Shown here: positions 1 through 64,000 of the stretch, one piece after another
Layout: each line of letters opens with the position of its first letter
Position numbering within the stretch: position 1 is the stretch's first letter
DNA from: Candidatus Poribacteria bacterium
GTDB lineage: Bacteria > Poribacteria > WGA-4E > GCA-2687025
Direction of reading: 5' to 3'
Assembly (NCBI GenBank): GCA_963665845.2
Contig: OY762492.1
Coordinates: 1,856,001-1,920,000 of the forward strand
DNA: 64,000 nucleotides
Notes under the pieces: generated by a model
What the model saw: the letters and a program-made list of their open reading frames with translations, nothing else
What the model was told of the DNA's origin: nothing
The model's database searches: none
Program-made: the position numbers and the translations under genes

Positions 1-236
1 AGAGGGAGGCGGTGCGCGACGGTCTCTAGATGGCCCGCCGCAGCCCCGCCGACGCGCTGCGTGGGCGAATCGGGCGCGATGAGGTCGGGCTGTTCCGCCT
101 CCATCGCTTCCAGACGGCGCATGAGTTGATCAAACTCGGCGTCCGAAATTTCAGGCGCGTTGTCGACAAAGTATAAACGCTCATGACGGCGTATTTCGCG
201 GCGCAGCCGCTCTAGCTCCGAAACGAATTTATCCAC
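1..236 (-). CDS. ligA: NAD-dependent DNA ligase, N-terminal part (runs off window edge)
   Basis: Manual minus-strand translation from GTG at 236: VDKFVSELERLRREIRRHERLYFVDNAPEISDAEFDQLMRRLEAMEAEQPDLIAPDSPTQRVGG..., the LigA domain Ia signature; purine-rich RBS upstream. Confidence 0.93.
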   Translation of the reverse strand, partial: MDKFVSELERLRREIRRHERLYFVDNAPEISDAEFDQLMRRLEAMEAEQPDLIAPDSPTQRVGGAAAGHLETVAHRLP

Positions 237-318
237 CTCAGCCCCTTCCTCTTTTGGTGCTTAAACGTAGGCAGCGCGGCATACGTTCCACCTTCACGAC
301 AACGCGCGGCGCCGCGTC

Positions 319-407
319 CGATTCCCCCTTGAAAAAGGGGCTAGGGGGTTTAAAAGACGGGCGCGGCGACTGCGATGCCTTAAGATTCCCGCTTACGCGG
401 GAATGAC
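319..407. repeat. Pair of palindromic REP-like elements (CCCCCTTGAAAAAGGGG type and ATTCCC-N8-GGGAAT type)
   Basis: attcccccttgaaaaaggggctagggggtt and gattcccgcttacgcgggaatgac, both recurring many times in the window. Confidence 0.85.
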
Positions 408-456
408 GAGCTGCCGGCGGTTGACATGCCGCTCGTAACGCATTAGCATCTTTTCA

Positions 457-1209
457 ATGAGCGCATCTATCTTACCGCCTTTATCGGACCTTGCCGCTGT
501 GAGCGCCGTCTTTTTGACCGCGTCGCTGCTGCAGGGAACGACAGGATTCGGCTTCGGCATGCTTCCGATGGCGCTGCTGCCGTTTTTTATGTCGGTGAAG
601 TACGCCAGCGTTCTGGTCGCCATGCTCGCGGTCTTCAACGCGGCGTATTTGGCATGGTCGCTTCGAAAGTCGATACCATGGGGCGTTTTATGCCGCCTGC
701 TGATAGGCTCCGTTGTCGGGCTTCCGCTCGGCGTTTATTTGTTGAAAGCGGCGCCGGAGTCGTTTATCAAGCGCATCGTCGGCGTCATGGTGATCGTGTA
801 TTCGGTCTATCATGCGGTCAACCAGCGCAGGCAGGGTAAAACGGCAAAATTGCTGCCGCTGTGGTGGAGCTATCCGACGGGGGCGGTTGCCGGGTCGCTG
901 GCAGGGGCGGCGAATGTCGCCGGTCCGCCGCTCATCTTTTATCTGTACAGCCAGCCGATCAAGCGGGATGTTTTCCGCGCCGCCTTGGCGAGTTACTTTC
1001 TCGCCGCCTCCTCCGCCAAAAGCGGATTGTCGATTGCGGTCGGTCTCGCCGAATGGAGCATGATCGCATACGCGGTCGTTTTGCCGTTCATCTGGATTGG
1101 GGCTAAAATCGGGTTGAAGCTGGGAACGCGCTTGAATAGAGATATGTTTGCGGGCGTAGTTCTGGTATCATTGGCCATACTCGGAATCATTCTGGTTGTG
1201 AAAGGTTAG
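457..1209 (+). CDS. Sulfite exporter TauE/SafE family membrane protein
   Basis: 250 aa, about 8 hydrophobic segments, GFGFG and GPP motifs typical of the family. Confidence 0.85.
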   Translation: MSASILPPLSDLAAVSAVFLTASLLQGTTGFGFGMLPMALLPFFMSVKYASVLVAMLAVFNAAYLAWSLRKSIPWGVLCRLLIGSVVGLPLGVYLLKAAPESFIKRIVGVMVIVYSVYHAVNQRRQGKTAKLLPLWWSYPTGAVAGSLAGAANVAGPPLIFYLYSQPIKRDVFRAALASYFLAASSAKSGLSIAVGLAEWSMIAYAVVLPFIWIGAKIGLKLGTRLNRDMFAGVVLVSLAILGIILVVKG

Positions 1210-1219
1210 AAAGGCTCAC

Positions 1220-2233
1220 ATGAAATCAGCCCTTCTCGGCTGCGGCGGACGCGCGCGCGGACACGCCAACGCTTATCAACATGTCACCAAAGGGGAGCTG
1301 GCGGCAATCTGCGACCTGGACGAGCAGCGGCTCCACGGACTGGGCGACCATTTCGGCATCGACACGCGCTACACGGACGTTCATAAAATGCTGGACGAGG
1401 TGAAGCCCGACCTGCTGCATATCGTCACGCAGCCGCATCTGCGCGTTCAGCTTCTGACGCTCGCGCATGAGCATAATGTTCCCGCCGTTCTGGTGGAGAA
1501 ACCGATCGCGCTTCAAGGCGAGGATTACAATCAGCTGGTCAAGTTGGAAGCCGAATCGGACACGAAGTTTGCGGTCAACCACCAGCTCCATTTTCATAAA
1601 AAATCGCTGGAGCTGCAGGAAGCGGCGGAAAGCGGCGCCGTCGGCGAGCGGCGGTTCATCGACGCGAGCGCGCGGCTGAACCTGTCTGGGCAGGGGACGC
1701 ACGTTTTGGAGCTGGTCTCCGCCTTCAACTCCAACTCGGCGCCGACATCCGTCTTCGGGCAGGTTGCGGGCGGCGGCAGCATCGGCGGCGGCGGACATTC
1801 CGCCCCAGAGCAATGCGTCGCCATCATCAACTACGAAAACGGAACGCAGGCGCAGCTGCTGTGCGGTACAAACGCGCGCCCCATCAACGAAAACGGCGCG
1901 CGCCACATGCACAAGCGCATCGCCGTCTACGGCACAAAAGGCGTCGTCCACTGGACAATGGCGTACTGGGAGCGGACGCTTCCGAACGGCGATCTGGAGC
2001 GCGGCGACCACAGCTACGGCGCGGAAGATGTGGTCGGACAGGCGGGGCTGACCGACGCCATGTTTGAATGGTCGGCAAACGACGACAAGCCTTGCCCGAC
2101 GAACCTGTCCAACTCGCTGACGCAATTCAACATCATTCTCGGCATCTACATGAGCGCGCTGCAGCATCGCCCCGTCAATCTGCCGGTGGAGCCGGACGAG
2201 GATCTGTTGAGCCAACTCAAAGCGCGCCTGTAG
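1220..2233 (+). CDS. Gfo/Idh/MocA family oxidoreductase
   Basis: N-terminal Rossmann GCGGRARGH, VEKP motif, GTH in the C-terminal domain. Confidence 0.9.
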   Translation: MKSALLGCGGRARGHANAYQHVTKGELAAICDLDEQRLHGLGDHFGIDTRYTDVHKMLDEVKPDLLHIVTQPHLRVQLLTLAHEHNVPAVLVEKPIALQGEDYNQLVKLEAESDTKFAVNHQLHFHKKSLELQEAAESGAVGERRFIDASARLNLSGQGTHVLELVSAFNSNSAPTSVFGQVAGGGSIGGGGHSAPEQCVAIINYENGTQAQLLCGTNARPINENGARHMHKRIAVYGTKGVVHWTMAYWERTLPNGDLERGDHSYGAEDVVGQAGLTDAMFEWSANDDKPCPTNLSNSLTQFNIILGIYMSALQHRPVNLPVEPDEDLLSQLKARL

Positions 2234-2250
2234 GTCGAAAGGAGAGCGGA

Positions 2251-2832
2251 ATGAGCGCAAACCCTGTCCGAGACGCCCTGCGCAGTCGGCGCACCGTCTT
2301 TCGGTTCAAGAAGGAGCCGGTCCCCAAAGAGGACCTGATCAAGATACTGGAGGCAGGCACCTGGGGACCGAACCATCATTTGACGCAGCCGTGGCGGTTC
2401 ACCGTCGTCGGTCCGAAGACGGACGATATTCTCGCGGAACGTTACCGCGACATTCAGATGGCGAAGGTGAGGGGGAAAGTCCCCGCCGATATACTGGCGC
2501 TCGCCGGTCAAAAGGGGGTCGATAAGTGGAACTCGAAGCCGACCGTCGTGTTCGTGTCGTGCCGTCAGGAAGGGGACGAGCAGGAGCGGCGGGAAGATTA
2601 CGCGGCGGCATGCTGCGCGATGCTGGGCATACAGCTCGCCGCGGCGGAGATCGGCGTCGGCCTCCAGTGGAGCACCGGCCCGATCACGATGGAGGACGCC
2701 TCCTACAAGCTGCTGGACATCGACCCCGAAAAAGAGTACATCATCGGGTTGCTTTACATGGGCTACCCTGAAGAGTTCAAAGACCCGACGCCGCGCATGG
2801 GCGTTGAGGAGGTAACACGCTGGACGGACTAA
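2251..2832 (+). CDS. Nitroreductase family protein
   Basis: ATG at 2251 after GGAGAG; RRTVFRF...AGTWGPNHHLTQPWRF and LYMGYP motifs. Confidence 0.9.
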   Translation: MSANPVRDALRSRRTVFRFKKEPVPKEDLIKILEAGTWGPNHHLTQPWRFTVVGPKTDDILAERYRDIQMAKVRGKVPADILALAGQKGVDKWNSKPTVVFVSCRQEGDEQERREDYAAACCAMLGIQLAAAEIGVGLQWSTGPITMEDASYKLLDIDPEKEYIIGLLYMGYPEEFKDPTPRMGVEEVTRWTD

Positions 2833-2842
2833 ATCGACCGCA

Positions 2843-5800
2843 ATGACCATTCTATGCTTGATGGCATGCTTCGCCCTGGCGGCGTCCGACGCCGAACCGC
2901 TCTCCGAGCCGGCGATTCAGCTGCTTCACGCGGACGAGTCGGGCGTTACGTTTCGGGTGGAGTTTCCTCCCGTTGAAGCGGCGCCGCTGGATGAATCGGG
3001 CAGCGTTCTGCTCTCATTTCCGGGGAGTTATCCGACCGGTCGGGTTGGGGAACCGCAGCTGCCGGCGGCGTCGGTCGCGCTCGGCGCGCCTCATGACGCG
3101 CAGATTTCCGTTCAGGCGTCTCCTGGGCATGTCGTAGAGACGGGCGGACGGCGCCCCGCGCCGGTTCCGTCCGCCGTCAATAAACGCCCTGTCTACCGCG
3201 AAAATGCGGAGGCGTACCGTTCGAACGCATTTCTCCCCGCTCGGTGGGCTGAAGTCGCTTCGGACGGGCTGATACGGGATCGGCGCGTCGTTCAGATAGA
3301 GATGCGCCCCATGCGTTTTCAGGCGTCCACGGGGCGGATGCGGCAATGCGCCTCGATGACGGTGCGCGTTGATTTTATGCGTCCGCCTTCCGCTTCCGTC
3401 TCTTTTTCAGGCTCCGCCGTTTCGATGGCGAGGGCTGAATCGCCGACGTTTCAACGTTACTTTGAACGGCATCTTCTGAACGAGGAGGCGTCTCGCGTTT
3501 GGCGCGCGCCGGCGGCGCCGAGCGGCGATGAGAGCGGCGGCTCTGAAACGCGGCGGTTCGCTGTCAAGATGCATGTCGCCGAGGAGGGCGTTTGCCGAGT
3601 GACAGGGGCGCAGCTGCAGGCGCTGGGCGTCGATCTGGGCATGGCGCAGCCGAGCCGCCTCCGCATTGAATGGAACGGCAAGGAGCTGCCGGCGTATGTG
3701 TCCGGCGCGCAGGACGGGCGTTTCGACCCTGAAGATTATGTCGATTTCATGTCGGCGGCGCCCCAATCGCATTACTCGCGTTACAATGTGTATTGGCTCA
3801 TTGCGGGCGAGCGGCGCGGTCTGCGCCCCGCGGAGCTGGAAGGCGCCGTTCAAACCCTGCTGGCGGATACGACGACGGCGACGGCGTTTCGCTCCAAGAT
3901 CAAGCTGGAAGAAAATCTGCTCCATACGCGGCTTCAAGAATCTCCGCCCAAAGCGGAACCGCCCGAAGACCCGCATCAATGGTACGACAACCGAAACCAC
4001 TGGCTATGGTTCGGCGTCCAAAACGGCTCGATTTCGAACATTCCAAATACGGCGTCGCGCGAGTTTCCGATATACGACCCCGCCGTGTCGCTCGATTTCG
4101 TCCACATCAATGCGGCGCTGCAGGGCGGAACGCCTGTTGAGCATCAAGCGGTCGTTATGTTCAACGGACTCCTCGTCGGGCGCGCGCAGGGAAACTGGTA
4201 TGATCAGGATCCGCTTCAGATGCGCAGGACGTTCCGCATGGAGCATCTGATCGATCCGGTGGACGGGTTGAACACGCTGGAAATCACGCGCGTGGACGAC
4301 ACCGGAGACAAAGACGAGGACGGCGACGACGCTGTGAGCAACATTGATCTATACCCGTACCATATCTATGTGGACAGCCTTGAGATCGAGTACACGAGGT
4401 TATACCGCGCCGTGTCCGACTCTCTCTTCGCGTCGTCGCCGCCCTCTAAGGCGCCGATTGCGGATCGGGCGCAGCGGTCGCTTCAGTATGACGTCTCCGA
4501 TTTTTTGAACCCGAACATTGCGGTGTATGAACATGACGGGCTTGGGCTGACGGCGCGGCTTCGGAATGTTGAAACGCGTTCGGTTCGGCTAAATCAGGAG
4601 GCGCGGGAGCGTCTGCTGGCGATTCAAGCCGCGCAGGGAAAAACGGAGCCGCTGCCCGACCGAACCTACACCGCCCGTTTTCAGATGCGCGACAACCGAG
4701 ACTGGAGCTTCATCGCCGTGTCGGACGACGGGGTCGTTCAGCCCGACCGGCTGGAGCTGGACATCCCCTCCAACCTGAAAGACCCGGCAAACGGCGCCGA
4801 CTGGATCATTATCTACCATTCGCGGTATGAGGAGATTGCGCGCCGTCTGCGCGACTGGCGGGCAACCGCGAAGGGAGGCGGACACCGCGCCTTCATGGCG
4901 GACATCGACGAGATATACGATGAATTTTCGCATGGCGCCGTCTCGCCGTGGGCGGTCAAGGCGTTTTTGAGGCATGCGTATGCGCATTGGAGCGGCGCGC
5001 CTGTCACGCATGTTGTTATTCTGGGAGACGGCACCTACGATCTATTCGGCGTGGACGCGAAGCGTTACCCTGAAGCGCCGGAGTTTATGGGTTATATTCC
5101 GACGCATTATGTGTGGTCGTTCTACGGGGAGACGGGAATTGATCACTGGTATGCGGCGGTGAGCGGCATTGACGCGCTGCCGGATCTGTTTCTTGGGCGG
5201 ATACCGGTGGAGAATGTGGACGAGGCGCGCGCCGCTGTTGAGAAGATCATCCGCTACGAGGAGCGTCCGCCGAACGGGACATGGCGGCGGCAGATCATCT
5301 CCGTCGCGGACGACCAGACGACGAATTCGGGCGATTTCATCTTCAAAAAAAGCCTGACCGAGATCAGTCAGAACCATACCCTGCTCGGTTATGTGACGAA
5401 CAAGATTTTTCTGTCCGACCATTTGGAAGAACACAACGATATCAAACCCCTGGCGTCCAAGGCGGCGCGGCGGGAGATCATGGACGCGCTGAACCGAGGC
5501 GCTGTCATCGCGCAATACGCCGGACATGGCGGGCGGTTTGTCTGGGCGGATGAGATTATCTTTGACAACACCGGCATTCGCGGGCTTTCCGAGACGGACC
5601 GGCTCTCGCTCATGTTTGTTTTGAGCTGCAACAACGCCTACTTTGACGCGCCCTCCGAGCCGAGCATGGGCGAATTGCTGATGCGCATTGAAAACAGGGG
5701 CATCGCCGGCATGATCGCGGCGACGCGGTACACCTTCGGCAGCGGAAATGATTCGCTCGCCAAGATCATCTTCGATGACATCTTCAAGCGCAATGTGCGC

Positions 5801-8773
5801 GGCTTCGGCGAAATCGCCTTCAATCCGAAGACGCAGCTGATGTTGGAACGCGGCCTCGGACATCTGGACGTCATGCAGCAGTACCTGCTCTTCGGCGATC
5901 CAGCGACCCATCTGTATACGGCAAAATATGAGGCGCATCCGATACTGGAAGCGCGGTCGGTTGAACCGGGCGGAACGCTGCGCATTCAGCCCGGCAGCGT
6001 TCTGAAATCGACCTACGACCCGAAAATACGCGATAAAACCTACGCGCCTGTGCCGAGTTTCAACGGGCGGCTCTTTGCGACCGCGCAATTTGTCGACAAA
6101 GAAAGCGGAGCCGTCATTGAAAAAACAGCGGAAGCGGACGCCGTGAACGGGCGGTACCCCGCCGTGGAGCTTCCCGTCCCGATCAACGCGCAGAAAGGGC
6201 GCGCCCAGGTGGAGCTGTACATTCAATCCAGCTCCGATCTCGCTGTCGGCGGCAGCGGATTCGCGGTGTCAGAACCGGTCATTGAGGAGATCGACGTCGC
6301 CGAGACGGACGGAAATGTGGAGATCGCGCTGAAGGCGGCCGACGACGGGGCGGTCGAGAGCGTCGTGCTGGAATGGAAGCAACACTTAGAGGATGGCTCC
6401 GAGTGGCGCTCGGCGCCGATGGTTCCCGACGCGGAGAAAGGCGCGGGATGGTACCAGCAGAGCCAGACGATAACGGCGCCGCCCGCCGGCGATCTGTTTT
6501 ATTACAGCGCGGTCGTAACGGACGCGGACGGAAACGAAACGGACACCGAGACGTTCTCCGTCGCATTCCATCCTGTTCCCGACTGGAGCGTCGCCGTCGA
6601 CCCTCAAACAGGCGATCCGATGATCCGATACGGGTACGACAGCGAGCGCGGCTGGGGAATTCAGCTGCGCATTGAAAACAAGAAGGAGGCGCCGGCTGAA
6701 GCGCCGGTGAAGGTCGTTCTGTATCTTGGGAATCCGGATCTGGACGGGGACAAGGCGCCGGACGAGAGCGCCAAAACGATCGGAGAAGCGGTTGTGAAGC
6801 TGTCGGACTGGACGCGCCCCAACCCGCTTCTAGACAGCCCGGACGGCGAGAATCGGCTCCGCGACCCGGATACGCCTTTGAACCTGAACTGGAAGGCGGA
6901 GGCGTTTGTCCCGTATCGGCTGGAGAACGGCGCTTACTGGATCGCCGCATGGATCGATCCAGACCGCGAGACGGCGGAGACGGAGAGCCGAATCGTCGAC
7001 AACCTGTCGCATCGGCTCATACTGGCGGACGAAACGCGCCCCGGCGCCTCTCCCGTTCAGCTTCAGACGCGGGACGGGGCGATGACCGCCTCTCTAAGCC
7101 GTCAGACGCTGGGCGGCGCTTACACCGCGCGTCTTTCTGTCGAGGAGAATTCTCTGCCCGCGCAGGCGGCGCTGACTCCGCTTCCGTGGCTGAACCCTGA
7201 CGCGGCGGCGCTGACCATAGAGGCTGACGGATTCGCTTCTGACGGGTCATTGAATGAACCGGCGCCCATTCAGATACGCTTCGACCTGGACGCCGTCCGC
7301 AGCTCAATTGAAAAGGCGCAGCGCGAGGCGGCTTCTAAAAAAGACGACGAAGAGGATGACGAAGATGAGGAGGAGCCTGACATGGACGCGTCTTTGATCA
7401 ACTTTTTGACGTCGGCGGGCGTCTATGAATGGCGTCCGCAATTGGAGCGGTGGCGGCGTTTGCGGGGCAGCGGCTTCGTCAAAAACGCGCAGCGGCAGCC
7501 GCAAACGTTTCCCGTATTGACGGAGCCGACCGCGCCGAAATTTCGAGCCGACGCCCGATGGGTATTCGATCCCGCCTCCGTGGAGCGCGGGCGGTATTTT
7601 GCTTTCATGACCGGCGCGAGAATCTACGACCTGTACCGCCGCGACCCGAACAGCCGAACGCTTGAGCGCGTTCTGGAAAGCCAGCCGACGCGCCCTGTCT
7701 TTGAGCCGATGCCTCCCGACGCGGACCTGCGCTACCCGTCTCTTCGAAACGGGCTGTCGGCGCTGCAGTTTGGAGAGGTTTGGGAAGCGAACCTGAACTT
7801 CGCTCAATCAGGCGGGACAGGAACTGCGGACGCCTATCTTGGAAACTCCGGCGGCGGCGTCGTCCGACCCTTTCTGACGGGGGAAGAGGTTGAGGAAGAT
7901 GTGTGGACGGTCATGTTCATCAGCCGGCGCAACTTTGAAGTGCGCCGCCGTTCCCGCCCCAATGAACCGCCCCGCATCGGTTCCATTGCGGACGGATGGA
8001 CTAGCGAAGACGGAACGCTGCGCATTGAAGCGCTGTCAGGAAAGAAACCGTTTGAGCCGGGCGACGCGATACGGTTTGAAACGCGCCATGTCGGCGCTCT
8101 GGACGCGATGGCGCCGCGGCTGGGAACCTTCGCTGTCTTTCACACCACTGACGAGAGCGCGCCCGAAATCAGCTTTGCGGTTGAGGGGCAGGATTTTGCG
8201 GACGGAGACGCTGTCTCGCCGACGCCGGCTATCGCGGTCGCCGTATCGGACGACAGCGGCGTCGACCCGCTGGATGTGTCGCTCTCCTTGACGCGCGACG
8301 GGCAGCCCGCCCCGCCGATCTACGCCTCCGATCTGCGCTTCCACGCCGCGCCCGGTTCCAACAAGCTGCTCATCAACTACGCGCCGGAGCTGGAGCCGGG
8401 AAATTACCGACTCAAAGCGTCCGCTGCCGACCTGGACGGAAACGAAGCGAGCGGAGAGATACGTTTCAACGTGTCGCAGTCGGTCGAACTGATCAGCGTC
8501 TTGAACTATCCGAACCCGTTTCGGACGGAGACCGACATCGCCGTTGAAGCGGCGGGCGAAATGGAGACGCTGGACATCGCCGTTTATTCGCTTCAGGGGC
8601 GGGTCGTTCGGCGGCTTCAGCATCCGCCGTCGGCAGGTTTCGTCAGCGTTCGCTGGGACGGGCGGGACGCGGACGGGCGCGAGGTGGCAAACGGGGTGTA
8701 CTACGCTGTCGTCAAAATGACCGCGCGCGGAGAGACGCGCTCGCAAACCTTGAAGCTGTTGAAACTGAAATAA
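2843..8773 (+). CDS. C25 (gingipain-family) cysteine peptidase, PorU-like sortase, with C-terminal FlgD-Ig/T9SS-type domain
   Basis: Signal peptide; C25 propeptide-like N-terminus; IYDEFSHG, LGDG, GRIPV, catalytic YAGHGG and LSCNNAYFD, LFGDP; C-terminal NYPNPF...WDGRD...NGVY...LLKLK; followed directly by a PorV-like gene. Confidence 0.85.
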   Translation: MTILCLMACFALAASDAEPLSEPAIQLLHADESGVTFRVEFPPVEAAPLDESGSVLLSFPGSYPTGRVGEPQLPAASVALGAPHDAQISVQASPGHVVETGGRRPAPVPSAVNKRPVYRENAEAYRSNAFLPARWAEVASDGLIRDRRVVQIEMRPMRFQASTGRMRQCASMTVRVDFMRPPSASVSFSGSAVSMARAESPTFQRYFERHLLNEEASRVWRAPAAPSGDESGGSETRRFAVKMHVAEEGVCRVTGAQLQALGVDLGMAQPSRLRIEWNGKELPAYVSGAQDGRFDPEDYVDFMSAAPQSHYSRYNVYWLIAGERRGLRPAELEGAVQTLLADTTTATAFRSKIKLEENLLHTRLQESPPKAEPPEDPHQWYDNRNHWLWFGVQNGSISNIPNTASREFPIYDPAVSLDFVHINAALQGGTPVEHQAVVMFNGLLVGRAQGNWYDQDPLQMRRTFRMEHLIDPVDGLNTLEITRVDDTGDKDEDGDDAVSNIDLYPYHIYVDSLEIEYTRLYRAVSDSLFASSPPSKAPIADRAQRSLQYDVSDFLNPNIAVYEHDGLGLTARLRNVETRSVRLNQEARERLLAIQAAQGKTEPLPDRTYTARFQMRDNRDWSFIAVSDDGVVQPDRLELDIPSNLKDPANGADWIIIYHSRYEEIARRLRDWRATAKGGGHRAFMADIDEIYDEFSHGAVSPWAVKAFLRHAYAHWSGAPVTHVVILGDGTYDLFGVDAKRYPEAPEFMGYIPTHYVWSFYGETGIDHWYAAVSGIDALPDLFLGRIPVENVDEARAAVEKIIRYEERPPNGTWRRQIISVADDQTTNSGDFIFKKSLTEISQNHTLLGYVTNKIFLSDHLEEHNDIKPLASKAARREIMDALNRGAVIAQYAGHGGRFVWADEIIFDNTGIRGLSETDRLSLMFVLSCNNAYFDAPSEPSMGELLMRIENRGIAGMIAATRYTFGSGNDSLAKIIFDDIFKRNVRGFGEIAFNPKTQLMLERGLGHLDVMQQYLLFGDPATHLYTAKYEAHPILEARSVEPGGTLRIQPGSVLKSTYDPKIRDKTYAPVPSFNGRLFATAQFVDKESGAVIEKTAEADAVNGRYPAVELPVPINAQKGRAQVELYIQSSSDLAVGGSGFAVSEPVIEEIDVAETDGNVEIALKAADDGAVESVVLEWKQHLEDGSEWRSAPMVPDAEKGAGWYQQSQTITAPPAGDLFYYSAVVTDADGNETDTETFSVAFHPVPDWSVAVDPQTGDPMIRYGYDSERGWGIQLRIENKKEAPAEAPVKVVLYLGNPDLDGDKAPDESAKTIGEAVVKLSDWTRPNPLLDSPDGENRLRDPDTPLNLNWKAEAFVPYRLENGAYWIAAWIDPDRETAETESRIVDNLSHRLILADETRPGASPVQLQTRDGAMTASLSRQTLGGAYTARLSVEENSLPAQAALTPLPWLNPDAAALTIEADGFASDGSLNEPAPIQIRFDLDAVRSSIEKAQREAASKKDDEEDDEDEEEPDMDASLINFLTSAGVYEWRPQLERWRRLRGSGFVKNAQRQPQTFPVLTEPTAPKFRADARWVFDPASVERGRYFAFMTGARIYDLYRRDPNSRTLERVLESQPTRPVFEPMPPDADLRYPSLRNGLSALQFGEVWEANLNFAQSGGTGTADAYLGNSGGGVVRPFLTGEEVEEDVWTVMFISRRNFEVRRRSRPNEPPRIGSIADGWTSEDGTLRIEALSGKKPFEPGDAIRFETRHVGALDAMAPRLGTFAVFHTTDESAPEISFAVEGQDFADGDAVSPTPAIAVAVSDDSGVDPLDVSLSLTRDGQPAPPIYASDLRFHAAPGSNKLLINYAPELEPGNYRLKASAADLDGNEASGEIRFNVSQSVELISVLNYPNPFRTETDIAVEAAGEMETLDIAVYSLQGRVVRRLQHPPSAGFVSVRWDGRDADGREVANGVYYAVVKMTARGETRSQTLKLLKLK

Positions 8774-8774
8774 G

Positions 8775-9773
8775 GTGAAGATGCGCATCGCCCTTGCTGC
8801 CATGGCTCTTTTGATTTTGCCGCTGCGCCCCTGCGCCGCGGAGCCGTTTGCCGGCGAGTTTATGACCCTTGGGGCGGGCGCGCGCGCCATCGGGATGGGC
8901 GGGGCGTATGCCGCGCTCGCGGACGACGCATCCGCCGCCTACTGGAACCCCGCCGGCCTCGCCCAACTGGATCGAACGCAGGCGGCGTTCATGCACTCGA
9001 CGCTTCATGGGCTGGACGCCTACGACTATTTCAACGCAGCGCATCCGATCGGGAACGGCGTATGGAGCCTCTCATGGCTGCGCGTCGGCATTGACGATAT
9101 TAAACTCACCTCGACGCCGAATTCGCAGTCGGTCAGCTCGGTCAACCGCCCGACGGTTCGGGCGGAAGGGTCTGTGTCGAACAACGCCTTCACGCTTGCA
9201 TGGGGTACGCGCGCTTTTGAAGCGGATCGGCTCGCCGCGTATGTCGGTCTTGCCGGGAAGTTTATTTTCATATCGGCTCCTGAAGGCAACAACGCGTTCG
9301 GCGTCGGCGCGGACGCGGCGGCTCTCGGCGTCTACCGCCTCTCTGACGGGGCGCAGCTGCGCGCCGCCGCGAATCTGCAGGACGCGGCAGAGACGAAAAT
9401 TTACTGGAACACTCCGCCGAAAAGCGGCGAATCGTCTCACCGAGACGTTATCGATCAGAACCTGAAACTTGGACTGGCGCTGGCGCATTCCGTTCCGCCG
9501 GGGGAGAATTCGTCGTTCACCATCGCCGCGGAACTGAACTCAAAATACGATTATGAAAAAAACTTTGGCGCGGAATGGAACCTCGGAAACGCGCTGGCGC
9601 TGCGCCTCGGATTGATGGAGCGCAAATCTGCCGCCGAGACGCTGCGCGACATCTCCGCCGGCGCCGGCTTCAAGCTTGGATTCACAGGCGGTCAGTCGTT
9701 TATGGTCGATTACGCCTTCACCAGCGGCGAGATCGGCGGGAGCCATCGGCTATCGATTGCTGTCGGACTATAA
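8775..9773 (+). CDS. PorV/PorQ-family outer-membrane beta-barrel
   Basis: Signal peptide; GARAIGMGGAY...DASAAYWNPAGLA motif; C-terminal DYAF...SHRLSI barrel strands. Confidence 0.85.
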   Translation: MKMRIALAAMALLILPLRPCAAEPFAGEFMTLGAGARAIGMGGAYAALADDASAAYWNPAGLAQLDRTQAAFMHSTLHGLDAYDYFNAAHPIGNGVWSLSWLRVGIDDIKLTSTPNSQSVSSVNRPTVRAEGSVSNNAFTLAWGTRAFEADRLAAYVGLAGKFIFISAPEGNNAFGVGADAAALGVYRLSDGAQLRAAANLQDAAETKIYWNTPPKSGESSHRDVIDQNLKLGLALAHSVPPGENSSFTIAAELNSKYDYEKNFGAEWNLGNALALRLGLMERKSAAETLRDISAGAGFKLGFTGGQSFMVDYAFTSGEIGGSHRLSIAVGL

Positions 9774-10700
9774 ACCTAAAACGCGCGATTTCAACAGGGC
9801 AAGAATACGCGCTTCGTCCGCTTCAAACGCGGCGCGCGCGTTCGGGGTATCGTCCGCCTCTTCGTAGGTTCTGCCTAAAAACTTTCCCTCCGCCGTCTCC
9901 ACCCGCGCGGTGACGCGTTCCAACCGAAACATGCTTTTGTCGATCAGATAGGCGATGACGAGCGCGTCATGGACATGCATGCCGTTGACGCCGACCGCTT
10001 TTTGCGTGAACGCGAGCAGTAGCGCCGAGATGTCGCGCGTGAAACGCCCCAGAGAGCCGGGCGCCTCCGCCAGCGTTTGCGGAGGCAGCAGAACGGAGCT
10101 GGTCGCGTCCAGCGGAATGAAGGTCGGGCGCAAACCCGCCGAGAGAACCTCCTCAAGCGCATGCGGGTCGGCGTATACGTTGAACTCCGCATGCGGCGAA
10201 ATGTTGCCCGCCGTCCGAAACGCGCCGCCCATGACAACCATCTCTTGATAACGGCGCATCCTGCGGGCGTCGGCGCGCGCGGCGAGCGCGATATTTGTCA
10301 ACGGACCAAACGCGGCGAGCGCCGTCTCTTCGTCCGCCGCGTCTAAGATCAGGTCAACCGCATGGCGTTTGTCGAGCGGCGCGTCGGAGGGCGGGTAACG
10401 CATGCTTCCGTCTGGATTGCGCAGCTTGGTCGCCCCGCCGAGTCCGTCTCCGCCATGCACATGTTCCGCTCCGATGCGAGGGCGAAAGAGCGGCTGATCC
10501 GCCCCCATCGCTACAGGCGGACGGGGGGACGGGTTCAACACGTCCATGATGCGGAGCGCGTTTGCGGCGCCTTTTTCGACGGAGCAGTTGCCGTTCACAA
10601 CGCTGACGCCGACGACCGACAACTCTGGGGAACGGAACGCCAGGGCGAGGGCTAAGGCGTCGTCTATGCCTGGGTCGGCGTCTATGAGGATGCGTTTCAA
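9768..10700 (-). CDS. Inosine/uridine-preferring nucleoside hydrolase
   Basis: DADPGIDDA, HGGDGLG, GPLTN, MGG...GN...AEFN..ADP and HD motifs. Confidence 0.93.
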   Translation of the reverse strand: MKRILIDADPGIDDALALALAFRSPELSVVGVSVVNGNCSVEKGAANALRIMDVLNPSPRPPVAMGADQPLFRPRIGAEHVHGGDGLGGATKLRNPDGSMRYPPSDAPLDKRHAVDLILDAADEETALAAFGPLTNIALAARADARRMRRYQEMVVMGGAFRTAGNISPHAEFNVYADPHALEEVLSAGLRPTFIPLDATSSVLLPPQTLAEAPGSLGRFTRDISALLLAFTQKAVGVNGMHVHDALVIAYLIDKSMFRLERVTARVETAEGKFLGRTYEEADDTPNARAAFEADEARILALLKSRVLGL

Positions 10701-10769
10701 GCTTGACTTTCCCGCATCCAGTCGAGACAGTTGCTGTAGTAGAGCGTGTTGACGTTCATGAGGCGCGCA

Positions 10770-11186
10770 TCATTTCCGTGAATCAATGCGTGTTTTGATT
10801 TTTTCTACGTTCTCTTTTGCCTCAGAACACGCCTTATCTGCAGTGTCATATATCTCGAATGCCGGAGGCGGATCCATCATTTGAAGCCTGGCAGTTGCTG
10901 CATATTTTTGTTCCTGCGCCATCCGCAATAAGCCCTCTGCCGCGGCCAACATTTCCGCAACTCTATTACATTGGGCAGGATTTTTCCATCCTCCGTTTAT
11001 GTTTTCTTTGCGGATCTTTTCTAGCGTCTCTCTCGCTTGCTGCTTCATCTTCCTGACCGCAACGTACTTCGTCCATTCTTTGCCCCTGGTCTGTTCCAGT
11101 ACTGCGATTGCTGCGCTTCTTACAGACTCCGCGATTTTCAGTTCTCGCTGCGCTAATTTCAGCTCCTGTTCATCCGTCATGGCCAT
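10770..11186 (-). CDS. Hypothetical helical/coiled-coil protein
   Basis: Likely start MAMTDEQEL at 11186 after AAGGAG; lower GC than the flanks; promoter-like motif upstream. Confidence 0.6.
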   Translation of the reverse strand: MAMTDEQELKLAQRELKIAESVRSAAIAVLEQTRGKEWTKYVAVRKMKQQARETLEKIRKENINGGWKNPAQCNRVAEMLAAAEGLLRMAQEQKYAATARLQMMDPPPAFEIYDTADKACSEAKENVEKIKTRIDSRK

Positions 11187-11241
11187 GCGTATCTCCTTCC
11201 GTTTGTGAACGCCATCGGTCAACCTCGCTGCCAACACTCGT

Positions 11242-11271
11242 AGAATACACCATAGTAGTCGGACATGTCAA
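11242..11271 (-). promoter_or_regulatory. Putative sigma-70 promoter for 10770-11186
   Basis: Minus strand TTGACA-N18-TATTCT. Confidence 0.55.
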
Positions 11272-11613
11272 CTTTTATGACGCGATTTTACTACATCCGA
11301 CTAAGCCCTATTAAGTGGGATGTTCGCCGACCACTCGGAAACGATTTCGGCAGCTAAAATAGCGCGCCTTCAATGCGCTTGCCTGTGTAGGGATCCGCCA
11401 TGGGCGGCAATACCAATGGGCGGTCATCGAAGTAGTCGGCAGGAGTTTGATCTGATGGCAAAGCCAATGACTCTTGGAAAACGGCGTGAAAATACACCAC
11501 AGCGGAGTCGGAGGTTGAAGCGAAACACAAAGATTCATCCTGAAAGCAAGGGTATATTTGAAGGTAGGCGCGCCCCGCCGGGTCGCGTTAGAGGGGCGTA
11601 CAGGCGTCCGCTT

Positions 11614-12310
11614 TTAAAGCCGTCCTTGAATTGACGGCTGTTTGCCTCGGACGGGCGGTGTGTTGAACCGCTTGCCTTCCAGCATTTCCGCGACAGTCAA
11701 GAGTTGCATTCTAGGATACTTGATTCCGCCGAAAACCGCCTCGCCGTGATTTTCCATGATATCTTCGATGTTCTTGCGGCGTCCCGGTGATATTTCCATG
11801 ACGATCAGCCCCGCGAGGGCGGCGTCCCCACCGTGTAAAACGCCGGCGAGCCGCTGCGCGTCGGGACTGCCTACAGTCTTCCCACCCTTGACCTGCAGAA
11901 TCATGTGCTTATACCCTTCACCGACCGCTTCCTCAAAGTAGAGCCGACCATCAATGCCGCCGTCTCTTCCACGTTTTGCCATAACAAAGCCGTCAACGAG
12001 TTCCACTGCCCAAGTTTGAAAACGGTACGGATCGCTTTCCCACAGCGCGCGCGCGCGCCATCAACGCTGTTCGGCACCCCGTCCACGACAAAATCCTTAC
12101 CCTCCGTCAGTCCTAGGCGGGCTTCTAAGCGCGCGCGGGTTACCCGGTTGATTGCATGAATTGTAATGTCGATGCCAATCCATTGGCGGTTCAAAGTTGC
12201 AGCAGCCTCCAGTGTCGTACCGCATCCGCAAAATGGGTCAAGCACAACGTCGCCTTCATTCGATGAAACTTGAACAATGCGCTTTAGCAACGCAAGAGGC
12301 TTCTGCGTTT
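11614..12310 (-). pseudogene. Truncated, frameshifted DNA methyltransferase (N6/N4 family) fused to an Mrr-like endonuclease domain
   Basis: TQKPLALLKRIV...VVLDPFCGCGTT begins right at the IS end; frameshift at (GC)7 12045-12058; second frame gives DPYRFQTWAV...DGGIDGR...QVKGG. Confidence 0.85.
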
Positions 12311-12333
12311 GGCAGTCTCTACAGGCGATGATT

Positions 12334-12795
12334 TCAAATCCATCGCTTTTTCAGAACCACAAGCGCAATGGAGGCTTTTAACGCCCAGAGCCGCTTTGTG
12401 TAGCCTTTGGTCTTCCGACGAAGGCGGTATAAACAGTCCCGCAAAACCGAATGTTTTGTTTCATTACGGTTCACCTCCGCGCCCTTGCCAGCCACATGCG
12501 GAAGAGGCGAAAGATAGCCGTAAACGGGATACTTGTCAGAGTAGTAACACCGTGCCGGAGGCAGACGAAACAGAAGCTTCAGAAACGTCTCTAAATCTCG
12601 ATCTCCAACCTGAAAATCGAAGCTGAAAGAGCCATCATCCTGCTCTATGACAGCCGTCCAAATCCAACGAATCTTCCGACTCGGACCCCTGCAGGCAGTC
12701 TGGTACGTGCACATCTCATCGAACGAAATCGCCCTGACCATGCGCGATGAACGCGCTTTCCTCCGTCTTTCAAGCGCCCTCTTTGCCCAGAGAAG
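12334..12795 (-). CDS. insB: IS1 InsB-like DDE domain, probably expressed by -1 frameshift from insA
   Basis: DEMCTY...WIWTAV...VGDR...YSDKYPVY...NRNE...LRRKTKGYTK; slippery A7C at 12795-12802 (minus) in the overlap. Confidence 0.85.
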   Translation of the reverse strand, partial: LLWAKRALERRRKARSSRMVRAISFDEMCTYQTACRGPSRKIRWIWTAVIEQDDGSFSFDFQVGDRDLETFLKLLFRLPPARCYYSDKYPVYGYLSPLPHVAGKGAEVNRNETKHSVLRDCLYRLRRKTKGYTKRLWALKASIALVVLKKRWI

Positions 12796-13063
12796 TTTTT
12801 TTGATCCAGGAATAGATCGTCCCGGTTTTCACATTCAAAATTCGACCGATGGCGGAAACGCTGATGCCTTCGGCATACATCAAAACCGCTTGTTGGCGCG
12901 TCTTTTCTGGGTAGAAATGACGCTCGGCTGACGGCGTGTGCCGGTGATTGCACTGCCGACAAATAAAGGTTTGCTTTCCACGGTCTTTGCCGTTCTTGAC
13001 CATCCAGTCCGAGTTGCAATGGGGACACCGAATATTGTGGTCGACAATCCGCTTGACTTGCAT
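12770..13063 (-). CDS. insA: IS1 InsA-like protein (zinc ribbon plus HTH)
   Basis: CPHC...KNG...CRQC zinc finger; HTH GISVSAIGRILNVKTGTIYSWIKK. Confidence 0.88.
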   Translation of the reverse strand: MQVKRIVDHNIRCPHCNSDWMVKNGKDRGKQTFICRQCNHRHTPSAERHFYPEKTRQQAVLMYAEGISVSAIGRILNVKTGTIYSWIKKTSLGKEGA

Positions 13064-13219
13064 ATGCGACGACTCCTGTTGGACTCACGAATTCGGATAA
13101 ATTATAGCGCATCATCGCCTGTAGAGACTGCCAAAAATTTCAAACAACGTTTGACCTCTGACCTTACGTCGTTAGTTGGGCATGACAGCGGGCGGGCGCG
13201 GACGGTTTCTGCGGCGCCT

Positions 13220-13360
13220 CTGGATTCCCGCGCGTTTTACCGCAAGGGCGGGAATGCATGCCCCCGCGGGCATGTCCTCGTGAAAACGGGGAAGCGGGGG
13301 ACGATAATGAAGCGCGGGGTTTCTGGACTCCCCCCTTGAAAAGGGGGCTGGGGGGGTTTT
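13220..13360. repeat. Cluster of degenerate palindromic repeats
   Basis: ggattcccgcg...gcgggaatg, cctcgtgaaaacgggg and cccccttgaaaagggggctgggggg. Confidence 0.75.
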
Positions 13361-13487
13361 AGCCGCGCCCAGCGGCGGCGCTTTAGGGTCAAAATGAAAT
13401 TCATCGTATGAGCGTACTGCCTGAGATCAACGGCAAATGCCTTATCTCCATGCGTACGTTATCATGAAACACAATACGGAGAAAAAC

Positions 13488-13898
13488 ATGCGTTTGACAA
13501 CATTCTGCGCCGCGTTTCTGTCGTCGGGTTTGTTTTTGCTCATGTCCTGCTCTTCGATACCGAATCCGCTTGAAGAAAGAGAGCCTTGGGAGCATGCGTT
13601 TGCGCAGGCGAAACGGGCGGCGCAACGGGAAGCGGAGTATACCGTTCGCGCGGAGAAGGCTCAGGGCGATCAGGACAAACGCAAACGGAGAATTGATGTG
13701 GGCGGAGCCGCCGGCATAGGGGGAAGTGAAGACTATTCCTCCTTTATTGCGAATGCGCTGCGCTGGAACAGGGAAAAGATGAGATGGCTGGCGGAAGCGC
13801 GCCAAAAAGGATTCACCGGCGGCGACGATGCGGCGGATCCCGAATGGTTTAAGAAATGGAAGCTTCAATACGAGGAGGATGAGAAGACCGCCGAATGA
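13488..13898 (+). CDS. Hypothetical lipoprotein
   Basis: ATG at 13488 after GGAGA; MRLTTFCAAFLSSGLFLLMSC lipobox-like signal. Confidence 0.65.
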   Translation: MRLTTFCAAFLSSGLFLLMSCSSIPNPLEEREPWEHAFAQAKRAAQREAEYTVRAEKAQGDQDKRKRRIDVGGAAGIGGSEDYSSFIANALRWNREKMRWLAEARQKGFTGGDDAADPEWFKKWKLQYEEDEKTAE

Positions 13899-13958
13899 AT
13901 CTTGACACAGCGCGGCGTCGTCCCTATACTCCAGCAGCGGACGGGAGAGCGGAGCGGT

Positions 13959-14861
13959 ATGTCAACGCGCGATGGACTGGATCGGTTTTACACGGCGCCT
14001 GAAACTGCGCAGAAATGTTTGCGCGTTTTAAAACAATTCATCGCCGACGCCGGCGTCCAACAGCCTGGATACATTGAGCCGTCCGCCGGCGCGGGCGTTT
14101 TCTTGTCGGGCTTGCCCTCCTCAACCATCGCCATGGACATTGCGCCGCCTTCCGATTGCGGCTGGATGCCGAAGCGCGACTATCTCGCTTGGAAGTACAC
14201 GGGTTCGCGGCGGCGAAGCCGCATGGTCGTCGTCGGCAATCCGCCGTTTGGACAGCGGGGGAAAACGGCAGTCGCGTTCATCAACCATGCCGCCTCTATG
14301 GCCGACACCATCGCGTTTATCCTGCCCTCCTGTTTTCGCAAATGGGGTTCCCAAAAGCAGGTCGCGTCCGACCTGACGCTTCAATCGTCAACGGACCTGC
14401 GCGGGGATCTGTATTTAAAACCGGACGGCAGAACGGTCGCGCTCAACACCGTTTTTCAGATTTGGAGCCGGCATACGCCGTACCCGAACTTGCGCAAGAC
14501 GGAGCGCGAGCCGACCGCCCATCCCGACTTCAAGATGCGGCAGTATAACAACACGCGGGCAACGGAGCGGTATTTTGACATGCCGTTCGACTTTGCGGCG
14601 CCGTGTCAGGGCTGGCAAAATTACGCCGTCAAGCGGCGGCGCGCCGACGAGTGCGAGCGGCATAAGCAATGGATGCTTTTCCTCGCGACCGCGCCGCATG
14701 CGCTGGATATGCTTTACCGCATCGACTTTCAGGAGCTGGCGCACCGGAACGGCACTGCGGTTCCGGGTTACCGCAAGAACGATGTCGTATCAGAATATAA
14801 GCGGCTCGTTTCTCTCCATCGAACCGCCGCGTCCGATTCCCCCCTTGAAAAGGGGGGCTAG
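13959..14861 (+). CDS. Orphan SAM-dependent DNA (adenine) methyltransferase
   Basis: DRFYT, IEPSAGAG (motif I), GNPPFG (motif IV), IAFILP. Confidence 0.8.
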   Translation: MSTRDGLDRFYTAPETAQKCLRVLKQFIADAGVQQPGYIEPSAGAGVFLSGLPSSTIAMDIAPPSDCGWMPKRDYLAWKYTGSRRRSRMVVVGNPPFGQRGKTAVAFINHAASMADTIAFILPSCFRKWGSQKQVASDLTLQSSTDLRGDLYLKPDGRTVALNTVFQIWSRHTPYPNLRKTEREPTAHPDFKMRQYNNTRATERYFDMPFDFAAPCQGWQNYAVKRRRADECERHKQWMLFLATAPHALDMLYRIDFQELAHRNGTAVPGYRKNDVVSEYKRLVSLHRTAASDSPLEKGG

Positions 14862-15165
14862 GGGGGGTTTAAAGAACGAGCGCGGCGGCTCCGAAACCTT
14901 AAGATCCCCGCTTACGCGGGAATGACGATCCGGTTGACGAGGCTTTTTTCCGATTCATTCGGCATGGGAACGCGGACGTCATCCCCGATGCCTCTGGATT
15001 CCCGCTTACGCGGGAATGCATGTCCTCGCGGAAGCGGGGAACGGTCTGGTTGGCGACGCCTTTTTCCCATGAATAGAGCGATCGTCGGTTCAAATGTCCC
15101 AACTCTGGTTGTGAACGCGGGCGGTTTCGGGGCGGACTCTGGATTCCCGCTTGCGCGGGAATGAC
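14835..15165. repeat. Mosaic of palindromic REP-like elements
   Basis: cccccttgaaaaggggggctagggggg followed by three (att)cccgctt(a/g)cgcgggaatg copies. Confidence 0.85.
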
Positions 15166-15212
15166 GATCCGGTTTGCGGCGCCTTTTCCCAGAGGCCAGT
15201 CAGATATTTTGA

Positions 15213-15240
15213 TTGACGCCTCGGATTTACGTATCATAAT
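15213..15240 (+). promoter_or_regulatory. Putative sigma-70 promoter upstream of accD-topA
   Basis: TTGACG-N16-CATAAT. Confidence 0.45.
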
Positions 15241-15326
15241 CATGGCGGAGCGCCCCCGCGTCAATTTTTCTTGCAATACGGGCGCATGAGGTTATAGACT
15301 ATGGACGCTTGACCTGCGAGAGTAAA

Positions 15327-16094
15327 ATGAACGAGCCGTTTGTTTGCCATCAATGCGCCGCCGAAATCGAGGCTGACCAGTTCGCCCGCTGTTTCAAAGT
15401 CTGCCCTAAATGCGGCATGCATTATCCGCTCAAGGCGGGCGAGCGGCTTGACCTCTTGACCGACGAAGGCTCTTTTGTGGAATACGACGCCGATCTCTAT
15501 TCGGTCGACTTTCTAGAATTTCCGCGCTACCGAGAGCGTCTCAAAACCTACCGAGAGCGCACCGGCATGCCGTCCGAGATGATGTCGGGGCTGGCAACCA
15601 TCGGTGGACATGAGGCGTCCATCGCCGTGACCGACATGCATTTCATCATGGGAAGCATGGGATCGGTCGTCGGAGAAAAGATCGCGCGCTGTTTTGAACG
15701 GGCGGTGGAGCGGCGTTTGCCTGTTGTGATCGTATCAGGCTCCGGCGCCGGCGCTCGAATGGACGAAGGCACCGTCGCGCTCATGCAGATGGCAAAAACA
15801 AGCGCCGCCGTTCAACAGCATTCCGACGAAGGTTTGCTGTATATTTCCGCGGTGACGAATCCGACCATGGGCGGCGCCGCGGCGAGCTTCGTTCTTCTTG
15901 GGCATGTCGTCATTGCGGAGCCGGGGGCGATGATCGGTTTCGCCGGCCCCCGCGCCAGAGCCGCCATCGGCGAAGAAATGCCGCCCGAACTGCAATCGGC
16001 TGAAGCGCTGCTCAAAAACGGCATGATCGATAAAGTTGTTCCGCGCCGCCAATTGCGCCAATCTTTGATTCAGCTGCTAGAATACACTACCTGA
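15327..16094 (+). CDS. accD: Acetyl-CoA carboxylase carboxyltransferase beta subunit
   Basis: CxxC...CPKC zinc finger; FIMGSMGSVVGEK, GARMDEG, LMQMAKT, IGFAGPR. Confidence 0.93.
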   Translation: MNEPFVCHQCAAEIEADQFARCFKVCPKCGMHYPLKAGERLDLLTDEGSFVEYDADLYSVDFLEFPRYRERLKTYRERTGMPSEMMSGLATIGGHEASIAVTDMHFIMGSMGSVVGEKIARCFERAVERRLPVVIVSGSGAGARMDEGTVALMQMAKTSAAVQQHSDEGLLYISAVTNPTMGGAAASFVLLGHVVIAEPGAMIGFAGPRARAAIGEEMPPELQSAEALLKNGMIDKVVPRRQLRQSLIQLLEYTT

Positions 16095-16129
16095 ACCGAA
16101 CCTGCCGCTAAAGGAGATAGAAACCGTCT

Positions 16130-18298
16130 ATGCCAAAAACGCTGGTGATTGTGGAGTCCTCCGCGAAAGCCTCCACCATCGAAAAAACGCTGGGAAACGA
16201 TTATGTCGTCCGCGCCTCCAACGGGCATGTCTGGGACCTGCCCCGTTCCAAAGAGTCGGTCGATACCGAGAACAATTTTGAGCCGTCCTACGAGATCATC
16301 CAGGGGAAAAAGAAGGTTCTGAATTCGCTCGTCGCCGCCGCAAAAAAGGTGGACGAGGTGATTCTCGCGCCCGACCCCGACCGCGAAGGCGAAGCGATCA
16401 GCTGGCACCTTGCGCAGTCGCTGGAGCCGGCAAAGAAACCGATACGGCGCATCACCTTCAACGAAATCACCCCCAACGCGATACGCGCCGCCATGCAAAA
16501 ACCGCGCCAGATCGACGAAGACCTTGTCGAAGCGCAGCAGGCGCGCCGCGTCCTGGACAGGCTGGTCGGATACCGCATCAGCCCGCTGTTGTGGCGCGGC
16601 TTGCGTCCAGGCCTCTCCGCCGGGCGCGTTCAATCGGTCGCGGTGCGCATCATTTTAGAACGCGAAGAGGAAATCCGCGCGTTCAAACCTGAAGAGTACT
16701 GGACAATCTACGCGCATCTCAAAACGGATGGCGGGGACAAGTTCACTGCCCGTCTGTTCCGCATCGGCGACGAAAAGCCGACCTTTGGAACCTACGGGTT
16801 CGGCATCGACGAGGCGCGCGCCCAAGAGATCTGCGGGGACGCTAAAAAGCGGCAATTCATCGTCGACTCGGTCAAAATGCGGCAGCAGCGCCAGTCGCCG
16901 AGGGCGCCGTTCATCACCAGTTCGCTTCAACAGGACGCGAACAACAAGCTGCGTTTTCAGGCGCGGCGGACGATGCAGGTCGCCCAGTCGCTGTATGAAG
17001 GGGTTGACATCGGAACGGAGAAGATCGGTCTCATCACCTATCTGCGAACCGATTCGACGCGCGTCTCCAAGGAGGCGCAGGCGGAAGCGCGCGCGTTTAT
17101 ACATGAGCGGTACGGCAAGGAGTATGTCCCCGCCAAGCCTCCCGTCTACAAATCGAAGAAGCGGGCGCAGGACGCCCATGAGGCGATTCGCCCCACCTCC
17201 ACGCTGCGGACGCCCGACTCGGTCAAGCAGCATCTGAACGCTGATCAGTTCAAGCTCTATGACCTAATCTGGCGGCGTTTTGTCGCGAGTCAGATGGAGC
17301 GCGCCGTTCTGGACATCACGACCATCGACATCAAGGCGGGCGATTATCTCTTCCGCACAACAGGCTCGATTCTGCGCTTTCCCGGCTTTCGGGCGGTATA
17401 TATGGAGTCGGAGGAGAACGGGCAGAACGGCGATCGTCAACCGCTGCCGGATGTGAAAAAAGATGAGCGGCTGAATCTAGAAAAAATCGACCCGGAGCAG
17501 AGCTTCACCAAGCCGCCGCCCAGATACAGCGAGGCGACGCTGGTGAAGGAGCTGGAGGAGCGCGGCATCGGTCGACCCAGCACCTACGCCCAGATCATCT
17601 CCACCATTTTGAGCCGAAGCCGCAACTATGTTGTCAAGGAGAAGGGGCGGTTCAAACCGACCGATGTCGGCGAGCTGGTCACGCGCATGCTGATGAGCAG
17701 CTTTCCGAACATCCTCGACCCAGAGTTCACCGCGAAAATGGAGAACGAGCTGGATGAGGTCGAAGAAGGGAAGCGCAACTGGGTCGCCATGATGCGCAGT
17801 TTCTACGACCCGTTCACGGAAGCGCTGGAGGGCGCCGCCGACAAAATGTACGACGAGCGGAAGCGGCTTGAGGAGGTCACAGAGAACGAGTGCGCGGAAT
17901 GCGCCAAACCGCTCATCATTAAATGGGGCAAGTACGGGAAATTTATGGGCTGCTCCGGCTATCCCGACTGTACCTACACCGAGCCGCTGAACGGCAAGGG
18001 GACCGGTCCGGAGCCTGTTGCGCCGTGTCCGGTGTGCGAGAAAAATCAGCTCGTGGAACGGCGCAGCCGGCGCGGGCGCATCTTCTACGGCTGCAACGGC
18101 TACCCAGAGTGTGAGTTCGCCGTATGGGACCCGCCCGTTCTGGATAAGCCATGCCCAGAGTGCAACGCCCCGTTCTTGACGCTCCGCAAGACGAAAACGC
18201 GCCAGTACTACCTGTGCTACCGCCGGGACGAATGCGGCTACCGGACCGACCCGACGCCTGTCGAGGCGCAAGACGACGAACAAAACGCGGAATACTGA
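16130..18298 (+). CDS. topA: Type IA DNA topoisomerase I
   Basis: LVIVES, DPDREGE, SAGRVQS, ITYLRTDS, AHEAIRPT, GIGRPSTY; three C-terminal zinc ribbons. Confidence 0.97.
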   Translation: MPKTLVIVESSAKASTIEKTLGNDYVVRASNGHVWDLPRSKESVDTENNFEPSYEIIQGKKKVLNSLVAAAKKVDEVILAPDPDREGEAISWHLAQSLEPAKKPIRRITFNEITPNAIRAAMQKPRQIDEDLVEAQQARRVLDRLVGYRISPLLWRGLRPGLSAGRVQSVAVRIILEREEEIRAFKPEEYWTIYAHLKTDGGDKFTARLFRIGDEKPTFGTYGFGIDEARAQEICGDAKKRQFIVDSVKMRQQRQSPRAPFITSSLQQDANNKLRFQARRTMQVAQSLYEGVDIGTEKIGLITYLRTDSTRVSKEAQAEARAFIHERYGKEYVPAKPPVYKSKKRAQDAHEAIRPTSTLRTPDSVKQHLNADQFKLYDLIWRRFVASQMERAVLDITTIDIKAGDYLFRTTGSILRFPGFRAVYMESEENGQNGDRQPLPDVKKDERLNLEKIDPEQSFTKPPPRYSEATLVKELEERGIGRPSTYAQIISTILSRSRNYVVKEKGRFKPTDVGELVTRMLMSSFPNILDPEFTAKMENELDEVEEGKRNWVAMMRSFYDPFTEALEGAADKMYDERKRLEEVTENECAECAKPLIIKWGKYGKFMGCSGYPDCTYTEPLNGKGTGPEPVAPCPVCEKNQLVERRSRRGRIFYGCNGYPECEFAVWDPPVLDKPCPECNAPFLTLRKTKTRQYYLCYRRDECGYRTDPTPVEAQDDEQNAEY

Positions 18299-18299
18299 T

Positions 18300-19301
18300 A
18301 TGCCGCTTCGAACCGCGCTTTTAGAGGTGAACCACTGGCACACGGGAATGTACGCCGAGGCGTTAAAAAACCTTGGCATCCCCGTCGCCGCCGTGAGCGA
18401 CGCGGACATCCATCGAGCGCGGGAATGGGCGGATCAGATCGGATGCCGCGCCTACGACTGCGCGGAGGAGCTTCTCGACAAGGAGTCGGTCGATTTCGTC
18501 TTTGCGCTTGCCCCGCATCATCGTATGTTTCCGCTGGCGTCTATGTTGACGAAGCGCGCCCAGCCCTTTTCCATGGAAAAGCCGATGGCGTTGAAGGCGG
18601 AGCGGCTCGCCGAGCTGGTGGAGCCGATGGAGCGCAGCGGCATGTTTGCTTCAGTCGCCTTCGTCCGCCGGTTGAGCGGATACGGCAAGGCGCTGCTGGA
18701 CAGGCGCCGGCAAATCGGCGCCGTCGGACATTTTCAGGGCAGATTCATCGGCGGACCGATGCAGCGGTATGTGGAGGACGGCTGCCCATGGATGCTGGAC
18801 AAGCAAGAGGCGGGCGGCGGATGCATGATCAACTTCGGTACCCACTTCTTCGACCTTTTCATTGAAATGACCGGCGAAAGGGTGGACCGCGTCTTCTGTC
18901 AAACAAGCCGACGCCTGCATGGCGCCTCCGCGGAAGATTTTTCAAGCGTCCTTTTAAAAACAGAATCGGGCGCCCTAGCGACGCTAGAATCCGGCTATCT
19001 CCTCCCAGGCGAACCGAAAGAAAACATGATCTCCGTCAGCGGCGCCAACGCCTACGCCGGCAACGAAGGCGCCCGATGGGGAGAAAAACCGATCATCGCG
19101 TATCGAAACGGCAAAACGGAGCGCATAACCGACCCAGAGCCGAACTACGCGGACTACACCGCCGACGTCCTCCGCCGATTCCAAGCAGATGAAAAACCGC
19201 TCGCCGGCATACGCGCCATGGTCCGTGTTCTAGCATGCGTCAACGCGGCGTATGAATCGGACGAAACAGGGGAGCCGGCGCAGCCGCCATGCTGGATATA
19301 A
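18300..19301 (+). CDS. Gfo/Idh/MocA family oxidoreductase
   Basis: MEKP motif, GGGCMINFGTH, AED; N-terminal HWH variant. Confidence 0.85.
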   Translation: MPLRTALLEVNHWHTGMYAEALKNLGIPVAAVSDADIHRAREWADQIGCRAYDCAEELLDKESVDFVFALAPHHRMFPLASMLTKRAQPFSMEKPMALKAERLAELVEPMERSGMFASVAFVRRLSGYGKALLDRRRQIGAVGHFQGRFIGGPMQRYVEDGCPWMLDKQEAGGGCMINFGTHFFDLFIEMTGERVDRVFCQTSRRLHGASAEDFSSVLLKTESGALATLESGYLLPGEPKENMISVSGANAYAGNEGARWGEKPIIAYRNGKTERITDPEPNYADYTADVLRRFQADEKPLAGIRAMVRVLACVNAAYESDETGEPAQPPCWI

Positions 19302-19363
19302 GTAAACGCTTAAGCGAACGAATACGTTCAAACATAAACACGCGCAGATCAAGAGGTATTCCG

Positions 19364-20557
19364 TTGAAAAGCCGCATACGATTTATTTTCACGCCATTGC
19401 TCACCGCCGCTCTCCTGTGCTTCGGCGCCGTTCCAGAGGCGTTTGCCGGAGCCGGACGCCAAGCCGCGCTCTTTCTAGACTACCCGCATCGAAGCGTCCG
19501 CGCCGCCGGCCTCGCCGACACCTTTGTCACCGTCGACAACGACCCAGGATCGTCGTTGTGGAACCCCGCCGGGTTGAGCGCCATTCAGAAGACGACCGTT
19601 CTGATTGGTTACAACTCCCATAGCCAGGCGTTTGGAGAGGCGGGCGAGGGACTGTATTACGCGGTCGGCGCCCTCTCAACGCCTCTTGGAAACGGCGTTT
19701 TGAACGCGACGCTCCAGCTGAACGGGCAGGGAACCATCGACTACACAACCGACTCTCCCGACGTCCTGGATGTCGTGAACCTTGGCACCAACTGGGTTTT
19801 CAGCGCCTCCTACGCCGAGGCGTTGTCGGAGAACCTGCGCGCCGGCCTCACCGGCAAGATCATTCGGCAGGTTCTGGGCGCGGGGCTTGAAGGCGGGGGG
19901 CATTCCTCCACCTCTTACGCTTTGGACGCCGGCGTTCAGTGGGATGTTCTGGACAACAGGCTTACGACAGCGGCTTCCATCCTGAATTACGGCACGCGCG
20001 TTCAGTTTAAGGACGCGAATCAAAGCGACCCGCTGCCCCGAAAATTCCGCGCCGGCGCCTCCGTCCTGGCAATCAACATGCCGGGCGAGTTTGAAATGCG
20101 CGTCAGCGCTGAAATCGCCGCCGCCGTCGACGCCCTATCGCAGAACCGCGAAGCGGAAGATTTCGTCCTGACCGTCGATGAACGAATGGCGGAAGGCGCG
20201 GACGACGCGAACTCCAAATACGCCGACCGCTCAAGAGACGACGTTGAGGATGAGCTGATCCGTCAGCGCGGCATCGGCATCCACGCTTTTGGATGGGATC
20301 GGCTGGAGCGCTCCTTCGGAGCGGAGGCGGTCGTCGCGCGGATCCTGGCGGTGAGAGCGGGACTCAAGTGGCATGACGAAGGGGTTGAAATCGGCTCGCA
20401 GCTGGACATCATGGACAGGGCGGCGTTCGGGTTTGGGGTTGATCTAACCGCGGCGACGGGGCTTCCAATCGTTGTGGATTACGCAAACGGGCTTTGGGGC
20501 ACAGGCGGCCCGACGCGCGAACGCATCCACAGCTTCTCTCTTTCGCTCGGCTTGTGA
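19364..20557 (+). CDS. Second PorV/PorQ-family outer-membrane protein
   Basis: Signal peptide ending AFA; SVRAAGLAD...LWNPAGLS; YALDAG; QSDPLP...RAG; terminal HSFSLSLGL. Start codon uncertain (19289-19364). Confidence 0.78.
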   Translation: MKSRIRFIFTPLLTAALLCFGAVPEAFAGAGRQAALFLDYPHRSVRAAGLADTFVTVDNDPGSSLWNPAGLSAIQKTTVLIGYNSHSQAFGEAGEGLYYAVGALSTPLGNGVLNATLQLNGQGTIDYTTDSPDVLDVVNLGTNWVFSASYAEALSENLRAGLTGKIIRQVLGAGLEGGGHSSTSYALDAGVQWDVLDNRLTTAASILNYGTRVQFKDANQSDPLPRKFRAGASVLAINMPGEFEMRVSAEIAAAVDALSQNREAEDFVLTVDERMAEGADDANSKYADRSRDDVEDELIRQRGIGIHAFGWDRLERSFGAEAVVARILAVRAGLKWHDEGVEIGSQLDIMDRAAFGFGVDLTAATGLPIVVDYANGLWGTGGPTRERIHSFSLSLGL

Positions 20558-20583
20558 GCTTTTTACAACGTTAAAGGAATCGC

Positions 20584-21258
20584 ATGATGGGGCGAATCGC
20601 CGCCGTTTTTCTAATCTGTATGCTGCTGGTTGCGCCGTCAGTCGTCCGCGCCGATGATGCGGCGACTCTGCCCGAATCGGACGCGGCGTATCTCGTACCA
20701 GGGACAAAATCTCCCAACCGCGCCTTTTTATATTCGGCGATCCTCCCCGGCGCCGGACAGCTTTACGCCGACGCCAACCGCGGCTTTCTTTACATAGCGG
20801 CGGAGGCGGCGCTCTTGACAGGCTACGCCGTAATCCGCCGTTCCGCCCAGCAGACGCGGGACGATTACTTCAACCTTGTCCGCGCCGGCGTCACCTTCGA
20901 AGGCCCAGGCTCCACCGACAACTGGAACGAAGAAGATTTTGAGCATGCCACCGATTTCAACACATGGGACAACATCTATGTCAACGACGGCGGAACGCCC
21001 ATTGAGCGCGTCGGGGCGTATTCATGGCGCGACCTGTCCGAAGCCGCCCCCGATTCGCAGCTGCGCAAGGCGGCTTTAGAAAAACGGCTGGAAAGCAACG
21101 ACCGCTTTAGAGACGCGCGGACGCTGCTGGGCGCGCTGCTTTTCAACCATCTCATCAGCGCGGTAGACGCGCGCTTCGCCGCCCGCAGCGGCCGTTCCGT
21201 TTCGGCGCGCCTGTTGCCGGACGGATCCTCGGCGCTGACGTTTCGCGCCTCGTTTTAA
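20584..21258 (+). CDS. Exported/membrane protein, DUF5683-like
   Basis: KSPNRAFLYSAILPGAGQLY and NHLISAVDA motifs. Confidence 0.65.
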   Translation: MMGRIAAVFLICMLLVAPSVVRADDAATLPESDAAYLVPGTKSPNRAFLYSAILPGAGQLYADANRGFLYIAAEAALLTGYAVIRRSAQQTRDDYFNLVRAGVTFEGPGSTDNWNEEDFEHATDFNTWDNIYVNDGGTPIERVGAYSWRDLSEAAPDSQLRKAALEKRLESNDRFRDARTLLGALLFNHLISAVDARFAARSGRSVSARLLPDGSSALTFRASF

Positions 21259-21280
21259 AGAACATTGCCGCGTCTCGCTT

Positions 21281-21640
21281 GTCTGAACTAAGATTTTCAG
21301 GATTGAAAAGATGGACAAGAAGAGTGTTAGCCGCGACTAGAAAACCCCCTAGCCCCCTTTTCAAGGGGGAAGAGAGGCGCGCTCTACCCGCCGTCATTCC
21401 CGCGCAAGCGGGAATCTTAAGGCGCTGCAGAAACCGTCCGCCCGCCGCGTACGGCGGAAACCCCCCCAGCCCCCCTTTTCAAGGGGAGAGTCCAGAAACC
21501 CGCGCCCTATGCGCTGTCCCCGTTATCCCGCGCCATAAACCCCCCCAGCCCCCCTTTTCAAGGGGGAGTCTAGAAACCCGCGCCCTCTCCGCTGCCCCCG
21601 TTACCCCGCGCCATAAACCCCCTAGCCCCCTTTTCAAGGG
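21281..21640. repeat. Mosaic repeat cluster
   Basis: gtctgaactaagatt fragment; four cccc(t/c)agccccc(c)ttttcaagggg copies; one gtcattcccgcgcaagcgggaatc. Confidence 0.85.
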
Positions 21641-21727
21641 CGAAGAGTCGCGTCAGATTCGCCCTCTTGATTCATGGCGCAAAATAAAGCATCCTATGCG
21701 CGAAACGAAACTCAACGGGAGCCGCCC

Positions 21728-22438
21728 ATGTTTAGACAAATCGAAGCCGCTTTAGTCGACTACAGCGGCTTAGGCGATCAGGCAATCGACCTTCTCAACG
21801 ACCGCATGCAAGATTGCTTCCGCGCCTGCGGCATTGGACGCGCCGCTTTCATAGGAGCCTGGATTCTCTTCACAGTTCGGGGCGAGCTGAAACAGGGCGG
21901 CCGTAAGCCGCCCCGAGGCGTCGAACTGAAACAGACCGCCTTTGAAGTCCGGCTCGGCAAACTGCAGTACGAAGGCGCAGGGTATGATCTGCTGGACGAG
22001 ATACTTGATCATTACGAGATGGAGGGGGATGGCGCCTATGTTTGGATCGTCCCGGACGGGTATATGGCGTCGCTGTCCGATGTTGAAAAAGTGTGGGAAG
22101 CGGAAGGCGGCGGCTATTTCTCGCATGAGTCGATGTGCGTCTTAAACACCTCCGACAAGCCGACCCGCTGCCGTCTGGAAGCGTTTTTTGAAGACACCAG
22201 CATCCCGCCTGTCTCGGTCGAGTTTGTCGTTGAAGCGAAGCAGTCGCTCCATTACCGCATCGATAAACTGAAACGGGAGGACGGAACCGATCTGATACCG
22301 AAGGACGCCCCCGTCAGCTACAAGATCACCAGCTTTGACAAACGAGTCGTCGTGCAGGGTTCCCGCATCCTGACATCAGGGCGCAGCTCTGAATTTGGAA
22401 GCTTTGGAACCGTCGTCGCATGGACGCCCGCCAACTAG
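21728..22438 (+). CDS. Protein with a C-terminal sensory rhodopsin transducer (ASRT)-like beta-sandwich
   Basis: WIVPDGY...SHESMCVLNTSDKP...FED...IPKDAP...VVVQGSR matches the ASRT pattern; extra N-terminal region of ~95 aa. Confidence 0.7.
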   Translation: MFRQIEAALVDYSGLGDQAIDLLNDRMQDCFRACGIGRAAFIGAWILFTVRGELKQGGRKPPRGVELKQTAFEVRLGKLQYEGAGYDLLDEILDHYEMEGDGAYVWIVPDGYMASLSDVEKVWEAEGGGYFSHESMCVLNTSDKPTRCRLEAFFEDTSIPPVSVEFVVEAKQSLHYRIDKLKREDGTDLIPKDAPVSYKITSFDKRVVVQGSRILTSGRSSEFGSFGTVVAWTPAN

Positions 22439-22447
22439 GAGAACAGC

Positions 22448-23518
22448 ATGGACGCCCCCATAGAGCAGCCCCGCGGATTTTCAATACCCCTCGTTGACCT
22501 CGACGCTCAAACGGAGCGGCAGGTCATCATCGACCGAGAGCCTGGACAGTATCTCGGCCATCCGACAACAGCCCTCCTCGGCGACGGCAGAACGATCATC
22601 GTCGTCTATCCAAAAGGGCATGGGCGCGGCGCGGTCGTCATGAAACGCAGCGAAGACGGCGGACTCACATGGAGCGAACGGCTTCCGACCCCCAAAAACT
22701 GGGAGACTTCCCAAGAGGTGCCGACGCTCTACCGCGTCCCAGACCCGTCCACAGGCGGAATGCGTCTCATCATGTTCTCCGGCATGAAACCGATCAAGAT
22801 CGCCTCGTCCGACGACGACGGCGACACCTGGACGCCGCTGGAGCCGATCGGCGACTTCGGCGGCATCGTCGCCATGGGCGATGTTGTGCCGCTCAAAGAC
22901 GGAACGCTCATGGCGATGTTTCATGACGACAGCCGCTTCTTCAAAGGAACAAGCGGCTTCACCGTCTATAAAACGCTCTCCAGCGACGGAGGGCGGACCT
23001 GGGGCGATCCGATCCCTGTGACGAAGCATCCGCAGGCGCATCTGTGCGAGCCGGGGGCGATTCGTTCGCCGGACGGGAATCAGATTGCGGTTCTGTTTCG
23101 GGAAAACAGCCGAACGCGCAACTCGTTCATCATCTTCACCGACGACGAGGGAGAGACATGGACGGAGCCTGCCGAACTGCCGGGCGCGTTGACAGGCGAC
23201 CGCCACGTCTGCCGATACGCGCCGGACGGGCGCATCCTGATCCAGTTCCGCGACACAACCCATGAAAGCCCGACCAAAGGCGACTGGGCGGGCTGGGTCG
23301 GAACCTACGAGGATTTGCTCACTCAGCGGGAGGGGCAGTACCGCATCCGCTTGATGGACAACACGCGCGGAGCCGACTGCGCCTATCCCGCTGTGGAGCT
23401 GTTGCCGGACGGAACGTTTGTGTCGGTCACCTACGGCCACTGGACGGAGGGCGAAAGCCCGTATATCGCCTCCGTCCGCTTCAAGTTAGAGGAGCTGGAC
23501 GCCTTAGCGAACCCGTAA
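22448..23518 (+). CDS. Sialidase-like BNR/Asp-box glycoside hydrolase
   Basis: Four Asp-boxes (SEDGGLTW, SDDDGDTW, SSDGGRTW, TDDEGETW); CAYP near the C-terminus. Confidence 0.85.
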   Translation: MDAPIEQPRGFSIPLVDLDAQTERQVIIDREPGQYLGHPTTALLGDGRTIIVVYPKGHGRGAVVMKRSEDGGLTWSERLPTPKNWETSQEVPTLYRVPDPSTGGMRLIMFSGMKPIKIASSDDDGDTWTPLEPIGDFGGIVAMGDVVPLKDGTLMAMFHDDSRFFKGTSGFTVYKTLSSDGGRTWGDPIPVTKHPQAHLCEPGAIRSPDGNQIAVLFRENSRTRNSFIIFTDDEGETWTEPAELPGALTGDRHVCRYAPDGRILIQFRDTTHESPTKGDWAGWVGTYEDLLTQREGQYRIRLMDNTRGADCAYPAVELLPDGTFVSVTYGHWTEGESPYIASVRFKLEELDALANP

Positions 23519-23521
23519 GGT

Positions 23522-24103
23522 TTACAGGTCGTTGGCGGCGCGTATCTCATCGATCGTGAAGCCGTAGTCTTCCCATGTGACGATGCGCCACTCCTGTTCG
23601 TTCGTCTCAGGGTTGACGCGCTTTTCGAAGGTGAAGACGCTGTCGCCTTCGGCGTAAGCGCCCGTATGCCCTTCTTCAAGCGTGCCTTCTGTGACGGTGA
23701 GCTGAAGGCGGTAATGGTTCCGCGCTTCGTATTTTGTCTTGTCGTCGTTCAACGCCGCGATTTCGGGCGGCTCCGAGATTTCGATTTCGATGTCTTGGAA
23801 CCTGTTGAAGACGCGGATGGCGGCTTCCCGCTCCTGGACGATGTCGTCAAAGATGACGTCGTCTTCAATCGCGTCGGTGCCGAGGTCGGCAGAGTACTGA
23901 AATCCGATGTCCCAGAACGCCGACATGTAAAGATCGACATCCTCGGTCATATATCCGCGCTGCCATTTTTCGCGCAGCACCTTGTTGATTTCGATCAGGA
24001 CAGGATCCTGATCAATCGGCGGTTCCACATCCCCGCAGCCGGCGGACAAGAGAGTTCCGCAGAGCAGGAATGCCAAACCAGCCCGAACCTGTACGCTTTT
24101 CAT
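23522..24103 (-). CDS. Lipoprotein with NTF2/SnoaL-like fold
   Basis: LSAGC lipobox; EDVDLYMSAFW...FTFEKR...EWRIV pattern. Confidence 0.7.
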   Translation of the reverse strand: MKSVQVRAGLAFLLCGTLLSAGCGDVEPPIDQDPVLIEINKVLREKWQRGYMTEDVDLYMSAFWDIGFQYSADLGTDAIEDDVIFDDIVQEREAAIRVFNRFQDIEIEISEPPEIAALNDDKTKYEARNHYRLQLTVTEGTLEEGHTGAYAEGDSVFTFEKRVNPETNEQEWRIVTWEDYGFTIDEIRAANDL

Positions 24104-24295
24104 TTCGTCAAACCTTTCCGTGTGCGTGGAGGACGCTGCCTCGCTTCCATGACGTTGTTTCCGTTTTGCTGTTGGCAGTTTCGTTTTGAAACCTGAGTCC
24201 GCTCATTAAGAAAACGATCGCATTCCTCCGCTTGTGGTTCATCCATGACTTCATGCGCCGCGTTGAAAAGAAACGGTTCGCGCCGGCGATTTCAT

Positions 24296-24901
24296 CTAGT
24301 CCGCGTCTCCAGTCGGATCGCCGTAATCGTAATATTCTACAATGCGCCATTCCAGCTGGCTCGTTTCAGGATTCAGACGCTCCTCAAAAATAAACTGATT
24401 TTCGCCCGAACCATATACGCCGGTAGAACCGTCTTCGAAAACGCCGCCCTCTATATCTATAAAAAATTCATACCGGCTTCGCGCCTCATACCGCGTGTTC
24501 TCGTCGTTCAGGGAGAGAACCTCGGACGGCATTTCTATATCCAGATCGATACGAAATATATCGAAGAAGCGAATCATCGATTTTCGCTCCTGCGCAATGT
24601 CGTCAAAAACCACATCGTCGTCGGGATACGGCGTTCCGAGACTGGCGATATAGACAAAACCGTCCTCCCAGAAAGACGACATGTAAAGATCGATGTCCTC
24701 GGTCATGATGCCCTTCAGCCAGCGCTGCTGCAGAACGTCGTGGATCGCGTAAAGCGCAAGCGTATCCGGCGACAACGGAGTGACGGTTCGCTTCGTTTCG
24801 CAGCCGAGAGCGCAAAGGACGCTCCATGCCAGAACCGCAGCGGCGCCCTTGATATGCGCATTAAAATCGGAACTGGAATACGCCGCCAAGTTCTTCCCCA
24901 A
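24296..24901 (-). CDS. Paralogous NTF2/SnoaL-like lipoprotein
   Basis: ALGC lipobox; EDIDLYMSSFW...DDVVFDDIAQER...LEWRIVEY, clearly similar to 23522-24103. Start uncertain. Confidence 0.68.
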   Translation of the reverse strand: MGKNLAAYSSSDFNAHIKGAAAVLAWSVLCALGCETKRTVTPLSPDTLALYAIHDVLQQRWLKGIMTEDIDLYMSSFWEDGFVYIASLGTPYPDDDVVFDDIAQERKSMIRFFDIFRIDLDIEMPSEVLSLNDENTRYEARSRYEFFIDIEGGVFEDGSTGVYGSGENQFIFEERLNPETSQLEWRIVEYYDYGDPTGDAD

Positions 24902-25415
24902 CCGAAAAGATCGTAAAATCGTTCATCTGTTCGCTCTCCTTCATGACGCGCTTTCCCAGAATTTCAGCGTTGCGAATGTTCGCGTCGATATAGGCGTCGA
25001 TCAGCCCGTACGCCCAGACGCCGATGCCGGCAAACAGAAAAAACTGGCTGATCTTATACCGCTCATTCACGCGGTTATAGACCGCCTTCGCGGTGGGCGA
25101 TGTGATCCCATGGTTCCGTATCGCCGGCAGATATTCGTTGTCGTACATATCCTTGAAGTTTGAGCGGGCGACCCACCATCCAGCGAACAGCCCGATCGTC
25201 GCGGCGCCAAAAAAGGAACCCTGCAGCGGCTCCCCGATGGCGAACTGCCCCCACCCCGGCAAAACGGCTGAACGCGCCATCGCGCTATACGGATGAACAA
25301 GCCGCAGGTCAGCCTCTCCCTCCTCGGCAAACGCAAACGTCGTCATAAAGCAGCACGCAAGCAAAACAGCGGCGGCGCGTCTCAACGGCTTATACTCCCG
25401 GCGTTTGATATTCAT
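24861..25415 (-). CDS. DUF5683-like membrane protein
   Basis: SAMARSAVLPGWGQF, WAYGLIDAYIDA; terminal FQFRF. Start uncertain (25415 or 25490). Confidence 0.65.
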   Translation of the reverse strand: MNIKRREYKPLRRAAAVLLACCFMTTFAFAEEGEADLRLVHPYSAMARSAVLPGWGQFAIGEPLQGSFFGAATIGLFAGWWVARSNFKDMYDNEYLPAIRNHGITSPTAKAVYNRVNERYKISQFFLFAGIGVWAYGLIDAYIDANIRNAEILGKRVMKESEQMNDFTIFSVGEELGGVFQFRF

Positions 25416-25486
25416 ACCGCTCAGTTTAACGCCTCTTCTGCAGCCTGTCAACCTTTCTCCTTTGAAATCATTTCCCGACCGACCTC

Positions 25487-27823
25487 TCATTTCAACAGAA
25501 CCATGCGCCGCGTCTCTGAAAAGCCGCCCGCCTCAATGCGGACGAAATAGACGCCGCTGGCGGCGGGCGCGCCGAGAGCGTCCTTGCCGTCCCAGTACGC
25601 CGCCTTCTCTTTAACGCGGTAGGAACCTACCGGCAGTTCGCCCAGCTCCAACCGCCTGACGGTTTGACCCGCCGAGTCGTAGATCGTTATCGTCACGGCG
25701 CTTTCTTGCGCCAGATCGAACGGGATCCAGGTTTCAGGGTTGAACGGGTTTGGGTAATTCGGGAGGAGCGCGTTCTTGAATAAATGAGGCGAATTCGGGC
25801 GCTTCACGTCTGACCAGAAAATCGGCAGGTCTTCAACGCGCCACAGTAAAACGCGCCCGTCTTTTCCGCCGCTGATGAGCGAACGGCTGTCGGGAGAAAA
25901 CTCAACCGAATTCACATGCCCGAAATGCCCCTTCAGCGTTTTCTTCAGCGCAAACGTTTCGGCGCTCCAAATCCGTACCGTTCCATCCTCGCCCGCGCCG
26001 GCGATATGCTTGCCGTCAGGCGAGTACGCCATCGTCTGAACGACGCCTTCATGCCCAGCCGTCTTTCCCTTTAACGCGCCATTTTCGGCGCTCCAGACGC
26101 GCACAGTGGAGCGTTCTCCTCCAACCGCTATCGATCTCCCGTCCGGCGACAACGCCAACGCGCCATAGGACCCGAGCCCTTCCGCCGTTCGAAGAAGCTC
26201 CCTCGTCTCCACATCCCAAAGATGGACGATCCCCCCTCCCCCAGCGGCGGCTAAAACGGTTCCGTCTTGTGAAAACGACAAATGAGAAGCCCATCCGCTC
26301 GGAGACGCGAGCGCGTCCGTTGCCTCGCCCGTTGAGATGTCCAGAAAGCGCACGATCTCTTTTTTAACGAGCCTGTTGTTGAAGGCGAGCGTCTTCCCGT
26401 CAGGAGAGTAGGCAAACGAACTTGGAGAGTAGCCTTTCAATTCCACAATCTGCTCTCCCGTCTCCGCGTCCCATACGCCGATCGCATACTGCTCGCTGAA
26501 GCCGGCGACGGTCCGCCCGTCCGGCGAAAACGCGGACGGTCCAGGATAAGCTCTGATGCGCCTCTTCTCCTCCCCTGTCGAAACATCCCAAATGTGAATC
26601 CCGCTGCTCGTAGAGTACGCGTCAACGCCGGAAGTGGCGACCGAAAGCCCATCCGGCGAAAACGAAACCGACCGGATCGGGGAGCTGCCCGGTATCCTGT
26701 ATTCAGCCTGCTTTTGCGCCTGAACATCCCAATAATGAAACGGAGCGGCGGCGGCTAGATAAGAAGAATAACCCGCCAACCGACCTTTCGACGCGAATAG
26801 AAGATTCGTTGTTTCTGGATTCTCAACAGCCGCCAACCGCTCGTTTTTCTTCGGATCCCAAACCTGAATCGTCATGGTACGATTTAAGACGTCTCTTTTA
26901 AAGGCGGCGATGGTTCGGCTGTCCGGCGAAAAGCCGGCAAAGCCGAAGCCGTCGGGCATCTCCATCAACGCTTCGCCCGTACTCAAATCCCAAATGCAGT
27001 TTTTCGCTCCGCTTCTTCCCGCGGCGGCGCTTCCGTCAGGCGCAAACGCCGCATAGGTCAAACCTTCCCCAATGACGCGCAGGCGCTCGCCCGTTGCCGC
27101 ATCCCAAACATAAACCGACGCAACCCGCTCAAAAAATTCCCCCGTGTAGTTGACGCTCGCAAGCGATCGGTTGTCAGGCAAAAACATAATCCGATACCGG
27201 GATGGATAAATCAAGTTGCCCCGCACATCGACAGGCGTATTGAACCGAGTTTTTAACTGCGCCGTTTCCACATCCCAAACATAAACGGCTTCCTTTCCCG
27301 CGCCGGCGAGAAGCCGCCCGTCATGTGAAAACGCCAGCGACTGTATCGGTTCGCCGACCAGCTCAACCGCCGACAGCGTCTCTCCCGTTTCCACATCCCA
27401 AACATAAATCCGCTCCTCCCTTTTGCTTGCGGCAATCGTCCGATTGTCAGGCGAGAAAGCGATGGCTCCGTAATAGCCGAGTTCGTTTGAAACAGCCAGC
27501 ATCTTGCCCGTTTCCACATCCCAAATGCGGGCGTTGTAATAACTAGAGGAAATGAGGTATCGGTCGTCCGCCCAAAACTTCAACCAGTCCACCTCATAAT
27601 CGTACGCTCCAAGCGTTGAGACCGGCTCCCCCGTTTCAGCTCTCCATAGACCGACCAATCCGTTCGTGTCCCCTGTGGCAAGCAGCTCCCCATTGGAAGA
27701 CAACGCCGCCCGCCAGATGGTTCCTGGGGGCCGCCCAACAAGCGTCTGCGCCTCCCCCTTTTCAACCGGCAAGCAAACTGCCGCCAACGCCGCCAAAATC
27801 CATGCCGCCGCGCTTTTTCTCAT
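25487..27823 (-). CDS. Secreted WD40-repeat protein with FlgD-Ig/T9SS-type CTD (array copy 9)
   Basis: Signal peptide; many FSPDG...WD repeats; LLPNYPNPFNPETWIPF...MVLLK. Confidence 0.92.
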   Translation of the reverse strand: MRKSAAAWILAALAAVCLPVEKGEAQTLVGRPPGTIWRAALSSNGELLATGDTNGLVGLWRAETGEPVSTLGAYDYEVDWLKFWADDRYLISSSYYNARIWDVETGKMLAVSNELGYYGAIAFSPDNRTIAASKREERIYVWDVETGETLSAVELVGEPIQSLAFSHDGRLLAGAGKEAVYVWDVETAQLKTRFNTPVDVRGNLIYPSRYRIMFLPDNRSLASVNYTGEFFERVASVYVWDAATGERLRVIGEGLTYAAFAPDGSAAAGRSGAKNCIWDLSTGEALMEMPDGFGFAGFSPDSRTIAAFKRDVLNRTMTIQVWDPKKNERLAAVENPETTNLLFASKGRLAGYSSYLAAAAPFHYWDVQAQKQAEYRIPGSSPIRSVSFSPDGLSVATSGVDAYSTSSGIHIWDVSTGEEKRRIRAYPGPSAFSPDGRTVAGFSEQYAIGVWDAETGEQIVELKGYSPSSFAYSPDGKTLAFNNRLVKKEIVRFLDISTGEATDALASPSGWASHLSFSQDGTVLAAAGGGGIVHLWDVETRELLRTAEGLGSYGALALSPDGRSIAVGGERSTVRVWSAENGALKGKTAGHEGVVQTMAYSPDGKHIAGAGEDGTVRIWSAETFALKKTLKGHFGHVNSVEFSPDSRSLISGGKDGRVLLWRVEDLPIFWSDVKRPNSPHLFKNALLPNYPNPFNPETWIPFDLAQESAVTITIYDSAGQTVRRLELGELPVGSYRVKEKAAYWDGKDALGAPAASGVYFVRIEAGGFSETRRMVLLK

Positions 27824-27835
27824 CTCATCCGCCTT

Positions 27836-30100
27836 TCATTTCAACAGAACCATGCGCCGCGTTTCTGAAAAGCTGCCCGCCTCAATGCGGACAAAATAGA
27901 CGCCGCTGGCGGCAGGCGCGCCGAGGGCGTCCTTGCCGTCCCAGTACGCCGCCTTCTCTTTAGCGCGGTAGGAACCCGCCGCCAATTCGCCCAGCTCCAT
28001 GCGCCTGACCGCTTGACCCGCCGAGTCGTAGATCGTTATCGCCGCGGCGCTTTCTTGCGCCAAATCGAACGGGATCCACGTTTCGGGGTTGAACGGGTTC
28101 GGGTAATTCGGCAGAAGAGTCGTCTGCAATAGCCGAGAATTCGGCTGCCGAAAGTCGGACCAAAGGACAGGCAAATTCTCAAGCAGCCATAGCAGGACGC
28201 GCCCATCCTTCCCGCCGCTGATGAGCGAACTGCTGTCGGGGGAAAACGCGACCGAATTCACCCGCCCTACATGCCCCGACAACGTTCGTTCCAGCTGAAA
28301 CGTCTTCGCGTTCCAAAGCAGTATCAACCCGTCGTTTCCCGCGCTGGCGATCGTCTCTCCGTCTGGAGAATACGCGACGGAATATACATACTTCTTATGC
28401 CCTCTCAGATTTGTCCGAAGATAGCCGCGCTCCGCGCTCCAAATCCGCACAACCAAGTCCTTCCCGCTGGAAACAAGCGTTTTCCCGTCCGGCGAAAAGG
28501 CGATCTCATCCGCCTCCGCGATGCCCACGATGTTTATCGATTGTTTCAGCTCGTCTGTTTCCGTATCCCAAAGGCGAATCGACTCCTCGCCTGCCGCGGC
28601 GAATGCCGCCCCGTCCGGCGAATACGCGATCGCTTGAATGCTGCTGTCATGCTCGTAGGTCTTCTTTAAACGCGCGCTTTTTGCGGCGTCCCAAAAATAC
28701 ACCTTTTTCGTGGCATTACCGACCACATAAGCGAGCGTCTTTCCGTCTGGAGAATAGGCGACCTGCCCCATAAGAGCTTTAGCAATCTCTGCAATCGTCT
28801 CCCCTGTCGGAACTTTCACCGCTTCAAAGCTCACGCCATCGTTGGATGCTACGGTACGGCCGTCCGGCGACAGCGCCGCAGCGCCGGTGGAGGCGGGTGT
28901 CCACATGCGCAGTTCCCCTGTCGACGCGTTCCAAATGCGGGCTATATAGCTCCAATCCCCTCCGACGCTCAAAACGCTTCTGCCGTCTTGGGAAAACTGA
29001 ACCGAGACGACCTCCGATCCATGCCCCTCCAACCCTTGATGCGTCTGAAGCGTCTCTGCATCGTAAATAGCGATGTCCAAGCCGGCAAGCCCGACGATCC
29101 GCGTTGAGTCCGGCGAAAATCTCATTTTATACACGTGGATTTCCCGCTCAACTTTCAACGCCCCTGTCTCAACATCCCATACCCCGAACGAATCTACATC
29201 CGTTCGCCCGGCGGCCAGCTTGCCGTCGGGGGAAAATCCCAGAAACGAGTACACCCCCTCCAGCTCCGATTTGACCGCCCCTGTTTTCACATCCCATAGC
29301 AATATCTTACGCCAAGCCGACGTTTCCTTTTCGCCGTAAGTCGCCAGCGTTGCGCTGTCCGGCGAAAGATAGGCGCGGTACAGACCGGCGTCATAAGACC
29401 GCTTCACCTCGCCCGTAAGCGCGTCCAAAAGATGAACGGCGACGACGTTATCGGCGCGAAAGCTAACAGCAGCGATCGTTCGGCTGTCCGGCAGAAAGAC
29501 CAGATCGCTCAAGTCTTCCGGCGTTTCGATCAAGGCGGTCAGCTTCCCCGTTTTCAAATTCCAAACCTCAACCTGTCCCTCTTCCTCGCAGGCGGCGAGC
29601 CGTCCGTCAGGAGATAGATTCGCTCGAAAAACTATGCCGAAAGAGCTCTTCATTTCCGTTAAAATCCTGCCTGTTTCCGCATCCCGCAGGCGCAAAACTC
29701 CTTCACGACCGCTGGCGATAAACGCCTTGCTGTCCGGCGTAAAGGCGGGGTAGGAACAAAGATACTCATCCTGCGGCAACCGCTCTGGTTTTCCTGTCTC
29801 AACATGCCAATAAGCTTTTCCTGGATAGGCGGCGAGGTAACGTCCATTCGGAGAAAAATACAGCCCATATATCCAAGATTTCCCGTCAATGATTCGCAAT
29901 AATTCGCTTGTCTCCGCGTCCCATATGCGAATCAAAGAGTTTTCCCCGACGCTGGCGATCCTCTTGCCGTCATGCGAGAATTCCGCCCATCTTGCCACCC
30001 CCTGGTGACGCCCAATTTGCCTCTGCGCCTCACCGCTCTCAACCCAGAAACAGAGCGCCGCCAAACCCGCCAAAACCGATGCCGCTGCCCGTGTCATCAT
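27836..30100 (-). CDS. Secreted WD40-repeat protein with CTD (copy 8, most divergent)
   Basis: Same architecture as the other copies. Confidence 0.92.
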   Translation of the reverse strand: MMTRAAASVLAGLAALCFWVESGEAQRQIGRHQGVARWAEFSHDGKRIASVGENSLIRIWDAETSELLRIIDGKSWIYGLYFSPNGRYLAAYPGKAYWHVETGKPERLPQDEYLCSYPAFTPDSKAFIASGREGVLRLRDAETGRILTEMKSSFGIVFRANLSPDGRLAACEEEGQVEVWNLKTGKLTALIETPEDLSDLVFLPDSRTIAAVSFRADNVVAVHLLDALTGEVKRSYDAGLYRAYLSPDSATLATYGEKETSAWRKILLWDVKTGAVKSELEGVYSFLGFSPDGKLAAGRTDVDSFGVWDVETGALKVEREIHVYKMRFSPDSTRIVGLAGLDIAIYDAETLQTHQGLEGHGSEVVSVQFSQDGRSVLSVGGDWSYIARIWNASTGELRMWTPASTGAAALSPDGRTVASNDGVSFEAVKVPTGETIAEIAKALMGQVAYSPDGKTLAYVVGNATKKVYFWDAAKSARLKKTYEHDSSIQAIAYSPDGAAFAAAGEESIRLWDTETDELKQSINIVGIAEADEIAFSPDGKTLVSSGKDLVVRIWSAERGYLRTNLRGHKKYVYSVAYSPDGETIASAGNDGLILLWNAKTFQLERTLSGHVGRVNSVAFSPDSSSLISGGKDGRVLLWLLENLPVLWSDFRQPNSRLLQTTLLPNYPNPFNPETWIPFDLAQESAAAITIYDSAGQAVRRMELGELAAGSYRAKEKAAYWDGKDALGAPAASGVYFVRIEAGSFSETRRMVLLK

Positions 30101-30112
30101 CCAATCTCCTTT

Positions 30113-32455
30113 TTATTTCAACAGAACCATGCGCCGCGTTTCTGAAAAGCTGCCCGCCTCAATGCGGACGAAATAGACGCCGCTGGCGGCGGGCGCGCCG
30201 AGGGCGTCCTTGCCGTCCCAGTACGCCGCTTTCTCTTTAGCGCGGTAGGAACCTGCCGGCAGTTCGCCCAGCTCCAACCGCCTGACCGTTTGACCCGCCG
30301 AGTCGTAGATTGAGATCGTCACGGCTCTTTCTTGCGCCAAATCGAACGGGATCCACGTTTCGGGGTTGAACGGGTTCGGGTAATTCGGCAGAAGCGCGTT
30401 CTTGAAAAGAAGAGGCGAATTAGGGCGTTTAACGTCTGACCAGAAAACAGGTTGATCTTCAAACCTCCACAGCAGAACGCGCCCGTCTTTTCCGCCGCTC
30501 ACAAGCGAACGGCTGTCGGGAGAAAACGCGACCGCGTTCACCCACCCGACATGCCCTCTAAACGTCTTCTTCAGCGCAAATGTTTTGGCGCTCCAAATCC
30601 GTACCGTCCCGTCCTTTCCTCCGCTGGCGATATGCTGTCCGTCAGGCGAATACGCCAAAGCATAAACGGCGCCCTCATGACCGATCATCTTTCCTCTCAA
30701 CGCGCCGTTCTTCGCGCTCCAAACGCGCGCGATGGAGTCTTCTCCTCCAACCGCTATGGATCCTCCGCTCGGCGACAACGCCAGCGCATGAACAGACTTG
30801 ACCCCTTCCACGGTGCGAAGAATCTCCCGCGTCTCCACATCCCAAAGATGGACGTTTACCTCGCTCCCAGAAGCGGCTAAAACGGTTCCGTCTTCTGAAA
30901 ACGCCAGATTAGAAGCCCATCCGCTCGGAGACGTGAACGCCTCCTCCGTCCTTCCCGTTAAGACGTTCAAGAAACGTATGTCGCCGCGGCGATTGGCCGC
31001 ATTGTTGTTGAAGGCGATCTTCTTTCCGTCGGGAGAATAGGCAAACGAACTGGGAGAGTAACCTCTCAATTCCATGATCGTCCTCCCCGTTTCCGCGTCC
31101 CATACGCCGATCATATTGTTGTAGCTGACGCTGGCGATGGTTTGCCCATCCGGCGAAAACGCGGACGGTCCAGAATAGGTTCTGATATGCCTCTTCTCCT
31201 CTCCGGTTGAAACATCCCAGATGCGAATGCCCTCATCGGCGCCCCATATATCGTTGCAGGAGCTGGCGACAGAAAGCCCATCCGGTGAAAACGACAGAGA
31301 CGCAATCTCCGAACTTCCCGCAACGAAGAATTGAGCGTTCAGCCGCCCCTGGATGTCCAAACGAGCGAACTCGGCCTCCCGAAGCGGCATGAACATCCTC
31401 GCCAAAAGCAGGCTGTTTGAGGAGAGCAGGACATAGTTCCGATTGCCAGCCTCTACGACCGACGCCAGATCCGTTGCCTCTACATCCCAAATCTGAATCG
31501 TCCTCGTACCGCGTTCCCTGTTGTCTCTTGAAGCGGCCATGAATCGGCTGTCAGGCGAGAAAACCGGCGGGCTAAAACCTTCCTCAAACATGATCAGCTC
31601 CTCACCCGTTCTCGGGTCCCAAAGACCGGCCTTCCCGCCGTTGTACGCCGTCAGCGCGCTCCCGTCCGGCGCAAACCTAACGTTCGTGAGATTCCCGCCA
31701 AACTCAAGCAGATTCTGCCCAGTTTCCACATCCCAAACATGGACAGACGCAACAACCTTTTGGTCGTACTTTGTATAGCTGACGCTGGCGATGGAGCGGT
31801 TGTCTGGAAGGAACGCAATGCGGCCATCATACGGATACGGCTGCCACCATCCCCGCGAATCGACCGGGGTCTTGAAGCGCGTTTTCAGCTCCCCTGCGGC
31901 TGCGTCCCAAATATACGCTTCCTCATCCCCGGCGCCGGCGGCAAGCCGCCCGTCATGCGAAAAAACAAGCGATGCGATCTCCTCGCTGGAAGCCTCCAGC
32001 TCCCTCTTCAGCTCCCCTGTTTCCACATCCCAAAGCCGTATGGAGTTGTCCCGTTTCTTGACAGCGACGGTCCGCCCGTCAAAAGAATAAGCGAACGAAC
32101 GGACGTTGTCTAATTCGCGCGAAACCGCCTTTAGCTCCCCCGACGCAACATCCCAAATGCGGAAGTCTGAAAAACTACGCCCAACAAGATAGCGGCCGCC
32201 GTCCTTGAACTCCAGCCAGTTCACCTCCTGACGAAACTCCGCCATCGAATGAATTATCCGCCCGGTTTGAGCGTCTAAAAGCCGCACAATCCCATTCGTG
32301 TCGCCCGCCGCAAGCAGTTCGCTGTCAGCGGACAATGCCGCCCGCATGACAGAGCCAGGGTGGCGCGCAAGAACCCTCTGCGCTTCCCCTTCGTCAACCA
32401 AGAGAAGCCAACACGCCAAACCGATCCATGCCAAGCATGCCCCGCGTTTCATCAT
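30113..32455 (-). CDS. Secreted WD40-repeat protein with CTD (copy 7)
   Basis: Same architecture as the other copies. Confidence 0.92.
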   Translation of the reverse strand: MMKRGACLAWIGLACWLLLVDEGEAQRVLARHPGSVMRAALSADSELLAAGDTNGIVRLLDAQTGRIIHSMAEFRQEVNWLEFKDGGRYLVGRSFSDFRIWDVASGELKAVSRELDNVRSFAYSFDGRTVAVKKRDNSIRLWDVETGELKRELEASSEEIASLVFSHDGRLAAGAGDEEAYIWDAAAGELKTRFKTPVDSRGWWQPYPYDGRIAFLPDNRSIASVSYTKYDQKVVASVHVWDVETGQNLLEFGGNLTNVRFAPDGSALTAYNGGKAGLWDPRTGEELIMFEEGFSPPVFSPDSRFMAASRDNRERGTRTIQIWDVEATDLASVVEAGNRNYVLLSSNSLLLARMFMPLREAEFARLDIQGRLNAQFFVAGSSEIASLSFSPDGLSVASSCNDIWGADEGIRIWDVSTGEEKRHIRTYSGPSAFSPDGQTIASVSYNNMIGVWDAETGRTIMELRGYSPSSFAYSPDGKKIAFNNNAANRRGDIRFLNVLTGRTEEAFTSPSGWASNLAFSEDGTVLAASGSEVNVHLWDVETREILRTVEGVKSVHALALSPSGGSIAVGGEDSIARVWSAKNGALRGKMIGHEGAVYALAYSPDGQHIASGGKDGTVRIWSAKTFALKKTFRGHVGWVNAVAFSPDSRSLVSGGKDGRVLLWRFEDQPVFWSDVKRPNSPLLFKNALLPNYPNPFNPETWIPFDLAQERAVTISIYDSAGQTVRRLELGELPAGSYRAKEKAAYWDGKDALGAPAASGVYFVRIEAGSFSETRRMVLLK

Positions 32456-32466
32456 CCAATTTCCTT

Positions 32467-34791
32467 TTATTTCAACAGAACCATGCGCCGCGTTTCTGAA
32501 AAGCCGCCCGCCTCAATGCGGACAAAATAGACGCCGCTAGCCGCCGGCGCGCCGAGGGCGTCCTTGCCGTCCCAGTACGCCGCCTTCTCTTTAGCGCGGT
32601 AGGAACCCGCCGGCAGTTCGCCCAGCTCCAACCGCCTGACCGCTTGACCCGCCGAGTCGTAGATTGAGATCGTCACGGCGCTTTCTTGCGCCAGATCGAA
32701 CGGAATCCACGTTTCGGGGTTGAACGGGTTCGGGTAATTCGGGAGGAGCGCGTTCTTGAATAAAAGAGGCGAATTCGGGCGCTTGACGTCTGACCAGAAA
32801 ATCGGCAGGTCTTCAACGCTCCACAGCAGAACGCGGCCATCCTTCCCGCCGCTGATAAGCGAAAGGCTGTCGGGGGAAAACGCAACGGAGCTCACATACC
32901 CGACATGCCCGGTCAACGTTCTTTTAAGTTCAAACGTCTCGGCGTCCCAGATGCGTATCGCCCCGTCATCGTCCCCGACAGCGATCAGCGCGCCGTCGGG
33001 CGAATAGGCGGCGGAGACAACGGCTCCTTCATGCCCTTCCAGCTCCGCCCGCAGCGCGCCGTATCGAACACCCCAGAGACGCGCAGCCGAATCCTCCCCG
33101 CCGGTCAAGAGCGTTTTGCCGTCCGGCGAGAAGGCAAGCGTTTTCACACGCTCTCCATCCGCAAACGTTCGAATCAAATTGCCCGATTCGGAATTCCACA
33201 AAAACGCCCCGTCATACCCCCCGACCGCCAGCGTTTGGCCGTCCGGCGAATACACAATCGAACTAGGCGCCCATTGATCTCCTTTCAGGTCTGAAAACAC
33301 GTCGCCGGAATCGATCCGCCAGATATGGACGTCTTTGCCTTGATAGTTGTAATCGGTGAACGCGAGCGATTTGCCGTCCGGCGAAAATGCAAGCGACGAC
33401 GGTCTGTAGTCCGCCAATTCCGCTGCAATCTCTCCCGTCTCGGCGTTCCTAATCTGTATGCCGTCATATTTCAAGGCTGCGATGTATTGACCGTCCTGCG
33501 AAAGAGCCGCAGGCCCCTTATAATATCCGTACTGCGCAGTCGCCTGTCCTGTTAAAAGATCCCAAATCCGAATCGAGCTGTCCCCAGTCCAAATGCGCCG
33601 AGGCGAGCTGAAGACGTATCGGCCGTCAGGCGAAAGAGAAACGGACGCAATCGGCGTGTTGTTCGCGGGCGCCTCGCCTTTTACCTCTCCCGTCTCGATG
33701 TCCCAGACGCGTGTTGTTCTGGACCGATAATAGTCTTCCCAAACGGGGGTTGAGGCGGCCGTACGCCCGTCCGGCGACAGCGCCGCCAGATATAAGATTC
33801 CCCGAAACGTCGAGACAATTTCCCCTGTCTCCGCATCCCATATTTGCGCCTGATTCGAATCGTATCCGACGACCAATTTGCTGCTGTCTTCTGAGAAGAA
33901 CTGCCGATCGGACGCAACAAAAGAATCCCTTCGGTTTGTCCTTAGAATCCTCTCCGTTTCCAGTTCCCACAGGGTAACGACATCGTTGCCGTTCACGGTT
34001 AGCAGCCTTCGTCCGTCGGGAGAGAACTTGGCGATCTCAAAATCTCCGCCAAAGGAGGATGTCATCTTCCCTGTTTTCACATCCCATATCTCCGCCGTTC
34101 CGGTTCCGTCCCCGTATTCGTATCTGAAGCGAACGCGCGCCATCGACTGGTTGTCGGGAAGAAACGCAATGGGGGAACGAGACGCCCTACTCCGTCCAGG
34201 AATGCTGATCCGATGTTTTACCCGCAGCGTCTCAGCGTTCCAAATATAGAGACCGTCTTCCCAAGGAGCGGCAATTAGCAGCCCGTCATGCGAATAAACC
34301 ATAGAACCTAGATGAACGCCGACATCCTCCAACTCCCCTTTCATCTTCCCCGACAGAAAATCCCAGACGCTCACAACGCTGTATTCGTTGCGGACGGCGA
34401 TCGTTCGCCGGTCCGGCGACAGGGCGACATCGTAACAAATGCCCAATTTGTCCGAAATTGGGAGACGTTCGCCGGTCTTCAGGTCATGCGCCTGCAGCCT
34501 GGAAAAGCTGGAGTTGAGTAGATAGCGGCTCCCGGGCCAAAAGCGCATCCAGTCCACCTCCGATATATTGCCGTCCAGCGTCTGTATGAGCGTTCCTGTT
34601 GAGTAGTCCCAGAGCTGTATCGCCCCGCCTTCCCCGCCGCTCGCAAGCGTCTTGCCGTCAGGAGACAGCGCCAACGAAGCGTCGCTTCCTGGATGCGCCC
34701 CAACAACTCTCTGCGCAAAGCCGTCCGCCGCCGACAGCCAAAATGCCGCCAGCGCCGCCAAAATCGATGCCGCTGTCCGTCTCATCATCAA
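32467..34791 (-). CDS. Secreted WD40-repeat protein with CTD (copy 6, first gene after the internal promoter)
   Basis: Same architecture; AGGAGG RBS upstream. Confidence 0.92.
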   Translation of the reverse strand: MMMRRTAASILAALAAFWLSAADGFAQRVVGAHPGSDASLALSPDGKTLASGGEGGAIQLWDYSTGTLIQTLDGNISEVDWMRFWPGSRYLLNSSFSRLQAHDLKTGERLPISDKLGICYDVALSPDRRTIAVRNEYSVVSVWDFLSGKMKGELEDVGVHLGSMVYSHDGLLIAAPWEDGLYIWNAETLRVKHRISIPGRSRASRSPIAFLPDNQSMARVRFRYEYGDGTGTAEIWDVKTGKMTSSFGGDFEIAKFSPDGRRLLTVNGNDVVTLWELETERILRTNRRDSFVASDRQFFSEDSSKLVVGYDSNQAQIWDAETGEIVSTFRGILYLAALSPDGRTAASTPVWEDYYRSRTTRVWDIETGEVKGEAPANNTPIASVSLSPDGRYVFSSPRRIWTGDSSIRIWDLLTGQATAQYGYYKGPAALSQDGQYIAALKYDGIQIRNAETGEIAAELADYRPSSLAFSPDGKSLAFTDYNYQGKDVHIWRIDSGDVFSDLKGDQWAPSSIVYSPDGQTLAVGGYDGAFLWNSESGNLIRTFADGERVKTLAFSPDGKTLLTGGEDSAARLWGVRYGALRAELEGHEGAVVSAAYSPDGALIAVGDDDGAIRIWDAETFELKRTLTGHVGYVSSVAFSPDSLSLISGGKDGRVLLWSVEDLPIFWSDVKRPNSPLLFKNALLPNYPNPFNPETWIPFDLAQESAVTISIYDSAGQAVRRLELGELPAGSYRAKEKAAYWDGKDALGAPAASGVYFVRIEAGGFSETRRMVLLK

Positions 34792-34819
34792 GCCTCCTGT
34801 TGCCTCTCAACGCTTGCTT

Positions 34820-34835
34820 AGCAAAATTGGCGCCA
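34820..34835 (-). promoter_or_regulatory. Putative sigma-54 -24/-12 promoter
   Basis: Minus strand TGGCGCCAATTTTGCT (GG-N10-GC), in the only long gap of the array, ~30 bp before the start codon. Confidence 0.75.
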
Positions 34836-34875
34836 GACCAGAAACCGCCTATTTGCGAAAATACTCGCCGAAAAA

Positions 34876-34912
34876 CGTACGTTATGGTACGCCTCCCGGA
34901 CGAAAACGTACG
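34876..34912. promoter_or_regulatory. Two putative activator (UAS) sites
   Basis: CGTACGTTATGGTACG (34876) and CGGACGAAAACGTACG (34897), 21 bp apart. Confidence 0.5.
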
Positions 34913-34919
34913 CCCCGAG

Positions 34920-37262
34920 TTATTTCAACAGAACCATGCGCCGCGTTTCTGAAAAGCCGCCCGCTTCGATGCGGACGAAATAGACGCCGCTGGCGGCAGG
35001 CGCGCCGAGGGCGTCCTTGCCGTCCCAGTACGCCGCCTTCTCTTTAGCGCGGTAGGAACCCGCCGGCAATTGCCCCAGCTCCATGCGCCTGACCATTTGA
35101 CCCGCCGAATCATAGATCGCGATCGTCACGGCGCTTTCTTGCGCCAGATCGAACGGAATCCACGTTTCAGGGTTGAACGGGTTTGGGTAATTCGGCAGAA
35201 GCGCGTTCTTCAAAAGAAGAGGCGAATTCGGACGCTTCACGTCTGACCAGAAAACAGGTAGCTCTTCAAACCTCCACAGCAGAACGCGCCCATCCTTTCC
35301 GCCGCTCACAAGCGATTTACTGTCGGGAGAAAACGCAACCGCGTTCACCCAACCTGCATGCCCCCTCAACGTCTTCTTCAGGTCATATGTCTTGGCGCTC
35401 CAAATCCGTACCGTCCCGTCCTTTCCTCCGGTGGCGATGTGCTGTCCGTCAGGCGAATACGCCAAAGCATGAACGGCGCCCTCATGACCAATCATCTTTC
35501 CTGTCAACGCGCCGTTCTTCGCGCTCCAAACGCGCGCGATGGAATCTTCTCCTGCAACCGCTATCGATTCCCCGCTCGGCGACAACGCCAGCGCATGAAA
35601 ATACCCGACCGCTTCCACGGTTTGAAGAATCTCCCGCGTCTCCACATCCCAAAGATGGACGTTTTCCTCGCTCCCAGAAGCGGCTAAAACGCTTCCGTCT
35701 CCTGAAAAGGATAGATTGTAAATCCGCCCGCTCGGAGCCGTGAGCGCTTCCTCCGTTGTTCCCGTTGAGATGTCCAAAAAACGCACGACCCCTTGTTCCT
35801 TGGCAGCATTGCTGTTGAAGGCGAGCGTCTTTCCATCAGGGAAATAGGCAAACGAACCGGAAGAGTAGCCTTCCAATTCCACGATCTGCTCCCCTGTTTC
35901 CGCGTCCCATACGCCGATCATATCGCCGTATCTTCTGGCCGAGGCGACGGTCCGCCCGTCCGGCGAAAACGCGGATGGTCCAGAAAAGGCTTCGATATGC
36001 CTGTTCTCCTTCCCTGTTGAAACATCCCAGATGCGAATGCCGTAATCCGTGATCCATCCTTTTTCGCAGGAGCTGGCGACAGAGCGCCCGTCCGGCGAAA
36101 ACGACAACGACGCAATCTCCGAACTTCCCGGAACTAAGAATTGAGCGGTCTCCCGCCCCTGAATGTCCCAACGAGTGAACTCTGCCCCCCAAAGCGTTAT
36201 GACGATCGTCGCCGTCAACAGACCACTCGACGACAAGAAAGCATGGTACTTATCGCCGCTCTCTATGACCGACCTCAGATCCTTTGTCTCCACATCCCAA
36301 ATTTGAATCGTTGTCGTATCGCTTTCCCTGTTGTATCTTGAAGCGGCCATGAGCCTGCTGTCAAGTGAAAACCTAGGCGCGCCAAACCCCTCCTCAAATG
36401 CGACCAGCTCCTCCCCTGTTCTGAGGTCCCAGAGACCGGCATTTCCGCCGTTGTACCCCGCCAGCGCGCTTCCGTCCGGCGCAAACCTGGCGCCCGTAAA
36501 ATAGTCCCCAAAATCAAGCTGATTCTGCCCAGTTTCCGCATCCCATACATGGACAGCCGCAATATCCCTTTGGTCGCGCGTTGTATAGGTAACGCTGGCG
36601 ATGGAGCGGCTGTCGGGAAGGAACGCAATGCGGTGATCATGCGGATACAAAACCCGCCTTGCCCGCGAATCAGACGGCGTCTTGAAGCGCGTTTTCAGTT
36701 GACCCGTTGCCGCGTCCCAAATATAAACATCCTCATCTCCGGCGCCGGCGGCAAGCCGCCCGTCAGGAGAAAAAGCAAGCGCGTCAATATCCTCGCTGAC
36801 AGCCTCTATCTCCCTCTTCAGCTCCCCCGTTTCCACATCCCAAAGCTTTACGGGGCCGTCCCATTTCTTGGCAGCGACGGTCCGCCCGTCAGAAGAAAAA
36901 GCGAACGGACTGACGAGGTCCAATTCGCGCGAAACAGCCTTCAGCTCCCCCGACGCCGCATCCCAAATGCGAAGGTTCGAAAAACTGTACCCAACAAGAT
37001 ACCGATCGCCCCCCTTGAACCCCAGCCAGTCCACTTCCTGACAAAACTGCGCCATCGAATGAATGATCCGCCCGGTTCGAGCGTCCAAAAGCCGCACAAG
37101 TCCATTCGTGTCGCCCGTCGCAAGCATCTCCCCGTCAGCCGACAGCGCCGCCTCATAGACGGTTCCAGGATGCTGCCCAACAATCCTCTGCGCAAAACCG
37201 TTCGCAGCCGACAGCCAAAATACTGCCAATGCAGCCAAAATCGACACCGCAGCCCGTCTCAT
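34920..37262 (-). CDS. Secreted WD40-repeat protein with CTD (copy 5)
   Basis: Same architecture as the other copies. Confidence 0.92.
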   Translation of the reverse strand: MRRAAVSILAALAVFWLSAANGFAQRIVGQHPGTVYEAALSADGEMLATGDTNGLVRLLDARTGRIIHSMAQFCQEVDWLGFKGGDRYLVGYSFSNLRIWDAASGELKAVSRELDLVSPFAFSSDGRTVAAKKWDGPVKLWDVETGELKREIEAVSEDIDALAFSPDGRLAAGAGDEDVYIWDAATGQLKTRFKTPSDSRARRVLYPHDHRIAFLPDSRSIASVTYTTRDQRDIAAVHVWDAETGQNQLDFGDYFTGARFAPDGSALAGYNGGNAGLWDLRTGEELVAFEEGFGAPRFSLDSRLMAASRYNRESDTTTIQIWDVETKDLRSVIESGDKYHAFLSSSGLLTATIVITLWGAEFTRWDIQGRETAQFLVPGSSEIASLSFSPDGRSVASSCEKGWITDYGIRIWDVSTGKENRHIEAFSGPSAFSPDGRTVASARRYGDMIGVWDAETGEQIVELEGYSSGSFAYFPDGKTLAFNSNAAKEQGVVRFLDISTGTTEEALTAPSGRIYNLSFSGDGSVLAASGSEENVHLWDVETREILQTVEAVGYFHALALSPSGESIAVAGEDSIARVWSAKNGALTGKMIGHEGAVHALAYSPDGQHIATGGKDGTVRIWSAKTYDLKKTLRGHAGWVNAVAFSPDSKSLVSGGKDGRVLLWRFEELPVFWSDVKRPNSPLLLKNALLPNYPNPFNPETWIPFDLAQESAVTIAIYDSAGQMVRRMELGQLPAGSYRAKEKAAYWDGKDALGAPAASGVYFVRIEAGGFSETRRMVLLK

Positions 37263-37277
37263 CGTCCATTCTCCTCT

Positions 37278-39608
37278 TTATTTCAACAGAACCATGCGCC
37301 GCGTTTCTGAAAAGCTGCCCGCCTCAATGCGGACGAAATAGACGCCGCTGGCGGCGGGCGCGCCGAGGGCGTCCCTGCCGTCCCAGTACGCCGCTTTCTC
37401 TTTAGCGCGGTAAGAACCTGCCGGCAATTTGCCCAGTTCCAACCGCCTTACGGTTTGACCCGCCGAGTCGTAGATCGTTATCGTCACGGCGCTTTCTTGC
37501 GCCAGATCGAACGGAATCCAGGTTTCGGGGTTGAACGGGTTTGGGTAATTCGGGAGGAGCGCGTTCTTGAAAAGAAGAGGCGAATTCGGGCGTTTAACGT
37601 CTGACCATAAAACAGGTTGATCTTCAAATCTCCACAGCAGAACGCGCCCATCCTTCCCGCCGCTCACAAGCGATATGCTGTCGGGGGAAAACGCAACGGA
37701 GCTCACATACCCGATATGCCCTGTCAACGTTCGTTTCAATTCAAACGTCTCGGCGCTCCATATGCGGACGGCGCTGTCGTCGCCGGCGCTGGCGATGTAA
37801 CGTCCGTCCGGCGAATAAGCGACAGCGCGAATCTTGCCCTCATGCCCGCGCAGCCTCGTCTGCTGCGCGCCGTTCTTGACGCTCCACACTCGAATCATCG
37901 AATCCTCGCAACCGGCCGCGGCGAAACGGCCGTCCGCCGACAACGCCAACGAATCGATCAGCGATTTAGAGGTCAACGTACGGACAAGCGCGCGCGTTTC
38001 GACGTTCCAGATATGAATATCGGAGCCGTCGCCTTCAGCGGCGAGTGTCAACCCGTCGCTCGAAATTGCCAGTATGGACAGGGAATCGCTGGGTGAGTGG
38101 AACGCCTCGACCGCCTCGCCTGTCGCCGCGTTCACATAGCGTACGGTACCGCCTCCGTGGAAAGATTGAGTGAAGGCAAGCTGCTCTCCGTCCGATGTGA
38201 AGACGAACGATCTAGGCGTGTAGCCGTTTAATTCCATGACCGTCTCGCCCGTTTCCGCGTCCCAGACGGCGAGTCCTTTGTGAATGCCGACGCCTGCGAT
38301 ATAGCGTCCGTCCGGCGAGTACACGACCGAGCCTACTTCGGCTTTGAAGCGGAACTTTTCTTCCCCTGTTGAGATGTCCCAGACGCGAATGTTATCATCC
38401 GTGAGCCATCCAATGTTGCGCGAGCTGGCGGCGAAGCGTCCGTCCGGCGAGAACGAAACCGAGTGAATCCCGGTACTGCCGTGAACGGAGTAGCGATGCT
38501 TTTGCTGAGTCTCCATATCCCAATAATCGATGGAGCTGTCTGCGAGCGTTAGCCGTGTTGCCAGCAGCCAACCATTCGATGACAACAGAATGCCGCCCCA
38601 GTATGCGCTGCCATAGGCCGCAATCCGCTGCTTTGTTTTCACATCCCAAACATGAAGCGGGGTCGTTCTGTTCAGAATATCCCATCCGAGGGCTGCGATC
38701 ATCCGCCCGTCTGTAGAGAAGGTTGAGTCTCGGAAATCGTCAGGCAATTCCATCCAGACGGCTCCTGTTTCCAGATCCCATAGACGAGTCGTTCCGCTGC
38801 CTTCCTCCTTGAGAAGGCTGCCGTCCGGTGAGAAAAGAGCATTGTAAAGATGAACGTCGAAGGCGCGCCGTTCTTGTCCCGTTTTCACATCCCACACATG
38901 AACCAAATCGGTTTGTGGATCGGAATGTTTTTTACGGCTCAAGCTCGCGATGGATCGGTCATCGGGCAGGAACGCAATGCGGTAATTGGAGGGGCGGGGA
39001 ACCGTTTTGAAATCGTCCAGGGGCGTCTTGAAAGAGGCGGTCAACCGTTTCGTTTCCAGGTCCCAGATATAAATGTCCTCCGCGCCGGCGCCGGCAACGA
39101 GAAGCCCTTTATGAGAAAACACAAGCGCCGTCAGCTCCTCGCTGACAGCCTCCAGCTCCCCCTCCATCTCTCCAGTTTCTACATCCCAAATCTGTACGGG
39201 ATTGTCCCTTTTCCAGGCGGCGATGGTTCTGTTGTCCGGCGAAAAAGCGGAGACGATGGCGCCTGCCAATTGATGCGAAACAGCCTTCATCTCTCCGGTC
39301 TTAACATCCCATATCCGCGGCTCACGAAAATCGGACGCGACAAGATAGCGGTTCGTTGCCCAAAATTGCGTCCAGTACACGTCCCATCGAAACGCTCCCA
39401 GCGCATGAATCATCCGCCCGGTTCGAGCGTCCAAAAGCCGCACAAGTCCATTCGCGTCGCCCGTTGCAAGCAGCTCTCCGTCCGACGACAACGCTGTCGC
39501 CATGACAAACCCAGGATGCCGCCCAACAACTCTCTGCGCAAAACCGTTCGCAGCCGACAGCCAAAATACTGCCAATGCAGCCAAAATCGACACCGCAGCC
39601 CGTTTCAT
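37278..39608 (-). CDS. Secreted WD40-repeat protein with CTD (copy 4)
   Basis: Same architecture as the other copies. Confidence 0.92.
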   Translation of the reverse strand: MKRAAVSILAALAVFWLSAANGFAQRVVGRHPGFVMATALSSDGELLATGDANGLVRLLDARTGRMIHALGAFRWDVYWTQFWATNRYLVASDFREPRIWDVKTGEMKAVSHQLAGAIVSAFSPDNRTIAAWKRDNPVQIWDVETGEMEGELEAVSEELTALVFSHKGLLVAGAGAEDIYIWDLETKRLTASFKTPLDDFKTVPRPSNYRIAFLPDDRSIASLSRKKHSDPQTDLVHVWDVKTGQERRAFDVHLYNALFSPDGSLLKEEGSGTTRLWDLETGAVWMELPDDFRDSTFSTDGRMIAALGWDILNRTTPLHVWDVKTKQRIAAYGSAYWGGILLSSNGWLLATRLTLADSSIDYWDMETQQKHRYSVHGSTGIHSVSFSPDGRFAASSRNIGWLTDDNIRVWDISTGEEKFRFKAEVGSVVYSPDGRYIAGVGIHKGLAVWDAETGETVMELNGYTPRSFVFTSDGEQLAFTQSFHGGGTVRYVNAATGEAVEAFHSPSDSLSILAISSDGLTLAAEGDGSDIHIWNVETRALVRTLTSKSLIDSLALSADGRFAAAGCEDSMIRVWSVKNGAQQTRLRGHEGKIRAVAYSPDGRYIASAGDDSAVRIWSAETFELKRTLTGHIGYVSSVAFSPDSISLVSGGKDGRVLLWRFEDQPVLWSDVKRPNSPLLFKNALLPNYPNPFNPETWIPFDLAQESAVTITIYDSAGQTVRRLELGKLPAGSYRAKEKAAYWDGRDALGAPAASGVYFVRIEAGSFSETRRMVLLK

Positions 39609-39623
39609 CGTCCATTCTCCTCT

Positions 39624-41942
39624 TTATTTCAACAGAACCATGCGCCGCGTTTCTGAAAAGCTGCCCGCCTCAATGCGGACGAAATACATCCCGCTTGCCG
39701 CTGCCGCGCCGAGGGCGTCTCTGCCGTCCCAGTACGCCGCTTTCTCTTTAGCGCGGTAGGAACCTGCCGGCAATTTGCCCAGTTCCAACCGCCTTACGGT
39801 TTGACCCGCCGAGTCGTAGATCGTTATCGTCACGGCGCTTTCTTGCACCAAATCGAACGGAATCCACGTTTCAGGGTTGAACGGGTTCGGGTAATTCGGG
39901 AGAAGCGCATTCTTCAAAAGAAGAGGCGAATTCGGACGCTTCACGTCTGACCAGAAAACAGGTTGATCTTCAAATCTCCATAGCAGAACGCGCCCATCCT
40001 TCCCGCCGCTCACAAGCGAACGGCTGTCGGGAGAAAACGCAACCGAGTTCACCCACCCGACATGCCCCGTCAACGTGTTTTCCAGCTCATACGTCTCGCC
40101 GTTCCAGATGCGTATCGCGCCCCCTTCGTCCGCGGCAGCGATAAGCCCTCCGTCAGGCGAATAGGCGGCGGAGCGGATCAACCCGTCATGCCCTCTCATC
40201 TCCGCCTTCAGTTCGCCGCTGGATATATCCCAGAGACGCGCCGCCGAGTCGTCTCCTCCGGTCAAAAGCGCGCGGCCGTCCGGCGAGAAGGCGAGCGCCC
40301 TCACAACCTCTCCATCCGCAAACGTTCGAATCAGATCGCCCGATTCGGAATGCCATAAAAACGCCCCGTCGTTTCCGCCGACCGCCAGCATACTCCCGTC
40401 CGGCGAATACGCAAGCGAACGCGCGCTCCGCTGATCGCCTTTCAGCTCCGCAGACGCCCCGCCCGAATCGATCCGCCATATATAAACGCCTTTGCGTTGA
40501 GAGTTGGGATTAATGAACGCGATCGATTTGCCGTCCGGCGAAAACGTGAACGACCGCGATTCGTAGTCTGCCAACTCCGCTGCGATCTCCCCCGTCTCGG
40601 CATTTTTAATCTGTATGCCTCTGTCCGATACAAGGGAGGCAATCCATCGACCGTCATGCGAAAACTCCGCATGCCCCCCGTAAGTCCAGTACTTCGCCTT
40701 TTCCCGCCCCGTTAAAAGATCCCAAATCCGAATCGACCTGTCCCCGGACCAGATGCGCATAGGCGAGCTGAGGATGCAGCGGCCGTCAGGAGAAAAAGAA
40801 ACGGACTCAATCGGCGTGTGGTTCGCGGGCGCCTCCCCTTTCACCTCTCCTGTCTCGATGTCCCAGACGCGCGTTCTGGACCGATCATAGCCATCCCAAA
40901 CGACGGTTGAAGAGGCGGCTGTCCGTCCGTCCGGCGACAGCGTTGTACCGTATACGCTCCCGTTAAACGTCGAGACGAGGTTCCCCGTCTCCGCATCCCA
41001 AATTTGCCCCGTATTCGAATCGAAGCCGACGACCAACTTGCCGCTGTCTTCTGAGAAGAAAGGCTGCGCATACGTATTGGACGGCCTTCGATTTGTCTGT
41101 AAAATCATTCCCGTTTCCAGTTCCCACAGCGCAACGATCTGGCTGCCGCTCACGCTCAACAGCCTTCGTCCGTCGGGAGAGAACGCGGCTTGGCTCAAAT
41201 CTCCGCCAAAAGACAATCTCATCGTACCTGTTTCCAAGTCCCATATCTCTGCCGTTCCGGTTGCGTCGCGGTCTTCTCTTTTGAAGCGAACGAGCGCCAT
41301 TGACCGGTTGTCGGGAAGGAACGCAATGCGGTACCGATACTCCAAAACCTGTCCAGGAATGCTGATCTGATGTTTCATCTGCAGCGTTTCAGCGTTCCAA
41401 ATAATAACGCCGCCTTTCCAGGAGCCGGCAATCAGCCGCCCGTCATGCGAATGAATCAGCGAATCAAGATGAACGCCGACATTTTCCAATTTTCCCATCA
41501 TCTCCCCAGACATCAAATCCCAGACGCTCAAAGCGTTGGAATAGTCGTAGACAGCGATCGTTCGCCGGTCCGGCGACAGGGCGACATCCCAACAAATGCC
41601 CAGTTGATCGGAAATCGGGAGACGCTCGCCGGTCTTCACATCATGCGCCTGCAGCCTGTAAAAGCTGGAGCTGACAAGATAGCGGCTATCCGGCCAAAAG
41701 CGCATCCAGTCCACCTCCGCATGATGCCCTGCCAGCGTCCGTATGAGCGTTCCTGTTGAGTAGCGCCAGAGCTGTATTGTTCCGCTGTCCCCGCCGCTCG
41801 CAAGCGTTTTTCCGTCCGGCGACAACGCCAACGAAGCGATCGTTCCTGGATGCGTCCCAACAACCTTCTGCGCAAAACCGTTCTCAACCGGCAGCCAAAA
41901 TGCCGCTAACGCCGCCAAAATCGACACCGCAGCCCGTCTCAT
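39624..41942 (-). CDS. Secreted WD40-repeat protein with CTD (copy 3)
   Basis: Same architecture; closest to copy 6. Confidence 0.92.
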   Translation of the reverse strand: MRRAAVSILAALAAFWLPVENGFAQKVVGTHPGTIASLALSPDGKTLASGGDSGTIQLWRYSTGTLIRTLAGHHAEVDWMRFWPDSRYLVSSSFYRLQAHDVKTGERLPISDQLGICWDVALSPDRRTIAVYDYSNALSVWDLMSGEMMGKLENVGVHLDSLIHSHDGRLIAGSWKGGVIIWNAETLQMKHQISIPGQVLEYRYRIAFLPDNRSMALVRFKREDRDATGTAEIWDLETGTMRLSFGGDLSQAAFSPDGRRLLSVSGSQIVALWELETGMILQTNRRPSNTYAQPFFSEDSGKLVVGFDSNTGQIWDAETGNLVSTFNGSVYGTTLSPDGRTAASSTVVWDGYDRSRTRVWDIETGEVKGEAPANHTPIESVSFSPDGRCILSSPMRIWSGDRSIRIWDLLTGREKAKYWTYGGHAEFSHDGRWIASLVSDRGIQIKNAETGEIAAELADYESRSFTFSPDGKSIAFINPNSQRKGVYIWRIDSGGASAELKGDQRSARSLAYSPDGSMLAVGGNDGAFLWHSESGDLIRTFADGEVVRALAFSPDGRALLTGGDDSAARLWDISSGELKAEMRGHDGLIRSAAYSPDGGLIAAADEGGAIRIWNGETYELENTLTGHVGWVNSVAFSPDSRSLVSGGKDGRVLLWRFEDQPVFWSDVKRPNSPLLLKNALLPNYPNPFNPETWIPFDLVQESAVTITIYDSAGQTVRRLELGKLPAGSYRAKEKAAYWDGRDALGAAAASGMYFVRIEAGSFSETRRMVLLK

Positions 41943-41957
41943 CGTCCATTCTCCTCT

Positions 41958-44306
41958 TTATTTCAACAGAACCATGCGCCGCGTTTCTGAAAAACTGCCC
42001 GCCTCAATGCGGACGAAATAGACGCCGCTGGCGGCGGGCGCGCCGAGGGCGTCCCTGCCGTCCCAGTATGCCGCTTTCTCTTTAGCGCGGTAGGAACCCG
42101 CCGCTAATTGCCCCATCTCCATGCGCCTGACCATTTGACCCGCCGAGTTGTAGACCGAGATCGTCACGGCGCTTTCTTGCGCCAGATCGAACGGTATCCA
42201 CGTTTCGGGGTTGAACGGGTTTGGGTAATTCGGGAGGAGCGCGTTCTTGAAAAGAAGAGGCGAATTCGGACGCTTCACGTCTGACCAGAAAACAGGTTGA
42301 TCTTCAAATCTCCACAGCAGGACGCGGCCGTCTTTTCCGCCGCTCACAAGCGAACGGCTGTCGGGAGAAAACGCAACCGAATTCACATGCCCGAAATGCC
42401 CCCTCAATGTCTTCTCCAGCTGAAACGTCTTGGCGCTCCAAATCCGTACCGTTCCGTCTTTGCCTGCGCTGGCGATACGCTGTCCGTCAGGCGAATACGC
42501 TACAGCATGGACGGCGCCCTCATGTCCGGTCATCTTTCCTCTCAAGGCGCCGTTCTTTGCGCTCCAGACGCGCACAATCGAATCCTCGTCTCCAACCGCT
42601 ATGGATCCCCCGCTCGGCGACAACGCCAGCGCATAATCCGCATAAATAGACCCAACCTCTTCCACGGTTCGAAGAATCTCCCTCGTCTTCACATCCCAAA
42701 GATGGACGCTTCCCCTGCCAACGGCAGCTAAAACGCTTCCGTCTTTTGAAAACTTCAGCTCCGAAGCCCGCCCGCTCGGAGCCGTGAGCGCCTCCTCCGC
42801 CTTCCCCGTTAAGATGTCCAGAAAGCGCACGATCCCTTGTTTATGAGCAGTGTCGTTAAAGGCGAGCGTCTTTCCGTCAGGAGAATAGGCAAACGAACTC
42901 GGAGAGCGGTCGCTCAATTCCAAGATCGGTTTTCCCGTCTCCGCGTCCCATACGCCGATCGCATAACGACCCGGTCTGACGCAGGCAACGGTCCGCCCGT
43001 CCGGCGAAAACGCGGAAGGTCCAGGATAGGCTTTGATATTCCTTTTCTCCTCCCCGGCGGAGACATCCCAAATGCGAATGGCATCGTCCAAGGACCAAAG
43101 CCCTCCTTCGGCGCACGAGCTGGCGACAAAGCGCCCGTCCGGCGAAAACGATAAAGACGCAATCTCCGAACTCCCCCATACTGAGAATTGAGCGGTTTGC
43201 CGCCCTTGAATGTCCCAGCGAGTGTACTCTGTGTCTTGAAACGGCGCGCTCCTCCTCGTTAACAGACCATTTGACGACAACAAAATTCGGTTCCGATGGC
43301 CGCTCTCTACGACCGACAACAGCTTTTTTGCCTCCATATCCCAAATTTGAATTGTCCTCGTACCGCTTTCCCTGTTGTCTCTTGAAGCGGCCATGAGCCT
43401 GCTGTCCGATGAAAAAATCGGTCGGCTAAAGCCCTCCTCAAACGCGATCAACTCCTCTCCCGTTCTCAAATCCCAAAGACGCGCCTTCCCGCCGCTGTAC
43501 GCCGTTAGGGCGCTTCCGTCCGGCGCTAACATGGCATCCGTGAGACCTTCCCCAAACTCAAACCGATTCTGCCCAGTCTCCGCATCCCAAACATGGACAG
43601 CGGCATGATCCTTTTGATCGTACCTTGTATGGCTAAGGCTGGCGATCAATCGGTTGCCGGGGAGGAACGCAATGCGGTAATCATGCAGATACGGCCGCCA
43701 TAACCGCGAATCAACCGGCGTTTTGAAGCGCGTTTTCAATTGACCCGCCGCCGCGTCCCAAATATAAACACTCTCATTCCCGGCGCCGGCGACGAGCCTT
43801 CCGTCATGCGAAAAAACAAGACCGTAAATACGATCGCTCACCGGCTCCATCTCTCTTTTCAGCTGCCCCGTTTCCACATCCCAAAGCTGTATTGCGTTGT
43901 CCGATTTCTCGGCGGCGATCGTCTGCCCGTCAGGAGAAAATGCGAATGCGCCGACGCTGTCCAATTCTTCCGATACCGACTTCAGCTTCCCATTCGCCGC
44001 ATCCCAAATGCGGATTTCTAAAAAACTAAACACAGCAAGATACCGGCCGCCCCCCTTGAACCCCAACCACTCGCCTTCCCATCTAGGCGCCTCCATCGAA
44101 TGAATCATGCGCCCTGTTTGAGCGTCCCAGATCCGCACAAGCCTATTTGTGTCCCCCGTTGCAAGCAGCTCCCCGTCAGACGACAACGCCGCCTGGTAAA
44201 TAGTTCCAGGATGCCGCCCAACAACCCTCTGCGCTTCCCCCTCGTCAACCAAGAGAAGCCAACACGCCAAGCCCGCCAATGCCAAACATGCCCCGCGTTT
44301 CATCAT
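41958..44306 (-). CDS. Secreted WD40-repeat protein with CTD (copy 2)
   Basis: Same architecture; likely start MMKRG at 44306 after AAGGAG. Confidence 0.92.
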   Translation of the reverse strand: MMKRGACLALAGLACWLLLVDEGEAQRVVGRHPGTIYQAALSSDGELLATGDTNRLVRIWDAQTGRMIHSMEAPRWEGEWLGFKGGGRYLAVFSFLEIRIWDAANGKLKSVSEELDSVGAFAFSPDGQTIAAEKSDNAIQLWDVETGQLKREMEPVSDRIYGLVFSHDGRLVAGAGNESVYIWDAAAGQLKTRFKTPVDSRLWRPYLHDYRIAFLPGNRLIASLSHTRYDQKDHAAVHVWDAETGQNRFEFGEGLTDAMLAPDGSALTAYSGGKARLWDLRTGEELIAFEEGFSRPIFSSDSRLMAASRDNRESGTRTIQIWDMEAKKLLSVVESGHRNRILLSSNGLLTRRSAPFQDTEYTRWDIQGRQTAQFSVWGSSEIASLSFSPDGRFVASSCAEGGLWSLDDAIRIWDVSAGEEKRNIKAYPGPSAFSPDGRTVACVRPGRYAIGVWDAETGKPILELSDRSPSSFAYSPDGKTLAFNDTAHKQGIVRFLDILTGKAEEALTAPSGRASELKFSKDGSVLAAVGRGSVHLWDVKTREILRTVEEVGSIYADYALALSPSGGSIAVGDEDSIVRVWSAKNGALRGKMTGHEGAVHAVAYSPDGQRIASAGKDGTVRIWSAKTFQLEKTLRGHFGHVNSVAFSPDSRSLVSGGKDGRVLLWRFEDQPVFWSDVKRPNSPLLFKNALLPNYPNPFNPETWIPFDLAQESAVTISVYNSAGQMVRRMEMGQLAAGSYRAKEKAAYWDGRDALGAPAASGVYFVRIEAGSFSETRRMVLLK

Positions 44307-44317
44307 CCAATCTCCTT

Positions 44318-46651
44318 TCATTTTAAAAGAACCATGCGCCGCGTTTCTGAAAAGCTGCCCGCCTCAATGCGGACGAAATAGACGCCGCTGGCGGCGGGCG
44401 CGCCGAGGGCGTCCCTGCCGTCCCAGTACGCCGCCTTCTCTTTAGCGCGGTAGGAACCTGCCGGCAATTTGCCCAGTTCCAACCGCCTTACGGTTTGACC
44501 CGCCGAGTCGTAGATCGTTATCGTCACGGCGCTTTCTTGCGCCAAATCGAACGGAATCCACGTTTCAGGGTTGAACGGGTTTGGGTAATTCGGCAGAAGC
44601 GCGTTCTTCAAAAGAAGAGGCGAATTCGGGCGTTTAACGTCTGACCATAAAACAGGTTGATCTTCAAACCTCCACAGCAGGACGCGGCCGTCTTTTCCGC
44701 CGCTCACAAGCGATTTGCTGTCGGGAGAAAACGCAACCGCGTTCACCCACCCGACATGACCCCTCAACGTCTTCTTCAGCGCAAACGTTTTGGCGCTCCA
44801 GATCCGTACCGTCCCGTCCTTTCCTCCGCTGGCGATACGCTGTCCGTCAGGCGAGTACGCCAAGGCATGAACGGCGCCCTCATGACCAATCATCTTTCCT
44901 GTCAACGCGCCGTTCTTCGCGCTCCAGACGCGCGCGACCGAGTCTTCTCCTGCAACCGCTATCGATTCCCCGCTCGGCGACAACGCCAGCGCATGAACAT
45001 ACCCGAACCCTTCCACCGTTCGAAGAATCTCCCGTGTCTCCATATCCCAAAGATAGACCTTCTCCTCGCTCCCAGAAGCGGCTAACAAGCTTCCGTCTCT
45101 TGAAAACGTCAGCTTAGAAATCCATCTGCTAGGAGACATGAGCGTCTCCTCCGCCTTCCCGGTTGAGATGTCTAAGAAACGCACGACCTCTTGTTTCTTG
45201 ACCGCGTCATCGAAGGCGAGCGTCTTTCCGTCAGGAGAATAGGCAAACGAACTGGGAGAGTAGCCGTTCAATTCCACGATCTGCTCGCCTGTTTCGGCGT
45301 CCCATACGCCGATCGTGTCATCATGGCTGACGCCGGCGACGGTCCGCCCGTCCGGCGAAAATATGGACGGTTCAGAATAGGTACGGATATGCCTCTTTTC
45401 CTCCGCGGTTGAAACGTCCCAGATGCGAATGCCTTCATCTGTGAGCCATATATCGTTGCAGGAGCTGGCAACAAAAAGCCCGTCCGGCGAAAACGACAAC
45501 GACTCAATTTCCGAAGTACCCGCAACTGAGAATTGAGCGGTCTCCCGTCCCTGTATGTCCATACGAGTGAACTCTGCCGCTCGAAGCACCATGATCATCC
45601 TCGTCAACAACAGACCATTTGACGACAGCAAAATATAGTACTGATCGCGGTTCTCTATGACCGACGCCAGATCCCTTGCCTTCACATCCCAAATTTGAAT
45701 CGTCCTCGTATCGCTTTCCCTGTCGTATCTTGAAGCGGCCATGAACCTGCTGTCTGGTGAAAAACCTGATGGGCCAAACCCCTCCTCAAACTCGATCAGC
45801 TCCTCTCCAGTTCTGAGGTCCCAAAGACTGGCCTTTCCGTCGTTGCGCGCCGCGAGCGCGCTTCCGTCCGGCGCAAATCTGGCTCCCGTGAGATAGCCGC
45901 CAAACTCAAGCAGATTCTGTCCCGTTTCCGCATCCCAAACATGGACAACCGCAATATCCTGTCGGTCGTGTATGGTACGGGTAAGGCTGGCGATGGAGCG
46001 GTTGTCTGAAAGGAACGCAATGCGGTAATCCCGCGGATACAATATCCCCCTATCCAGCGAGTCGACCGGCGTCTTGAAGCGCGTTTTCAGCTCCCCTGTC
46101 GCCGCGTCCCAAATATAAACGCCCTCCTCCCCGGCGCCGGCAACAAGCCGCCCGTCATGCGAAAAAACAAGCGATTCCACCTCCTCGATGACAGCCTCCA
46201 GCTCCCTCTTCAGCGCCCCCGTTTCCACATCCCAAAGCCGTATGGGGGCGTCCCATTTATTGGCGGCGACGGTCCGCCCGTCAGGAGAGAAAGCGAACGG
46301 ATAGACGCGGTCCAATTCGCGCGAAACAGCCTTCAGCTCCCCCGACGCCGCGTCCCAAATGCGAAGGTTTAAAAAACTGTACGCAACAAGATAGCGGCCG
46401 CCCTTGAACCACAGCCTGTCCACTTCCTGACGAAACTCTGCCATCGAATGAATTATCCGCCCGGTTCGAGCGTCTACAAGCCGCACAATCCCATTCGAGT
46501 CGCCCGCCGCAAGCAGCTCGCCGTCAGCGGACAATGCCGCTGCCATGACAGACCCAGGATGCCGCCCAACAACTCTCTGCGCTTCCCCCTCGTCAACCAA
46601 GAGAAGCCAACACGCCAAGCCCGCCAAAATACAGATCGCCGTTCGCCTCAT
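44318..46651 (-). CDS. Secreted WD40-repeat protein with CTD (copy 1)
   Basis: Same architecture; likely start MRRT at 46651 after AAGGAG. Confidence 0.92.
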   Translation of the reverse strand: MRRTAICILAGLACWLLLVDEGEAQRVVGRHPGSVMAAALSADGELLAAGDSNGIVRLVDARTGRIIHSMAEFRQEVDRLWFKGGRYLVAYSFLNLRIWDAASGELKAVSRELDRVYPFAFSPDGRTVAANKWDAPIRLWDVETGALKRELEAVIEEVESLVFSHDGRLVAGAGEEGVYIWDAATGELKTRFKTPVDSLDRGILYPRDYRIAFLSDNRSIASLTRTIHDRQDIAVVHVWDAETGQNLLEFGGYLTGARFAPDGSALAARNDGKASLWDLRTGEELIEFEEGFGPSGFSPDSRFMAASRYDRESDTRTIQIWDVKARDLASVIENRDQYYILLSSNGLLLTRMIMVLRAAEFTRMDIQGRETAQFSVAGTSEIESLSFSPDGLFVASSCNDIWLTDEGIRIWDVSTAEEKRHIRTYSEPSIFSPDGRTVAGVSHDDTIGVWDAETGEQIVELNGYSPSSFAYSPDGKTLAFDDAVKKQEVVRFLDISTGKAEETLMSPSRWISKLTFSRDGSLLAASGSEEKVYLWDMETREILRTVEGFGYVHALALSPSGESIAVAGEDSVARVWSAKNGALTGKMIGHEGAVHALAYSPDGQRIASGGKDGTVRIWSAKTFALKKTLRGHVGWVNAVAFSPDSKSLVSGGKDGRVLLWRFEDQPVLWSDVKRPNSPLLLKNALLPNYPNPFNPETWIPFDLAQESAVTITIYDSAGQTVRRLELGKLPAGSYRAKEKAAYWDGRDALGAPAASGVYFVRIEAGSFSETRRMVLLK

Positions 46652-46687
46652 CGTCCCAGCTCCTTCCACGCCTATTCAGGAGCGTTA

Positions 46688-46703
46688 CGCAAAAAGGGCG
46701 CCA
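46688..46703 (-). promoter_or_regulatory. Putative sigma-54 -24/-12 promoter
   Basis: Minus strand TGGCGCCCTTTTTGCG (GG-N10-GC), 36 bp before the first WD40 start. Confidence 0.75.
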
Positions 46704-46720
46704 ACAAAGCAGACCGATAT

Positions 46721-46789
46721 TGTCCAAATTGAGAGCGAAAACGGGAGCCGCTGTCCAAATTATGAACAGCGCTGTATCAAAAATGGACA
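46721..46789. promoter_or_regulatory. Putative enhancer-binding-protein sites (TGT-N11-ACA)
   Basis: TGTCCAAATTATGAACA (46752) and TGTATCAAAAATGGACA (46773), plus partial TGTCCAAATT (46721); spacings 21 and 31 bp. Confidence 0.6.
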
Positions 46790-46800
46790 GGCGCGGGGAT

Positions 46801-47058
46801 TTATTCGCCCAAGAGAGCGTTGATCGCGCGGGCGAGCGCGGCGTCTTTCTCCGTCACGGCGTCCGCGTCATGCGTCCATAACGAAAACACGGTGGTGCGG
46901 TACACATTCAGAATTTCAGGGTGGTGATCCATCCGCTCCGCCTCATAGCCGACCGCGTTGATCAAGAGCAGCGCCGACTTAAAATCGCGCGTCTTCACCT
47001 CCCGAACGAGCCGCCCGTCTTTCATCTCCCAGCCGGGAACGTTCCATTTTTCTGCCAT
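46801..47058 (-). CDS. Pterin-4-alpha-carbinolamine dehydratase
   Basis: AERMDHHPEI...WTHDADAVTEKD motif; likely start MAEKW. Confidence 0.9.
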   Translation of the reverse strand: MAEKWNVPGWEMKDGRLVREVKTRDFKSALLLINAVGYEAERMDHHPEILNVYRTTVFSLWTHDADAVTEKDAALARAINALLGE

Positions 47059-47105
47059 TATCGGTATCCTTTCTATGTTTATGATACCATGGAGCCGCAT
47101 ACGAC

Positions 47106-47981
47106 ATGAACGATACAAGCCCCCGCCGCTTCCCTCTTTACGGCGTTCTTGGGCTGGCGCTCATTCTCGCCGCCCAAGCATGCGCCGCATACGATTATTT
47201 CAACGACGGCGCCAACGCCGCCGCCCATCGCGTCAGCCTCCATGCAACCGCAATCTGCTGGTGGGGGTATATCCTATTCATCGACGCATGGATACGGCGC
47301 ATGAAAGGCGAGTCGCTCCTGACGACGCGCCGCGCCGAGTTTGCCGTCATGCTGCCGCTTTCCGTTATTTTTTGGGTTCTGTTTGAGTTTTACAACTTCC
47401 ATCTCATCAACTGGCGGTACGAGGGGCTGTCGCATCTTCACTGGGAGCGGATCATCGGGTCGACAGCGGCGTTTGCGACCGTCCTGCCGGGCGTCCTGCT
47501 GACAAGCGAATGGCTGGACGCAAAGGGTGTTTTCCGCAACCTGAAAATCGAACCGCTGCGCGTCGACGGACGGCTCACCTTCGGGCTGATCCTGTTCGGG
47601 ACGGTATGCGCGGTCGTTCCGCTCATGCTGCCGCAGGCGTGGGCGAAATACGCCTTCGCGCCGGTTTGGATCGCGTACGCGTTCATGCTGGATCCGATCA
47701 ACCGCGCGAACGGGGCGCCCTCCTTGCTCGCCGACTTTGAACGCGGGCACCTGGGAAAGGCGGCGTCTCTCTTTGCGGCGGGACTGCTCTGCGGCTTCTG
47801 GTGGGAATCATGGAACTGGTTTGCGGCGGCGAAATGGAAATACCAGGCTCCGTTCACGCCCGGCATCTCCATCTTTGAGATGCCGATGGCGGGCTTTTTG
47901 GGCTTCGCGCCGTTTGCATGGGAGCTGTATGCGATGTACCATTTTGTATGGGCGGTTGGGCGGTCGCCGCGGAGGAAATGA
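47106..47981 (+). CDS. Conserved hypothetical integral membrane protein
   Basis: About 8 TM segments; internal repeat FEFYN...NWRY / WESWN...KWKY; FEMP..GFLGF.PF. Confidence 0.75.
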   Translation: MNDTSPRRFPLYGVLGLALILAAQACAAYDYFNDGANAAAHRVSLHATAICWWGYILFIDAWIRRMKGESLLTTRRAEFAVMLPLSVIFWVLFEFYNFHLINWRYEGLSHLHWERIIGSTAAFATVLPGVLLTSEWLDAKGVFRNLKIEPLRVDGRLTFGLILFGTVCAVVPLMLPQAWAKYAFAPVWIAYAFMLDPINRANGAPSLLADFERGHLGKAASLFAAGLLCGFWWESWNWFAAAKWKYQAPFTPGISIFEMPMAGFLGFAPFAWELYAMYHFVWAVGRSPRRK

Positions 47982-48036
47982 GGCGATCTGCCGTCTGGAA
48001 ACATCAGCGAATTCGATTCGCTCCAAGGCGTCTTTA

Positions 48037-48045
48037 TGCTATACT
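48037..48045 (+). promoter_or_regulatory. Putative extended -10 element
   Basis: TGcTATACT ~25 bp upstream of AGGAGAG-ATG at 48070. Confidence 0.45.
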
Positions 48046-48069
48046 CAAGACACGGCAGAGGAGAGATTT

Positions 48070-49044
48070 ATGCAGCGAAACGGCAACGGGTTCGGGCTTG
48101 TCATGTCGGACATCATGGAGGCGATCGTTGATCCCGCTAGGTTTCGAGAGCGGTTCGAGCGCGTCACAGAAGAGTTGGAGCGCGCCCGAGAGAAATACGA
48201 TGCTGAAGAAAATAAGATTTTAGAGAAGGTCGATACGGGCGAATTTGACCGCATCATTGAGGCGGAGACGGACAGCAATGCAGAGGTTAGAGCGGCGCGG
48301 ACAGAAATAGAGAACGCAAAAGAAGCGTATAAGAGCGCAAGGCTGAACCCAGAAATTTCTCCAGCCGAAAAGCTGCGCCTGTGGGAAGCATTAAAAGACG
48401 CTGAAGACACCCATTACCAAGCGCGGCATCAGGCGCAAGAAGAAGCGCTAGAGCGAATGCGCGCCCCGATGACACGCGCTAAAGCCGAAGTCGACAAGCT
48501 CGGTACTGAGCTGAAGCAGATGCAGCCGGCGTACTATTTCCTGAAAATGGACGACCGGCTGAAGGCGGTGGAGAGCCGAACAGAGGGGATTGAAACGTAC
48601 AAGAGCCGAACAGATCATCTCTGGGGATCCGATCTGGAACGGGTGATGTCGAAGAAAATCGTCGGATACCTCCCAAGATGGAATCTCGGCAGGCATCGCA
48701 TGTTGCTGAGCGTATCTCGCGGCATGGATCCAGATTTCATGGACGATTTAATCAAGGCGCTGGACGAAAAGCGTGTGTCGAAAAAAGAGTATGAGCGCAT
48801 CTGCAATACCGACATCATCCTAAAGGCGACCGCATTGAACGGCGCCAAGGAGGAGGTGTGGGTCGCGCTGGAGGTCTCCGCGACCGTCAACGACGACGAT
48901 ATTGAACGCGCCGCCAACTCTGCCGAGATTCTGCAGCGCATACAGGAACGACGGGCGCTCGCTCTGGTCGCAGGATACAGTATCGCGGAGCCGCAGGTCG
49001 AAAAAGCCGGACAAGCGGGCGTTGAAGTTCTCGCGGTGAAATGA
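48070..49044 (+). CDS. Coiled-coil protein with C-terminal PD-(D/E)xK-like domain
   Basis: Long charged helical N-terminus; TDIILKA...VALEVSATVNDDDIERA...ALVAG. Confidence 0.65.
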   Translation: MQRNGNGFGLVMSDIMEAIVDPARFRERFERVTEELERAREKYDAEENKILEKVDTGEFDRIIEAETDSNAEVRAARTEIENAKEAYKSARLNPEISPAEKLRLWEALKDAEDTHYQARHQAQEEALERMRAPMTRAKAEVDKLGTELKQMQPAYYFLKMDDRLKAVESRTEGIETYKSRTDHLWGSDLERVMSKKIVGYLPRWNLGRHRMLLSVSRGMDPDFMDDLIKALDEKRVSKKEYERICNTDIILKATALNGAKEEVWVALEVSATVNDDDIERAANSAEILQRIQERRALALVAGYSIAEPQVEKAGQAGVEVLAVK

Positions 49045-49107
49045 AACGGCTTCGCGTCCGCGGATGGCGGGGCGGTCGCCGCGGAGGAGATGAGGCGATA
49101 AGACGCC

Positions 49108-49434
49108 TTACTCGGAAACATCCCTCCGTATGATTCCTGGTTTTATGCGTTTCCAGTTTCGTATGAATTTTCTGATTTCATCATGGTTTCCAACGCTGTA
49201 CCATACAACATTTCCATCCTCAAATTCGCCCTTTAAAAGTCCGATGATTCTTAAGCCGTTTGCGCGTATTTGGACGAGGTCTTTATGAGATTTAAGTTTT
49301 TTATATTGTAAGGCGCCCTGAAATACGGCGGGATTTTCGTTGAATCGGGCGATCGCTTTGTCTACTGCGTCTTTTGATTTTTTATCCAGCTTGTTATACG
49401 CCCGTTGAAATCGGACATCGAATCGGGAGCGCAT
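49108..49434 (-). CDS. RelE/ParE-superfamily toxin-like protein
   Basis: 108 aa, basic, AT-rich; RFQRAYNKLD...LQYKKLK...IRANGLRIIG...WYSVGNHDE. Confidence 0.72.
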   Translation of the reverse strand: MRSRFDVRFQRAYNKLDKKSKDAVDKAIARFNENPAVFQGALQYKKLKSHKDLVQIRANGLRIIGLLKGEFEDGNVVWYSVGNHDEIRKFIRNWKRIKPGIIRRDVSE

Positions 49435-50243
49435 TATTTGTGTCCGGACGGAGATGTTGACGTCTTGCCTGCGAGGTCATTTGCGTTTGCCTCGTCTGCC
49501 CATGCTCGAAACGCTTCTTTTGTGTCGGGTTCACTGTATAATTCGTCCCACTTTTCTTGGGCTTTTCTTTCAGATTCCATGATCGGCTCAAACTTTTCTT
49601 CGTACAGGTCGGGGTTGAGCGAGATTGCCCAGTAGATGTCTTCGTGCGCGAGGTCGGTTTCGCCCCTTTCTTGGTGGAAGAGTCCTTTTATGAGATACGC
49701 TTCCGCGCAGAGCGGATTGAGTTCGATCGCTTTTTCAAGGCTCTGGATCGCGTTGTCCGGCGCGCCCAGTTGCCAATGCGTGTGTCCCAAGAGTATGTAG
49801 GTCGTTTCCATCGGGAGCAGCTCGCCAGATTTTTCAAAATCTGCCGCCGCTTGCTCTAACGGAAGATCGCGGTTTATTGCGTTCCACAGCAAGCCGACAA
49901 CGCCTCGGAGTCCGTAAACGCTGCCCAAAGACTCTGGATCGTCCAAATTGCGCATCAGCGAAATTGCTTCGCTAAAATGCGCTCGCGCTTTTTCAAAATC
50001 GGCTTCCGACGCGGGCGCGTCATCGTCTATCAGATGCGTCAACGCTCGTATCAACGCGGATTTTCCTGCGTCCACGGCAGATTGCGTCGGAAAGAACTTG
50101 GGCGGCGGCGCCTTTTCCGCCATCGGCAGCGTTACCTCCACCGACGCCTCCGAATTTATCGAAAGCCGCACCGGAAAAGAGGACGGAAGAGACGGCGCCG
50201 CCGCCCTATTCGATCCCGTTCCAAGCCTCTGCGTTCTCAACAT
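49434..50243 (-). CDS. TPR protein with C-terminal antitoxin-like acidic helix
   Basis: TPR motifs (AIQSLEKAIELNPLCAEAYLIKG, AISLNP); tail EKWDELYSEPDTKEAFRAWADEANANDLAGKT; TAATG overlap with the toxin-like gene. Confidence 0.75.
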   Translation of the reverse strand: MLRTQRLGTGSNRAAAPSLPSSFPVRLSINSEASVEVTLPMAEKAPPPKFFPTQSAVDAGKSALIRALTHLIDDDAPASEADFEKARAHFSEAISLMRNLDDPESLGSVYGLRGVVGLLWNAINRDLPLEQAAADFEKSGELLPMETTYILLGHTHWQLGAPDNAIQSLEKAIELNPLCAEAYLIKGLFHQERGETDLAHEDIYWAISLNPDLYEEKFEPIMESERKAQEKWDELYSEPDTKEAFRAWADEANANDLAGKTSTSPSGHK

Positions 50244-50371
50244 CTCAACAGCCTCCCGCTCAAAACCGCCCTATCAGTTTAGCGCCGGAACGGCCGCATA
50301 GCAAGCGGGCGCCGTAAGATTTCCATGCCGGCTGGATGCAAACGCGGCGGCGTTCGGATATACTTAACGGC

Positions 50372-51184
50372 ATGAACAACGCGCATATCAACAGCCCCGA
50401 AATCGTCACGACGCCGACGTTCGACTGGCTCGCCGAAAAGACGATCCGCTGCCGCAGCAAGCTGCTCATCGGAAGCCCGTATGTCACGGACGCTTTACTG
50501 GAACTGTCGCGGCTCGCGCCGAAGGGAGTGTCCAAACGGCTCGTCACCCGAACCAAAATGGGCGATTTTAGAATGGGCATGTCCAGCCTAGACGCTTTAT
50601 GCGCGTTTGCCGAGGAGGGCGCCCGCGTCTATTCGCTCAACAATCTCCATGCCAAAATCTATGTGTTTGACGAATCGACCGCGCTGGTCACATCCGCAAA
50701 CGCGACGCAGGCGGGTCTGCGCAATAACTTAGAATGCGGGCTTGCAACCAGCGACGCATACATCGCGCGCCAGCTTTCCCTAGAGCTCATGAGCGGATTT
50801 GACAACGCGGATCCGCCCCGTAGAATGAAACTGAATGAGCTTCAGGGTATGCGGGATCCGCTGGAAACCGTGAGCGTTGAGATGCCGGAAACGGAAGACG
50901 AGCGCGAAGCGGAACCGGTCATATCGGCGCCCGACAGCGAAGCGTTTTTAAATTCATTTAAGGGATGGAATCGGATCGCGCTGCGCGGCGCGTTGTCGTT
51001 CAGCGGACGCGAATTTGAAACGTCTGAATTGTATCAGGCATGCAAGGCGGACGCGAAGCGCGAATATCCGAACAACAACAACCCGAATGCAAAAATCAGG
51101 CAACAGCTGCAGTTCCTGCGCGACATGGGGCTGATTGAATTTGTAAAAGACAAAACAGGCGTGTACCGGCTGCTCGTTAGCTAA
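50372..51184 (+). CDS. PLD-family nuclease fused to a DpnI-like winged-helix domain (putative type IV restriction endonuclease)
   Basis: SPY, LHAKIYVFD (HKD), TSANAT..GL..NLECG; C-terminal YPNNNNPNAKIRQQLQFLRDMGLIEF...GVYR. Confidence 0.8.
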   Translation: MNNAHINSPEIVTTPTFDWLAEKTIRCRSKLLIGSPYVTDALLELSRLAPKGVSKRLVTRTKMGDFRMGMSSLDALCAFAEEGARVYSLNNLHAKIYVFDESTALVTSANATQAGLRNNLECGLATSDAYIARQLSLELMSGFDNADPPRRMKLNELQGMRDPLETVSVEMPETEDEREAEPVISAPDSEAFLNSFKGWNRIALRGALSFSGREFETSELYQACKADAKREYPNNNNPNAKIRQQLQFLRDMGLIEFVKDKTGVYRLLVS

Positions 51185-51681
51185 CCCCCGCGCTCCATAT
51201 GCTGTCGGATTTCAGCCAGCTCCGCCTGCGCGTTGCGCCAAAACTCTGTCGGTCGGGCGATCTCCTCCGCCAGCTCTTGATACGGCGCCGTTCCCGGTTC
51301 CGCATTGCGCCAATAGACCTCGTTCATCATCGTCTGATCAATGGCATTCACGACGTCGACTCCCTTGAGGATGCGCTCTAGGGCGTCCATGACCAGCTCA
51401 ACGTCCGGCTCCTCTTCATGCCATGTGACGTGGAACAGCGCCTCTTCAAATTTGGATTGGTCGGTTTCTAGATACAGATTGGCGAGAATCAGCGTTTCTA
51501 TGTCGGGCGGAAATTCGCGGAACAGAGAGCAGCCGCGGTTGAAATACGCCGCGACGCTGGCGACGCATTTTGGGTTGTCGGGCGTCGGCTGTTCTCTTGG
51601 GGTGAGGTCGGCGGTGTGGTCGTAGGCATCCTCGTTCTGCTTGATGAAGTCCAGCACGGTTTGGAGGCGGTCAAGGTTCAT
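51181..51681 (-). CDS. Hypothetical acidic protein
   Basis: 166-aa ORF with codon usage like its neighbours; no recognised motif. Confidence 0.6.
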   Translation of the reverse strand: MNLDRLQTVLDFIKQNEDAYDHTADLTPREQPTPDNPKCVASVAAYFNRGCSLFREFPPDIETLILANLYLETDQSKFEEALFHVTWHEEEPDVELVMDALERILKGVDVVNAIDQTMMNEVYWRNAEPGTAPYQELAEEIARPTEFWRNAQAELAEIRQHMERGG

Positions 51682-51737
51682 TCATTTTCCCTTTCCCATC
51701 AATGATGTTCACACGCTAGCATGAAGGCGCGTAAGCG

Positions 51738-52499
51738 TCAACCGCGCCGAATCAAACGAAAACGCCGGACCGAAACAACGCCAAAATCGTCAGGCTCAAC
51801 GCCGTCGCTCAATTCAACCATCGCGATCGTGTTGTCCCCAAGCTCCTTAACCGCCAGAATTCGCCTCCCCAAATCTGAAAAGTCTTGGCGGACAAGCTTC
51901 GCCATATTGGAGATCTGCGCCCGTCCGATTCGGTCGTTTTCGGTTTGGCTTTTCGCTTCGATCGGCAGGACGAAAAGCTGCCCGTTTTCATCCACCCCTA
52001 TGTACAGCGCGTCCAGTTCAACCTCCCCGACATCCTGCACGGCGCTCCGATAGTGATTCTGCAAATGAAAGCAGGTCAAGCTCGTAAAGATGTCGACGAG
52101 TCGGTTGCAAAGAATCCGCGTCAGAAGCGACTGCTCATCCCGCCGAAGAAAACCTTCAACGACTTCGGGAATGGCGTTGTAAATGTCGATAGGGGCGTAG
52201 TCGCCGAAAGCGATTTCAAAAAAGGGCGGATTTTTCAAAAGGCGAAAAGCGTATCGCCCCCTGCCGGCTCCCATGATCGCCCAATTTCCCTTATCCCGAA
52301 CGCTTTGGGGCAGAGGTCGGCGCGAGCGGTACGTGTAGACAATGTCGGGTATGTTGCGCACTTGAAGACCGAGGTCGGCTAAGACCTCGTCGAATTCGTC
52401 TTTCTCAAATTCAAAGTAATGCGCGCCTTCTTCATAATGGCGTTCAAACACGGCGGCGATGGCTTGGTCATAAATTTGACGGGACATTCGTTGGTTCAC
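51738..52499 (-). CDS. Putative type II restriction endonuclease
   Basis: EVELDALYIG...VLPIEAKS PD-(D/E)xK core; lies 4 bp downstream of an MTase gene. Confidence 0.75.
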   Translation of the reverse strand: MNQRMSRQIYDQAIAAVFERHYEEGAHYFEFEKDEFDEVLADLGLQVRNIPDIVYTYRSRRPLPQSVRDKGNWAIMGAGRGRYAFRLLKNPPFFEIAFGDYAPIDIYNAIPEVVEGFLRRDEQSLLTRILCNRLVDIFTSLTCFHLQNHYRSAVQDVGEVELDALYIGVDENGQLFVLPIEAKSQTENDRIGRAQISNMAKLVRQDFSDLGRRILAVKELGDNTIAMVELSDGVEPDDFGVVSVRRFRLIRRG

Positions 52500-52503
52500 A
52501 GCC

Positions 52504-53853
52504 TCAAGGCGCGCGGAGGATCAACACATTTTCGTCTAGGTTCGCTCTTGTGACGGTGGAGCGGCGCGTTCGCCAGAGCTCTATGCCCTCAACCTTGTAG
52601 CCTGCTTTGACGGCGACATCCGCCAGCAATTGAGCGGTATAAATGGGTATTCGGAAAAACGACGCTTGGTCGCCGACAACATATGCGCATCGCGCGCCTT
52701 TCCGCAAACGCCGCCGCAGCTCCGCCAAATGGCGAAACATGCCGCCAAAATAGAGCGAGACAACGCGGTGGTATTGACGCTCGAATCCGGACGTCTTGCC
52801 CAGCTCTATCCGCTTCTTTTCGATGGCGGCGGCGACGTTGACGACCGAGGGGATGTCGCGTATATGCCAGTTGTCGTCGTCGTTGACGTACGTGTTTCGC
52901 GTGTTGCTTCGCAGCAGATGCGATTTCAAAGCGCGCAGGTCCGCGTTGTTTTTGAGATACCCTAGCAGCACATTCTCAAGGCGCGTGCTGCGCGTATAAT
53001 CTTTTTCGTTCGGATACGGCGGCGATGTGATCACAATTCTGATTTGAGACCGCGGCTCGATTCCGTCCAGCGTCCGCGCGTCCGCCATCGTCACTTGAGC
53101 GGTCGGATAATCGCCGGAGAATCTTGGCAATATCAAGGCGAGATCGGACATCATGCGGCTCGCTGTTTGGTAAAACGCGCCCAGTACATCGACATCCTCT
53201 TTTTCCTCTGTTCGGTATATTTCAGGTCCGAATCCGATATTGCCCGCGGTGGAAACGATCGTGTTTGCCAGCGCAAGACGGAAAAAATCGGCGATGTCCG
53301 GCTCCGATACGGCGCGTTCAACAGCGTTCCGCAGCGACAACACTCTCAACAGCGGCTTGTCGCTGATAAAGCCTTTCGGGATGATCTTGCTCGTTTCGGG
53401 GGCGATGTACTCTTCAGGAACGAAGGAGGCGTCTTGATGATCTGTATCGAAGGCTGTTTTCTCTCGCAGAGCAAACAGGCGCGGTTGGTCGTCAGCCGTA
53501 TCTGGACCTGGATTGAGATCGAAGGTTTTAAGCGAGCCGGCGGCTAATTCAAGAACGTCTGCAAGCCGAGATTTCGTTTTTTCAAGATGAATCTGCCAGT
53601 TCAGTTTTGCTCTAGCGGCAAGCAGCGCAATGGGGTTCGCGTCAGAACTGATCGAGTGGTACCCCTGCATTCTCGCTTCGACAGGCGTTGTGGCGGTTCC
53701 GCAAAACGGATCGAATACGATGTCTTTGTCAGGGTTCGCATCCAGCCGCTCAAGATATTCCCGAACCAAATGGGGCGGATAACCCAGCACAAAACGGTAC
53801 CATCCGTGGATCGGTTTATCTTCCGTTTTCAGCTTATTTTTGGTTGAATTCAT
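52504..53853 (-). CDS. DNA methyltransferase, probably N4-cytosine
   Basis: HGWYRF, FDPFCGTATT (motif I), ITSPPY (motif IV), YVVGD. Confidence 0.88.
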   Translation of the reverse strand: MNSTKNKLKTEDKPIHGWYRFVLGYPPHLVREYLERLDANPDKDIVFDPFCGTATTPVEARMQGYHSISSDANPIALLAARAKLNWQIHLEKTKSRLADVLELAAGSLKTFDLNPGPDTADDQPRLFALREKTAFDTDHQDASFVPEEYIAPETSKIIPKGFISDKPLLRVLSLRNAVERAVSEPDIADFFRLALANTIVSTAGNIGFGPEIYRTEEKEDVDVLGAFYQTASRMMSDLALILPRFSGDYPTAQVTMADARTLDGIEPRSQIRIVITSPPYPNEKDYTRSTRLENVLLGYLKNNADLRALKSHLLRSNTRNTYVNDDDNWHIRDIPSVVNVAAAIEKKRIELGKTSGFERQYHRVVSLYFGGMFRHLAELRRRLRKGARCAYVVGDQASFFRIPIYTAQLLADVAVKAGYKVEGIELWRTRRSTVTRANLDENVLILRAP

Positions 53854-53868
53854 GTCTAGTCTTTCGCG

Positions 53869-55275
53869 TCAACCCGAAAAAAGCGACAGCCCCCCTATCA
53901 GGCTCATCCGCCGTTCCGTCGTGAAGTGGGAGGGTCTGGTGAACCCTTCCCCCGTCCGCCCCGCCACCGACATCGCCAAGAACCCCGGCCCGCCGATGCC
54001 GCCGCACACAAACGACGGCGCGTTCGCCACCAGGATGCCGACCTGCATTGCCCGCGCGTAGTCGCCGACCCTGTCGGTCCGCGCCGTGTGGATCATGGCG
54101 GTATGTCCGCGCCCGCCCTCGATCTGAACGCAGACCTGAACCGCCTGCTCAAACGAACGGGCGCGCACAATCGGGACAATCGGCGTCAAAAACTCCTCCA
54201 TCGCCAGGACATGATCAGCCGACGTCTCCGCCAGAACCGCCAGGTCGTCCGCCGACCCGCGGACGCCCGCCGCCTCCAGCAGAACAGACGCGTTCTGTCC
54301 GATCATCTCTGGGCAATGTTTGCCTTCGTCGGTCAAAACGGCGTTCATGAGCCTCGGCAGTTCGCTGGGTCTGAGCAGCCTTCCGCCTTGGCGCGTCATC
54401 TGGCGCAGCAGTTCGTCCGCCGCCGAGTCGACGACGACGCATGCTTTTTCGCCGATGCAGAGCAGGTTGTTGTCGAATGAGGCGCCTTCGATGACGGCGC
54501 GCGCCGCATTTTCTAGGTTGGCCGTTTCGTCCACGAGCGCGGGCGGGTTGCCGGGTCCTGCCGCCCATGTTTTTTTGCCCGATTCCAAGGCGGCGCGCAC
54601 GACGCCTCCTCCGCCTGTCGCGCAGACGGCGTCCACCTCCGCATGCTTCATGAGCGCGGACGCATGGCGCAGGGACGGCTCGGCGACCGCCGTCAACAGG
54701 TTCGGCGGTCCGCCCGCCGACACGATCGCCTCGTTCAGATACGCCATCGTTTGAAGGCAGCAGTTTGCCGCTCTCGGATGCGGGCTGAAGACGACCGCGT
54801 TTCCGCCCGCGAGCATGATGATCGCGTTGTTGATGATGGTGGAGGTCGGGTTCGTCGTCGGGGTGATCGCGTTGATGACGCCGATGGGGGCGCGTTCCAC
54901 AATCAGGACGCCGTGTTCGTTCGTTTCCGCCTGCGCCTGTATCTCTTCGACGCCTGGGCTGAGGTTGGCGGCGCCTTCATTTTTGACCAGCTTATGTTCA
55001 GGGCGCCCCATTTTCGTTTCGGCTGCCGCCATGTCTGCCAGCTCTTGGGCGCGCTCCCGACTGACCCGCCGCATCGCGTCGATGATGTCGGCGCGCATCT
55101 CCATGCCGCTTTGGGCGTATGTTTTTTGCGCGTCGCGCGCCGCGGCGACCGCCTCGTCAGGCGTCTCAAAAATGCCCGCGCCCGACGGACGCGCGACTGA
55201 CAGCGCGGTTGGCTTCTCCTGCGTCAGTTCGCGCACCACTCGTTCGGCGATTTGCCGTATCTTCGCTTCATCCAT
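53869..55275 (-). CDS. BMC-associated acylating aldehyde dehydrogenase (EutE/PduP-like)
   Basis: ETKMG, PTTNPT, ATGG, GPGNPP, FDNNLLCIGEK; N-terminal amphipathic encapsulation-type helix MDEAKIRQIAERVVRELT. Confidence 0.9.
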   Translation of the reverse strand: MDEAKIRQIAERVVRELTQEKPTALSVARPSGAGIFETPDEAVAAARDAQKTYAQSGMEMRADIIDAMRRVSRERAQELADMAAAETKMGRPEHKLVKNEGAANLSPGVEEIQAQAETNEHGVLIVERAPIGVINAITPTTNPTSTIINNAIIMLAGGNAVVFSPHPRAANCCLQTMAYLNEAIVSAGGPPNLLTAVAEPSLRHASALMKHAEVDAVCATGGGGVVRAALESGKKTWAAGPGNPPALVDETANLENAARAVIEGASFDNNLLCIGEKACVVVDSAADELLRQMTRQGGRLLRPSELPRLMNAVLTDEGKHCPEMIGQNASVLLEAAGVRGSADDLAVLAETSADHVLAMEEFLTPIVPIVRARSFEQAVQVCVQIEGGRGHTAMIHTARTDRVGDYARAMQVGILVANAPSFVCGGIGGPGFLAMSVAGRTGEGFTRPSHFTTERRMSLIGGLSLFSG

Positions 55276-55350
55276 GCCGCCTGCGCCTCTCCTCACCTCG
55301 TTTTATATAATGACGCCCTGAATTGCCATGCCGACATCAACCGCCGCATC

Positions 55351-55442
55351 CGATTCCCCCCTTGAAAAGGGGGGCTAGGGGGGTTTAAAGGACGCGGACG
55401 GTTTCTGCGATGCCCCTAGATTCCCGCTTACGCGGGAATGAC
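55351..55442. repeat. Pair of palindromic REP-like elements inside the BMC cluster
   Basis: cccccttgaaaaggggggctaggggg followed by gattcccgcttacgcgggaatgac. Confidence 0.85.
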
Positions 55443-55468
55443 TGTTGCGGTTCGCCCCTGCGGTTCGC

Positions 55469-55771
55469 TTATTCGCCTGAAGATTCTGCCGCGGCGCGCG
55501 CGATCGGGAGTACCGCCTCCGTTTCGGCATGCGGCCGCGGGATCACATGCACCGAGACGAGTTCCCCGACGGAGCGCGCCGATTCCGCCCCCGCTTCGGT
55601 CGCCGCTTTGACGGCTCCGACATCGCCGCGCACCAGCACGGTCACCAGTCCGCCGCCCACCTTTTCCATGCCGACGATGTTCACATTCGCCGCTTTCACC
55701 ATGGCGTCCGCCGCTTCGACGGCTCCCACCAGTCCGCGCGTTTCAACCAGTCCCAACGCTTCGCCTGCCAT
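55469..55771 (-). CDS. BMC hexamer shell protein (EutM/PduA/CcmK family)
   Basis: [26 protein letters not shown]...[11 protein letters not shown]...HVIPRPH. Confidence 0.97.
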
Positions 55772-55822
55772 ATTCGCCGCTCCTTTTTCGGTTTCGTTTC
55801 GAAAACTTGTTCATAGCCGCGC

Positions 55823-56650
55823 CTACGATAAGGACGCAGCCCGCTCCTCTAACACTTCCGCCGCCACTCTCGCAATCAAAGCGGTCAACCGCTCCTCATT
55901 TATATCTTCCGACATCTCTTCCGCCGCTTCTTTCGTTTTTCCGCTGGAGGCGCCCTGATGCGCCTCTTGAATGCGCGGGTTCACATCGCACAGCGGAACG
56001 CGCGACCCCAGCCCCAGCCGCTCGCGCAGCTCCAGCAGCTCCTGCGCCTCTTGGGTCGTCAGCTCCTTGACGCCGCCCAGCGTTTTCGCCACCCATGTGA
56101 TATGCGCCGTATGCTCCAGCGTTTCCATTTTATAGTACGCGTCCATCGGGCTGGCGCCGACCGTCACCGCGCCATGATTCGCCAAGAGTATCGCGTCGCA
56201 GCTTTCGATGAGATGGTCAATCGACTGGGGCAGTTTCTCGCCGCCGGGCGTCGCATACGGCGCGAGCGGAATGCATCCGAACGAGACGATCGTCTCCGGC
56301 AGCGTCAACTCATCCAGCGCCAGCCCCGCCAACGCAAACCCGGTCGCTTTAGGCGGATGCGCATGCGCCACCGCGTGGACGTCCGGGCGCCGCCGGTAGC
56401 AATGCAGATGAAGCCTTATCTCCGACGACGGGGACAGATACCCCTCCAGCTGCTCTCCCTGCGCGTTCAGCTTGCTGATCATGTCAGGGGTAATGGAGCC
56501 TTTGCTGACGCCGGTCGGCGTCGCCAGAATATTCCCGTCTTTCAGCCGCGCGGTGATATTTCCGTCGTTCGACGCGACCATGTTGCGGGCGTATAGACGC
56601 CGCCCCGCCTCGCAGATTTCTTCGCGCAACCGCTTCTCGTCAGACATCAA
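55823..56650 (-). CDS. Class II aldolase/adducin (fuculose-phosphate aldolase-like) with C-terminal encapsulation peptide
   Basis: NDGNIT, TPTGVSKG, PSSE..LH, HAHP, LANHG; tail NEERLTALIARVAAEVL. Confidence 0.9.
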   Translation of the reverse strand: MMSDEKRLREEICEAGRRLYARNMVASNDGNITARLKDGNILATPTGVSKGSITPDMISKLNAQGEQLEGYLSPSSEIRLHLHCYRRRPDVHAVAHAHPPKATGFALAGLALDELTLPETIVSFGCIPLAPYATPGGEKLPQSIDHLIESCDAILLANHGAVTVGASPMDAYYKMETLEHTAHITWVAKTLGGVKELTTQEAQELLELRERLGLGSRVPLCDVNPRIQEAHQGASSGKTKEAAEEMSEDINEERLTALIARVAAEVLEERAASLS

Positions 56651-56775
56651 CCGCCCCCTGAACCGCGTTTAAATGAACGCCTATAATGTAGCGCCGATAG
56701 CCGCGCGATTCAATACAAGGTTTTCTGACAGCGGTACGCTCATACGGCGATATTCGCGGCGCCGCGGCAACGACT

Positions 56776-56862
56776 CCCCCTTGAAAAGGGGAGAGTTCTG
56801 GAAGCCCCCTTGAAAAGGGGAGAGTTCTGGAAGCCCCCCTTGAAAAGGGGGGTTGGGGGGTT
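56776..56862. repeat. Three tandem CCCCCTTGAAAAGGGG hairpins
   Basis: cccccttgaaaaggggagagttctggaag unit repeated. Confidence 0.9.
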
Positions 56863-56915
56863 TTCGGCGCCATCGAAACCGTTCGCGTTCACCCCAAGCG
56901 TCCATACTACCCGCC

Positions 56916-57585
56916 GTCATTCCCGCGCAAGCGGGAATCTAGAGGCAGACCCGAAGCCGTCCGCATCCCCGGCCGTCATTCCCGCGTAAGCGGGAATCCA
57001 GAGGCAAACCCGAAATCGTCCGCGTTCACCCCAGGCGTCTGGCGGTCCAAAAAGTCATTCCTGCGCAAGCGGGAATCCAGAGGCAGACCCGAAGCCGTCC
57101 GCATACCCGGCCGTCATTCCCGCGTAAGCGGGAATCCAGAGGCAAACCCGAAATCGTCCGCGTTCACCCCAGGCGTCTGGCGGTCCAAAAAGTCATTCCC
57201 GCGCAAGCGGGAATCTAGAGGCAGACCCGAAGCCGTCCGCATCCCCGGCCGTCATTCCCGCGTAAGCGGGAATCCAGAGGCAAACCCGAAATCGTCCGCG
57301 TTCACCCCAGGCGTCTGGCGGTCCAAAAGTCATTCCCGCGCAAGCGGGAATCCAGAGGCAGACCCGAAGCCGTCCGCATCCCCGGCCGTCATTCCCGCGT
57401 AAGCGGGAATCTTAGCCGCTGTTGTCGTCTGAACTAGGATTGCCAAGATGGAAAAGATTGCCAAGAAAATTCCCGCGCGCCGCTAATCTTGGCAATCTTA
57501 ATCATCCTTCCATCCTAGTTCAAAACCAATCCCCAACCCGCGCCTAAGATTCCCGTTTTCACGGGAATGACGGAAAGGGCGCCGC
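56916..57585. repeat. Array of ATTCCC-N8-GGGAAT palindromes with alternating spacers, followed by a long hairpin element
   Basis: gtcattcc copies at 56916, 56975, 57054, 57113, 57192, 57251, 57329 and 57388 (59/79-bp alternation); then tgaactaggat...atcctagttca and an inverted copy near 57548. Confidence 0.93.
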
Positions 57586-57621
57586 TTGCGCTCATGCGCG
57601 GAAGGCGCTATAAACGTGTCC

Positions 57622-60600
57622 ATGCCGAAACTGAACCTGAAAACGACGCATAAGGCGGTCAAGGATTACTACGCCGCCATGAAAACCCTAGACGCCCAAG
57701 GCGCTCGGCACGAAGGCGCTGTCAGCCCGCCGTTCTATGCGCTCCTTGAGCATTGCGCAAAAAAGATGAACGCCGCATGCCAACGCGAATATCGAATGCA
57801 GGGCAGCCGCGGCAACATCTTCATCGACGGAGCCGTCCTGCATGAGCTGGGCTTGCCGTTCGCTTACTGGGAAGCGAAAGACATCCATGACAACCTCGCC
57901 AAAGCCGTTCAGCAGAAACGGGAGGCGGGCTACCCGTTCGACAACATCCTGTTCCAGACGCCCAAACAAGCGATCCTGTTTCAAAATGAGCAGGAAACGC
58001 TGAACGCCGACATCTCCGTACCGAAAAACCTGGTCAAAACGCTGGAGCTGCTGTTTGAATATGAGCGTCCGGAATTCGGCAACTGGGACGCCGCCGCTTC
58101 AGAATTCCGAGAGCATGTCCCCGCCATCGCCAAAACGCTCAAAGCAAAAGTCCAAACGCAGCGCGACACCGACAGCGGCTTCGCCCAAGCCTTCGACCGA
58201 TTTTATGAAACATGCCGCGCCTCCATCAACCCCGACCTGTCGACAGAAGCGGTCGAAGAGATGCTGATACAGCATATCCTGACGGAGCGCATCTTCCGAA
58301 CCGTCTTCCACAACTCCAACTTCACCAGGCGAAACATCATCGCGCGGGAGATCGAAGATGTCGTGGACATCCTCATGAGAGAGGCGATCAGCCGAGAGGT
58401 TTATCTCCAACAGCTCGACCGGTATTACAACGCCGTTGAGCAGGCGGCGAAGTCCTGCCAAGAGTTTTCGCAAAAACAGCGGCTCCTGAACGCGTTCTAT
58501 GAAACCTTTTTTCAAAGCTACTCCAAAGACGCCGCCGACACGCATGGGATCGTCTACACGCCGCAGCCGATCGTCGAGTTCATGGTCAACAGCGTTCAAC
58601 ATCTCCTGAAAACCGAGTTCAACCGAAGCCTCTCCAGCGAAGGCGTCCATATCATCGATCCGTTTGTCGGCACCGGCAATTTCATCGTCCGGCTCATGCG
58701 CGAAATCAAACGGACGGCGCTGGAGCGTAAATACGCCCATGAGCTGCACTGCGCAGAGGTCATGCTGCTGCCGTACTACATCGCCAGCCTGAACATCGAG
58801 CAGGAGTATTTTGAGCGGACAAAGGCGTATCGCCAGTATGAAAAGATCGTCCTCGCCGACACCTTTGAACTGATGGAGACGCCGCAGGGTCAGCTGTTCA
58901 CCGAAGAGAACGACAAGCGCGCCAAAGAGCAGAGAGACGCGGATATGTTCGTCGTCATCGGCAATCCGCCGTATAACGCGGGGCAGGTGAACGAGAACGA
59001 CAACAACAAGAACCGCAAGTACGAGATCATGGATGGGCGCGTCCGCGACACTTACGCCGCTGATTCAAAGGCTAGAAATAAAAATGCGCTTTACGATCCA
59101 TACGTAAAGGCTATCCGCTGGGCGTCAGATCGGATCAAGGATGAAGGCGTCGTTGCATTTGTGACGAACAACGGCTTTCTGGACGGCATGGCCTTTGACG
59201 GCATGCGCAAACATCTCGAGGAAGATTTTGACGCGGTCTATGTTTTGGATTTAGGCGGCAACGCGCGAAAAGGACTGAAGGTCGCCGACGCCAACGTGTT
59301 CGGAATCCGCGTCGGCGTCAGTATCAATCTGTTCATCAAGACGAAGCAGAGTCCGTCTAAGAAAGCGCGCATCTTTTACCATCGCGCCGACGACATGTGG
59401 AACAAGGAGCAGAAATTCGCTTTCATGAGCGAGCGGAAACATGTAGGCGGCGTTGAATGGCAAGAGGTACATCCCGACGCGAATCATACATGGTTGACGG
59501 AAGGGCTGCATCCCGAATTCCACATGTTTATCCCGATAGGCAGCAAAAAGGCAAAGGCTTTAAAAGGCTCCGCGTCGGATGTTATTTTCAAGATCTACAG
59601 CGCTGGCGTTAAAACGAACCGCGACGCTTGGGCTATCAATTTCAACCGAAACGCCCTTGATGCCAACGTTCAGCGGATGATCGAAAACTACAACATCGAA
59701 GTGGACAGGTGGAAACGGCGCGGAGACGATGACGCAAATGCGAGTGATTTTGTAACTTATGACGATACAAAAATCAGCTGGAGCAGTGGACTTAGAAACA
59801 AATTGGAGAGGGGAGTGATCGCTGAATTCGATGAAGAAAAGTTGCGCACTTTGCTCTACCGCCCATTTACTAAATCAAACATTTATTTTGACAGAATGTT
59901 GGCGGAGCGCGTGTATGTCTTCCCTTCCATATTTCCAACGCCAGAGACCGAAACGGAAAATTATGTGATTTGCGTAAATCAAACGCAGGAGAAGCCATTT
60001 ACATGCGTATTGACCGGCTGTCTCCCCGATCTCGTTTCTACTGGAGGATTCGGTTCGCCAACGCAGTGCTTCCCGTTTTACACCTATGACGAGGACGGCT
60101 CCAACCGTCAGGAAAACATCACGGATTGGGCGTTGTCCGCCTTCCGTTCGCATTACGGCGATTCGTCCATTTCCAAATGGGACATTTTCCATTACGTCTA
60201 CGGGCTGCTGCATCATCCGGACTACCGAGAGCGTTATGAGAAGAATCTGAAGCGGGACCTGCCGCATATTCCGTTTGCGCCTGAATTCCGCGCGTTTGCG
60301 TCGGCGGGGCGGGAGTTGGCGGATCTGCATGTGAATTACGAATCGGCGGAGCCGTATGCGCTGAAAACGGAAGAGGCGGATGAAGCGCCGCTCGATTTTT
60401 GGCGGGCGGAGAAGATGCGCTTCTCCAAAGACAAGACGGCGATTGCGTATAACGATTATTTGACGCTGTCGGGCATACCGCCTGCGGCTCTGGAGTATCG
60501 TTTGGGGAATCGGTCGGCGCTGGAGTGGGTCGTGAATCAGTATCAGGTAAAGACAGACAAGCGCAGCGGCATCGTGAACGACCCGAACCGCCCCGACGAT

Positions 60601-60699
60601 CCCCAGTATATCGTGAACTTGCTTCGGCGCGTCGTTTCCGTCAGCCTCAAGACGGTTGAGATCGTCAACGCCCTCCCCCCGCTAGCGCCGCCCTCATAG
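57622..60699 (+). CDS. Single-chain restriction-modification enzyme (type IIG, with type ISP-like C-terminal specificity domain)
   Basis: N-terminal IDG...YWEAKD nuclease; GIVYTP, IDPFVGTG, GNPPY adenine MTase; GVKTNRDAW, YRPF, YVYGLLH..YRERY..NLKRDLP; no helicase motifs seen. Confidence 0.9.
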   Translation: MPKLNLKTTHKAVKDYYAAMKTLDAQGARHEGAVSPPFYALLEHCAKKMNAACQREYRMQGSRGNIFIDGAVLHELGLPFAYWEAKDIHDNLAKAVQQKREAGYPFDNILFQTPKQAILFQNEQETLNADISVPKNLVKTLELLFEYERPEFGNWDAAASEFREHVPAIAKTLKAKVQTQRDTDSGFAQAFDRFYETCRASINPDLSTEAVEEMLIQHILTERIFRTVFHNSNFTRRNIIAREIEDVVDILMREAISREVYLQQLDRYYNAVEQAAKSCQEFSQKQRLLNAFYETFFQSYSKDAADTHGIVYTPQPIVEFMVNSVQHLLKTEFNRSLSSEGVHIIDPFVGTGNFIVRLMREIKRTALERKYAHELHCAEVMLLPYYIASLNIEQEYFERTKAYRQYEKIVLADTFELMETPQGQLFTEENDKRAKEQRDADMFVVIGNPPYNAGQVNENDNNKNRKYEIMDGRVRDTYAADSKARNKNALYDPYVKAIRWASDRIKDEGVVAFVTNNGFLDGMAFDGMRKHLEEDFDAVYVLDLGGNARKGLKVADANVFGIRVGVSINLFIKTKQSPSKKARIFYHRADDMWNKEQKFAFMSERKHVGGVEWQEVHPDANHTWLTEGLHPEFHMFIPIGSKKAKALKGSASDVIFKIYSAGVKTNRDAWAINFNRNALDANVQRMIENYNIEVDRWKRRGDDDANASDFVTYDDTKISWSSGLRNKLERGVIAEFDEEKLRTLLYRPFTKSNIYFDRMLAERVYVFPSIFPTPETETENYVICVNQTQEKPFTCVLTGCLPDLVSTGGFGSPTQCFPFYTYDEDGSNRQENITDWALSAFRSHYGDSSISKWDIFHYVYGLLHHPDYRERYEKNLKRDLPHIPFAPEFRAFASAGRELADLHVNYESAEPYALKTEEADEAPLDFWRAEKMRFSKDKTAIAYNDYLTLSGIPPAALEYRLGNRSALEWVVNQYQVKTDKRSGIVNDPNRPDDPQYIVNLLRRVVSVSLKTVEIVNALPPLAPPS

Positions 60700-60703
60700 C
60701 CTG

Positions 60704-61633
60704 CCCCCGTGAAAACGGGGGTCATTCCCGCGTAAGCGGGAATCCAGAGTCAACCTCCGAAACCGCCCGCGTCCGCCTCAAGCGTCCGGCAGCTCAAATC
60801 GTCATTCCCGCGTAAGCGGGAATCCAGAGGCAGACCCGAAACCGCCCGCATCCCCGGCCGTCATTCCCGCGTAAGCGGGAATCTTAGCCGCTGTTGTCGT
60901 CTGAACTAGGATTGCCAAGATTGAAAAGATTGCCAAGAAAATCCCCGCGCGCCGCTAATCTTGGCAATCTTACTAATCCTTTAATCCTAGTTCAAAACCA
61001 AGCGCAACCCGCGCCTAAGATTCCCGTTTTCACGGGAATGACAGGAAAGGGCGCCGCGGAAACCCCCCTGCCCCCTTTTCAAGGGGGGAGTCCAGAGAGC
61101 CGCCGCTGTTGTCGTCTGAACTAGGATTGGCAAGATTGAAAAGATTGCCAAGAGAATTCCCGCGCGCCGCTAATCTTGGCAATCTTACTAATCCTTTAAT
61201 CCTAGTTCAAAACCAAGCGCAACCCGCGCCTAAGATTCCCGTTTTCACGGGAATGACAGGAAAGGGCGCCGCGGAAACCCCCCTGCCCCCTTTTCAAGGG
61301 GGGAGTCCAGAGAGCCGCCGCTGTTGTCGTCTGAACTAGGATTGGCAAGATTGAAAAGATTGCCAAGAGAATTCCCGCGCGCCGCTAATCTTGGCAATCT
61401 TACTAATCCTTCAATCCTAGTTCAAAACCAAGCGCAACCCGCGCCCTTTAAGATTCCCGCTTGCGCGGGAATGACGCTCCGGGGATACGGCGCGGATGTG
61501 GAATGCGGGCGGTTTCGGGTCTGCCTCTGGATTCCCGCTTGCGCGGGAATGACGAATTGGGCCGCTGGACGCTTGAGATGAACGCGGACGGTTTCGGCGG
61601 CGCCTCTGGATTCCCGCTTGCGCGGGAATGACG
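60704..61633. repeat. Mosaic palindrome array including a ~215-bp unit repeated about 2.6 times
   Basis: gccgctgttgtcgtctgaactaggatt recurs near 60887, 61102 and 61317; ATTCCC-N8-GGGAAT copies occur in both orientations. Confidence 0.93.
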
Positions 61634-61668
61634 GGAAGAGGCGCGGGAATGACGGCATGGACAGGCGG

Positions 61669-62544
61669 TCAATCAGCCTCCATGCGGATGGCGGCTCGGT
61701 CGAACGCGGCGATGTTCAGGTCGAATTTTTGCCAGTAGTATTGCAGCGCGGTCGACTCCCAGTTTTCATAGACCCAGTCCCAGCTGAAGCGGTTGAAATG
61801 CGGCAGCAGGGAGCCTTCCGTCACAGGTTTGGACGCCGCTTGGTACCGGTAATCGACCGAGAGGCGCATGCGTTCGCCTGTTTGGTTCGCCAAGCTTTTA
61901 TGAACCGTATGGCTATGGAAAAAGATCGCGTCGCCCGTTTCGAAGCCGCCGGCGCGCCATTCGCCGTCGACCGCCTCCTCGTTGACGCCGACGCCGCCGG
62001 CGCCGCGCATTGGCTTGACGGGGTAGATTCCGCCCTTGTGCGATCCCGCTAAGACGGCAAGTCCGCCCAGCTCCGTCGGGCAGCCGCCGAGAGGGATCCA
62101 TGCCGTCCACACATCCGGCGTTCCCTGTATATGTATAAAATCTTGATGCGGCGGCGTCGCGGGGGAGGTCGGAAACATGATGCGCCCAATGTTGCGCGGA
62201 TGAACCAGCGGCTCCTCCCCAAACAGCGTTTCCAGCATGTCCAGTATCGGCGGGCTGTGCGCCAGCCCGTGAAACGCCTCCAGCCGCTGAAACTCGTCAA
62301 AGACGGGCCAGTATTCCGGCATGCCTTCGATGCGCGCCTCCTGCGTCGAGAGCAGGTTCTCCGCGTCTGCCCCTTCGTTGAGCCAGCCGTGTCTGTCTAA
62401 GATGTCCGCAAACGCGCCGCGCAGCTGTATCGCTTCGGCGCGCGGGACAAGTCCGCGAAAAAACAGGTACCCGTCCCGTTCCGCCCGCGCCTGCAGCGCC
62501 TCTCCCGAATTCAGCAGCGGCGTTGAGTCTTCAAACGGTTTCAT
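61669..62544 (-). CDS. Phytanoyl-CoA dioxygenase (PhyH) family Fe/2OG enzyme
   Basis: DGYL, HQD, WIPL, LAGSH, GDAIFFH..TVH, RLSVDYRY. Confidence 0.92.
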   Translation of the reverse strand: MKPFEDSTPLLNSGEALQARAERDGYLFFRGLVPRAEAIQLRGAFADILDRHGWLNEGADAENLLSTQEARIEGMPEYWPVFDEFQRLEAFHGLAHSPPILDMLETLFGEEPLVHPRNIGRIMFPTSPATPPHQDFIHIQGTPDVWTAWIPLGGCPTELGGLAVLAGSHKGGIYPVKPMRGAGGVGVNEEAVDGEWRAGGFETGDAIFFHSHTVHKSLANQTGERMRLSVDYRYQAASKPVTEGSLLPHFNRFSWDWVYENWESTALQYYWQKFDLNIAAFDRAAIRMEAD

Positions 62545-63728
62545 CGCAGCCCCCAATGCCGGTTGATCGGTCTCTGGTACACTTCGATTTTGCCTGAAAC
62601 GACATCTTCAAACTGGACGGCTTCGCCGACGGCGCCCGATTCGTAGATCGCCTCGCAGATCGCCTTGGCGCGCAAGCCCATCTCGGCGGGAATCTCCGGC
62701 GGGCGGTTGTTTTCGATGGCGTCAACGAAGTCGTAACATTCCAGCGTCACGCCGTCCTCTATGCCGTGCGGAAAGAGGCGCGCCGTCTCTTCGTCGGACA
62801 GGCTCGCCTTATACTCCTGAACAATCTGATCCATCGGTATTTCGGTTCCGTCCTTCAAGACCACCTTAGCGTTCGGAAACGGGCCATGGAAGATGTCGCC
62901 GCCGTCCACCAGCGCGCCTTCCGACCCGTAATAGACCACATTTTTAAAGGAGTGTCCGGGCGCAGAGTAGGTGTTCGCCCAGTGTCCGATGACGCCGCTT
63001 TTGAAGTTGATCGTCGCCGTCCATGTGTCCTCATGGGCGCTTTGAAGCCGCTTGCCGTCCTTGTTGACCTTCCGATCCTCGATCTGCTCCACGCGCGCAT
63101 AGACCGTTTCAGGATCGCCGAACAGATAACGTATCGTGTCCGCGTAATGCGCCCCAGAGTCCATAACCATGCCTCCGCCGCCGAGGTTCAGGTCGTACCG
63201 CCAGCGCCATGGGTCGTCGGGGCTGTGCGCCTGCCAGCTGGCTTGCTGCGAGAAGAAGATGCGCGGCTCGCCGATCATCCCTTTGTCGATGAGCCATTTA
63301 GAGGCGCGTCGGCTCGGCTCTCGGCGAACCTGCTCCGCGGTCGCGGCGATCTTTTTGTTGCGCGCCGCCGCTTCGATGATCGCATGCGTCGCCTTCACCG
63401 TGACCCCAATCGGCTTCTCCACCATCACATTGACGCCGGCGTTCAGCGCCTTTACGGCGTTCACATGGTGGTAACCATGCGGCGAACAGATGTCGATGCC
63501 GTCCAGGTCTTCCTTCTCCAGCATTTCGTCAATGTGTTCATAGACGTTCGGTTCCTTGCCGGCCGTTTCTTTTGCCGTTTGCGCGAACCGTTCGGCGCCT
63601 CCCCGCACAGGGTCGCACATGGCGGCAAGTTCTACCTTGCCGGGCGCGATGCTGTGTATCCGCAAATAGGCGTTCAGATGCCCAGTCGCCATCCCTCCGC
63701 AGCCCGCAATCGCAATCCGAATAGCCAT
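62541..63728 (-). CDS. Gfo/Idh/MocA family oxidoreductase
   Basis: IAIAGCGGMA, VEKP, GGGMVMDSGAHYAD; likely start MAIRI at 63728. Confidence 0.9.
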   Translation of the reverse strand: MAIRIAIAGCGGMATGHLNAYLRIHSIAPGKVELAAMCDPVRGGAERFAQTAKETAGKEPNVYEHIDEMLEKEDLDGIDICSPHGYHHVNAVKALNAGVNVMVEKPIGVTVKATHAIIEAAARNKKIAATAEQVRREPSRRASKWLIDKGMIGEPRIFFSQQASWQAHSPDDPWRWRYDLNLGGGGMVMDSGAHYADTIRYLFGDPETVYARVEQIEDRKVNKDGKRLQSAHEDTWTATINFKSGVIGHWANTYSAPGHSFKNVVYYGSEGALVDGGDIFHGPFPNAKVVLKDGTEIPMDQIVQEYKASLSDEETARLFPHGIEDGVTLECYDFVDAIENNRPPEIPAEMGLRAKAICEAIYESGAVGEAVQFEDVVSGKIEVYQRPINRHWGLR

Positions 63729-63920
63729 TCCGTTTCTCCAACCTGCTTCGTTCCATGCGCATCGATTATGAATGAAAAGGGGGGCGCCGTCAAGCTCTCC
63801 TCCTCTGATCTCATGCATAAAGAGGATGGCGGCGGCGATGCCTTAAGATTCCCGCTTACGCGGAGTCATCATATAAAAGACGCCGCGCGGAAACGGGGAA
63901 CGGCCGTCGGAACGATTTGC

Positions 63921-63948
63921 TTGACGCCGCCGCCAAATGGCGTATGAT
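63921..63948 (+). promoter_or_regulatory. Putative sigma-70 promoter
   Basis: TTGACG-N16-TATGAT, followed by GGAGG and ATG at 63975. Confidence 0.6.
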
Positions 63949-63974
63949 AAGAACGAAATAAACGGAGGCGACCA

Positions 63975-64000
63975 ATGAGCGCGTTGCAGATATGGCATCG
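63975..64000 (+). CDS. Start of an unidentified gene (MSALQIWH...), truncated by the window edge
   Basis: Promoter, GGAGG RBS and ATG. Confidence 0.5.

What the first reader, a model, noticed from the sequence alone, without database searches (positions are those of the whole stretch)
25487..46651. Nine-gene array of secreted WD40 propellers with constant framework and hypervariable loops: a candidate antibody-like surface receptor repertoire
Seen: nine head-to-tail ~750-780 aa paralogues, each a signal peptide, a WD40 region and a near-identical ~110-aa CTD. Equivalent loops vary in length and sequence and are rich in W/Y/R between conserved anchors. After KTP: VDSRGWWQPYPYDG, SDSRARRVLYPHDH, VDSRLWRPYLHDY, VDSLDRGILYPRDY, LDDFKTVPRPSNY, each followed by RIAF. 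After ASS: CNDIWGADEG, CEKGWITDYG, CAEGGLWSLDDA, RNIGWLTDDN, each followed by IR(I/V)WD. Known: WD40 propellers bind ligands through top-face loops, and eukaryote-like repeat proteins are enriched in sponge symbionts. Inference: about two propellers per protein, forming a diversified binding repertoire (host, prey, phage or glycan recognition) displayed through a shared sorting signal.
Basis: partly seen in the sequence, partly recalled or inferred. Interest (0 to 1): 0.85.

Follow-up and report, generated by a model that had tools for sequence, protein, structure and literature searches.

The report
Reshuffled array of exported propeller proteins
Nine neighbouring genes of a bacterium that is likely a Poribacterium encode predicted double-propeller proteins that are likely exported; the face that probably binds partners changes about three times faster than the opposite face, and the export tails are likely kept alike by recombination, but this looks like a slowly reshuffled family of an already reported protein type, not an antibody-like system.

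Summary
The array is real: nine genes, each a signal peptide, a predicted 8+7-blade WD40 double propeller and a T9SS type-A tail. The congener is a Ca. Poribacteria genome; this architecture was reported for Poribacteria in 2014. Both quoted loops lie on the top face, where dN/dS is 0.86 against 0.27 on the bottom. The syntenic congener locus has 4 genes, not 9. Tails group by genome while bodies group by old subfamily, and signal peptides are swapped between bodies: recombination homogenises the export module. The antibody-like reading is weak. The framework is not constant (30-75% identity). Positive selection (LRT 10-29) vanishes with multi-nucleotide changes (LRT 3.5). 8 of 10 other WD40 sets in this genome show the same top-face excess. 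No reverse transcriptase was found, and gene bodies were identical in three samples. The scan earlier noted a giant WD40-tail gene elsewhere in this genome, not this array. Verdict: a birth-and-death array of likely exported binding proteins, ligand unknown.

The parts
44318..46651 (-). g1, subfamily A, 777 aa from ATG 46651 (the ORF finder starts at GTG 46669); first gene of the array
   Evidence: AF2 model
41958..44303 (-). g2, subfamily A (most divergent), 781 aa
39624..41942 (-). g3, subfamily B, 772 aa
37278..39608 (-). g4, subfamily C, 776 aa; blade 1 is A-like (80-81% nt to g1/g5 against 48-70% in blades 2-14); signal peptide 99% nt identical to g5
34920..37262 (-). g5, subfamily A body with a g4-type signal peptide, 780 aa
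34789..34919 (-). 131-nt spacer with short palindromic repeats; a 199-nt homologue precedes the B-type gene h3 in G001
32467..34788 (-). g6, subfamily B, 773 aa
30113..32455 (-). g7, subfamily A, 780 aa
27836..30100 (-). g8, subfamily E, 754 aa, 30-35% identical to the other bodies but with an array-type tail (93% nt to the nearest array tail)
25487..27823 (-). g9, subfamily D, 778 aa; last gene, orthologue h4 in G001 (83% aa)
46022..46072 (-). 'KTP' loop in g1 (aa 194-210): D-A loop between blades 4 and 5 of the 8-bladed propeller, top face, low pLDDT; omega 1.52 (post hoc, gap-containing)
45431..45457 (-). 'ASS' loop in g1 (aa 399-407): B-C loop of blade 9, 7-bladed propeller, top face; omega 1.07
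44330..44587 (-). T9SS type-A sorting domain of g1 (TIGR04183); same in all nine; homogenised within the array
19289..20557 (+). PorV/PorQ-family gene (NF033709 115 bits, cut-off 90), candidate part of the export system
2843..9773 (+). PorU-like sortase (NF033707 320 bits, cut-off 420) followed by a second PorV-like gene (85 bits, cut-off 90)

Best explanation
The nine genes are a birth-and-death tandem array of predicted 8+7-blade WD40 double propellers that are likely exported through Sec and a T9SS-like SprA/PorV/PorU route and likely bind outside partners (sponge proteins or matrix most probably) through their top faces. Copies are likely gained and lost by unequal crossing-over in the conserved block that runs last blade - tail - ribosome site - next signal peptide, and gene conversion likely keeps that block alike within a genome. 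Occasional crossovers inside bodies swap blocks of blades. Top-face loops accumulate changes under relaxed selection, perhaps with episodes of positive selection, over species-level time. Shown: anatomy, face asymmetry, copy-number difference, tail/body tree conflict, signal-peptide swaps. Inferred: export, surface display, binding, the ligand, and the crossover mechanism.
For: TIGR04183 9 of 9. SprA_N over cut-off in G000 and 4 of 5 genomes, TIGR04189 182 bits vs cut-off 200, PorV over cut-off in 5 of 5. Poribacterial SprA is detected as protein in a sponge proteome (bioRxiv 10.64898/2026.10.20.760564, passages). 9 vs 4 genes at the syntenic locus, 6 vs 2 at a second array. Body tree groups orthologues; tail tree groups by genome (100/99); AU tests reject 4 of 4 body clades in the tail (p 0.0001-0.005) and the genome clade in bodies (p 4e-30). 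Tail dS median 0.32 within G000 even where body dS is saturated, 0.61 between genomes. Tails 93-97% nt to the nearest array tail, at most 83% to tails elsewhere; exact tracts up to 107 nt in tails and junctions. h2 has a g4-type body but a g2-type signal peptide (96% aa). PHI P=12/500 for g1,g2,g5,g7 and 0/500 with h1. Body omega 0.37-0.52 vs median 0.12 in 15 flanking genes at similar dS (0.25-0.36 vs 0.33). In propeller 1 of g2 vs P0010 the top face is as conserved as the bottom (89 vs 88%), which fits fixed specificities (1 of 9 comparisons, post hoc).
Against: No ligand, export or expression data. GldM was not found (0 of 5; control silent), so the motor is unknown. Synonymous-only Sawyer test within G000 bodies is not significant (182/1000), and PHI for g1,g2,g5,g7,g9 is marginal (26/500). 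The clearest blade mosaics are in database proteins that may be assembly chimeras. Average top-face omega under 1 is also what drift on floppy loops gives. Only two genomes have DNA.
Confidence: 0.6

Rival explanations
1. Near-neutral expansion: the proteins are exported coat or scaffold components whose top loops drift because nothing constrains them; copy number and tail homogenisation are by-products of recombination between repeats.
For: Top-face omega 0.86, or 0.69 with multi-nucleotide changes, never clearly above 1 as a class. Same excess in 6 of 8 tail-less WD40 sets. Site test not significant with the multi-nucleotide model (LRT 3.5 and 1.5).
Against: All nine frames are intact and subfamilies A-D persist in both species. 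Tyr is doubled in top loops. Orthologous loop alleles recur across genomes (g1/h1/P0002/P0003, g2/P0010). Standard site tests were significant in 14 of 14 runs.
Confidence: 0.22
2. Antibody-like repertoire under an ongoing arms race (host immunity, phage or grazers), with loops diversified fast within populations by a dedicated mechanism.
For: Face-restricted variation; M2a vs M1a LRT 24.4, 3.8% of sites at omega 3.1, and 6 of 6 sites with posterior above 0.8 in top loops or at the first residue of strand A; KTP loop omega 1.52; blade mosaics among database homologues, PHI 0/500.
Against: PF00078 0 of 2 genomes while the control rang in 3 of 14. Contigs of 0.8-2.1 kb over g1-g8 bodies show 0 differences in three samples of one study (contigs drop rare variants, and one run may be the source sample). 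Paralogue dS of 0.27 or more dates the copies at or before the species split. Signal lost under the multi-nucleotide model.
Confidence: 0.12
3. The tail is not a surface anchor here: the proteins are released into the host tissue as effectors, or stay periplasmic because the T9SS-like machinery is incomplete.
For: SprA and PorU score under their equivalog cut-offs; GldM not found; Kamke 2014 found no Por structural genes (passages).
Against: SprA-, PorV-, PorU- and weak PorP-like genes are present in G000 together with 54 tail-bearing ORFs.
Confidence: 0.06

Closest known systems
Poribacterial WD40 proteins with a TIGR04183 tail (Kamke et al. 2014, PMC3909097; passages read)
   Same: WD40 repeats plus Por/T9SS C-terminal sorting domain, abundant in Poribacteria; host interaction proposed.
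   Different: The passages seen describe no tandem arrays, no face-wise evolution and no recombination, and state that Por structural genes were not found; here SprA-, PorV- and PorU-like genes are present. Supplementary tables S8/S9 were not read.
Podospora HNWD (het-d/het-e) WD40 allorecognition repertoire (Paoletti et al. 2007, PMC1805685; passages read)
   Same: Multigene WD40 family, recombination between loci, variable positions in D-A and B-C loops on the top face.
   Different: HNWD proteins are intracellular NACHT receptors whose WD repeats themselves undergo concerted evolution with clear positive selection. Here the bodies keep old subfamilies, the export module is what is homogenised, and positive selection is equivocal.
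Highly repetitive prokaryotic WD40 proteins (Hu et al. 2017, PMC5587647; passages read)
   Same: Diversity concentrated at top-face hotspot sites.
   Different: There the unit of duplication is the repeat; here it is the whole gene, with an export tail.
T9SS type-A cargo of Bacteroidota (TIGR04183; mechanism recalled, not read here)
   Same: Signal peptide plus C-terminal Ig-like sorting domain; SprA, PorV and PorU homologues in the genome.
   Different: SprA and PorU under equivalog cut-offs, GldM not found; a Trp motif precedes the tail; secretion not shown.
Diversity-generating retroelements and antibody or VLR systems (recalled)
   Same: Variable loops on a conserved scaffold.
   Different: No reverse transcriptase found, no within-population variation seen, copies are old.

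Membership tests
Poribacterial WD40 + TIGR04183 proteins | Host is Poribacteria | tested here: met
   Same-genus relative carries the syntenic locus and its record is titled Ca. Poribacteria; closest database homologues are named Poribacteria.
Poribacterial WD40 + TIGR04183 proteins | WD40 repeats (PF00400) | tested here: met
   9 of 9 over cut-off; fold matches WD40 propellers, Z 38.8, rmsd 2.0, 282 aligned
Poribacterial WD40 + TIGR04183 proteins | C-terminal TIGR04183 domain | tested here: met
   9 of 9 over cut-off
T9SS type-A cargo | N-terminal Sec signal peptide | tested here: met
   By eye on 9 of 9 N-termini; helix at 2-16 in the model; no predictor run
T9SS type-A cargo | SprA translocon in the genome | tested here: inconclusive
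   2205-aa ORF: PF14349 over cut-off, TIGR04189 181.7 vs cut-off 200
T9SS type-A cargo | PorV and PorU attachment genes | tested here: inconclusive
   PorV family over cut-off; PorU-like 320 vs cut-off 420
T9SS type-A cargo | PorKLMN motor | tested here: inconclusive
   Only GldM searched: 0 of 5 genomes, control 0 of 14
T9SS type-A cargo | Export, tail cleavage, surface anchoring | not testable with these tools
   Needs proteomics
Fungal HNWD-type WD40 repertoire | NACHT domain, intracellular receptor | tested here: not met
   The whole length is taken by signal peptide, 15 blades and tail
Fungal HNWD-type WD40 repertoire | WD40 region groups by species (concerted evolution) | tested here: not met
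   Bodies group by orthologue; genome clade rejected, p-AU 4e-30. The tail does group by genome.
Fungal HNWD-type WD40 repertoire | Positive selection at D-A and B-C loop positions | tested here: inconclusive
   Significant with standard models, not with multi-nucleotide changes
Diversity-generating retroelement target | Reverse transcriptase in the genome | tested here: not met
   PF00078 0 of 2 genomes (90% and 91% complete); control 3 of 14
Diversity-generating retroelement target | Template/variable repeat pair with adenine-specific changes | not tested
   Exact repeats of 45 nt or more listed (top 40 shown) lie in tails, junctions, signal peptides and late blades; adenine bias not computed
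Antibody-like fast diversification | Loop variants within a population | tested here: inconclusive
   0 differences in long contigs over bodies in 3 samples of 1 study; contigs drop rare variants

The most novel reading that the evidence does not exclude
Poribacteria run a germline, recombination-driven receptor library: over 100 WD40 genes per genome, many in tandem cassettes, in which a homogenised export module serves as the crossover handle and blocks of blades carrying distinct Tyr/Trp-bearing top-face loops are reassorted between paralogues and strains to make new host- or phage-binding specificities. It would be an extracellular bacterial counterpart of the fungal HNWD repertoire.
Probability: 0.3. 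Interest if true: 0.7.

Novelty: new member of a known kind. Interest (0 to 1): 0.38.

Why it matters
Eukaryote-like repeat proteins of sponge symbionts are proposed to mediate host contact, but their partners are unknown. This array gives a compact test set: nine proteins with one export tail and different top faces, orthologues in a second species, and natural blade chimeras for mapping specificity. It also shows how such repertoires likely turn over (export module homogenised, bodies kept and swapped) and that a T9SS-like SprA/PorV/PorU set sits in the same genome. It does not show a new diversification mechanism.

Tried and rejected
Metagenome scan with the body alignment: 80 loci kept of 307 confirmed, all generic WD40s at 25-38% identity, not used. 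Search of 31 genomes: full-length relatives at E<=1e-60 in 2 of 31, at most 39 candidates scored per genome, so 'not found in those searched'. No RNA holder listed, which is no evidence on expression. In one search the difference and joint tables at 85% likeness are dominated by cross-mapping between paralogue tails and other organisms and were not used; only the long-contig table was. A finer read check of within-population variation was not obtained, so rare loop variants remain open. Class-level omega above 1: no pair of 15 was significantly above 1; blades 8-11 top reached 1.15 (LRT 3.5) and fell to 0.92 after masking indels. Positive selection as a firm claim was rejected after (multi-nucleotide terms can also absorb true selection or short conversion tracts). 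g8 was left out of the codon models because it has no close partner; blade 15 and the tail were left out because of conversion. DGR rejected. Purifying selection alone as the cause of tail similarity rejected: synonymous sites are homogenised too. No complex prediction was run: no candidate partner. Look-up of earlier findings by sequence: none. Paper searches listed no study of tandem WD40 arrays or their recombination in Poribacteria; subscription papers (for example the 2019 Poribacteria pangenome paper, recalled, not seen) and supplements were not covered.

Full report
Observation. Nine minus-strand ORFs fill 25487-46651, named g1 (44318-46651) to g9 (25487-27823) in reading order. Gaps are 11-15 nt with a ribosome-site-like purine run, except 131 nt between g5 and g6. 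All nine pass WD40 PF00400 and the T9SS type-A tail TIGR04183. The framework is not constant: bodies (aa 25-620) are 30-75% identical and form subfamilies A (g1, g2, g5, g7), B (g3, g6), C (g4), D (g9) and E (g8). Last blade plus tail is 82-96% identical. Top loops are enriched in Tyr (5.8% vs 2.8% in long genome ORFs and 0.5% in bottom loops), slightly in Trp, not in Arg.

Organism and context. The same-genus genome G001 holds the syntenic locus, and the matching titled record is Ca. Poribacteria. G000 has 143 WD40-like ORFs among 20,702 six-frame ORFs, 34 with the tail, and 54 tail-bearing ORFs. Of 112 strong WD40 genes, many lie in 23 tandem clusters; this one is the largest. Kamke et al. 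2014 already reported WD40 proteins with TIGR04183 in Poribacteria and found no Por structural genes (PMC3909097, passages). Here a 2205-aa SprA-like gene, PorV-family genes (window 19289-20557 over cut-off, 8775-9773 just under) and PorU-like genes (window 2843-8773, under cut-off) are present; GldM was not found but the control was silent. A 2026 preprint detects poribacterial SprA as protein (10.64898/2026.10.20.760564, passages). Export is therefore likely, not shown.

Structure. The AlphaFold2 model of g1 (pLDDT 80, pTM 0.72) has 15 blades and resembles tandem WD40 propellers. Seven-bladed structures align to the N-terminal strand plus residues 379-663 (Z 38.8, rmsd 2.0, 282 aligned). Residues 31-380 folded alone (pLDDT 89) match best to chains such as ODA16, Ika8 and Rsa4 (Z 23-24, rmsd about 4, about 300 aligned); that these are eight-bladed is recalled. 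I assigned faces from strand order, not from coordinates: D-A and B-C loops are the top face (as described in PMC1805685, passages). The KTP loop is a D-A loop of propeller 1, the ASS loop a B-C loop of propeller 2. How the two top faces lie relative to each other was not determined.

Selection. With 12 of 13 genes (g8 left out) and my own codon models, omega is 0.86 (0.82-0.90) for the top face, 0.27 for bottom loops and 0.37 for core strands; with indel flanks masked, 0.76, 0.27, 0.38. The KTP loop gives 1.52 (post hoc, gapped), the ASS loop 1.07. Fifteen flanking genes have median omega 0.12 at dS 0.33, and orthologous bodies have omega 0.37-0.52 at dS 0.25-0.36. M2a beats M1a on a tree (LRT 24.4; 10.9 masked) and in 12 of 12 tree-free runs (LRT 9.8-29.1), with high-posterior sites on the top face. 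Allowing double and triple changes removes the significance (LRT 3.5, p 0.17; masked 1.5) and lowers top omega to 0.69. In a control with one automatic face assignment, this array gives 0.89 and 8 of 10 other WD40 sets give 0.65-0.96, including 6 of 8 sets without a tail; the exceptions are 0.41 (high dS) and 0.23. Hotspot diversity is described for prokaryotic WD40s (PMC5587647, passages), and relaxed plus positive selection for paralogous repeats in general (PMC5120217, passages). So the asymmetry is real and not special to this array; positive selection is unresolved.

Recombination and turnover. G001 has four genes (h1-h4; types A, C, B, D) where G000 has nine, and two where G000's second array has six. 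Bodies group by subfamily across genomes; tails group by genome (100/99). AU tests reject 4 of 4 body clades in the tail data and the genome clade in the body data. Tail dS is 0.32 (median) among G000 genes, many with saturated bodies, and 0.61 between genomes. Each array tail is 93-97% nt identical to its nearest array neighbour and tails elsewhere reach at most 83%; exact tracts up to 107 nt lie in tails and across stop-start junctions. Signal peptides are decoupled from bodies: g4 and g5 share 99% nt, and h2 has a g4-type body with a g2-type signal. Inside bodies, g4 has an A-like first blade, and A and D types share blades 10-15 at about 80% against about 60% before. PHI is 12/500 for the four A genes of G000 and 0/500 with h1, 26/500 with g9; the synonymous-only Sawyer test is 182/1000. 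Twelve further database proteins look like blade-block chimeras, for example P0006 with A-type blades 1-10 and h4-like blades 11-15 at 93-100%; short-read assembly chimeras cannot be excluded for these.

Fast diversification. No RVT_1 match in G000 or G001 (control 3 of 14). In three DNA runs of one study, 21 listed contigs of 0.8-2.1 kb lying wholly within the array's gene bodies (g1 covered in one run only, g9 outside the stretch laid) carry 0 other letters. Contigs drop rare variants and one run may be the source sample. Paralogue dS of 0.27 or more puts the duplications at or before the species split.

Mechanism. Most likely a birth-and-death array of exported binding proteins: Sec export, T9SS-like translocation by the tail (inferred), binding by top faces (inferred; sponge proteins or matrix is my guess from the phylum's habitat, with no direct evidence), copy gain and loss by crossing-over in the tail-junction-signal block (inferred from shown homogenisation), and slow top-face change. 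Confidence 0.6. Rivals: neutral loop drift on coat proteins (0.22), fast antibody-like system (0.12), released or periplasmic proteins (0.06).

Known versus new. It is a member of the poribacterial WD40 + TIGR04183 class. It works somewhat like the fungal HNWD repertoire but fails that family's tests (no NACHT, bodies not concerted). WD40 repeats were not enriched in sponge MAGs overall (PMC8163846, passages). Seven paper searches listed no description of these arrays' evolution; no supplements were read, and those of the preprint are closed. Earlier scan notes cover a giant WD40-tail gene and a poly-C tract elsewhere in this genome. Interest 0.38; new member of a known kind; novel case 0.3 probability, 0.7 interest.

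Noticed in passing
window, each array gene just before the tail (g1 aa ~666-673); G000 genome-wide: A Trp motif (W-[GAS]-x-hydrophobic-K/R) precedes the tail in 18 of 54 tail-bearing ORFs, including both WD40 arrays, and a similar motif ends 37 other ORFs of the genome. It may be a second C-terminal sorting or anchoring signal; a similar motif in related phyla is recalled, not checked.
   Followed up: partly
G000:C1:949701-963938 and L104:11031-15697: Second WD40 + tail array: 6 genes in G000, 2 at the syntenic locus of G001; top-face omega 0.74. It lies about 8 kb from the SprA-like gene (C1:935094-941711).
   Followed up: partly
G000:C1:3890446-3912714 (L100): Seven tandem tail-bearing non-WD40 repeat proteins (613-1701 aa, weak HAF-repeat hit) with near-identical sequence before the tail, a third locally homogenised array.
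   Followed up: partly
window 23522-25490: Downstream of g9, overlapping its stop: a DUF5683 gene, then two lipoprotein-like paralogues without family hits (three in G001). The 201-aa one has omega 0.83 against its G001 orthologue, the highest of 15 flanking genes.
   Followed up: partly
window 46752-46790: A 39-nt element upstream of g1 has two 92-95% copies elsewhere in the genome (C1:2607887, C1:1854027); possibly a terminator, operator or small repeat.
   Followed up: no
window ~48000-50300, 51738-53853, 57586-60699: Genes with no counterpart at the syntenic place in G001 (TPR protein, methyltransferase-like genes with weak restriction-modification or anti-phage hits): variable islands beside the array.
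   Followed up: no
L017:8998-13520 (G001:C13): A g8/C1:97480-like locus in G001 has one intact gene and one that reads as two ORFs with a stop in the tail, a likely decaying copy.
   Followed up: no
G000:C1:3392730-3396607: One WD40 pair departs from the genome-wide pattern: top-face omega 0.23, equal to the bottom; a useful conserved-ligand control.
   Followed up: no

Follow-up and report, generated by a model that had tools for sequence, protein, structure and literature searches.

Promoters read by sigma-54 require a bacterial enhancer-binding protein (bEBP), and the combination of sigma-54, enhancer-binding proteins and internal promoters is a textbook mechanism. The Poribacteria are uncultured and are noted for secreted, eukaryote-like repeat proteins, which form large families. 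One of the closest described systems is PEP-CTERM/PrsK-PrsR, for which Haft et al. (2006, PMC1569441) describe, in the portion of that paper used here, a 17-nt activator motif, sometimes repeated, that lies about 60 nt upstream of the sigma-54 site. A different geometry is described in the relevant part of PMC4941409 for the rocG-rocABC/RocR system of B. subtilis, where an enhancer is located 1.5 kb downstream of its promoter. Proteins that combine WD40 repeats with a Por-secretion C-terminal domain were reported as a class by Kamke et al. (2014, PMC3909097, from an excerpt), and the word "sigma" is absent from the main text of that report as available. No report of sigma-54 control in Poribacteria appeared among the top literature matches, and the word "Poribacteria" is absent from the main text of PMC12316311. 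Here we describe an array of WD40 genes from a member of this group that carries two predicted sigma-54 sites with two different paired enhancer motifs, likely read by two bEBPs, and that would be transcribed as nested nine-gene and four-gene units.

The window that was analysed is a stretch of 64,000 nucleotides (G000:C1:1856001-1920000) from the 3.98-Mb, 90% complete genome of a Ca. Poribacteria bacterium, called G000 below. Its central feature is an array of nine WD40 genes, W1 to W9, which occupies 25487..46651 on the minus strand and encodes proteins of 754-781 amino acids each (Table 1). The initial annotation had given the gaps between these genes as 11-15 bp with one exception of 128 bp, and this is borne out when the real start codons are used: the first gap is 11 or 14 bp, set by the choice between two adjacent ATGs, and the single long gap, between W5 and W6, measures 128 bp if counted to the TTG at 34791 and 131 bp if counted to the ATG at 34788. 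A gap of -4 returned by the ORF caller is an artefact. All 30 bins of 29000-48000 are covered by four contig runs, whose kind is unrecorded and which come from one study, possibly the source; no piece of these runs spans the WD40 array, and the listed joints are short-sided and compatible with repeats.

Table 1. Genes, predicted promoters and candidate enhancer sites of the WD40 array, in window coordinates.
Feature	Position	Strand	Remarks
Motif A site, distal (17-bp dyad)	46773..46789	.	conserved in congener locus L013
Motif A site, proximal (21 bp from distal A site)	46752..46768	.	
Partial third A site (31 bp further in)	46721..46737	.	6.6 bits
PA, predicted sigma-54 -24/-12 element (predicted start near 46677)	46688..46703	-	24.6 bits held out; conserved in L013
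W1: signal peptide, WD40 repeats, T9SS type A/FlgD-Ig-like C-terminal domain	44318..46651	-	TIGR04183 34.0 bits, cut-off 23
W2, W1-like type, architecture as W1	41958..44306	-	
W3, W6-like type, architecture as W1	39624..41942	-	
W4, architecture as W1	37278..39608	-	
W5, W1-like type, architecture as W1	34920..37262	-	
Motif B site, distal (16-bp dyad, 7 bp beyond the W5 stop)	34897..34912	.	conserved and duplicated in L013
Motif B site, proximal (21 bp from distal B site; core of RNA hairpin)	34876..34891	.	
PB, predicted internal sigma-54 -24/-12 element (predicted start near 34809)	34820..34835	-	16.1 bits held out
W6, first gene downstream of PB	32467..34788	-	TIGR04183 33.1 bits, cut-off 23
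W7, W1-like type	30113..32455	-	
W8, most divergent member of the array	27836..30100	-	
W9, last member of the array	25487..27823	-	

The two -24/-12 elements proposed earlier, PA and PB, were both recovered when the genome was scanned with a sigma-54 matrix trained on 15 sites, all outside the window; this held-out test is mildly circular, because the training sites were chosen by a consensus that PA and PB also match. Eight positions of contig C1 score as high as PA and 48 score as high as PB. The low score of PB in G000, only 16.1 bits, is a point against the internal promoter, but its orthologue in the congener reaches 22.3 bits. The rpoN gene, whose absence had been named as a refuting point, is present in G000 (PF04552, 195 bits) and in 39 of the 41 genomes searched.

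The enhancer sites lie exactly as had been claimed, with two A sites 21 bp apart plus a partial site at 31 bp, and a pair of B sites 21 bp apart. A partial A site similar to that of the array is also present in L013 and at G000 1853978. Recovery of the paired motifs is far beyond chance. With matrices for both motifs trained outside the window, the A pair of the array scores 45.3 bits and is one of four such pairs on C1 (42.9-46.5 bits), the next best being 17.2, and the B pair scores 40.6 bits and is one of 11 pairs of at least 20 bits, the next best being 15.1. By comparison, 12 column-permuted matrices gave at most 28.5 bits for A pairs and at most 19.8 bits for B pairs, so that no B pair reached 20 bits. 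The spacing within strong pairs is mostly 21 bp, less often 30-31 and once 22, a restriction that corresponds to about two or three helical turns. On the other side, helical phasing across all upstream sites is only moderate (R 0.58-0.65). The scan called for by the initial annotation thus shows both motifs recurring at other sigma-54 promoters of the genome, and the two types are indeed distinct: each of the eight A sites has a negative score on the B matrix, as has each of the 14 B sites on the A matrix, and their spread also differs, A being class-wide and B confined to this genus among the genomes searched.

Motif A is, judged by its distribution, old and class-wide. All four strong A pairs in the genome lie within 90 bp of a sigma-54 site, and they lead the WD40 array, a locus for a TolB-like protein, an operon for a pentapeptide-repeat protein and a TonB-dependent receptor, and an operon for TonB and a prenyltransferase-repeat protein. 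Seven of the 41 genomes contain the A-pair pattern (control, 0), and its matches outside the genus are all at 86-89 bp from a -24/-12 site (5/5). The prenyltransferase-repeat gene, present in 41/41 genomes, allowed orthologous loci to be compared. Among the 30 best-scoring orthologous loci retrieved, 17, including that of G000, have an A pair of at least 15 bits (control maximum, 2.7), and none of the 30 has a B pair. The position of this A pair varies, being 61-63 bp downstream of the promoter in G000, G001 and G002, and 86-122 bp upstream of it in families f2 and f8.

Of the 41 genomes, 2 contain the B-pair pattern, and both belong to this genus (8 in G000, 4 in G001; control, 0), and the evidence on motif B comes from just these two related genomes, which are 90% and 91% complete. 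Orthologous B promoters are conserved in G001. Outside the genus, single B-like sites were followed at 12 loci, and at none of them is there a second site 21 bp away or any sigma-54 site within 1 kb. The genes headed by upstream B sites are W6-W9, a solo WD40 gene with a similar B promoter (G000 97480-99768), a six-gene array of small exported proteins that bear a short C-terminal tail, and three others. The targets of motif B would mostly be exported proteins with C-terminal sorting tails.

What is new here is that B pairs are also found on the downstream side of promoters, where they follow a gene or sit within a reading frame. All 11 B pairs are near sigma-54 sites or within an array led by such sites, and 4 of them precede a promoter. 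Of the remainder, one is situated immediately after a gene, 947 bp downstream of the promoter at 1397675, and is conserved in G001; another, also conserved, is intragenic, 225 bp downstream of the promoter at 3147434; and the other five fall within genes of a further WD40 array (950-964 kb), where three are placed about 560 bp downstream of promoters with no site upstream. The downstream pairs count as three placements independent of one another, and the share of the genome that falls within 1 kb downstream of a 20-bit promoter is only 0.6%. Synonymous resampling of the intragenic pairs gave p<0.001 in six of eight paralogues, but for a site that had been picked by scanning. Decay of the pair in two of the eight, and the lack of any excess synonymous conservation at the intragenic site (identity 0.77, against a median of 0.76), speak against a function. 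It is possible, if doubtful, that the genus evolved a new activator specificity, B, as a position-free enhancer that captured arrays of secreted eukaryote-like proteins, thereby laying a eukaryote-style network over the class-wide envelope regulon A. On this reading the B enhancer would act from upstream, from immediately beyond the last gene, or from within genes about 0.2-0.55 kb downstream of promoters lacking a site upstream, and the B pair of the array could also loop back to PA.

The reading of these motifs would fall to bEBPs encoded elsewhere: a comparison of 44 window ORFs with Pfam found no activator family, in agreement with the initial annotation, and the listing of NtrC-family regulators that it had suggested gives eight bEBPs in the genome (8 strong matches of 11 to PF00158). 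They include proteins with both the sigma-54-contacting loop and a C-terminal HTH; the loop is kept in seven of the eight, two with one-residue variants, by the motif that we take to define this contact. None of the eight passes a named equivalog cut-off. Orthology was judged from reciprocal best hits on 99 proteins, with 7 loci left out; these were used in place of a quick tree, which missed 16 rows including 3680k. Five bEBPs, namely 3680k, 3066k, 2964k, 691k and 3943k, give reciprocal best hits throughout the class; these five are candidates for the reader of motif A. Two others were set aside: the sensor-less 1517k is followed directly by a repeat motif of its own in G000, G001 (two copies) and G005, and 849k is without the sigma-54 loop. 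Imperfect A-like sites 19 bp apart follow 849k in G000 and G001.

For motif B, the best candidate is likely 3933k (G000 C1 3933045-3934505), with 691k second. The 3933k activator is linked to a kinase with two GAF domains, had no match at E<=1e-100 in the motif-A-bearing families f2, f6 and f8, and has a DNA-recognition helix that in this genus is unlike that of other family members; the helix of 691k is also changed in the genus. Such assignments work by exclusion, because neither motif adjoins a bEBP gene in the loci scanned, except for a single A-like site in each of G023 and G030. An A pair is located about 5.5 kb from one activator gene in G038.

The array of the congener, a Ca. Poribacteria MAG whose locus L013 is the closest named one (77% identical over W6), offers a view of how the locus has changed. 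It consists of four genes in a 2+2 arrangement: PA, a W1-like and a W4-like gene, PB, a W3/W6-like and a W9-like gene. Both promoters and their enhancers are kept, the B sites being duplicated there, and a gene-end remnant is retained after PB; between the species, the B sites and the -24/-12 element are conserved and the spacer has diverged. Within the G000 array, W1-W7 and W9 share 90-96% identity in their sorting-domain DNA (about 87% for W8), as compared to at most 89% with the congener copies. Signal-peptide segments have also been shuffled among bodies, as in W4 and W5, which are 99% identical there and about 56% in their bodies. We infer that the two-promoter frame reflects shared ancestry and that gene number was changed by unequal recombination, likely in the near-identical 3' sorting-domain DNA.

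How the two promoters divide the array depends on the W5-W6 gap. The initial annotation had proposed a clean split into two operons. The gap does hold the best-ranked terminator-like hairpin of 34000-48000, a stem of 13 pairs with 6 GC pairs and a poor tail, but this hairpin is the B enhancer dyad itself, followed by 4-5 U rather than a proper U-tract, and the clean split is not upheld. One might still suppose that two activators are used and that transcription from PA is stopped by the B hairpin or by the B activator when bound, leaving separate five- and four-gene operons. The RNA folding of the B dyad (z -2.75 in G000 and -5.79 in the congener, beating 200 of 200 shuffles in both species) argues for this model. 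However, the A dyad folds as well (z -3.09), T-runs beside B sites are also seen in divergent intergenic regions that need no terminator (G000 1146433 and 1611825), and the scan of 34000-48000 yielded 23 terminator-like hairpins as compared to 17.5 +/- 4.5 in shuffles, all of which makes separate operons unlikely, even though partial termination may occur at the B dyad hairpin with its 4-5 U. Because the gap is without a proper terminator, read-through from PA is likelier and the units would be nested, W1-W9 probably being transcribed from PA and W6-W9 from PB. The suggestion of repertoire switching was likewise overstated, since paralogue types are common to both blocks: W7 in the second block is 74-79% identical to W1, W2 and W5, W3 in the first block is 73% identical to W6, and only W4 and the W8/W9 pair are block-specific types.

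Other models concern the reader of motif B and the role of PB. The 16-bp geometry of the motif fits the NtcA consensus as given in the part of PMC3898017 consulted for it, and other families carry single B-like sites without sigma-54 sites, so a CRP/NtcA-like protein or a repressor might merely modulate PB. A reader of the CRP/NtcA type is unlikely because a search of G000 and G001 for a CRP/FNR-type HTH gave no match (0/2, with the control matched 14/14); moreover, every one of the B pairs keeps company with sigma-54 promoters, as described above, and B promoters have no other enhancer candidate at a class of promoter that needs a bEBP, and we regard a non-bEBP reader as improbable. Very improbable, too, is a single activator of loose specificity that reads both A and B, with the internal promoter just boosting the distal genes of a long operon. 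Both motifs are dyad pairs 21 bp apart at similar distances from their promoters, and a single weak A-like site (13.1 bits) is also present at the B promoter at 1146521, but the dyads differ in length (17 versus 16 bp), the cross-scores are negative, and A is seen in the absence of B both in five genomes that do not belong to the genus and at each orthologous locus tested. Least probable of all is that the PB cassette is a passive, disused relic brought in by recombination from a single-gene locus. The solo WD40 gene with its B promoter and the gene-end remnant in the congener would suit such an origin. Against it stand the conservation of both B sites and of the -24/-12 element between the two species, in spite of a diverged spacer, and the extra B sites of the congener.

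The presence of rpoN and eight bEBPs, the two distinct recurring motifs and the conservation of both promoters in the congener make two different activators for PA and PB a well-supported proposal; this part of the earlier reading stands, and the split with its switching was overstated. In the nested model, one signal would switch on all nine genes via PA, and a second signal would switch on only the last four via PB. The reader of motif A would be a bEBP of ancient origin, shared across the class, and its targets besides the array would be envelope genes (TonB, TonB-dependent receptor, TolB-like and prenyltransferase-repeat); that of motif B would be a bEBP whose DNA-recognition helix was changed in this genus.

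The products were described earlier as surface proteins, and the presence of a T9SS-type sorting domain agrees with predicted export. TIGR04183 scores above its cut-off in both proteins tested (W1 and W6), the C-terminal tail is near-identical across all nine W proteins, and each has an N-terminus that looks, by eye, like a signal peptide. Furthermore, SprA_N scores above its cut-off in a 2225-aa frame of the genome, and the window carries a PorV-family gene (above cut-off) and a PorU-like gene (below cut-off); the GldN profile gave no match in the genome, but its controls gave none either. Export of the W proteins to the surface is thus likely, judged from signal peptide, sorting domain and T9SS-like genes. 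A sigma-54 site is found at the 5' end of only 7 of the 56 long-tail proteins of the genome, so most cargo genes lie outside the A and B regulons. The proteins of Kamke et al. are of the same class as the array products (WD40 plus a TIGR04183 tail), and whereas the available part of that report (PMC3909097) mentions no secretion machinery, G000 has the SprA-like, PorV-family and PorU-like genes.

The array works like the PEP-CTERM/PrsR regulon and yet is no member of it. In both cases exported proteins with a C-terminal sorting signal are placed under sigma-54 plus a motif, and in both the conclusion was drawn from sequence (PMC1569441, in part). According to the same portion of that paper, the PEP-CTERM/PrsR system has one motif and single-gene operons, and its motif sites are never inside coding regions, whereas the array has two motifs and tandem genes, and B pairs do occur within genes. 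None of the eight bEBPs exceeds the cut-off for PrsR (TIGR02915; best 378.7 versus 502.6 bits), none of the three bEBP-linked kinases tested exceeds that for PrsK (TIGR02916; best 101 versus 300), and no PEP-CTERM model is among the matches listed for W1 and W6, whose tail is TIGR04183, T9SS type A. An NtrC nitrogen regulon was also rejected, the best bEBP scoring 489.5 against an equivalog cut-off of 558.6 and the ammonium transporter promoter at 1807973 carrying neither an A nor a B site.

The likeness to rocG/RocR lies in serial sigma-54 promoters that point in the same direction, with a site in the gap that is upstream for one promoter and downstream for another; as far as the cited part of PMC4941409 goes, the roc system has one activator and metabolic targets and was shown experimentally, whereas the array has two motifs and its control is predicted from DNA. 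Internal sigma-54 promoters for subsets of genes, and activator sites in coding sequence, are likewise described for Nla28/Nla6 of Myxococcus xanthus in the portion of PMC7910581 considered here, but there the sites lie upstream of promoters, the targets are natural-product and developmental genes, and no paralogue array under two activators is described. The downstream and intragenic B pairs would extend the rare rocG-type layout from one locus to a regulon. The control of Poribacterial secreted repeat proteins thereby gains two enhancer motifs, target lists, predicted starts and a shortlist of activators, and the question of which signal activates these proteins becomes testable.

Pairs of motif B, the 16-bp dyad, also occur away from predicted upstream enhancer positions. 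One pair lies just beyond the end of genes under sigma-54 promoters and is kept in the congener G001, and from its placement it is a candidate for a downstream enhancer of the rocG type; the first of the two paralogues at this locus in the source genome seems to be truncated, at 251 aa and without the tail. The second WD40 array has a sigma-54 site without an upstream enhancer ahead of each of genes 1-3, and B-like pairs that are intragenic in five of its six genes.

Features of the source genome (G000, contig C1) discussed in the text
Feature	Position	Locus	Counterpart
PorU-like C25 peptidase, two PorV-like genes and 2225-aa SprA-like frame	window 2843-9773, 19289-20557; G000:C1 near 937272		
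DUF5683 gene and two related lipoprotein-like genes, 3' of W1-W9	window 23522-25490		
PLD/DpnI-like nuclease, DNA methylase and type ISP restriction-modification genes, 5' of W1-W9	window 50336-53853, 57586-60699		
Six-gene WD40/T9SS-tail array	G000:C1:950079-963938	L071	
B pair directly 3' of genes under sigma-54 promoters	G000:C1:1396710-1398598	L236	G001 L076
Sensor-less enhancer-binding protein (bEBP), then third repeat motif and sigma-54 site	G000:C1:1517445-1518610		
bEBP without sigma-54 loop, then A-like sites at 19 bp spacing	G000:C1:848249-850751	L070, L240	

The arrangement of the sensor-less bEBP is found twice in G001, the congener, and once in G005, another of the genomes compared. 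At the bEBP without the sigma-54 loop, whose layout is likewise kept in the congener, the sigma-54 site with the highest score in the genome (28.8 bits) stands ahead of a sigma-70-family gene, an order that would allow a possible sigma cascade. At G000:C1:2741504 a sigma-54-like site scoring 20.1 bits precedes a GroEL-like gene by 380 bp; neither motif A nor motif B lies close to it. An AT-rich repeated element, which combines a B-like dyad with a half site at 31 bp, was seen in two further genomes, G029 (six copies; loci L201, L211 and L214) and G015 (L200). Sigma-54 sites were absent from all three copies examined, and the repeat may mark one end of a mobile element.

On the 3' side of W1-W9, the DUF5683 gene has its own sigma-70-like promoter (window 25451-25423), and the gene order is the same in the congener, with one extra copy there. 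Upstream, other defence genes occupy the corresponding position in the congener.

The PorU-, PorV- and SprA-like genes, judged by sequence, are candidates for a T9SS-like export apparatus, and SprA_N was matched in all five genomes tested (above the cut-off in four). No apparatus of this kind is reported by Kamke et al. (PMC3909097). A second type of C-terminal tail, a short one, is carried by 74 proteins of the contig, often encoded in tandem arrays; only two of these have a 5' sigma-54 site, both linked to motif B. Exported proteins of Bacteroidota follow a Gln-first rule, and the predicted signal peptides of W1-W9 resemble it in that all nine end in Ala and are followed by Gln.

Follow-up and report, generated by a model that had tools for sequence, protein, structure and literature searches.

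A gene pair from a Candidatus Poribacteria bacterium joins a TPR part, in one reading frame, to an antitoxin-type tail and couples this fusion to the gene of a predicted RelE-fold toxin, and in relatives of the pair the tail and toxin stay together and the TPR part is exchanged. The locus is very probably a toxin–antitoxin (TA) system of type II, in which the tail is the neutraliser. The reading that we prefer, at a probability of about 0.5, is a sensor-gated anti-phage module, in which an exchangeable TPR sensor carried by the antitoxin would let a foreign protein free the RelE-fold toxin. The pair lies in a stretch of 64,000 nucleotides (contig OY762492.1, positions 1,856,001 to 1,920,000), called the window below, to which plain coordinates refer. 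A sequence-only reading of the window had proposed an antitoxin captured by a TPR sensor; it missed both the set of paralogues whose TPR parts have been exchanged and the TPR fusions to other antitoxins.

Gene organization of the locus

49434..50243, minus strand: TPR-antitoxin fusion gene P0001, 269 aa (ORF list, Pfam TPR, paralogues in the genome)
50252..50257, minus strand: Shine-Dalgarno (SD)-like GGGAGG ahead of the fusion ATG (sequence and duplex energy)
49644..50243, minus strand: variable N-terminal part, residues 1-200, candidate sensor (Pfam TPR_1 and identity comparison)
49578..49643, minus strand: conserved junction/cap segment, residues 201-222, …AISLNPDLYEEKFEPIM (identity in swap partners)
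49434..49577, minus strand: antitoxin-type tail, residues 223-269, with W232 and GKT (stand-alone homologues and predicted contacts)
49432..49436, minus strand: TAATG stop/start overlap of fusion and toxin, translational coupling (sequence)
49108..49434, minus strand: gene P0002 of the predicted RelE-fold toxin, 108 aa, related to PF24732 (model, fold search and invariant residues)

As the sequence-only reading had described, the TPR gene overlaps a basic 108-aa gene at TAATG, the fusion stop and toxin start having base 49434 in common, and the acidic sequence that it quoted is present at the end of the TPR protein, with 11 D/E against 7 K/R in residues 223-269; P0002 contains 25 K/R and 13 D/E. 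The GC drop that it reported is real at the window tail and toxin (0.564 in the TPR part, 0.47 in the tail and 0.42 in the toxin, against 0.58 in the window), but most paralogues have no GC-poor tail. At 10 fusion-toxin loci, tail GC ranges from 0.49 to 0.63 and toxin GC from 0.43 to 0.54, so that only the toxin is consistently GC-poor. Over 48888-51500 a contig of run X2 is identical to the window, and a contig of run X1 also crosses the TPR-tail junction, both runs belonging to one study that is possibly the window's own source; since contigs of other runs bridge the junction, the fusion is not a misassembly. Short contigs of relatives cover toxin, tail and TPR in RNA run X8, but their presence is no proof of transcription.

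Residues 1-200 of P0001 comprise a low-complexity leader, a helical region and TPR repeats. The protein matched Pfam TPR_1 at 50.5 bits (cut-off 27.8) in two stretches, best at residues 148-177, and a TOM70-type TPR match over residues 80-212 lay below the cut-off. Profile scans of P0001 matched TPR-type families alone and detected no DNA-binding domain (RHH/HTH/AbrB), a domain that is common, if not universal, in type II antitoxins for autorepression; no shared upstream operator was seen by eye in the upstream regions of 23 fusions. The tail alone had no match in Pfam, NCBIfam, PADLOC or PDB, and in the Atlas the fusion resembled generic TPR clusters, whereas the look-alikes of a stand-alone homologue were hypothetical proteins with no name. 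Because no signal peptide is evident in P0001 when the sequence is read by eye, the TPR part is likely cytoplasmic.

The tail might alternatively be made separately from an internal start at Met221 (MESERK), the TPR fusion being incidental read-through, an objection that the sequence-only reading had raised against its own proposal. An in-frame ATG does stand 10 codons ahead of the conserved Trp in 11 of the 23 fusions. However, the SD duplex energy at Met221 in the window, -1.9 kcal/mol, equals the median for 3130 internal ATGs taken as background (51% are as good) and compares with -10.3 kcal/mol for GGGAGG at the TPR start, all duplex energies referring to an assumed anti-SD motif, and short-type fusions have no Met at the position of Met221. 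Given a ribosome-binding energy no better than background and the missing Met in the short type, a separately made tail is extremely unlikely.

Fold and family of the toxin

The model of P0002, based on an alignment of 36 sequences, has a pLDDT of 81.5 and predicts a RelE fold; a first model from 7 sequences (pLDDT 52.9) was set aside. Its best Foldseek match is 2khe (E 4.6e-5), and the matches listed below E 0.001 are RelE/YoeB/HigB-type toxins. VIA aligned the model with 6af3 (Z 10.7, rmsd 2.7, 99 aligned) and 2khe (Z 10.3, rmsd 2.3, 84 aligned), with a marked score drop from RelE-type to unrelated folds, and the toxin profile matched RelE3 3bpq at E 3.4e-5. The 108-aa protein had been called RelE-like, a label for which the Pfam match is weak (PF15781, E 0.001, under the cut-off) and which Foldseek and VIA bear out. 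Five of six toxin paralogues score above the cut-off for PF24732 (ParE_like); the window toxin has no match to this family and is 37% identical to the closest PF24732 paralogue (E 3.9e-13). PADLOC gave no match for the fusion or toxin protein, and no PF05016, BrnT or HicA genes were found in this genome (~90% complete).

Residues L42, R62, G82 and H84 of the toxin are invariant (R62 and H84 in 36/36 sequences), and the yR of the toxin profile aligns with HR of YoeB and YR of RelE; the window toxin has Leu before R62, where most relatives have Tyr. Such residues have catalytic roles in RelE and YoeB. Since the invariant Arg aligns with the arginine motif of YoeB and RelE, P0002 is more likely a ribosome-dependent RNase than a gyrase inhibitor.

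Homology of the tail and its predicted contact with the toxin

The tail corresponds to the C-terminal half of an unnamed antitoxin of ~72 aa, which stands alone ahead of related toxins in other Poribacteria. Its likeness to stand-alone antitoxins, first suggested in the sequence-only reading, thus has a basis in homologues of antitoxin size that are encoded ahead of toxins of the same family. With a profile built from 11 tails, 283 representatives out of 1.84 billion matched at E<=0.001, and the best 150 of these 283 include 111 of <=100 aa, 24 of 101-150 aa and 15 longer ones (11 TPR fusions); domain scans of 54 of the best 150 also placed the tail behind DUF2281, HTH, DUF433 and DUF2442 domains. 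Modular antitoxin C-termini occur behind differing N-terminal domains. Among 121 genomes of the phylum, tail matches are present in 37, and in the 35 outside the genus the tail frames are short. Reading 28 of these short tail loci revealed TPR on the tail ORF in none (0/28) and a toxin behind it in 18/28 (3 broken), and at 20 additional toxin loci, all from other genera, the upstream partner was small and ended in a similar motif, with no TPR frame nearby (0/20). By eye, a related tail was also seen behind a HicB-like N-terminal domain in other Poribacteria (L165, L166, L168, L169, L171 and L172), and the genes of this set form tandem TA arrays ahead of a dihydrouridine-synthase-like gene.

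Since many unrelated N-terminal domains are found in front of the tail, any folded part may serve as its carrier. This favours an ordinary type II TA system, in which TPR would be a structural scaffold replacing a small N-terminal hairpin, acting as a folding, oligomerising or protease-adaptor part, and the toxin would be freed by antitoxin decay, following host shut-off or stress, with no specific ligand. The window protein, with two clear TPR motifs only, could also fit such a scaffold. We consider this rather unlikely in view of the diversity of the TPR parts, which is described below.

The sequence-only reading had also suggested a structure prediction of the complex, and the resulting model lays the tail over the toxin. 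The toxin together with P0001 residues 210-269, with the TPR left out and alignments built for this analysis, reached an ipSAE of 0.74, against 0.00 for the best of 3 controls, with a contact agreement of at least 86% and a partner pLDDT of at least 75; the mark for this score is reached by 116/157 solved pairs and 2/215 mismatched pairs. Tail residues 228-267 are predicted to cover the toxin face with the invariant R62 and H84, both of which are among the predicted contacts, and the GKT segment is predicted to lie against the toxin's first strand. The model supports binding of the tail to the toxin, although its score may partly reflect likeness to solved RelBE/YefM-YoeB complexes.

The fusion family in this genome and its congener

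In this genome (G000) and its congener (G008), all tail-bearing ORFs are fused to TPR (12/12 and 11/11, 23/23 together) and no stand-alone copy of the tail was found, so the concern that the fusion might be a one-off does not apply. Each of the 8 genes for this toxin family in G000 (7 intact, 1 frameshifted) has a fusion immediately ahead of it, and in G008 an intact toxin follows 5 of 11 fusions, with broken remains behind several. The fusion-toxin gap at the 12 loci with an intact toxin is -1 to +16 nt, and 8/12 have the one-base overlap. Fusions that have no intact toxin behind them (11/23) and 3 tail-less TPR paralogues in G000 indicate that TPR genes persist without the toxin; an association of short tail with toxin loss was not significant (11/17 versus 1/6, p=0.069). 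Tail-less long-type TPR paralogues are located at G000:C1 2515846, 802143 and 1112361 and at L028:2050-2583, and where the C-terminus is PIVF, the antitoxin tail seems to have been lost by internal deletion.

The fusions are limited to the genus, being present in 2/8 genomes of the family, both of this genus, and no tail match was found in the 6 other genomes of the family (61-95% complete). A search among longer proteins, biased to words of these tails, returned TPR families in 39/39 matches, and a GTDB scan gave 10 loci, of which 5 were fusions from Poribacteria and 5 were weak matches to TPR alone that stop ahead of the tail. No relative was detected among 472 pattern matches of a JGI metagenome scan. 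A literature search did not find TPR-fused antitoxins described, and comparative-genomics supplements could list the architecture.

This narrow distribution is one argument for a selfish or addiction cassette, in which tail and toxin landed in frame behind an expanding TPR family and spread by recombination at the junction; TPR would then have its own job, and the toxin would merely enforce retention of the gene or island. The GC-poor toxin genes, the open TPR frames of the fusions that have no intact toxin and the terminal PIVF kept by tail-less derivatives agree with such a cassette, but a stand-alone donor was not found in G000 or G008. We judge it improbable, also for the recurrence of the architecture discussed below.

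Exchange of TPR parts at the junction

Paralogue comparisons separate the TPR part from the tail and toxin in both directions. Relative to P0009, the window locus is 43% identical in the TPR part, 89% in the tail and 99% in the toxin, and two G000 paralogues are 34%, 87% and 76% identical in the same three parts; relative to P0155, it is 93% identical in the TPR part and 24% in the tail, and two G008 tandem copies are 92%, 53% and 37% identical in TPR, tail and toxin, the toxin pairings P0009-P0161 and P0154-P0163 being assigned through contigs of equal length and not taken from read DNA. Residues 201-222 at the junction are 82-95% identical in both swap partners and form an apparent crossover zone. 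Mantel correlations over 14 pairs, which are related and non-independent loci, were 0.83 for tail and toxin and 0.51 for TPR and toxin.

Run X7 supports module exchange independently of the paralogue comparisons, as in one of its contigs this toxin and tail follow a diverged TPR, and in another this TPR continues into a different tail. Contigs of other strains, the run X7 pair included, depart from the window sequence at 49578-49650, the stretch that encodes residues 201-222. The tail and toxin are thus inherited together and the TPR is exchanged, so that one toxin cassette would be wireable to different TPRs. The clustering of crossovers in one conserved segment would also be expected of the addiction cassette.

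The 12 TPR versions have 17-37% identity over residues 1-130, and a mere carrier would not need so many divergent versions. TPR dN/dS is below 1 in 12/12 comparisons, with short-type values of 0.16-0.27 and long-type values of 0.35-0.79. These ratios indicate selection against change in the short-type TPR and, for the long type, fit relaxed selection as well as diversification. The conservation of the short type, which is nearly identical ahead of three different tails in one G008 tandem, speaks for a scaffold.

TPR fusions to other antitoxin families

G000:C1 1300802-1310800 (L019): TPR-UPF0175 tandem of four, ahead of DUF3368/PIN
G000:C1 3493599-3496100 (L020), and 1679458 and 3609022: protein ending GGR..T..E.NER, no Pfam match

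TPR was also found in front of other antitoxins. G000 has TPR-UPF0175 ahead of a DUF3368/PIN gene, with four UPF0175 frames, one of which has 20 TPR stretches, and TPR-UPF0175 fusions with 1-24 repeats (also L109-L128, L038 and L102-L108) are widespread across Poribacteria families. Among the UPF0175 matches listed across 61 genomes, 38 are in frames >190 aa (counted by eye), and all 21 long frames that were read (20 regions of other genomes, chosen for length) carry 2-24 TPRs; a full-length ORF starts just behind 8 of the 21, and several have truncated ORFs. An N-terminal TIR is present in both TPR-UPF0175 members scanned (L111 and L113). Furthermore, two other TPR proteins of G000 precede PIN genes and have ends that we take to be antitoxin-like, for which Pfam gave no match.

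Two further arrangements were observed in G000. At C1 1690481-1693337 (L017), two TPR proteins have a common non-Pfam C-terminal end, the first lying directly ahead of a PIN gene, and a RelE-type TPR-tail gene is interspersed with the pair, the surrounding island being rich in restriction genes. The helical protein of ~180 aa that ends in GGR..T..E.NER occurs ahead of PIN genes, alone or behind seven TPR stretches.

Repeat numbers from 1 to 24 or an added TIR in the UPF0175 fusions would not be needed by a carrier, and the repeated recruitment of TPR onto different antitoxin families argues further against a mere scaffold. The same architecture with at least 3 other antitoxin types, one of them across several families, likewise makes chance insertion of an addiction cassette a poor explanation. 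It is tentatively suggested, short of a favoured conclusion, that Poribacteria have repeatedly grafted TPR sensors onto at least 4 antitoxin types as a receptor-style immunity, and that this genus reshuffles sensors and RelE cassettes at a fixed junction, which would wire new phage specificities to existing toxins.

Genomic neighbourhood

50336-51184, plus strand: PLD (HKD) domain in one chain with a DpnI C-terminal methyl-DNA-binding HTH, gene running divergently from that of the fusion
51738-52499, minus strand: type II REase (PADLOC/profile match)
52504-53853, minus strand: MTase (PADLOC/profile match)
57586-60699, plus strand: 1037-aa ORF, fused restriction-modification enzyme by eye

The proposal of a defence module drew on the adjoining restriction genes, and these are indeed present within 3.6 kb, namely the PLD/DpnI-HTH gene, the type II REase and the MTase. 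The first, a candidate modification-dependent restriction nuclease from its domains, is deleted or truncated in run X5. However, enrichment in defence genes was not significant: PADLOC matches (1e-25) occurred in 9/12 test regions against 4/12 control regions (p=0.10) and RM genes in 7/12 against 3/12 (p=0.21), with hand-picked control regions and two adjoining test regions.

Several other features surround the locus. A direct repeat of ~50 bp (81%) at 47958-48005 and 49070-49122 flanks the unannotated coiled-coil gene 47737-49044, which has paralogues at C1 861875, 102554 and 655724, and this repeat-flanked gene suggests an insertion hot spot. As a genome-wide cassette site, the ~50-bp repeat near the toxin end was rejected, since it is local. 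By eye, 39624-46669 (minus strand) encodes three tandem WD40-like proteins of ~780 aa with signal-peptide-like starts and a common C-terminal domain, and 53869-56650 (minus strand) has aldehyde dehydrogenase-like, microcompartment shell-like and class II aldolase-like genes, a bacterial microcompartment locus.

The trigger of a sensor-gated TA system could also be a protein or peptide of the host sponge or of cellular stress, and the system would then control dormancy in the symbiont. The relatives found in sponge metagenome run X5 and the lack of significant defence-island enrichment would suit such a trigger, as would the discussion of TPR proteins among the eukaryote-like proteins that sponge symbionts have. 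The likely cytoplasmic location of the TPR part, with no signal peptide evident, stands against it, and conflict is suggested by the versions with TIR and by the RM genes nearby, which makes a non-phage trigger very unlikely.

Proposed mechanism

The preferred sensor-gated anti-phage model starts from a coupled gene pair whose fusion is a single frame with a strong ribosome-binding site. The TPR domain would stand in place of the usual small N-terminal domain of the antitoxin, ahead of a tail that homology places as the C-terminal half of the antitoxin-sized family preceding this toxin family. Tail and toxin are co-inherited and TPR is swapped at the junction. The TPR ligand would be a foreign, likely phage, protein, which might move the cap helix or expose the fusion to proteolysis and so release the tail. 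The toxin, probably mRNA-cutting, would then stop translation, and the infected cell would abort.

Comparison with known systems and significance

Like the RelBE, YefM-YoeB and HigBA pairs (2khe, 3bpq, 4fxe, 2a6q and 6af3), the locus combines a predicted RelE-fold toxin with an upstream coupled partner, and in both cases acidic C-terminal antitoxin helices wrap the toxin, as a prediction for the locus. It differs from them in an antitoxin family with no Pfam, NCBIfam or PDB match, in which no DNA-binding domain was detected, and in the exchangeable TPR part of 200 residues fused in front.

According to a report on the TAC systems HigBAC and CmdTAC, a SecB-like third protein is the sensor and binds the ChAD tail, and a sensor-TA hybrid was engineered (10.1101/2024.02.24.581848). 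The locus resembles TAC, so described, in a putatively translation-targeting TA warhead under an exchangeable module, the swaps being natural here and the TAC hybrid engineered, but its TPR and antitoxin are joined in cis, compared with the separate SecB-like protein of TAC; no match to a SecB-like gene was found among the scanned neighbours of P0001. CapRel SJ46 is described as a single chain with a toxSAS toxin (10.1101/2023.12.08.570793). It shares with the locus an antitoxin part that doubles as, or is joined to, a phage sensor (a candidate sensor at the locus), whereas the locus has toxin and antitoxin in two ORFs and a RelE-like toxin in place of toxSAS.

Ternary ParA-TPR + TA systems are closer in domain content. 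TPR is proposed there as an invader sensor that reorganises type II TA pairs, BECR RNase toxins included, with the function predicted only (10.64898/2026.10.19.760177). Their TPR lies on a third ParA-NTPase protein and their antitoxin is HTH, whereas the locus has TPR on the antitoxin and no NTPase, scans of P0001 and of its neighbours having given no match to ParA. Helical-repeat solenoids are tied to a toxic effector in one chain in TPR-GreA/B-C-PIN (PMC8195603), and the solenoid of DSR2 binds a phage protein (PMC11850899); as described in these sources, both are single-chain sensor-effectors with no separate antitoxin-toxin pair, unlike the locus. TPR matches only were found in P0001, with no GreA/B-C or PIN.

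By analogy, the locus likely works like TAC and CapRel in logic, yet is built differently. To our knowledge, infection detection by type II TA pairs is known for few systems only. The 23 fusions, with the candidate sensor exchanged and the tail and toxin paired, make the infection-sensing question directly testable, and the natural junction marks where the parts are interchangeable. The family further defines an unnamed, widespread antitoxin module as a partner of PF24732 toxins, and it may give a concrete intracellular role to part of the TPR expansion in sponge symbionts. If the suggested reshuffling of sensors and RelE cassettes is true, these bacteria would gain new phage specificities without re-evolving the toxin-antitoxin interface.
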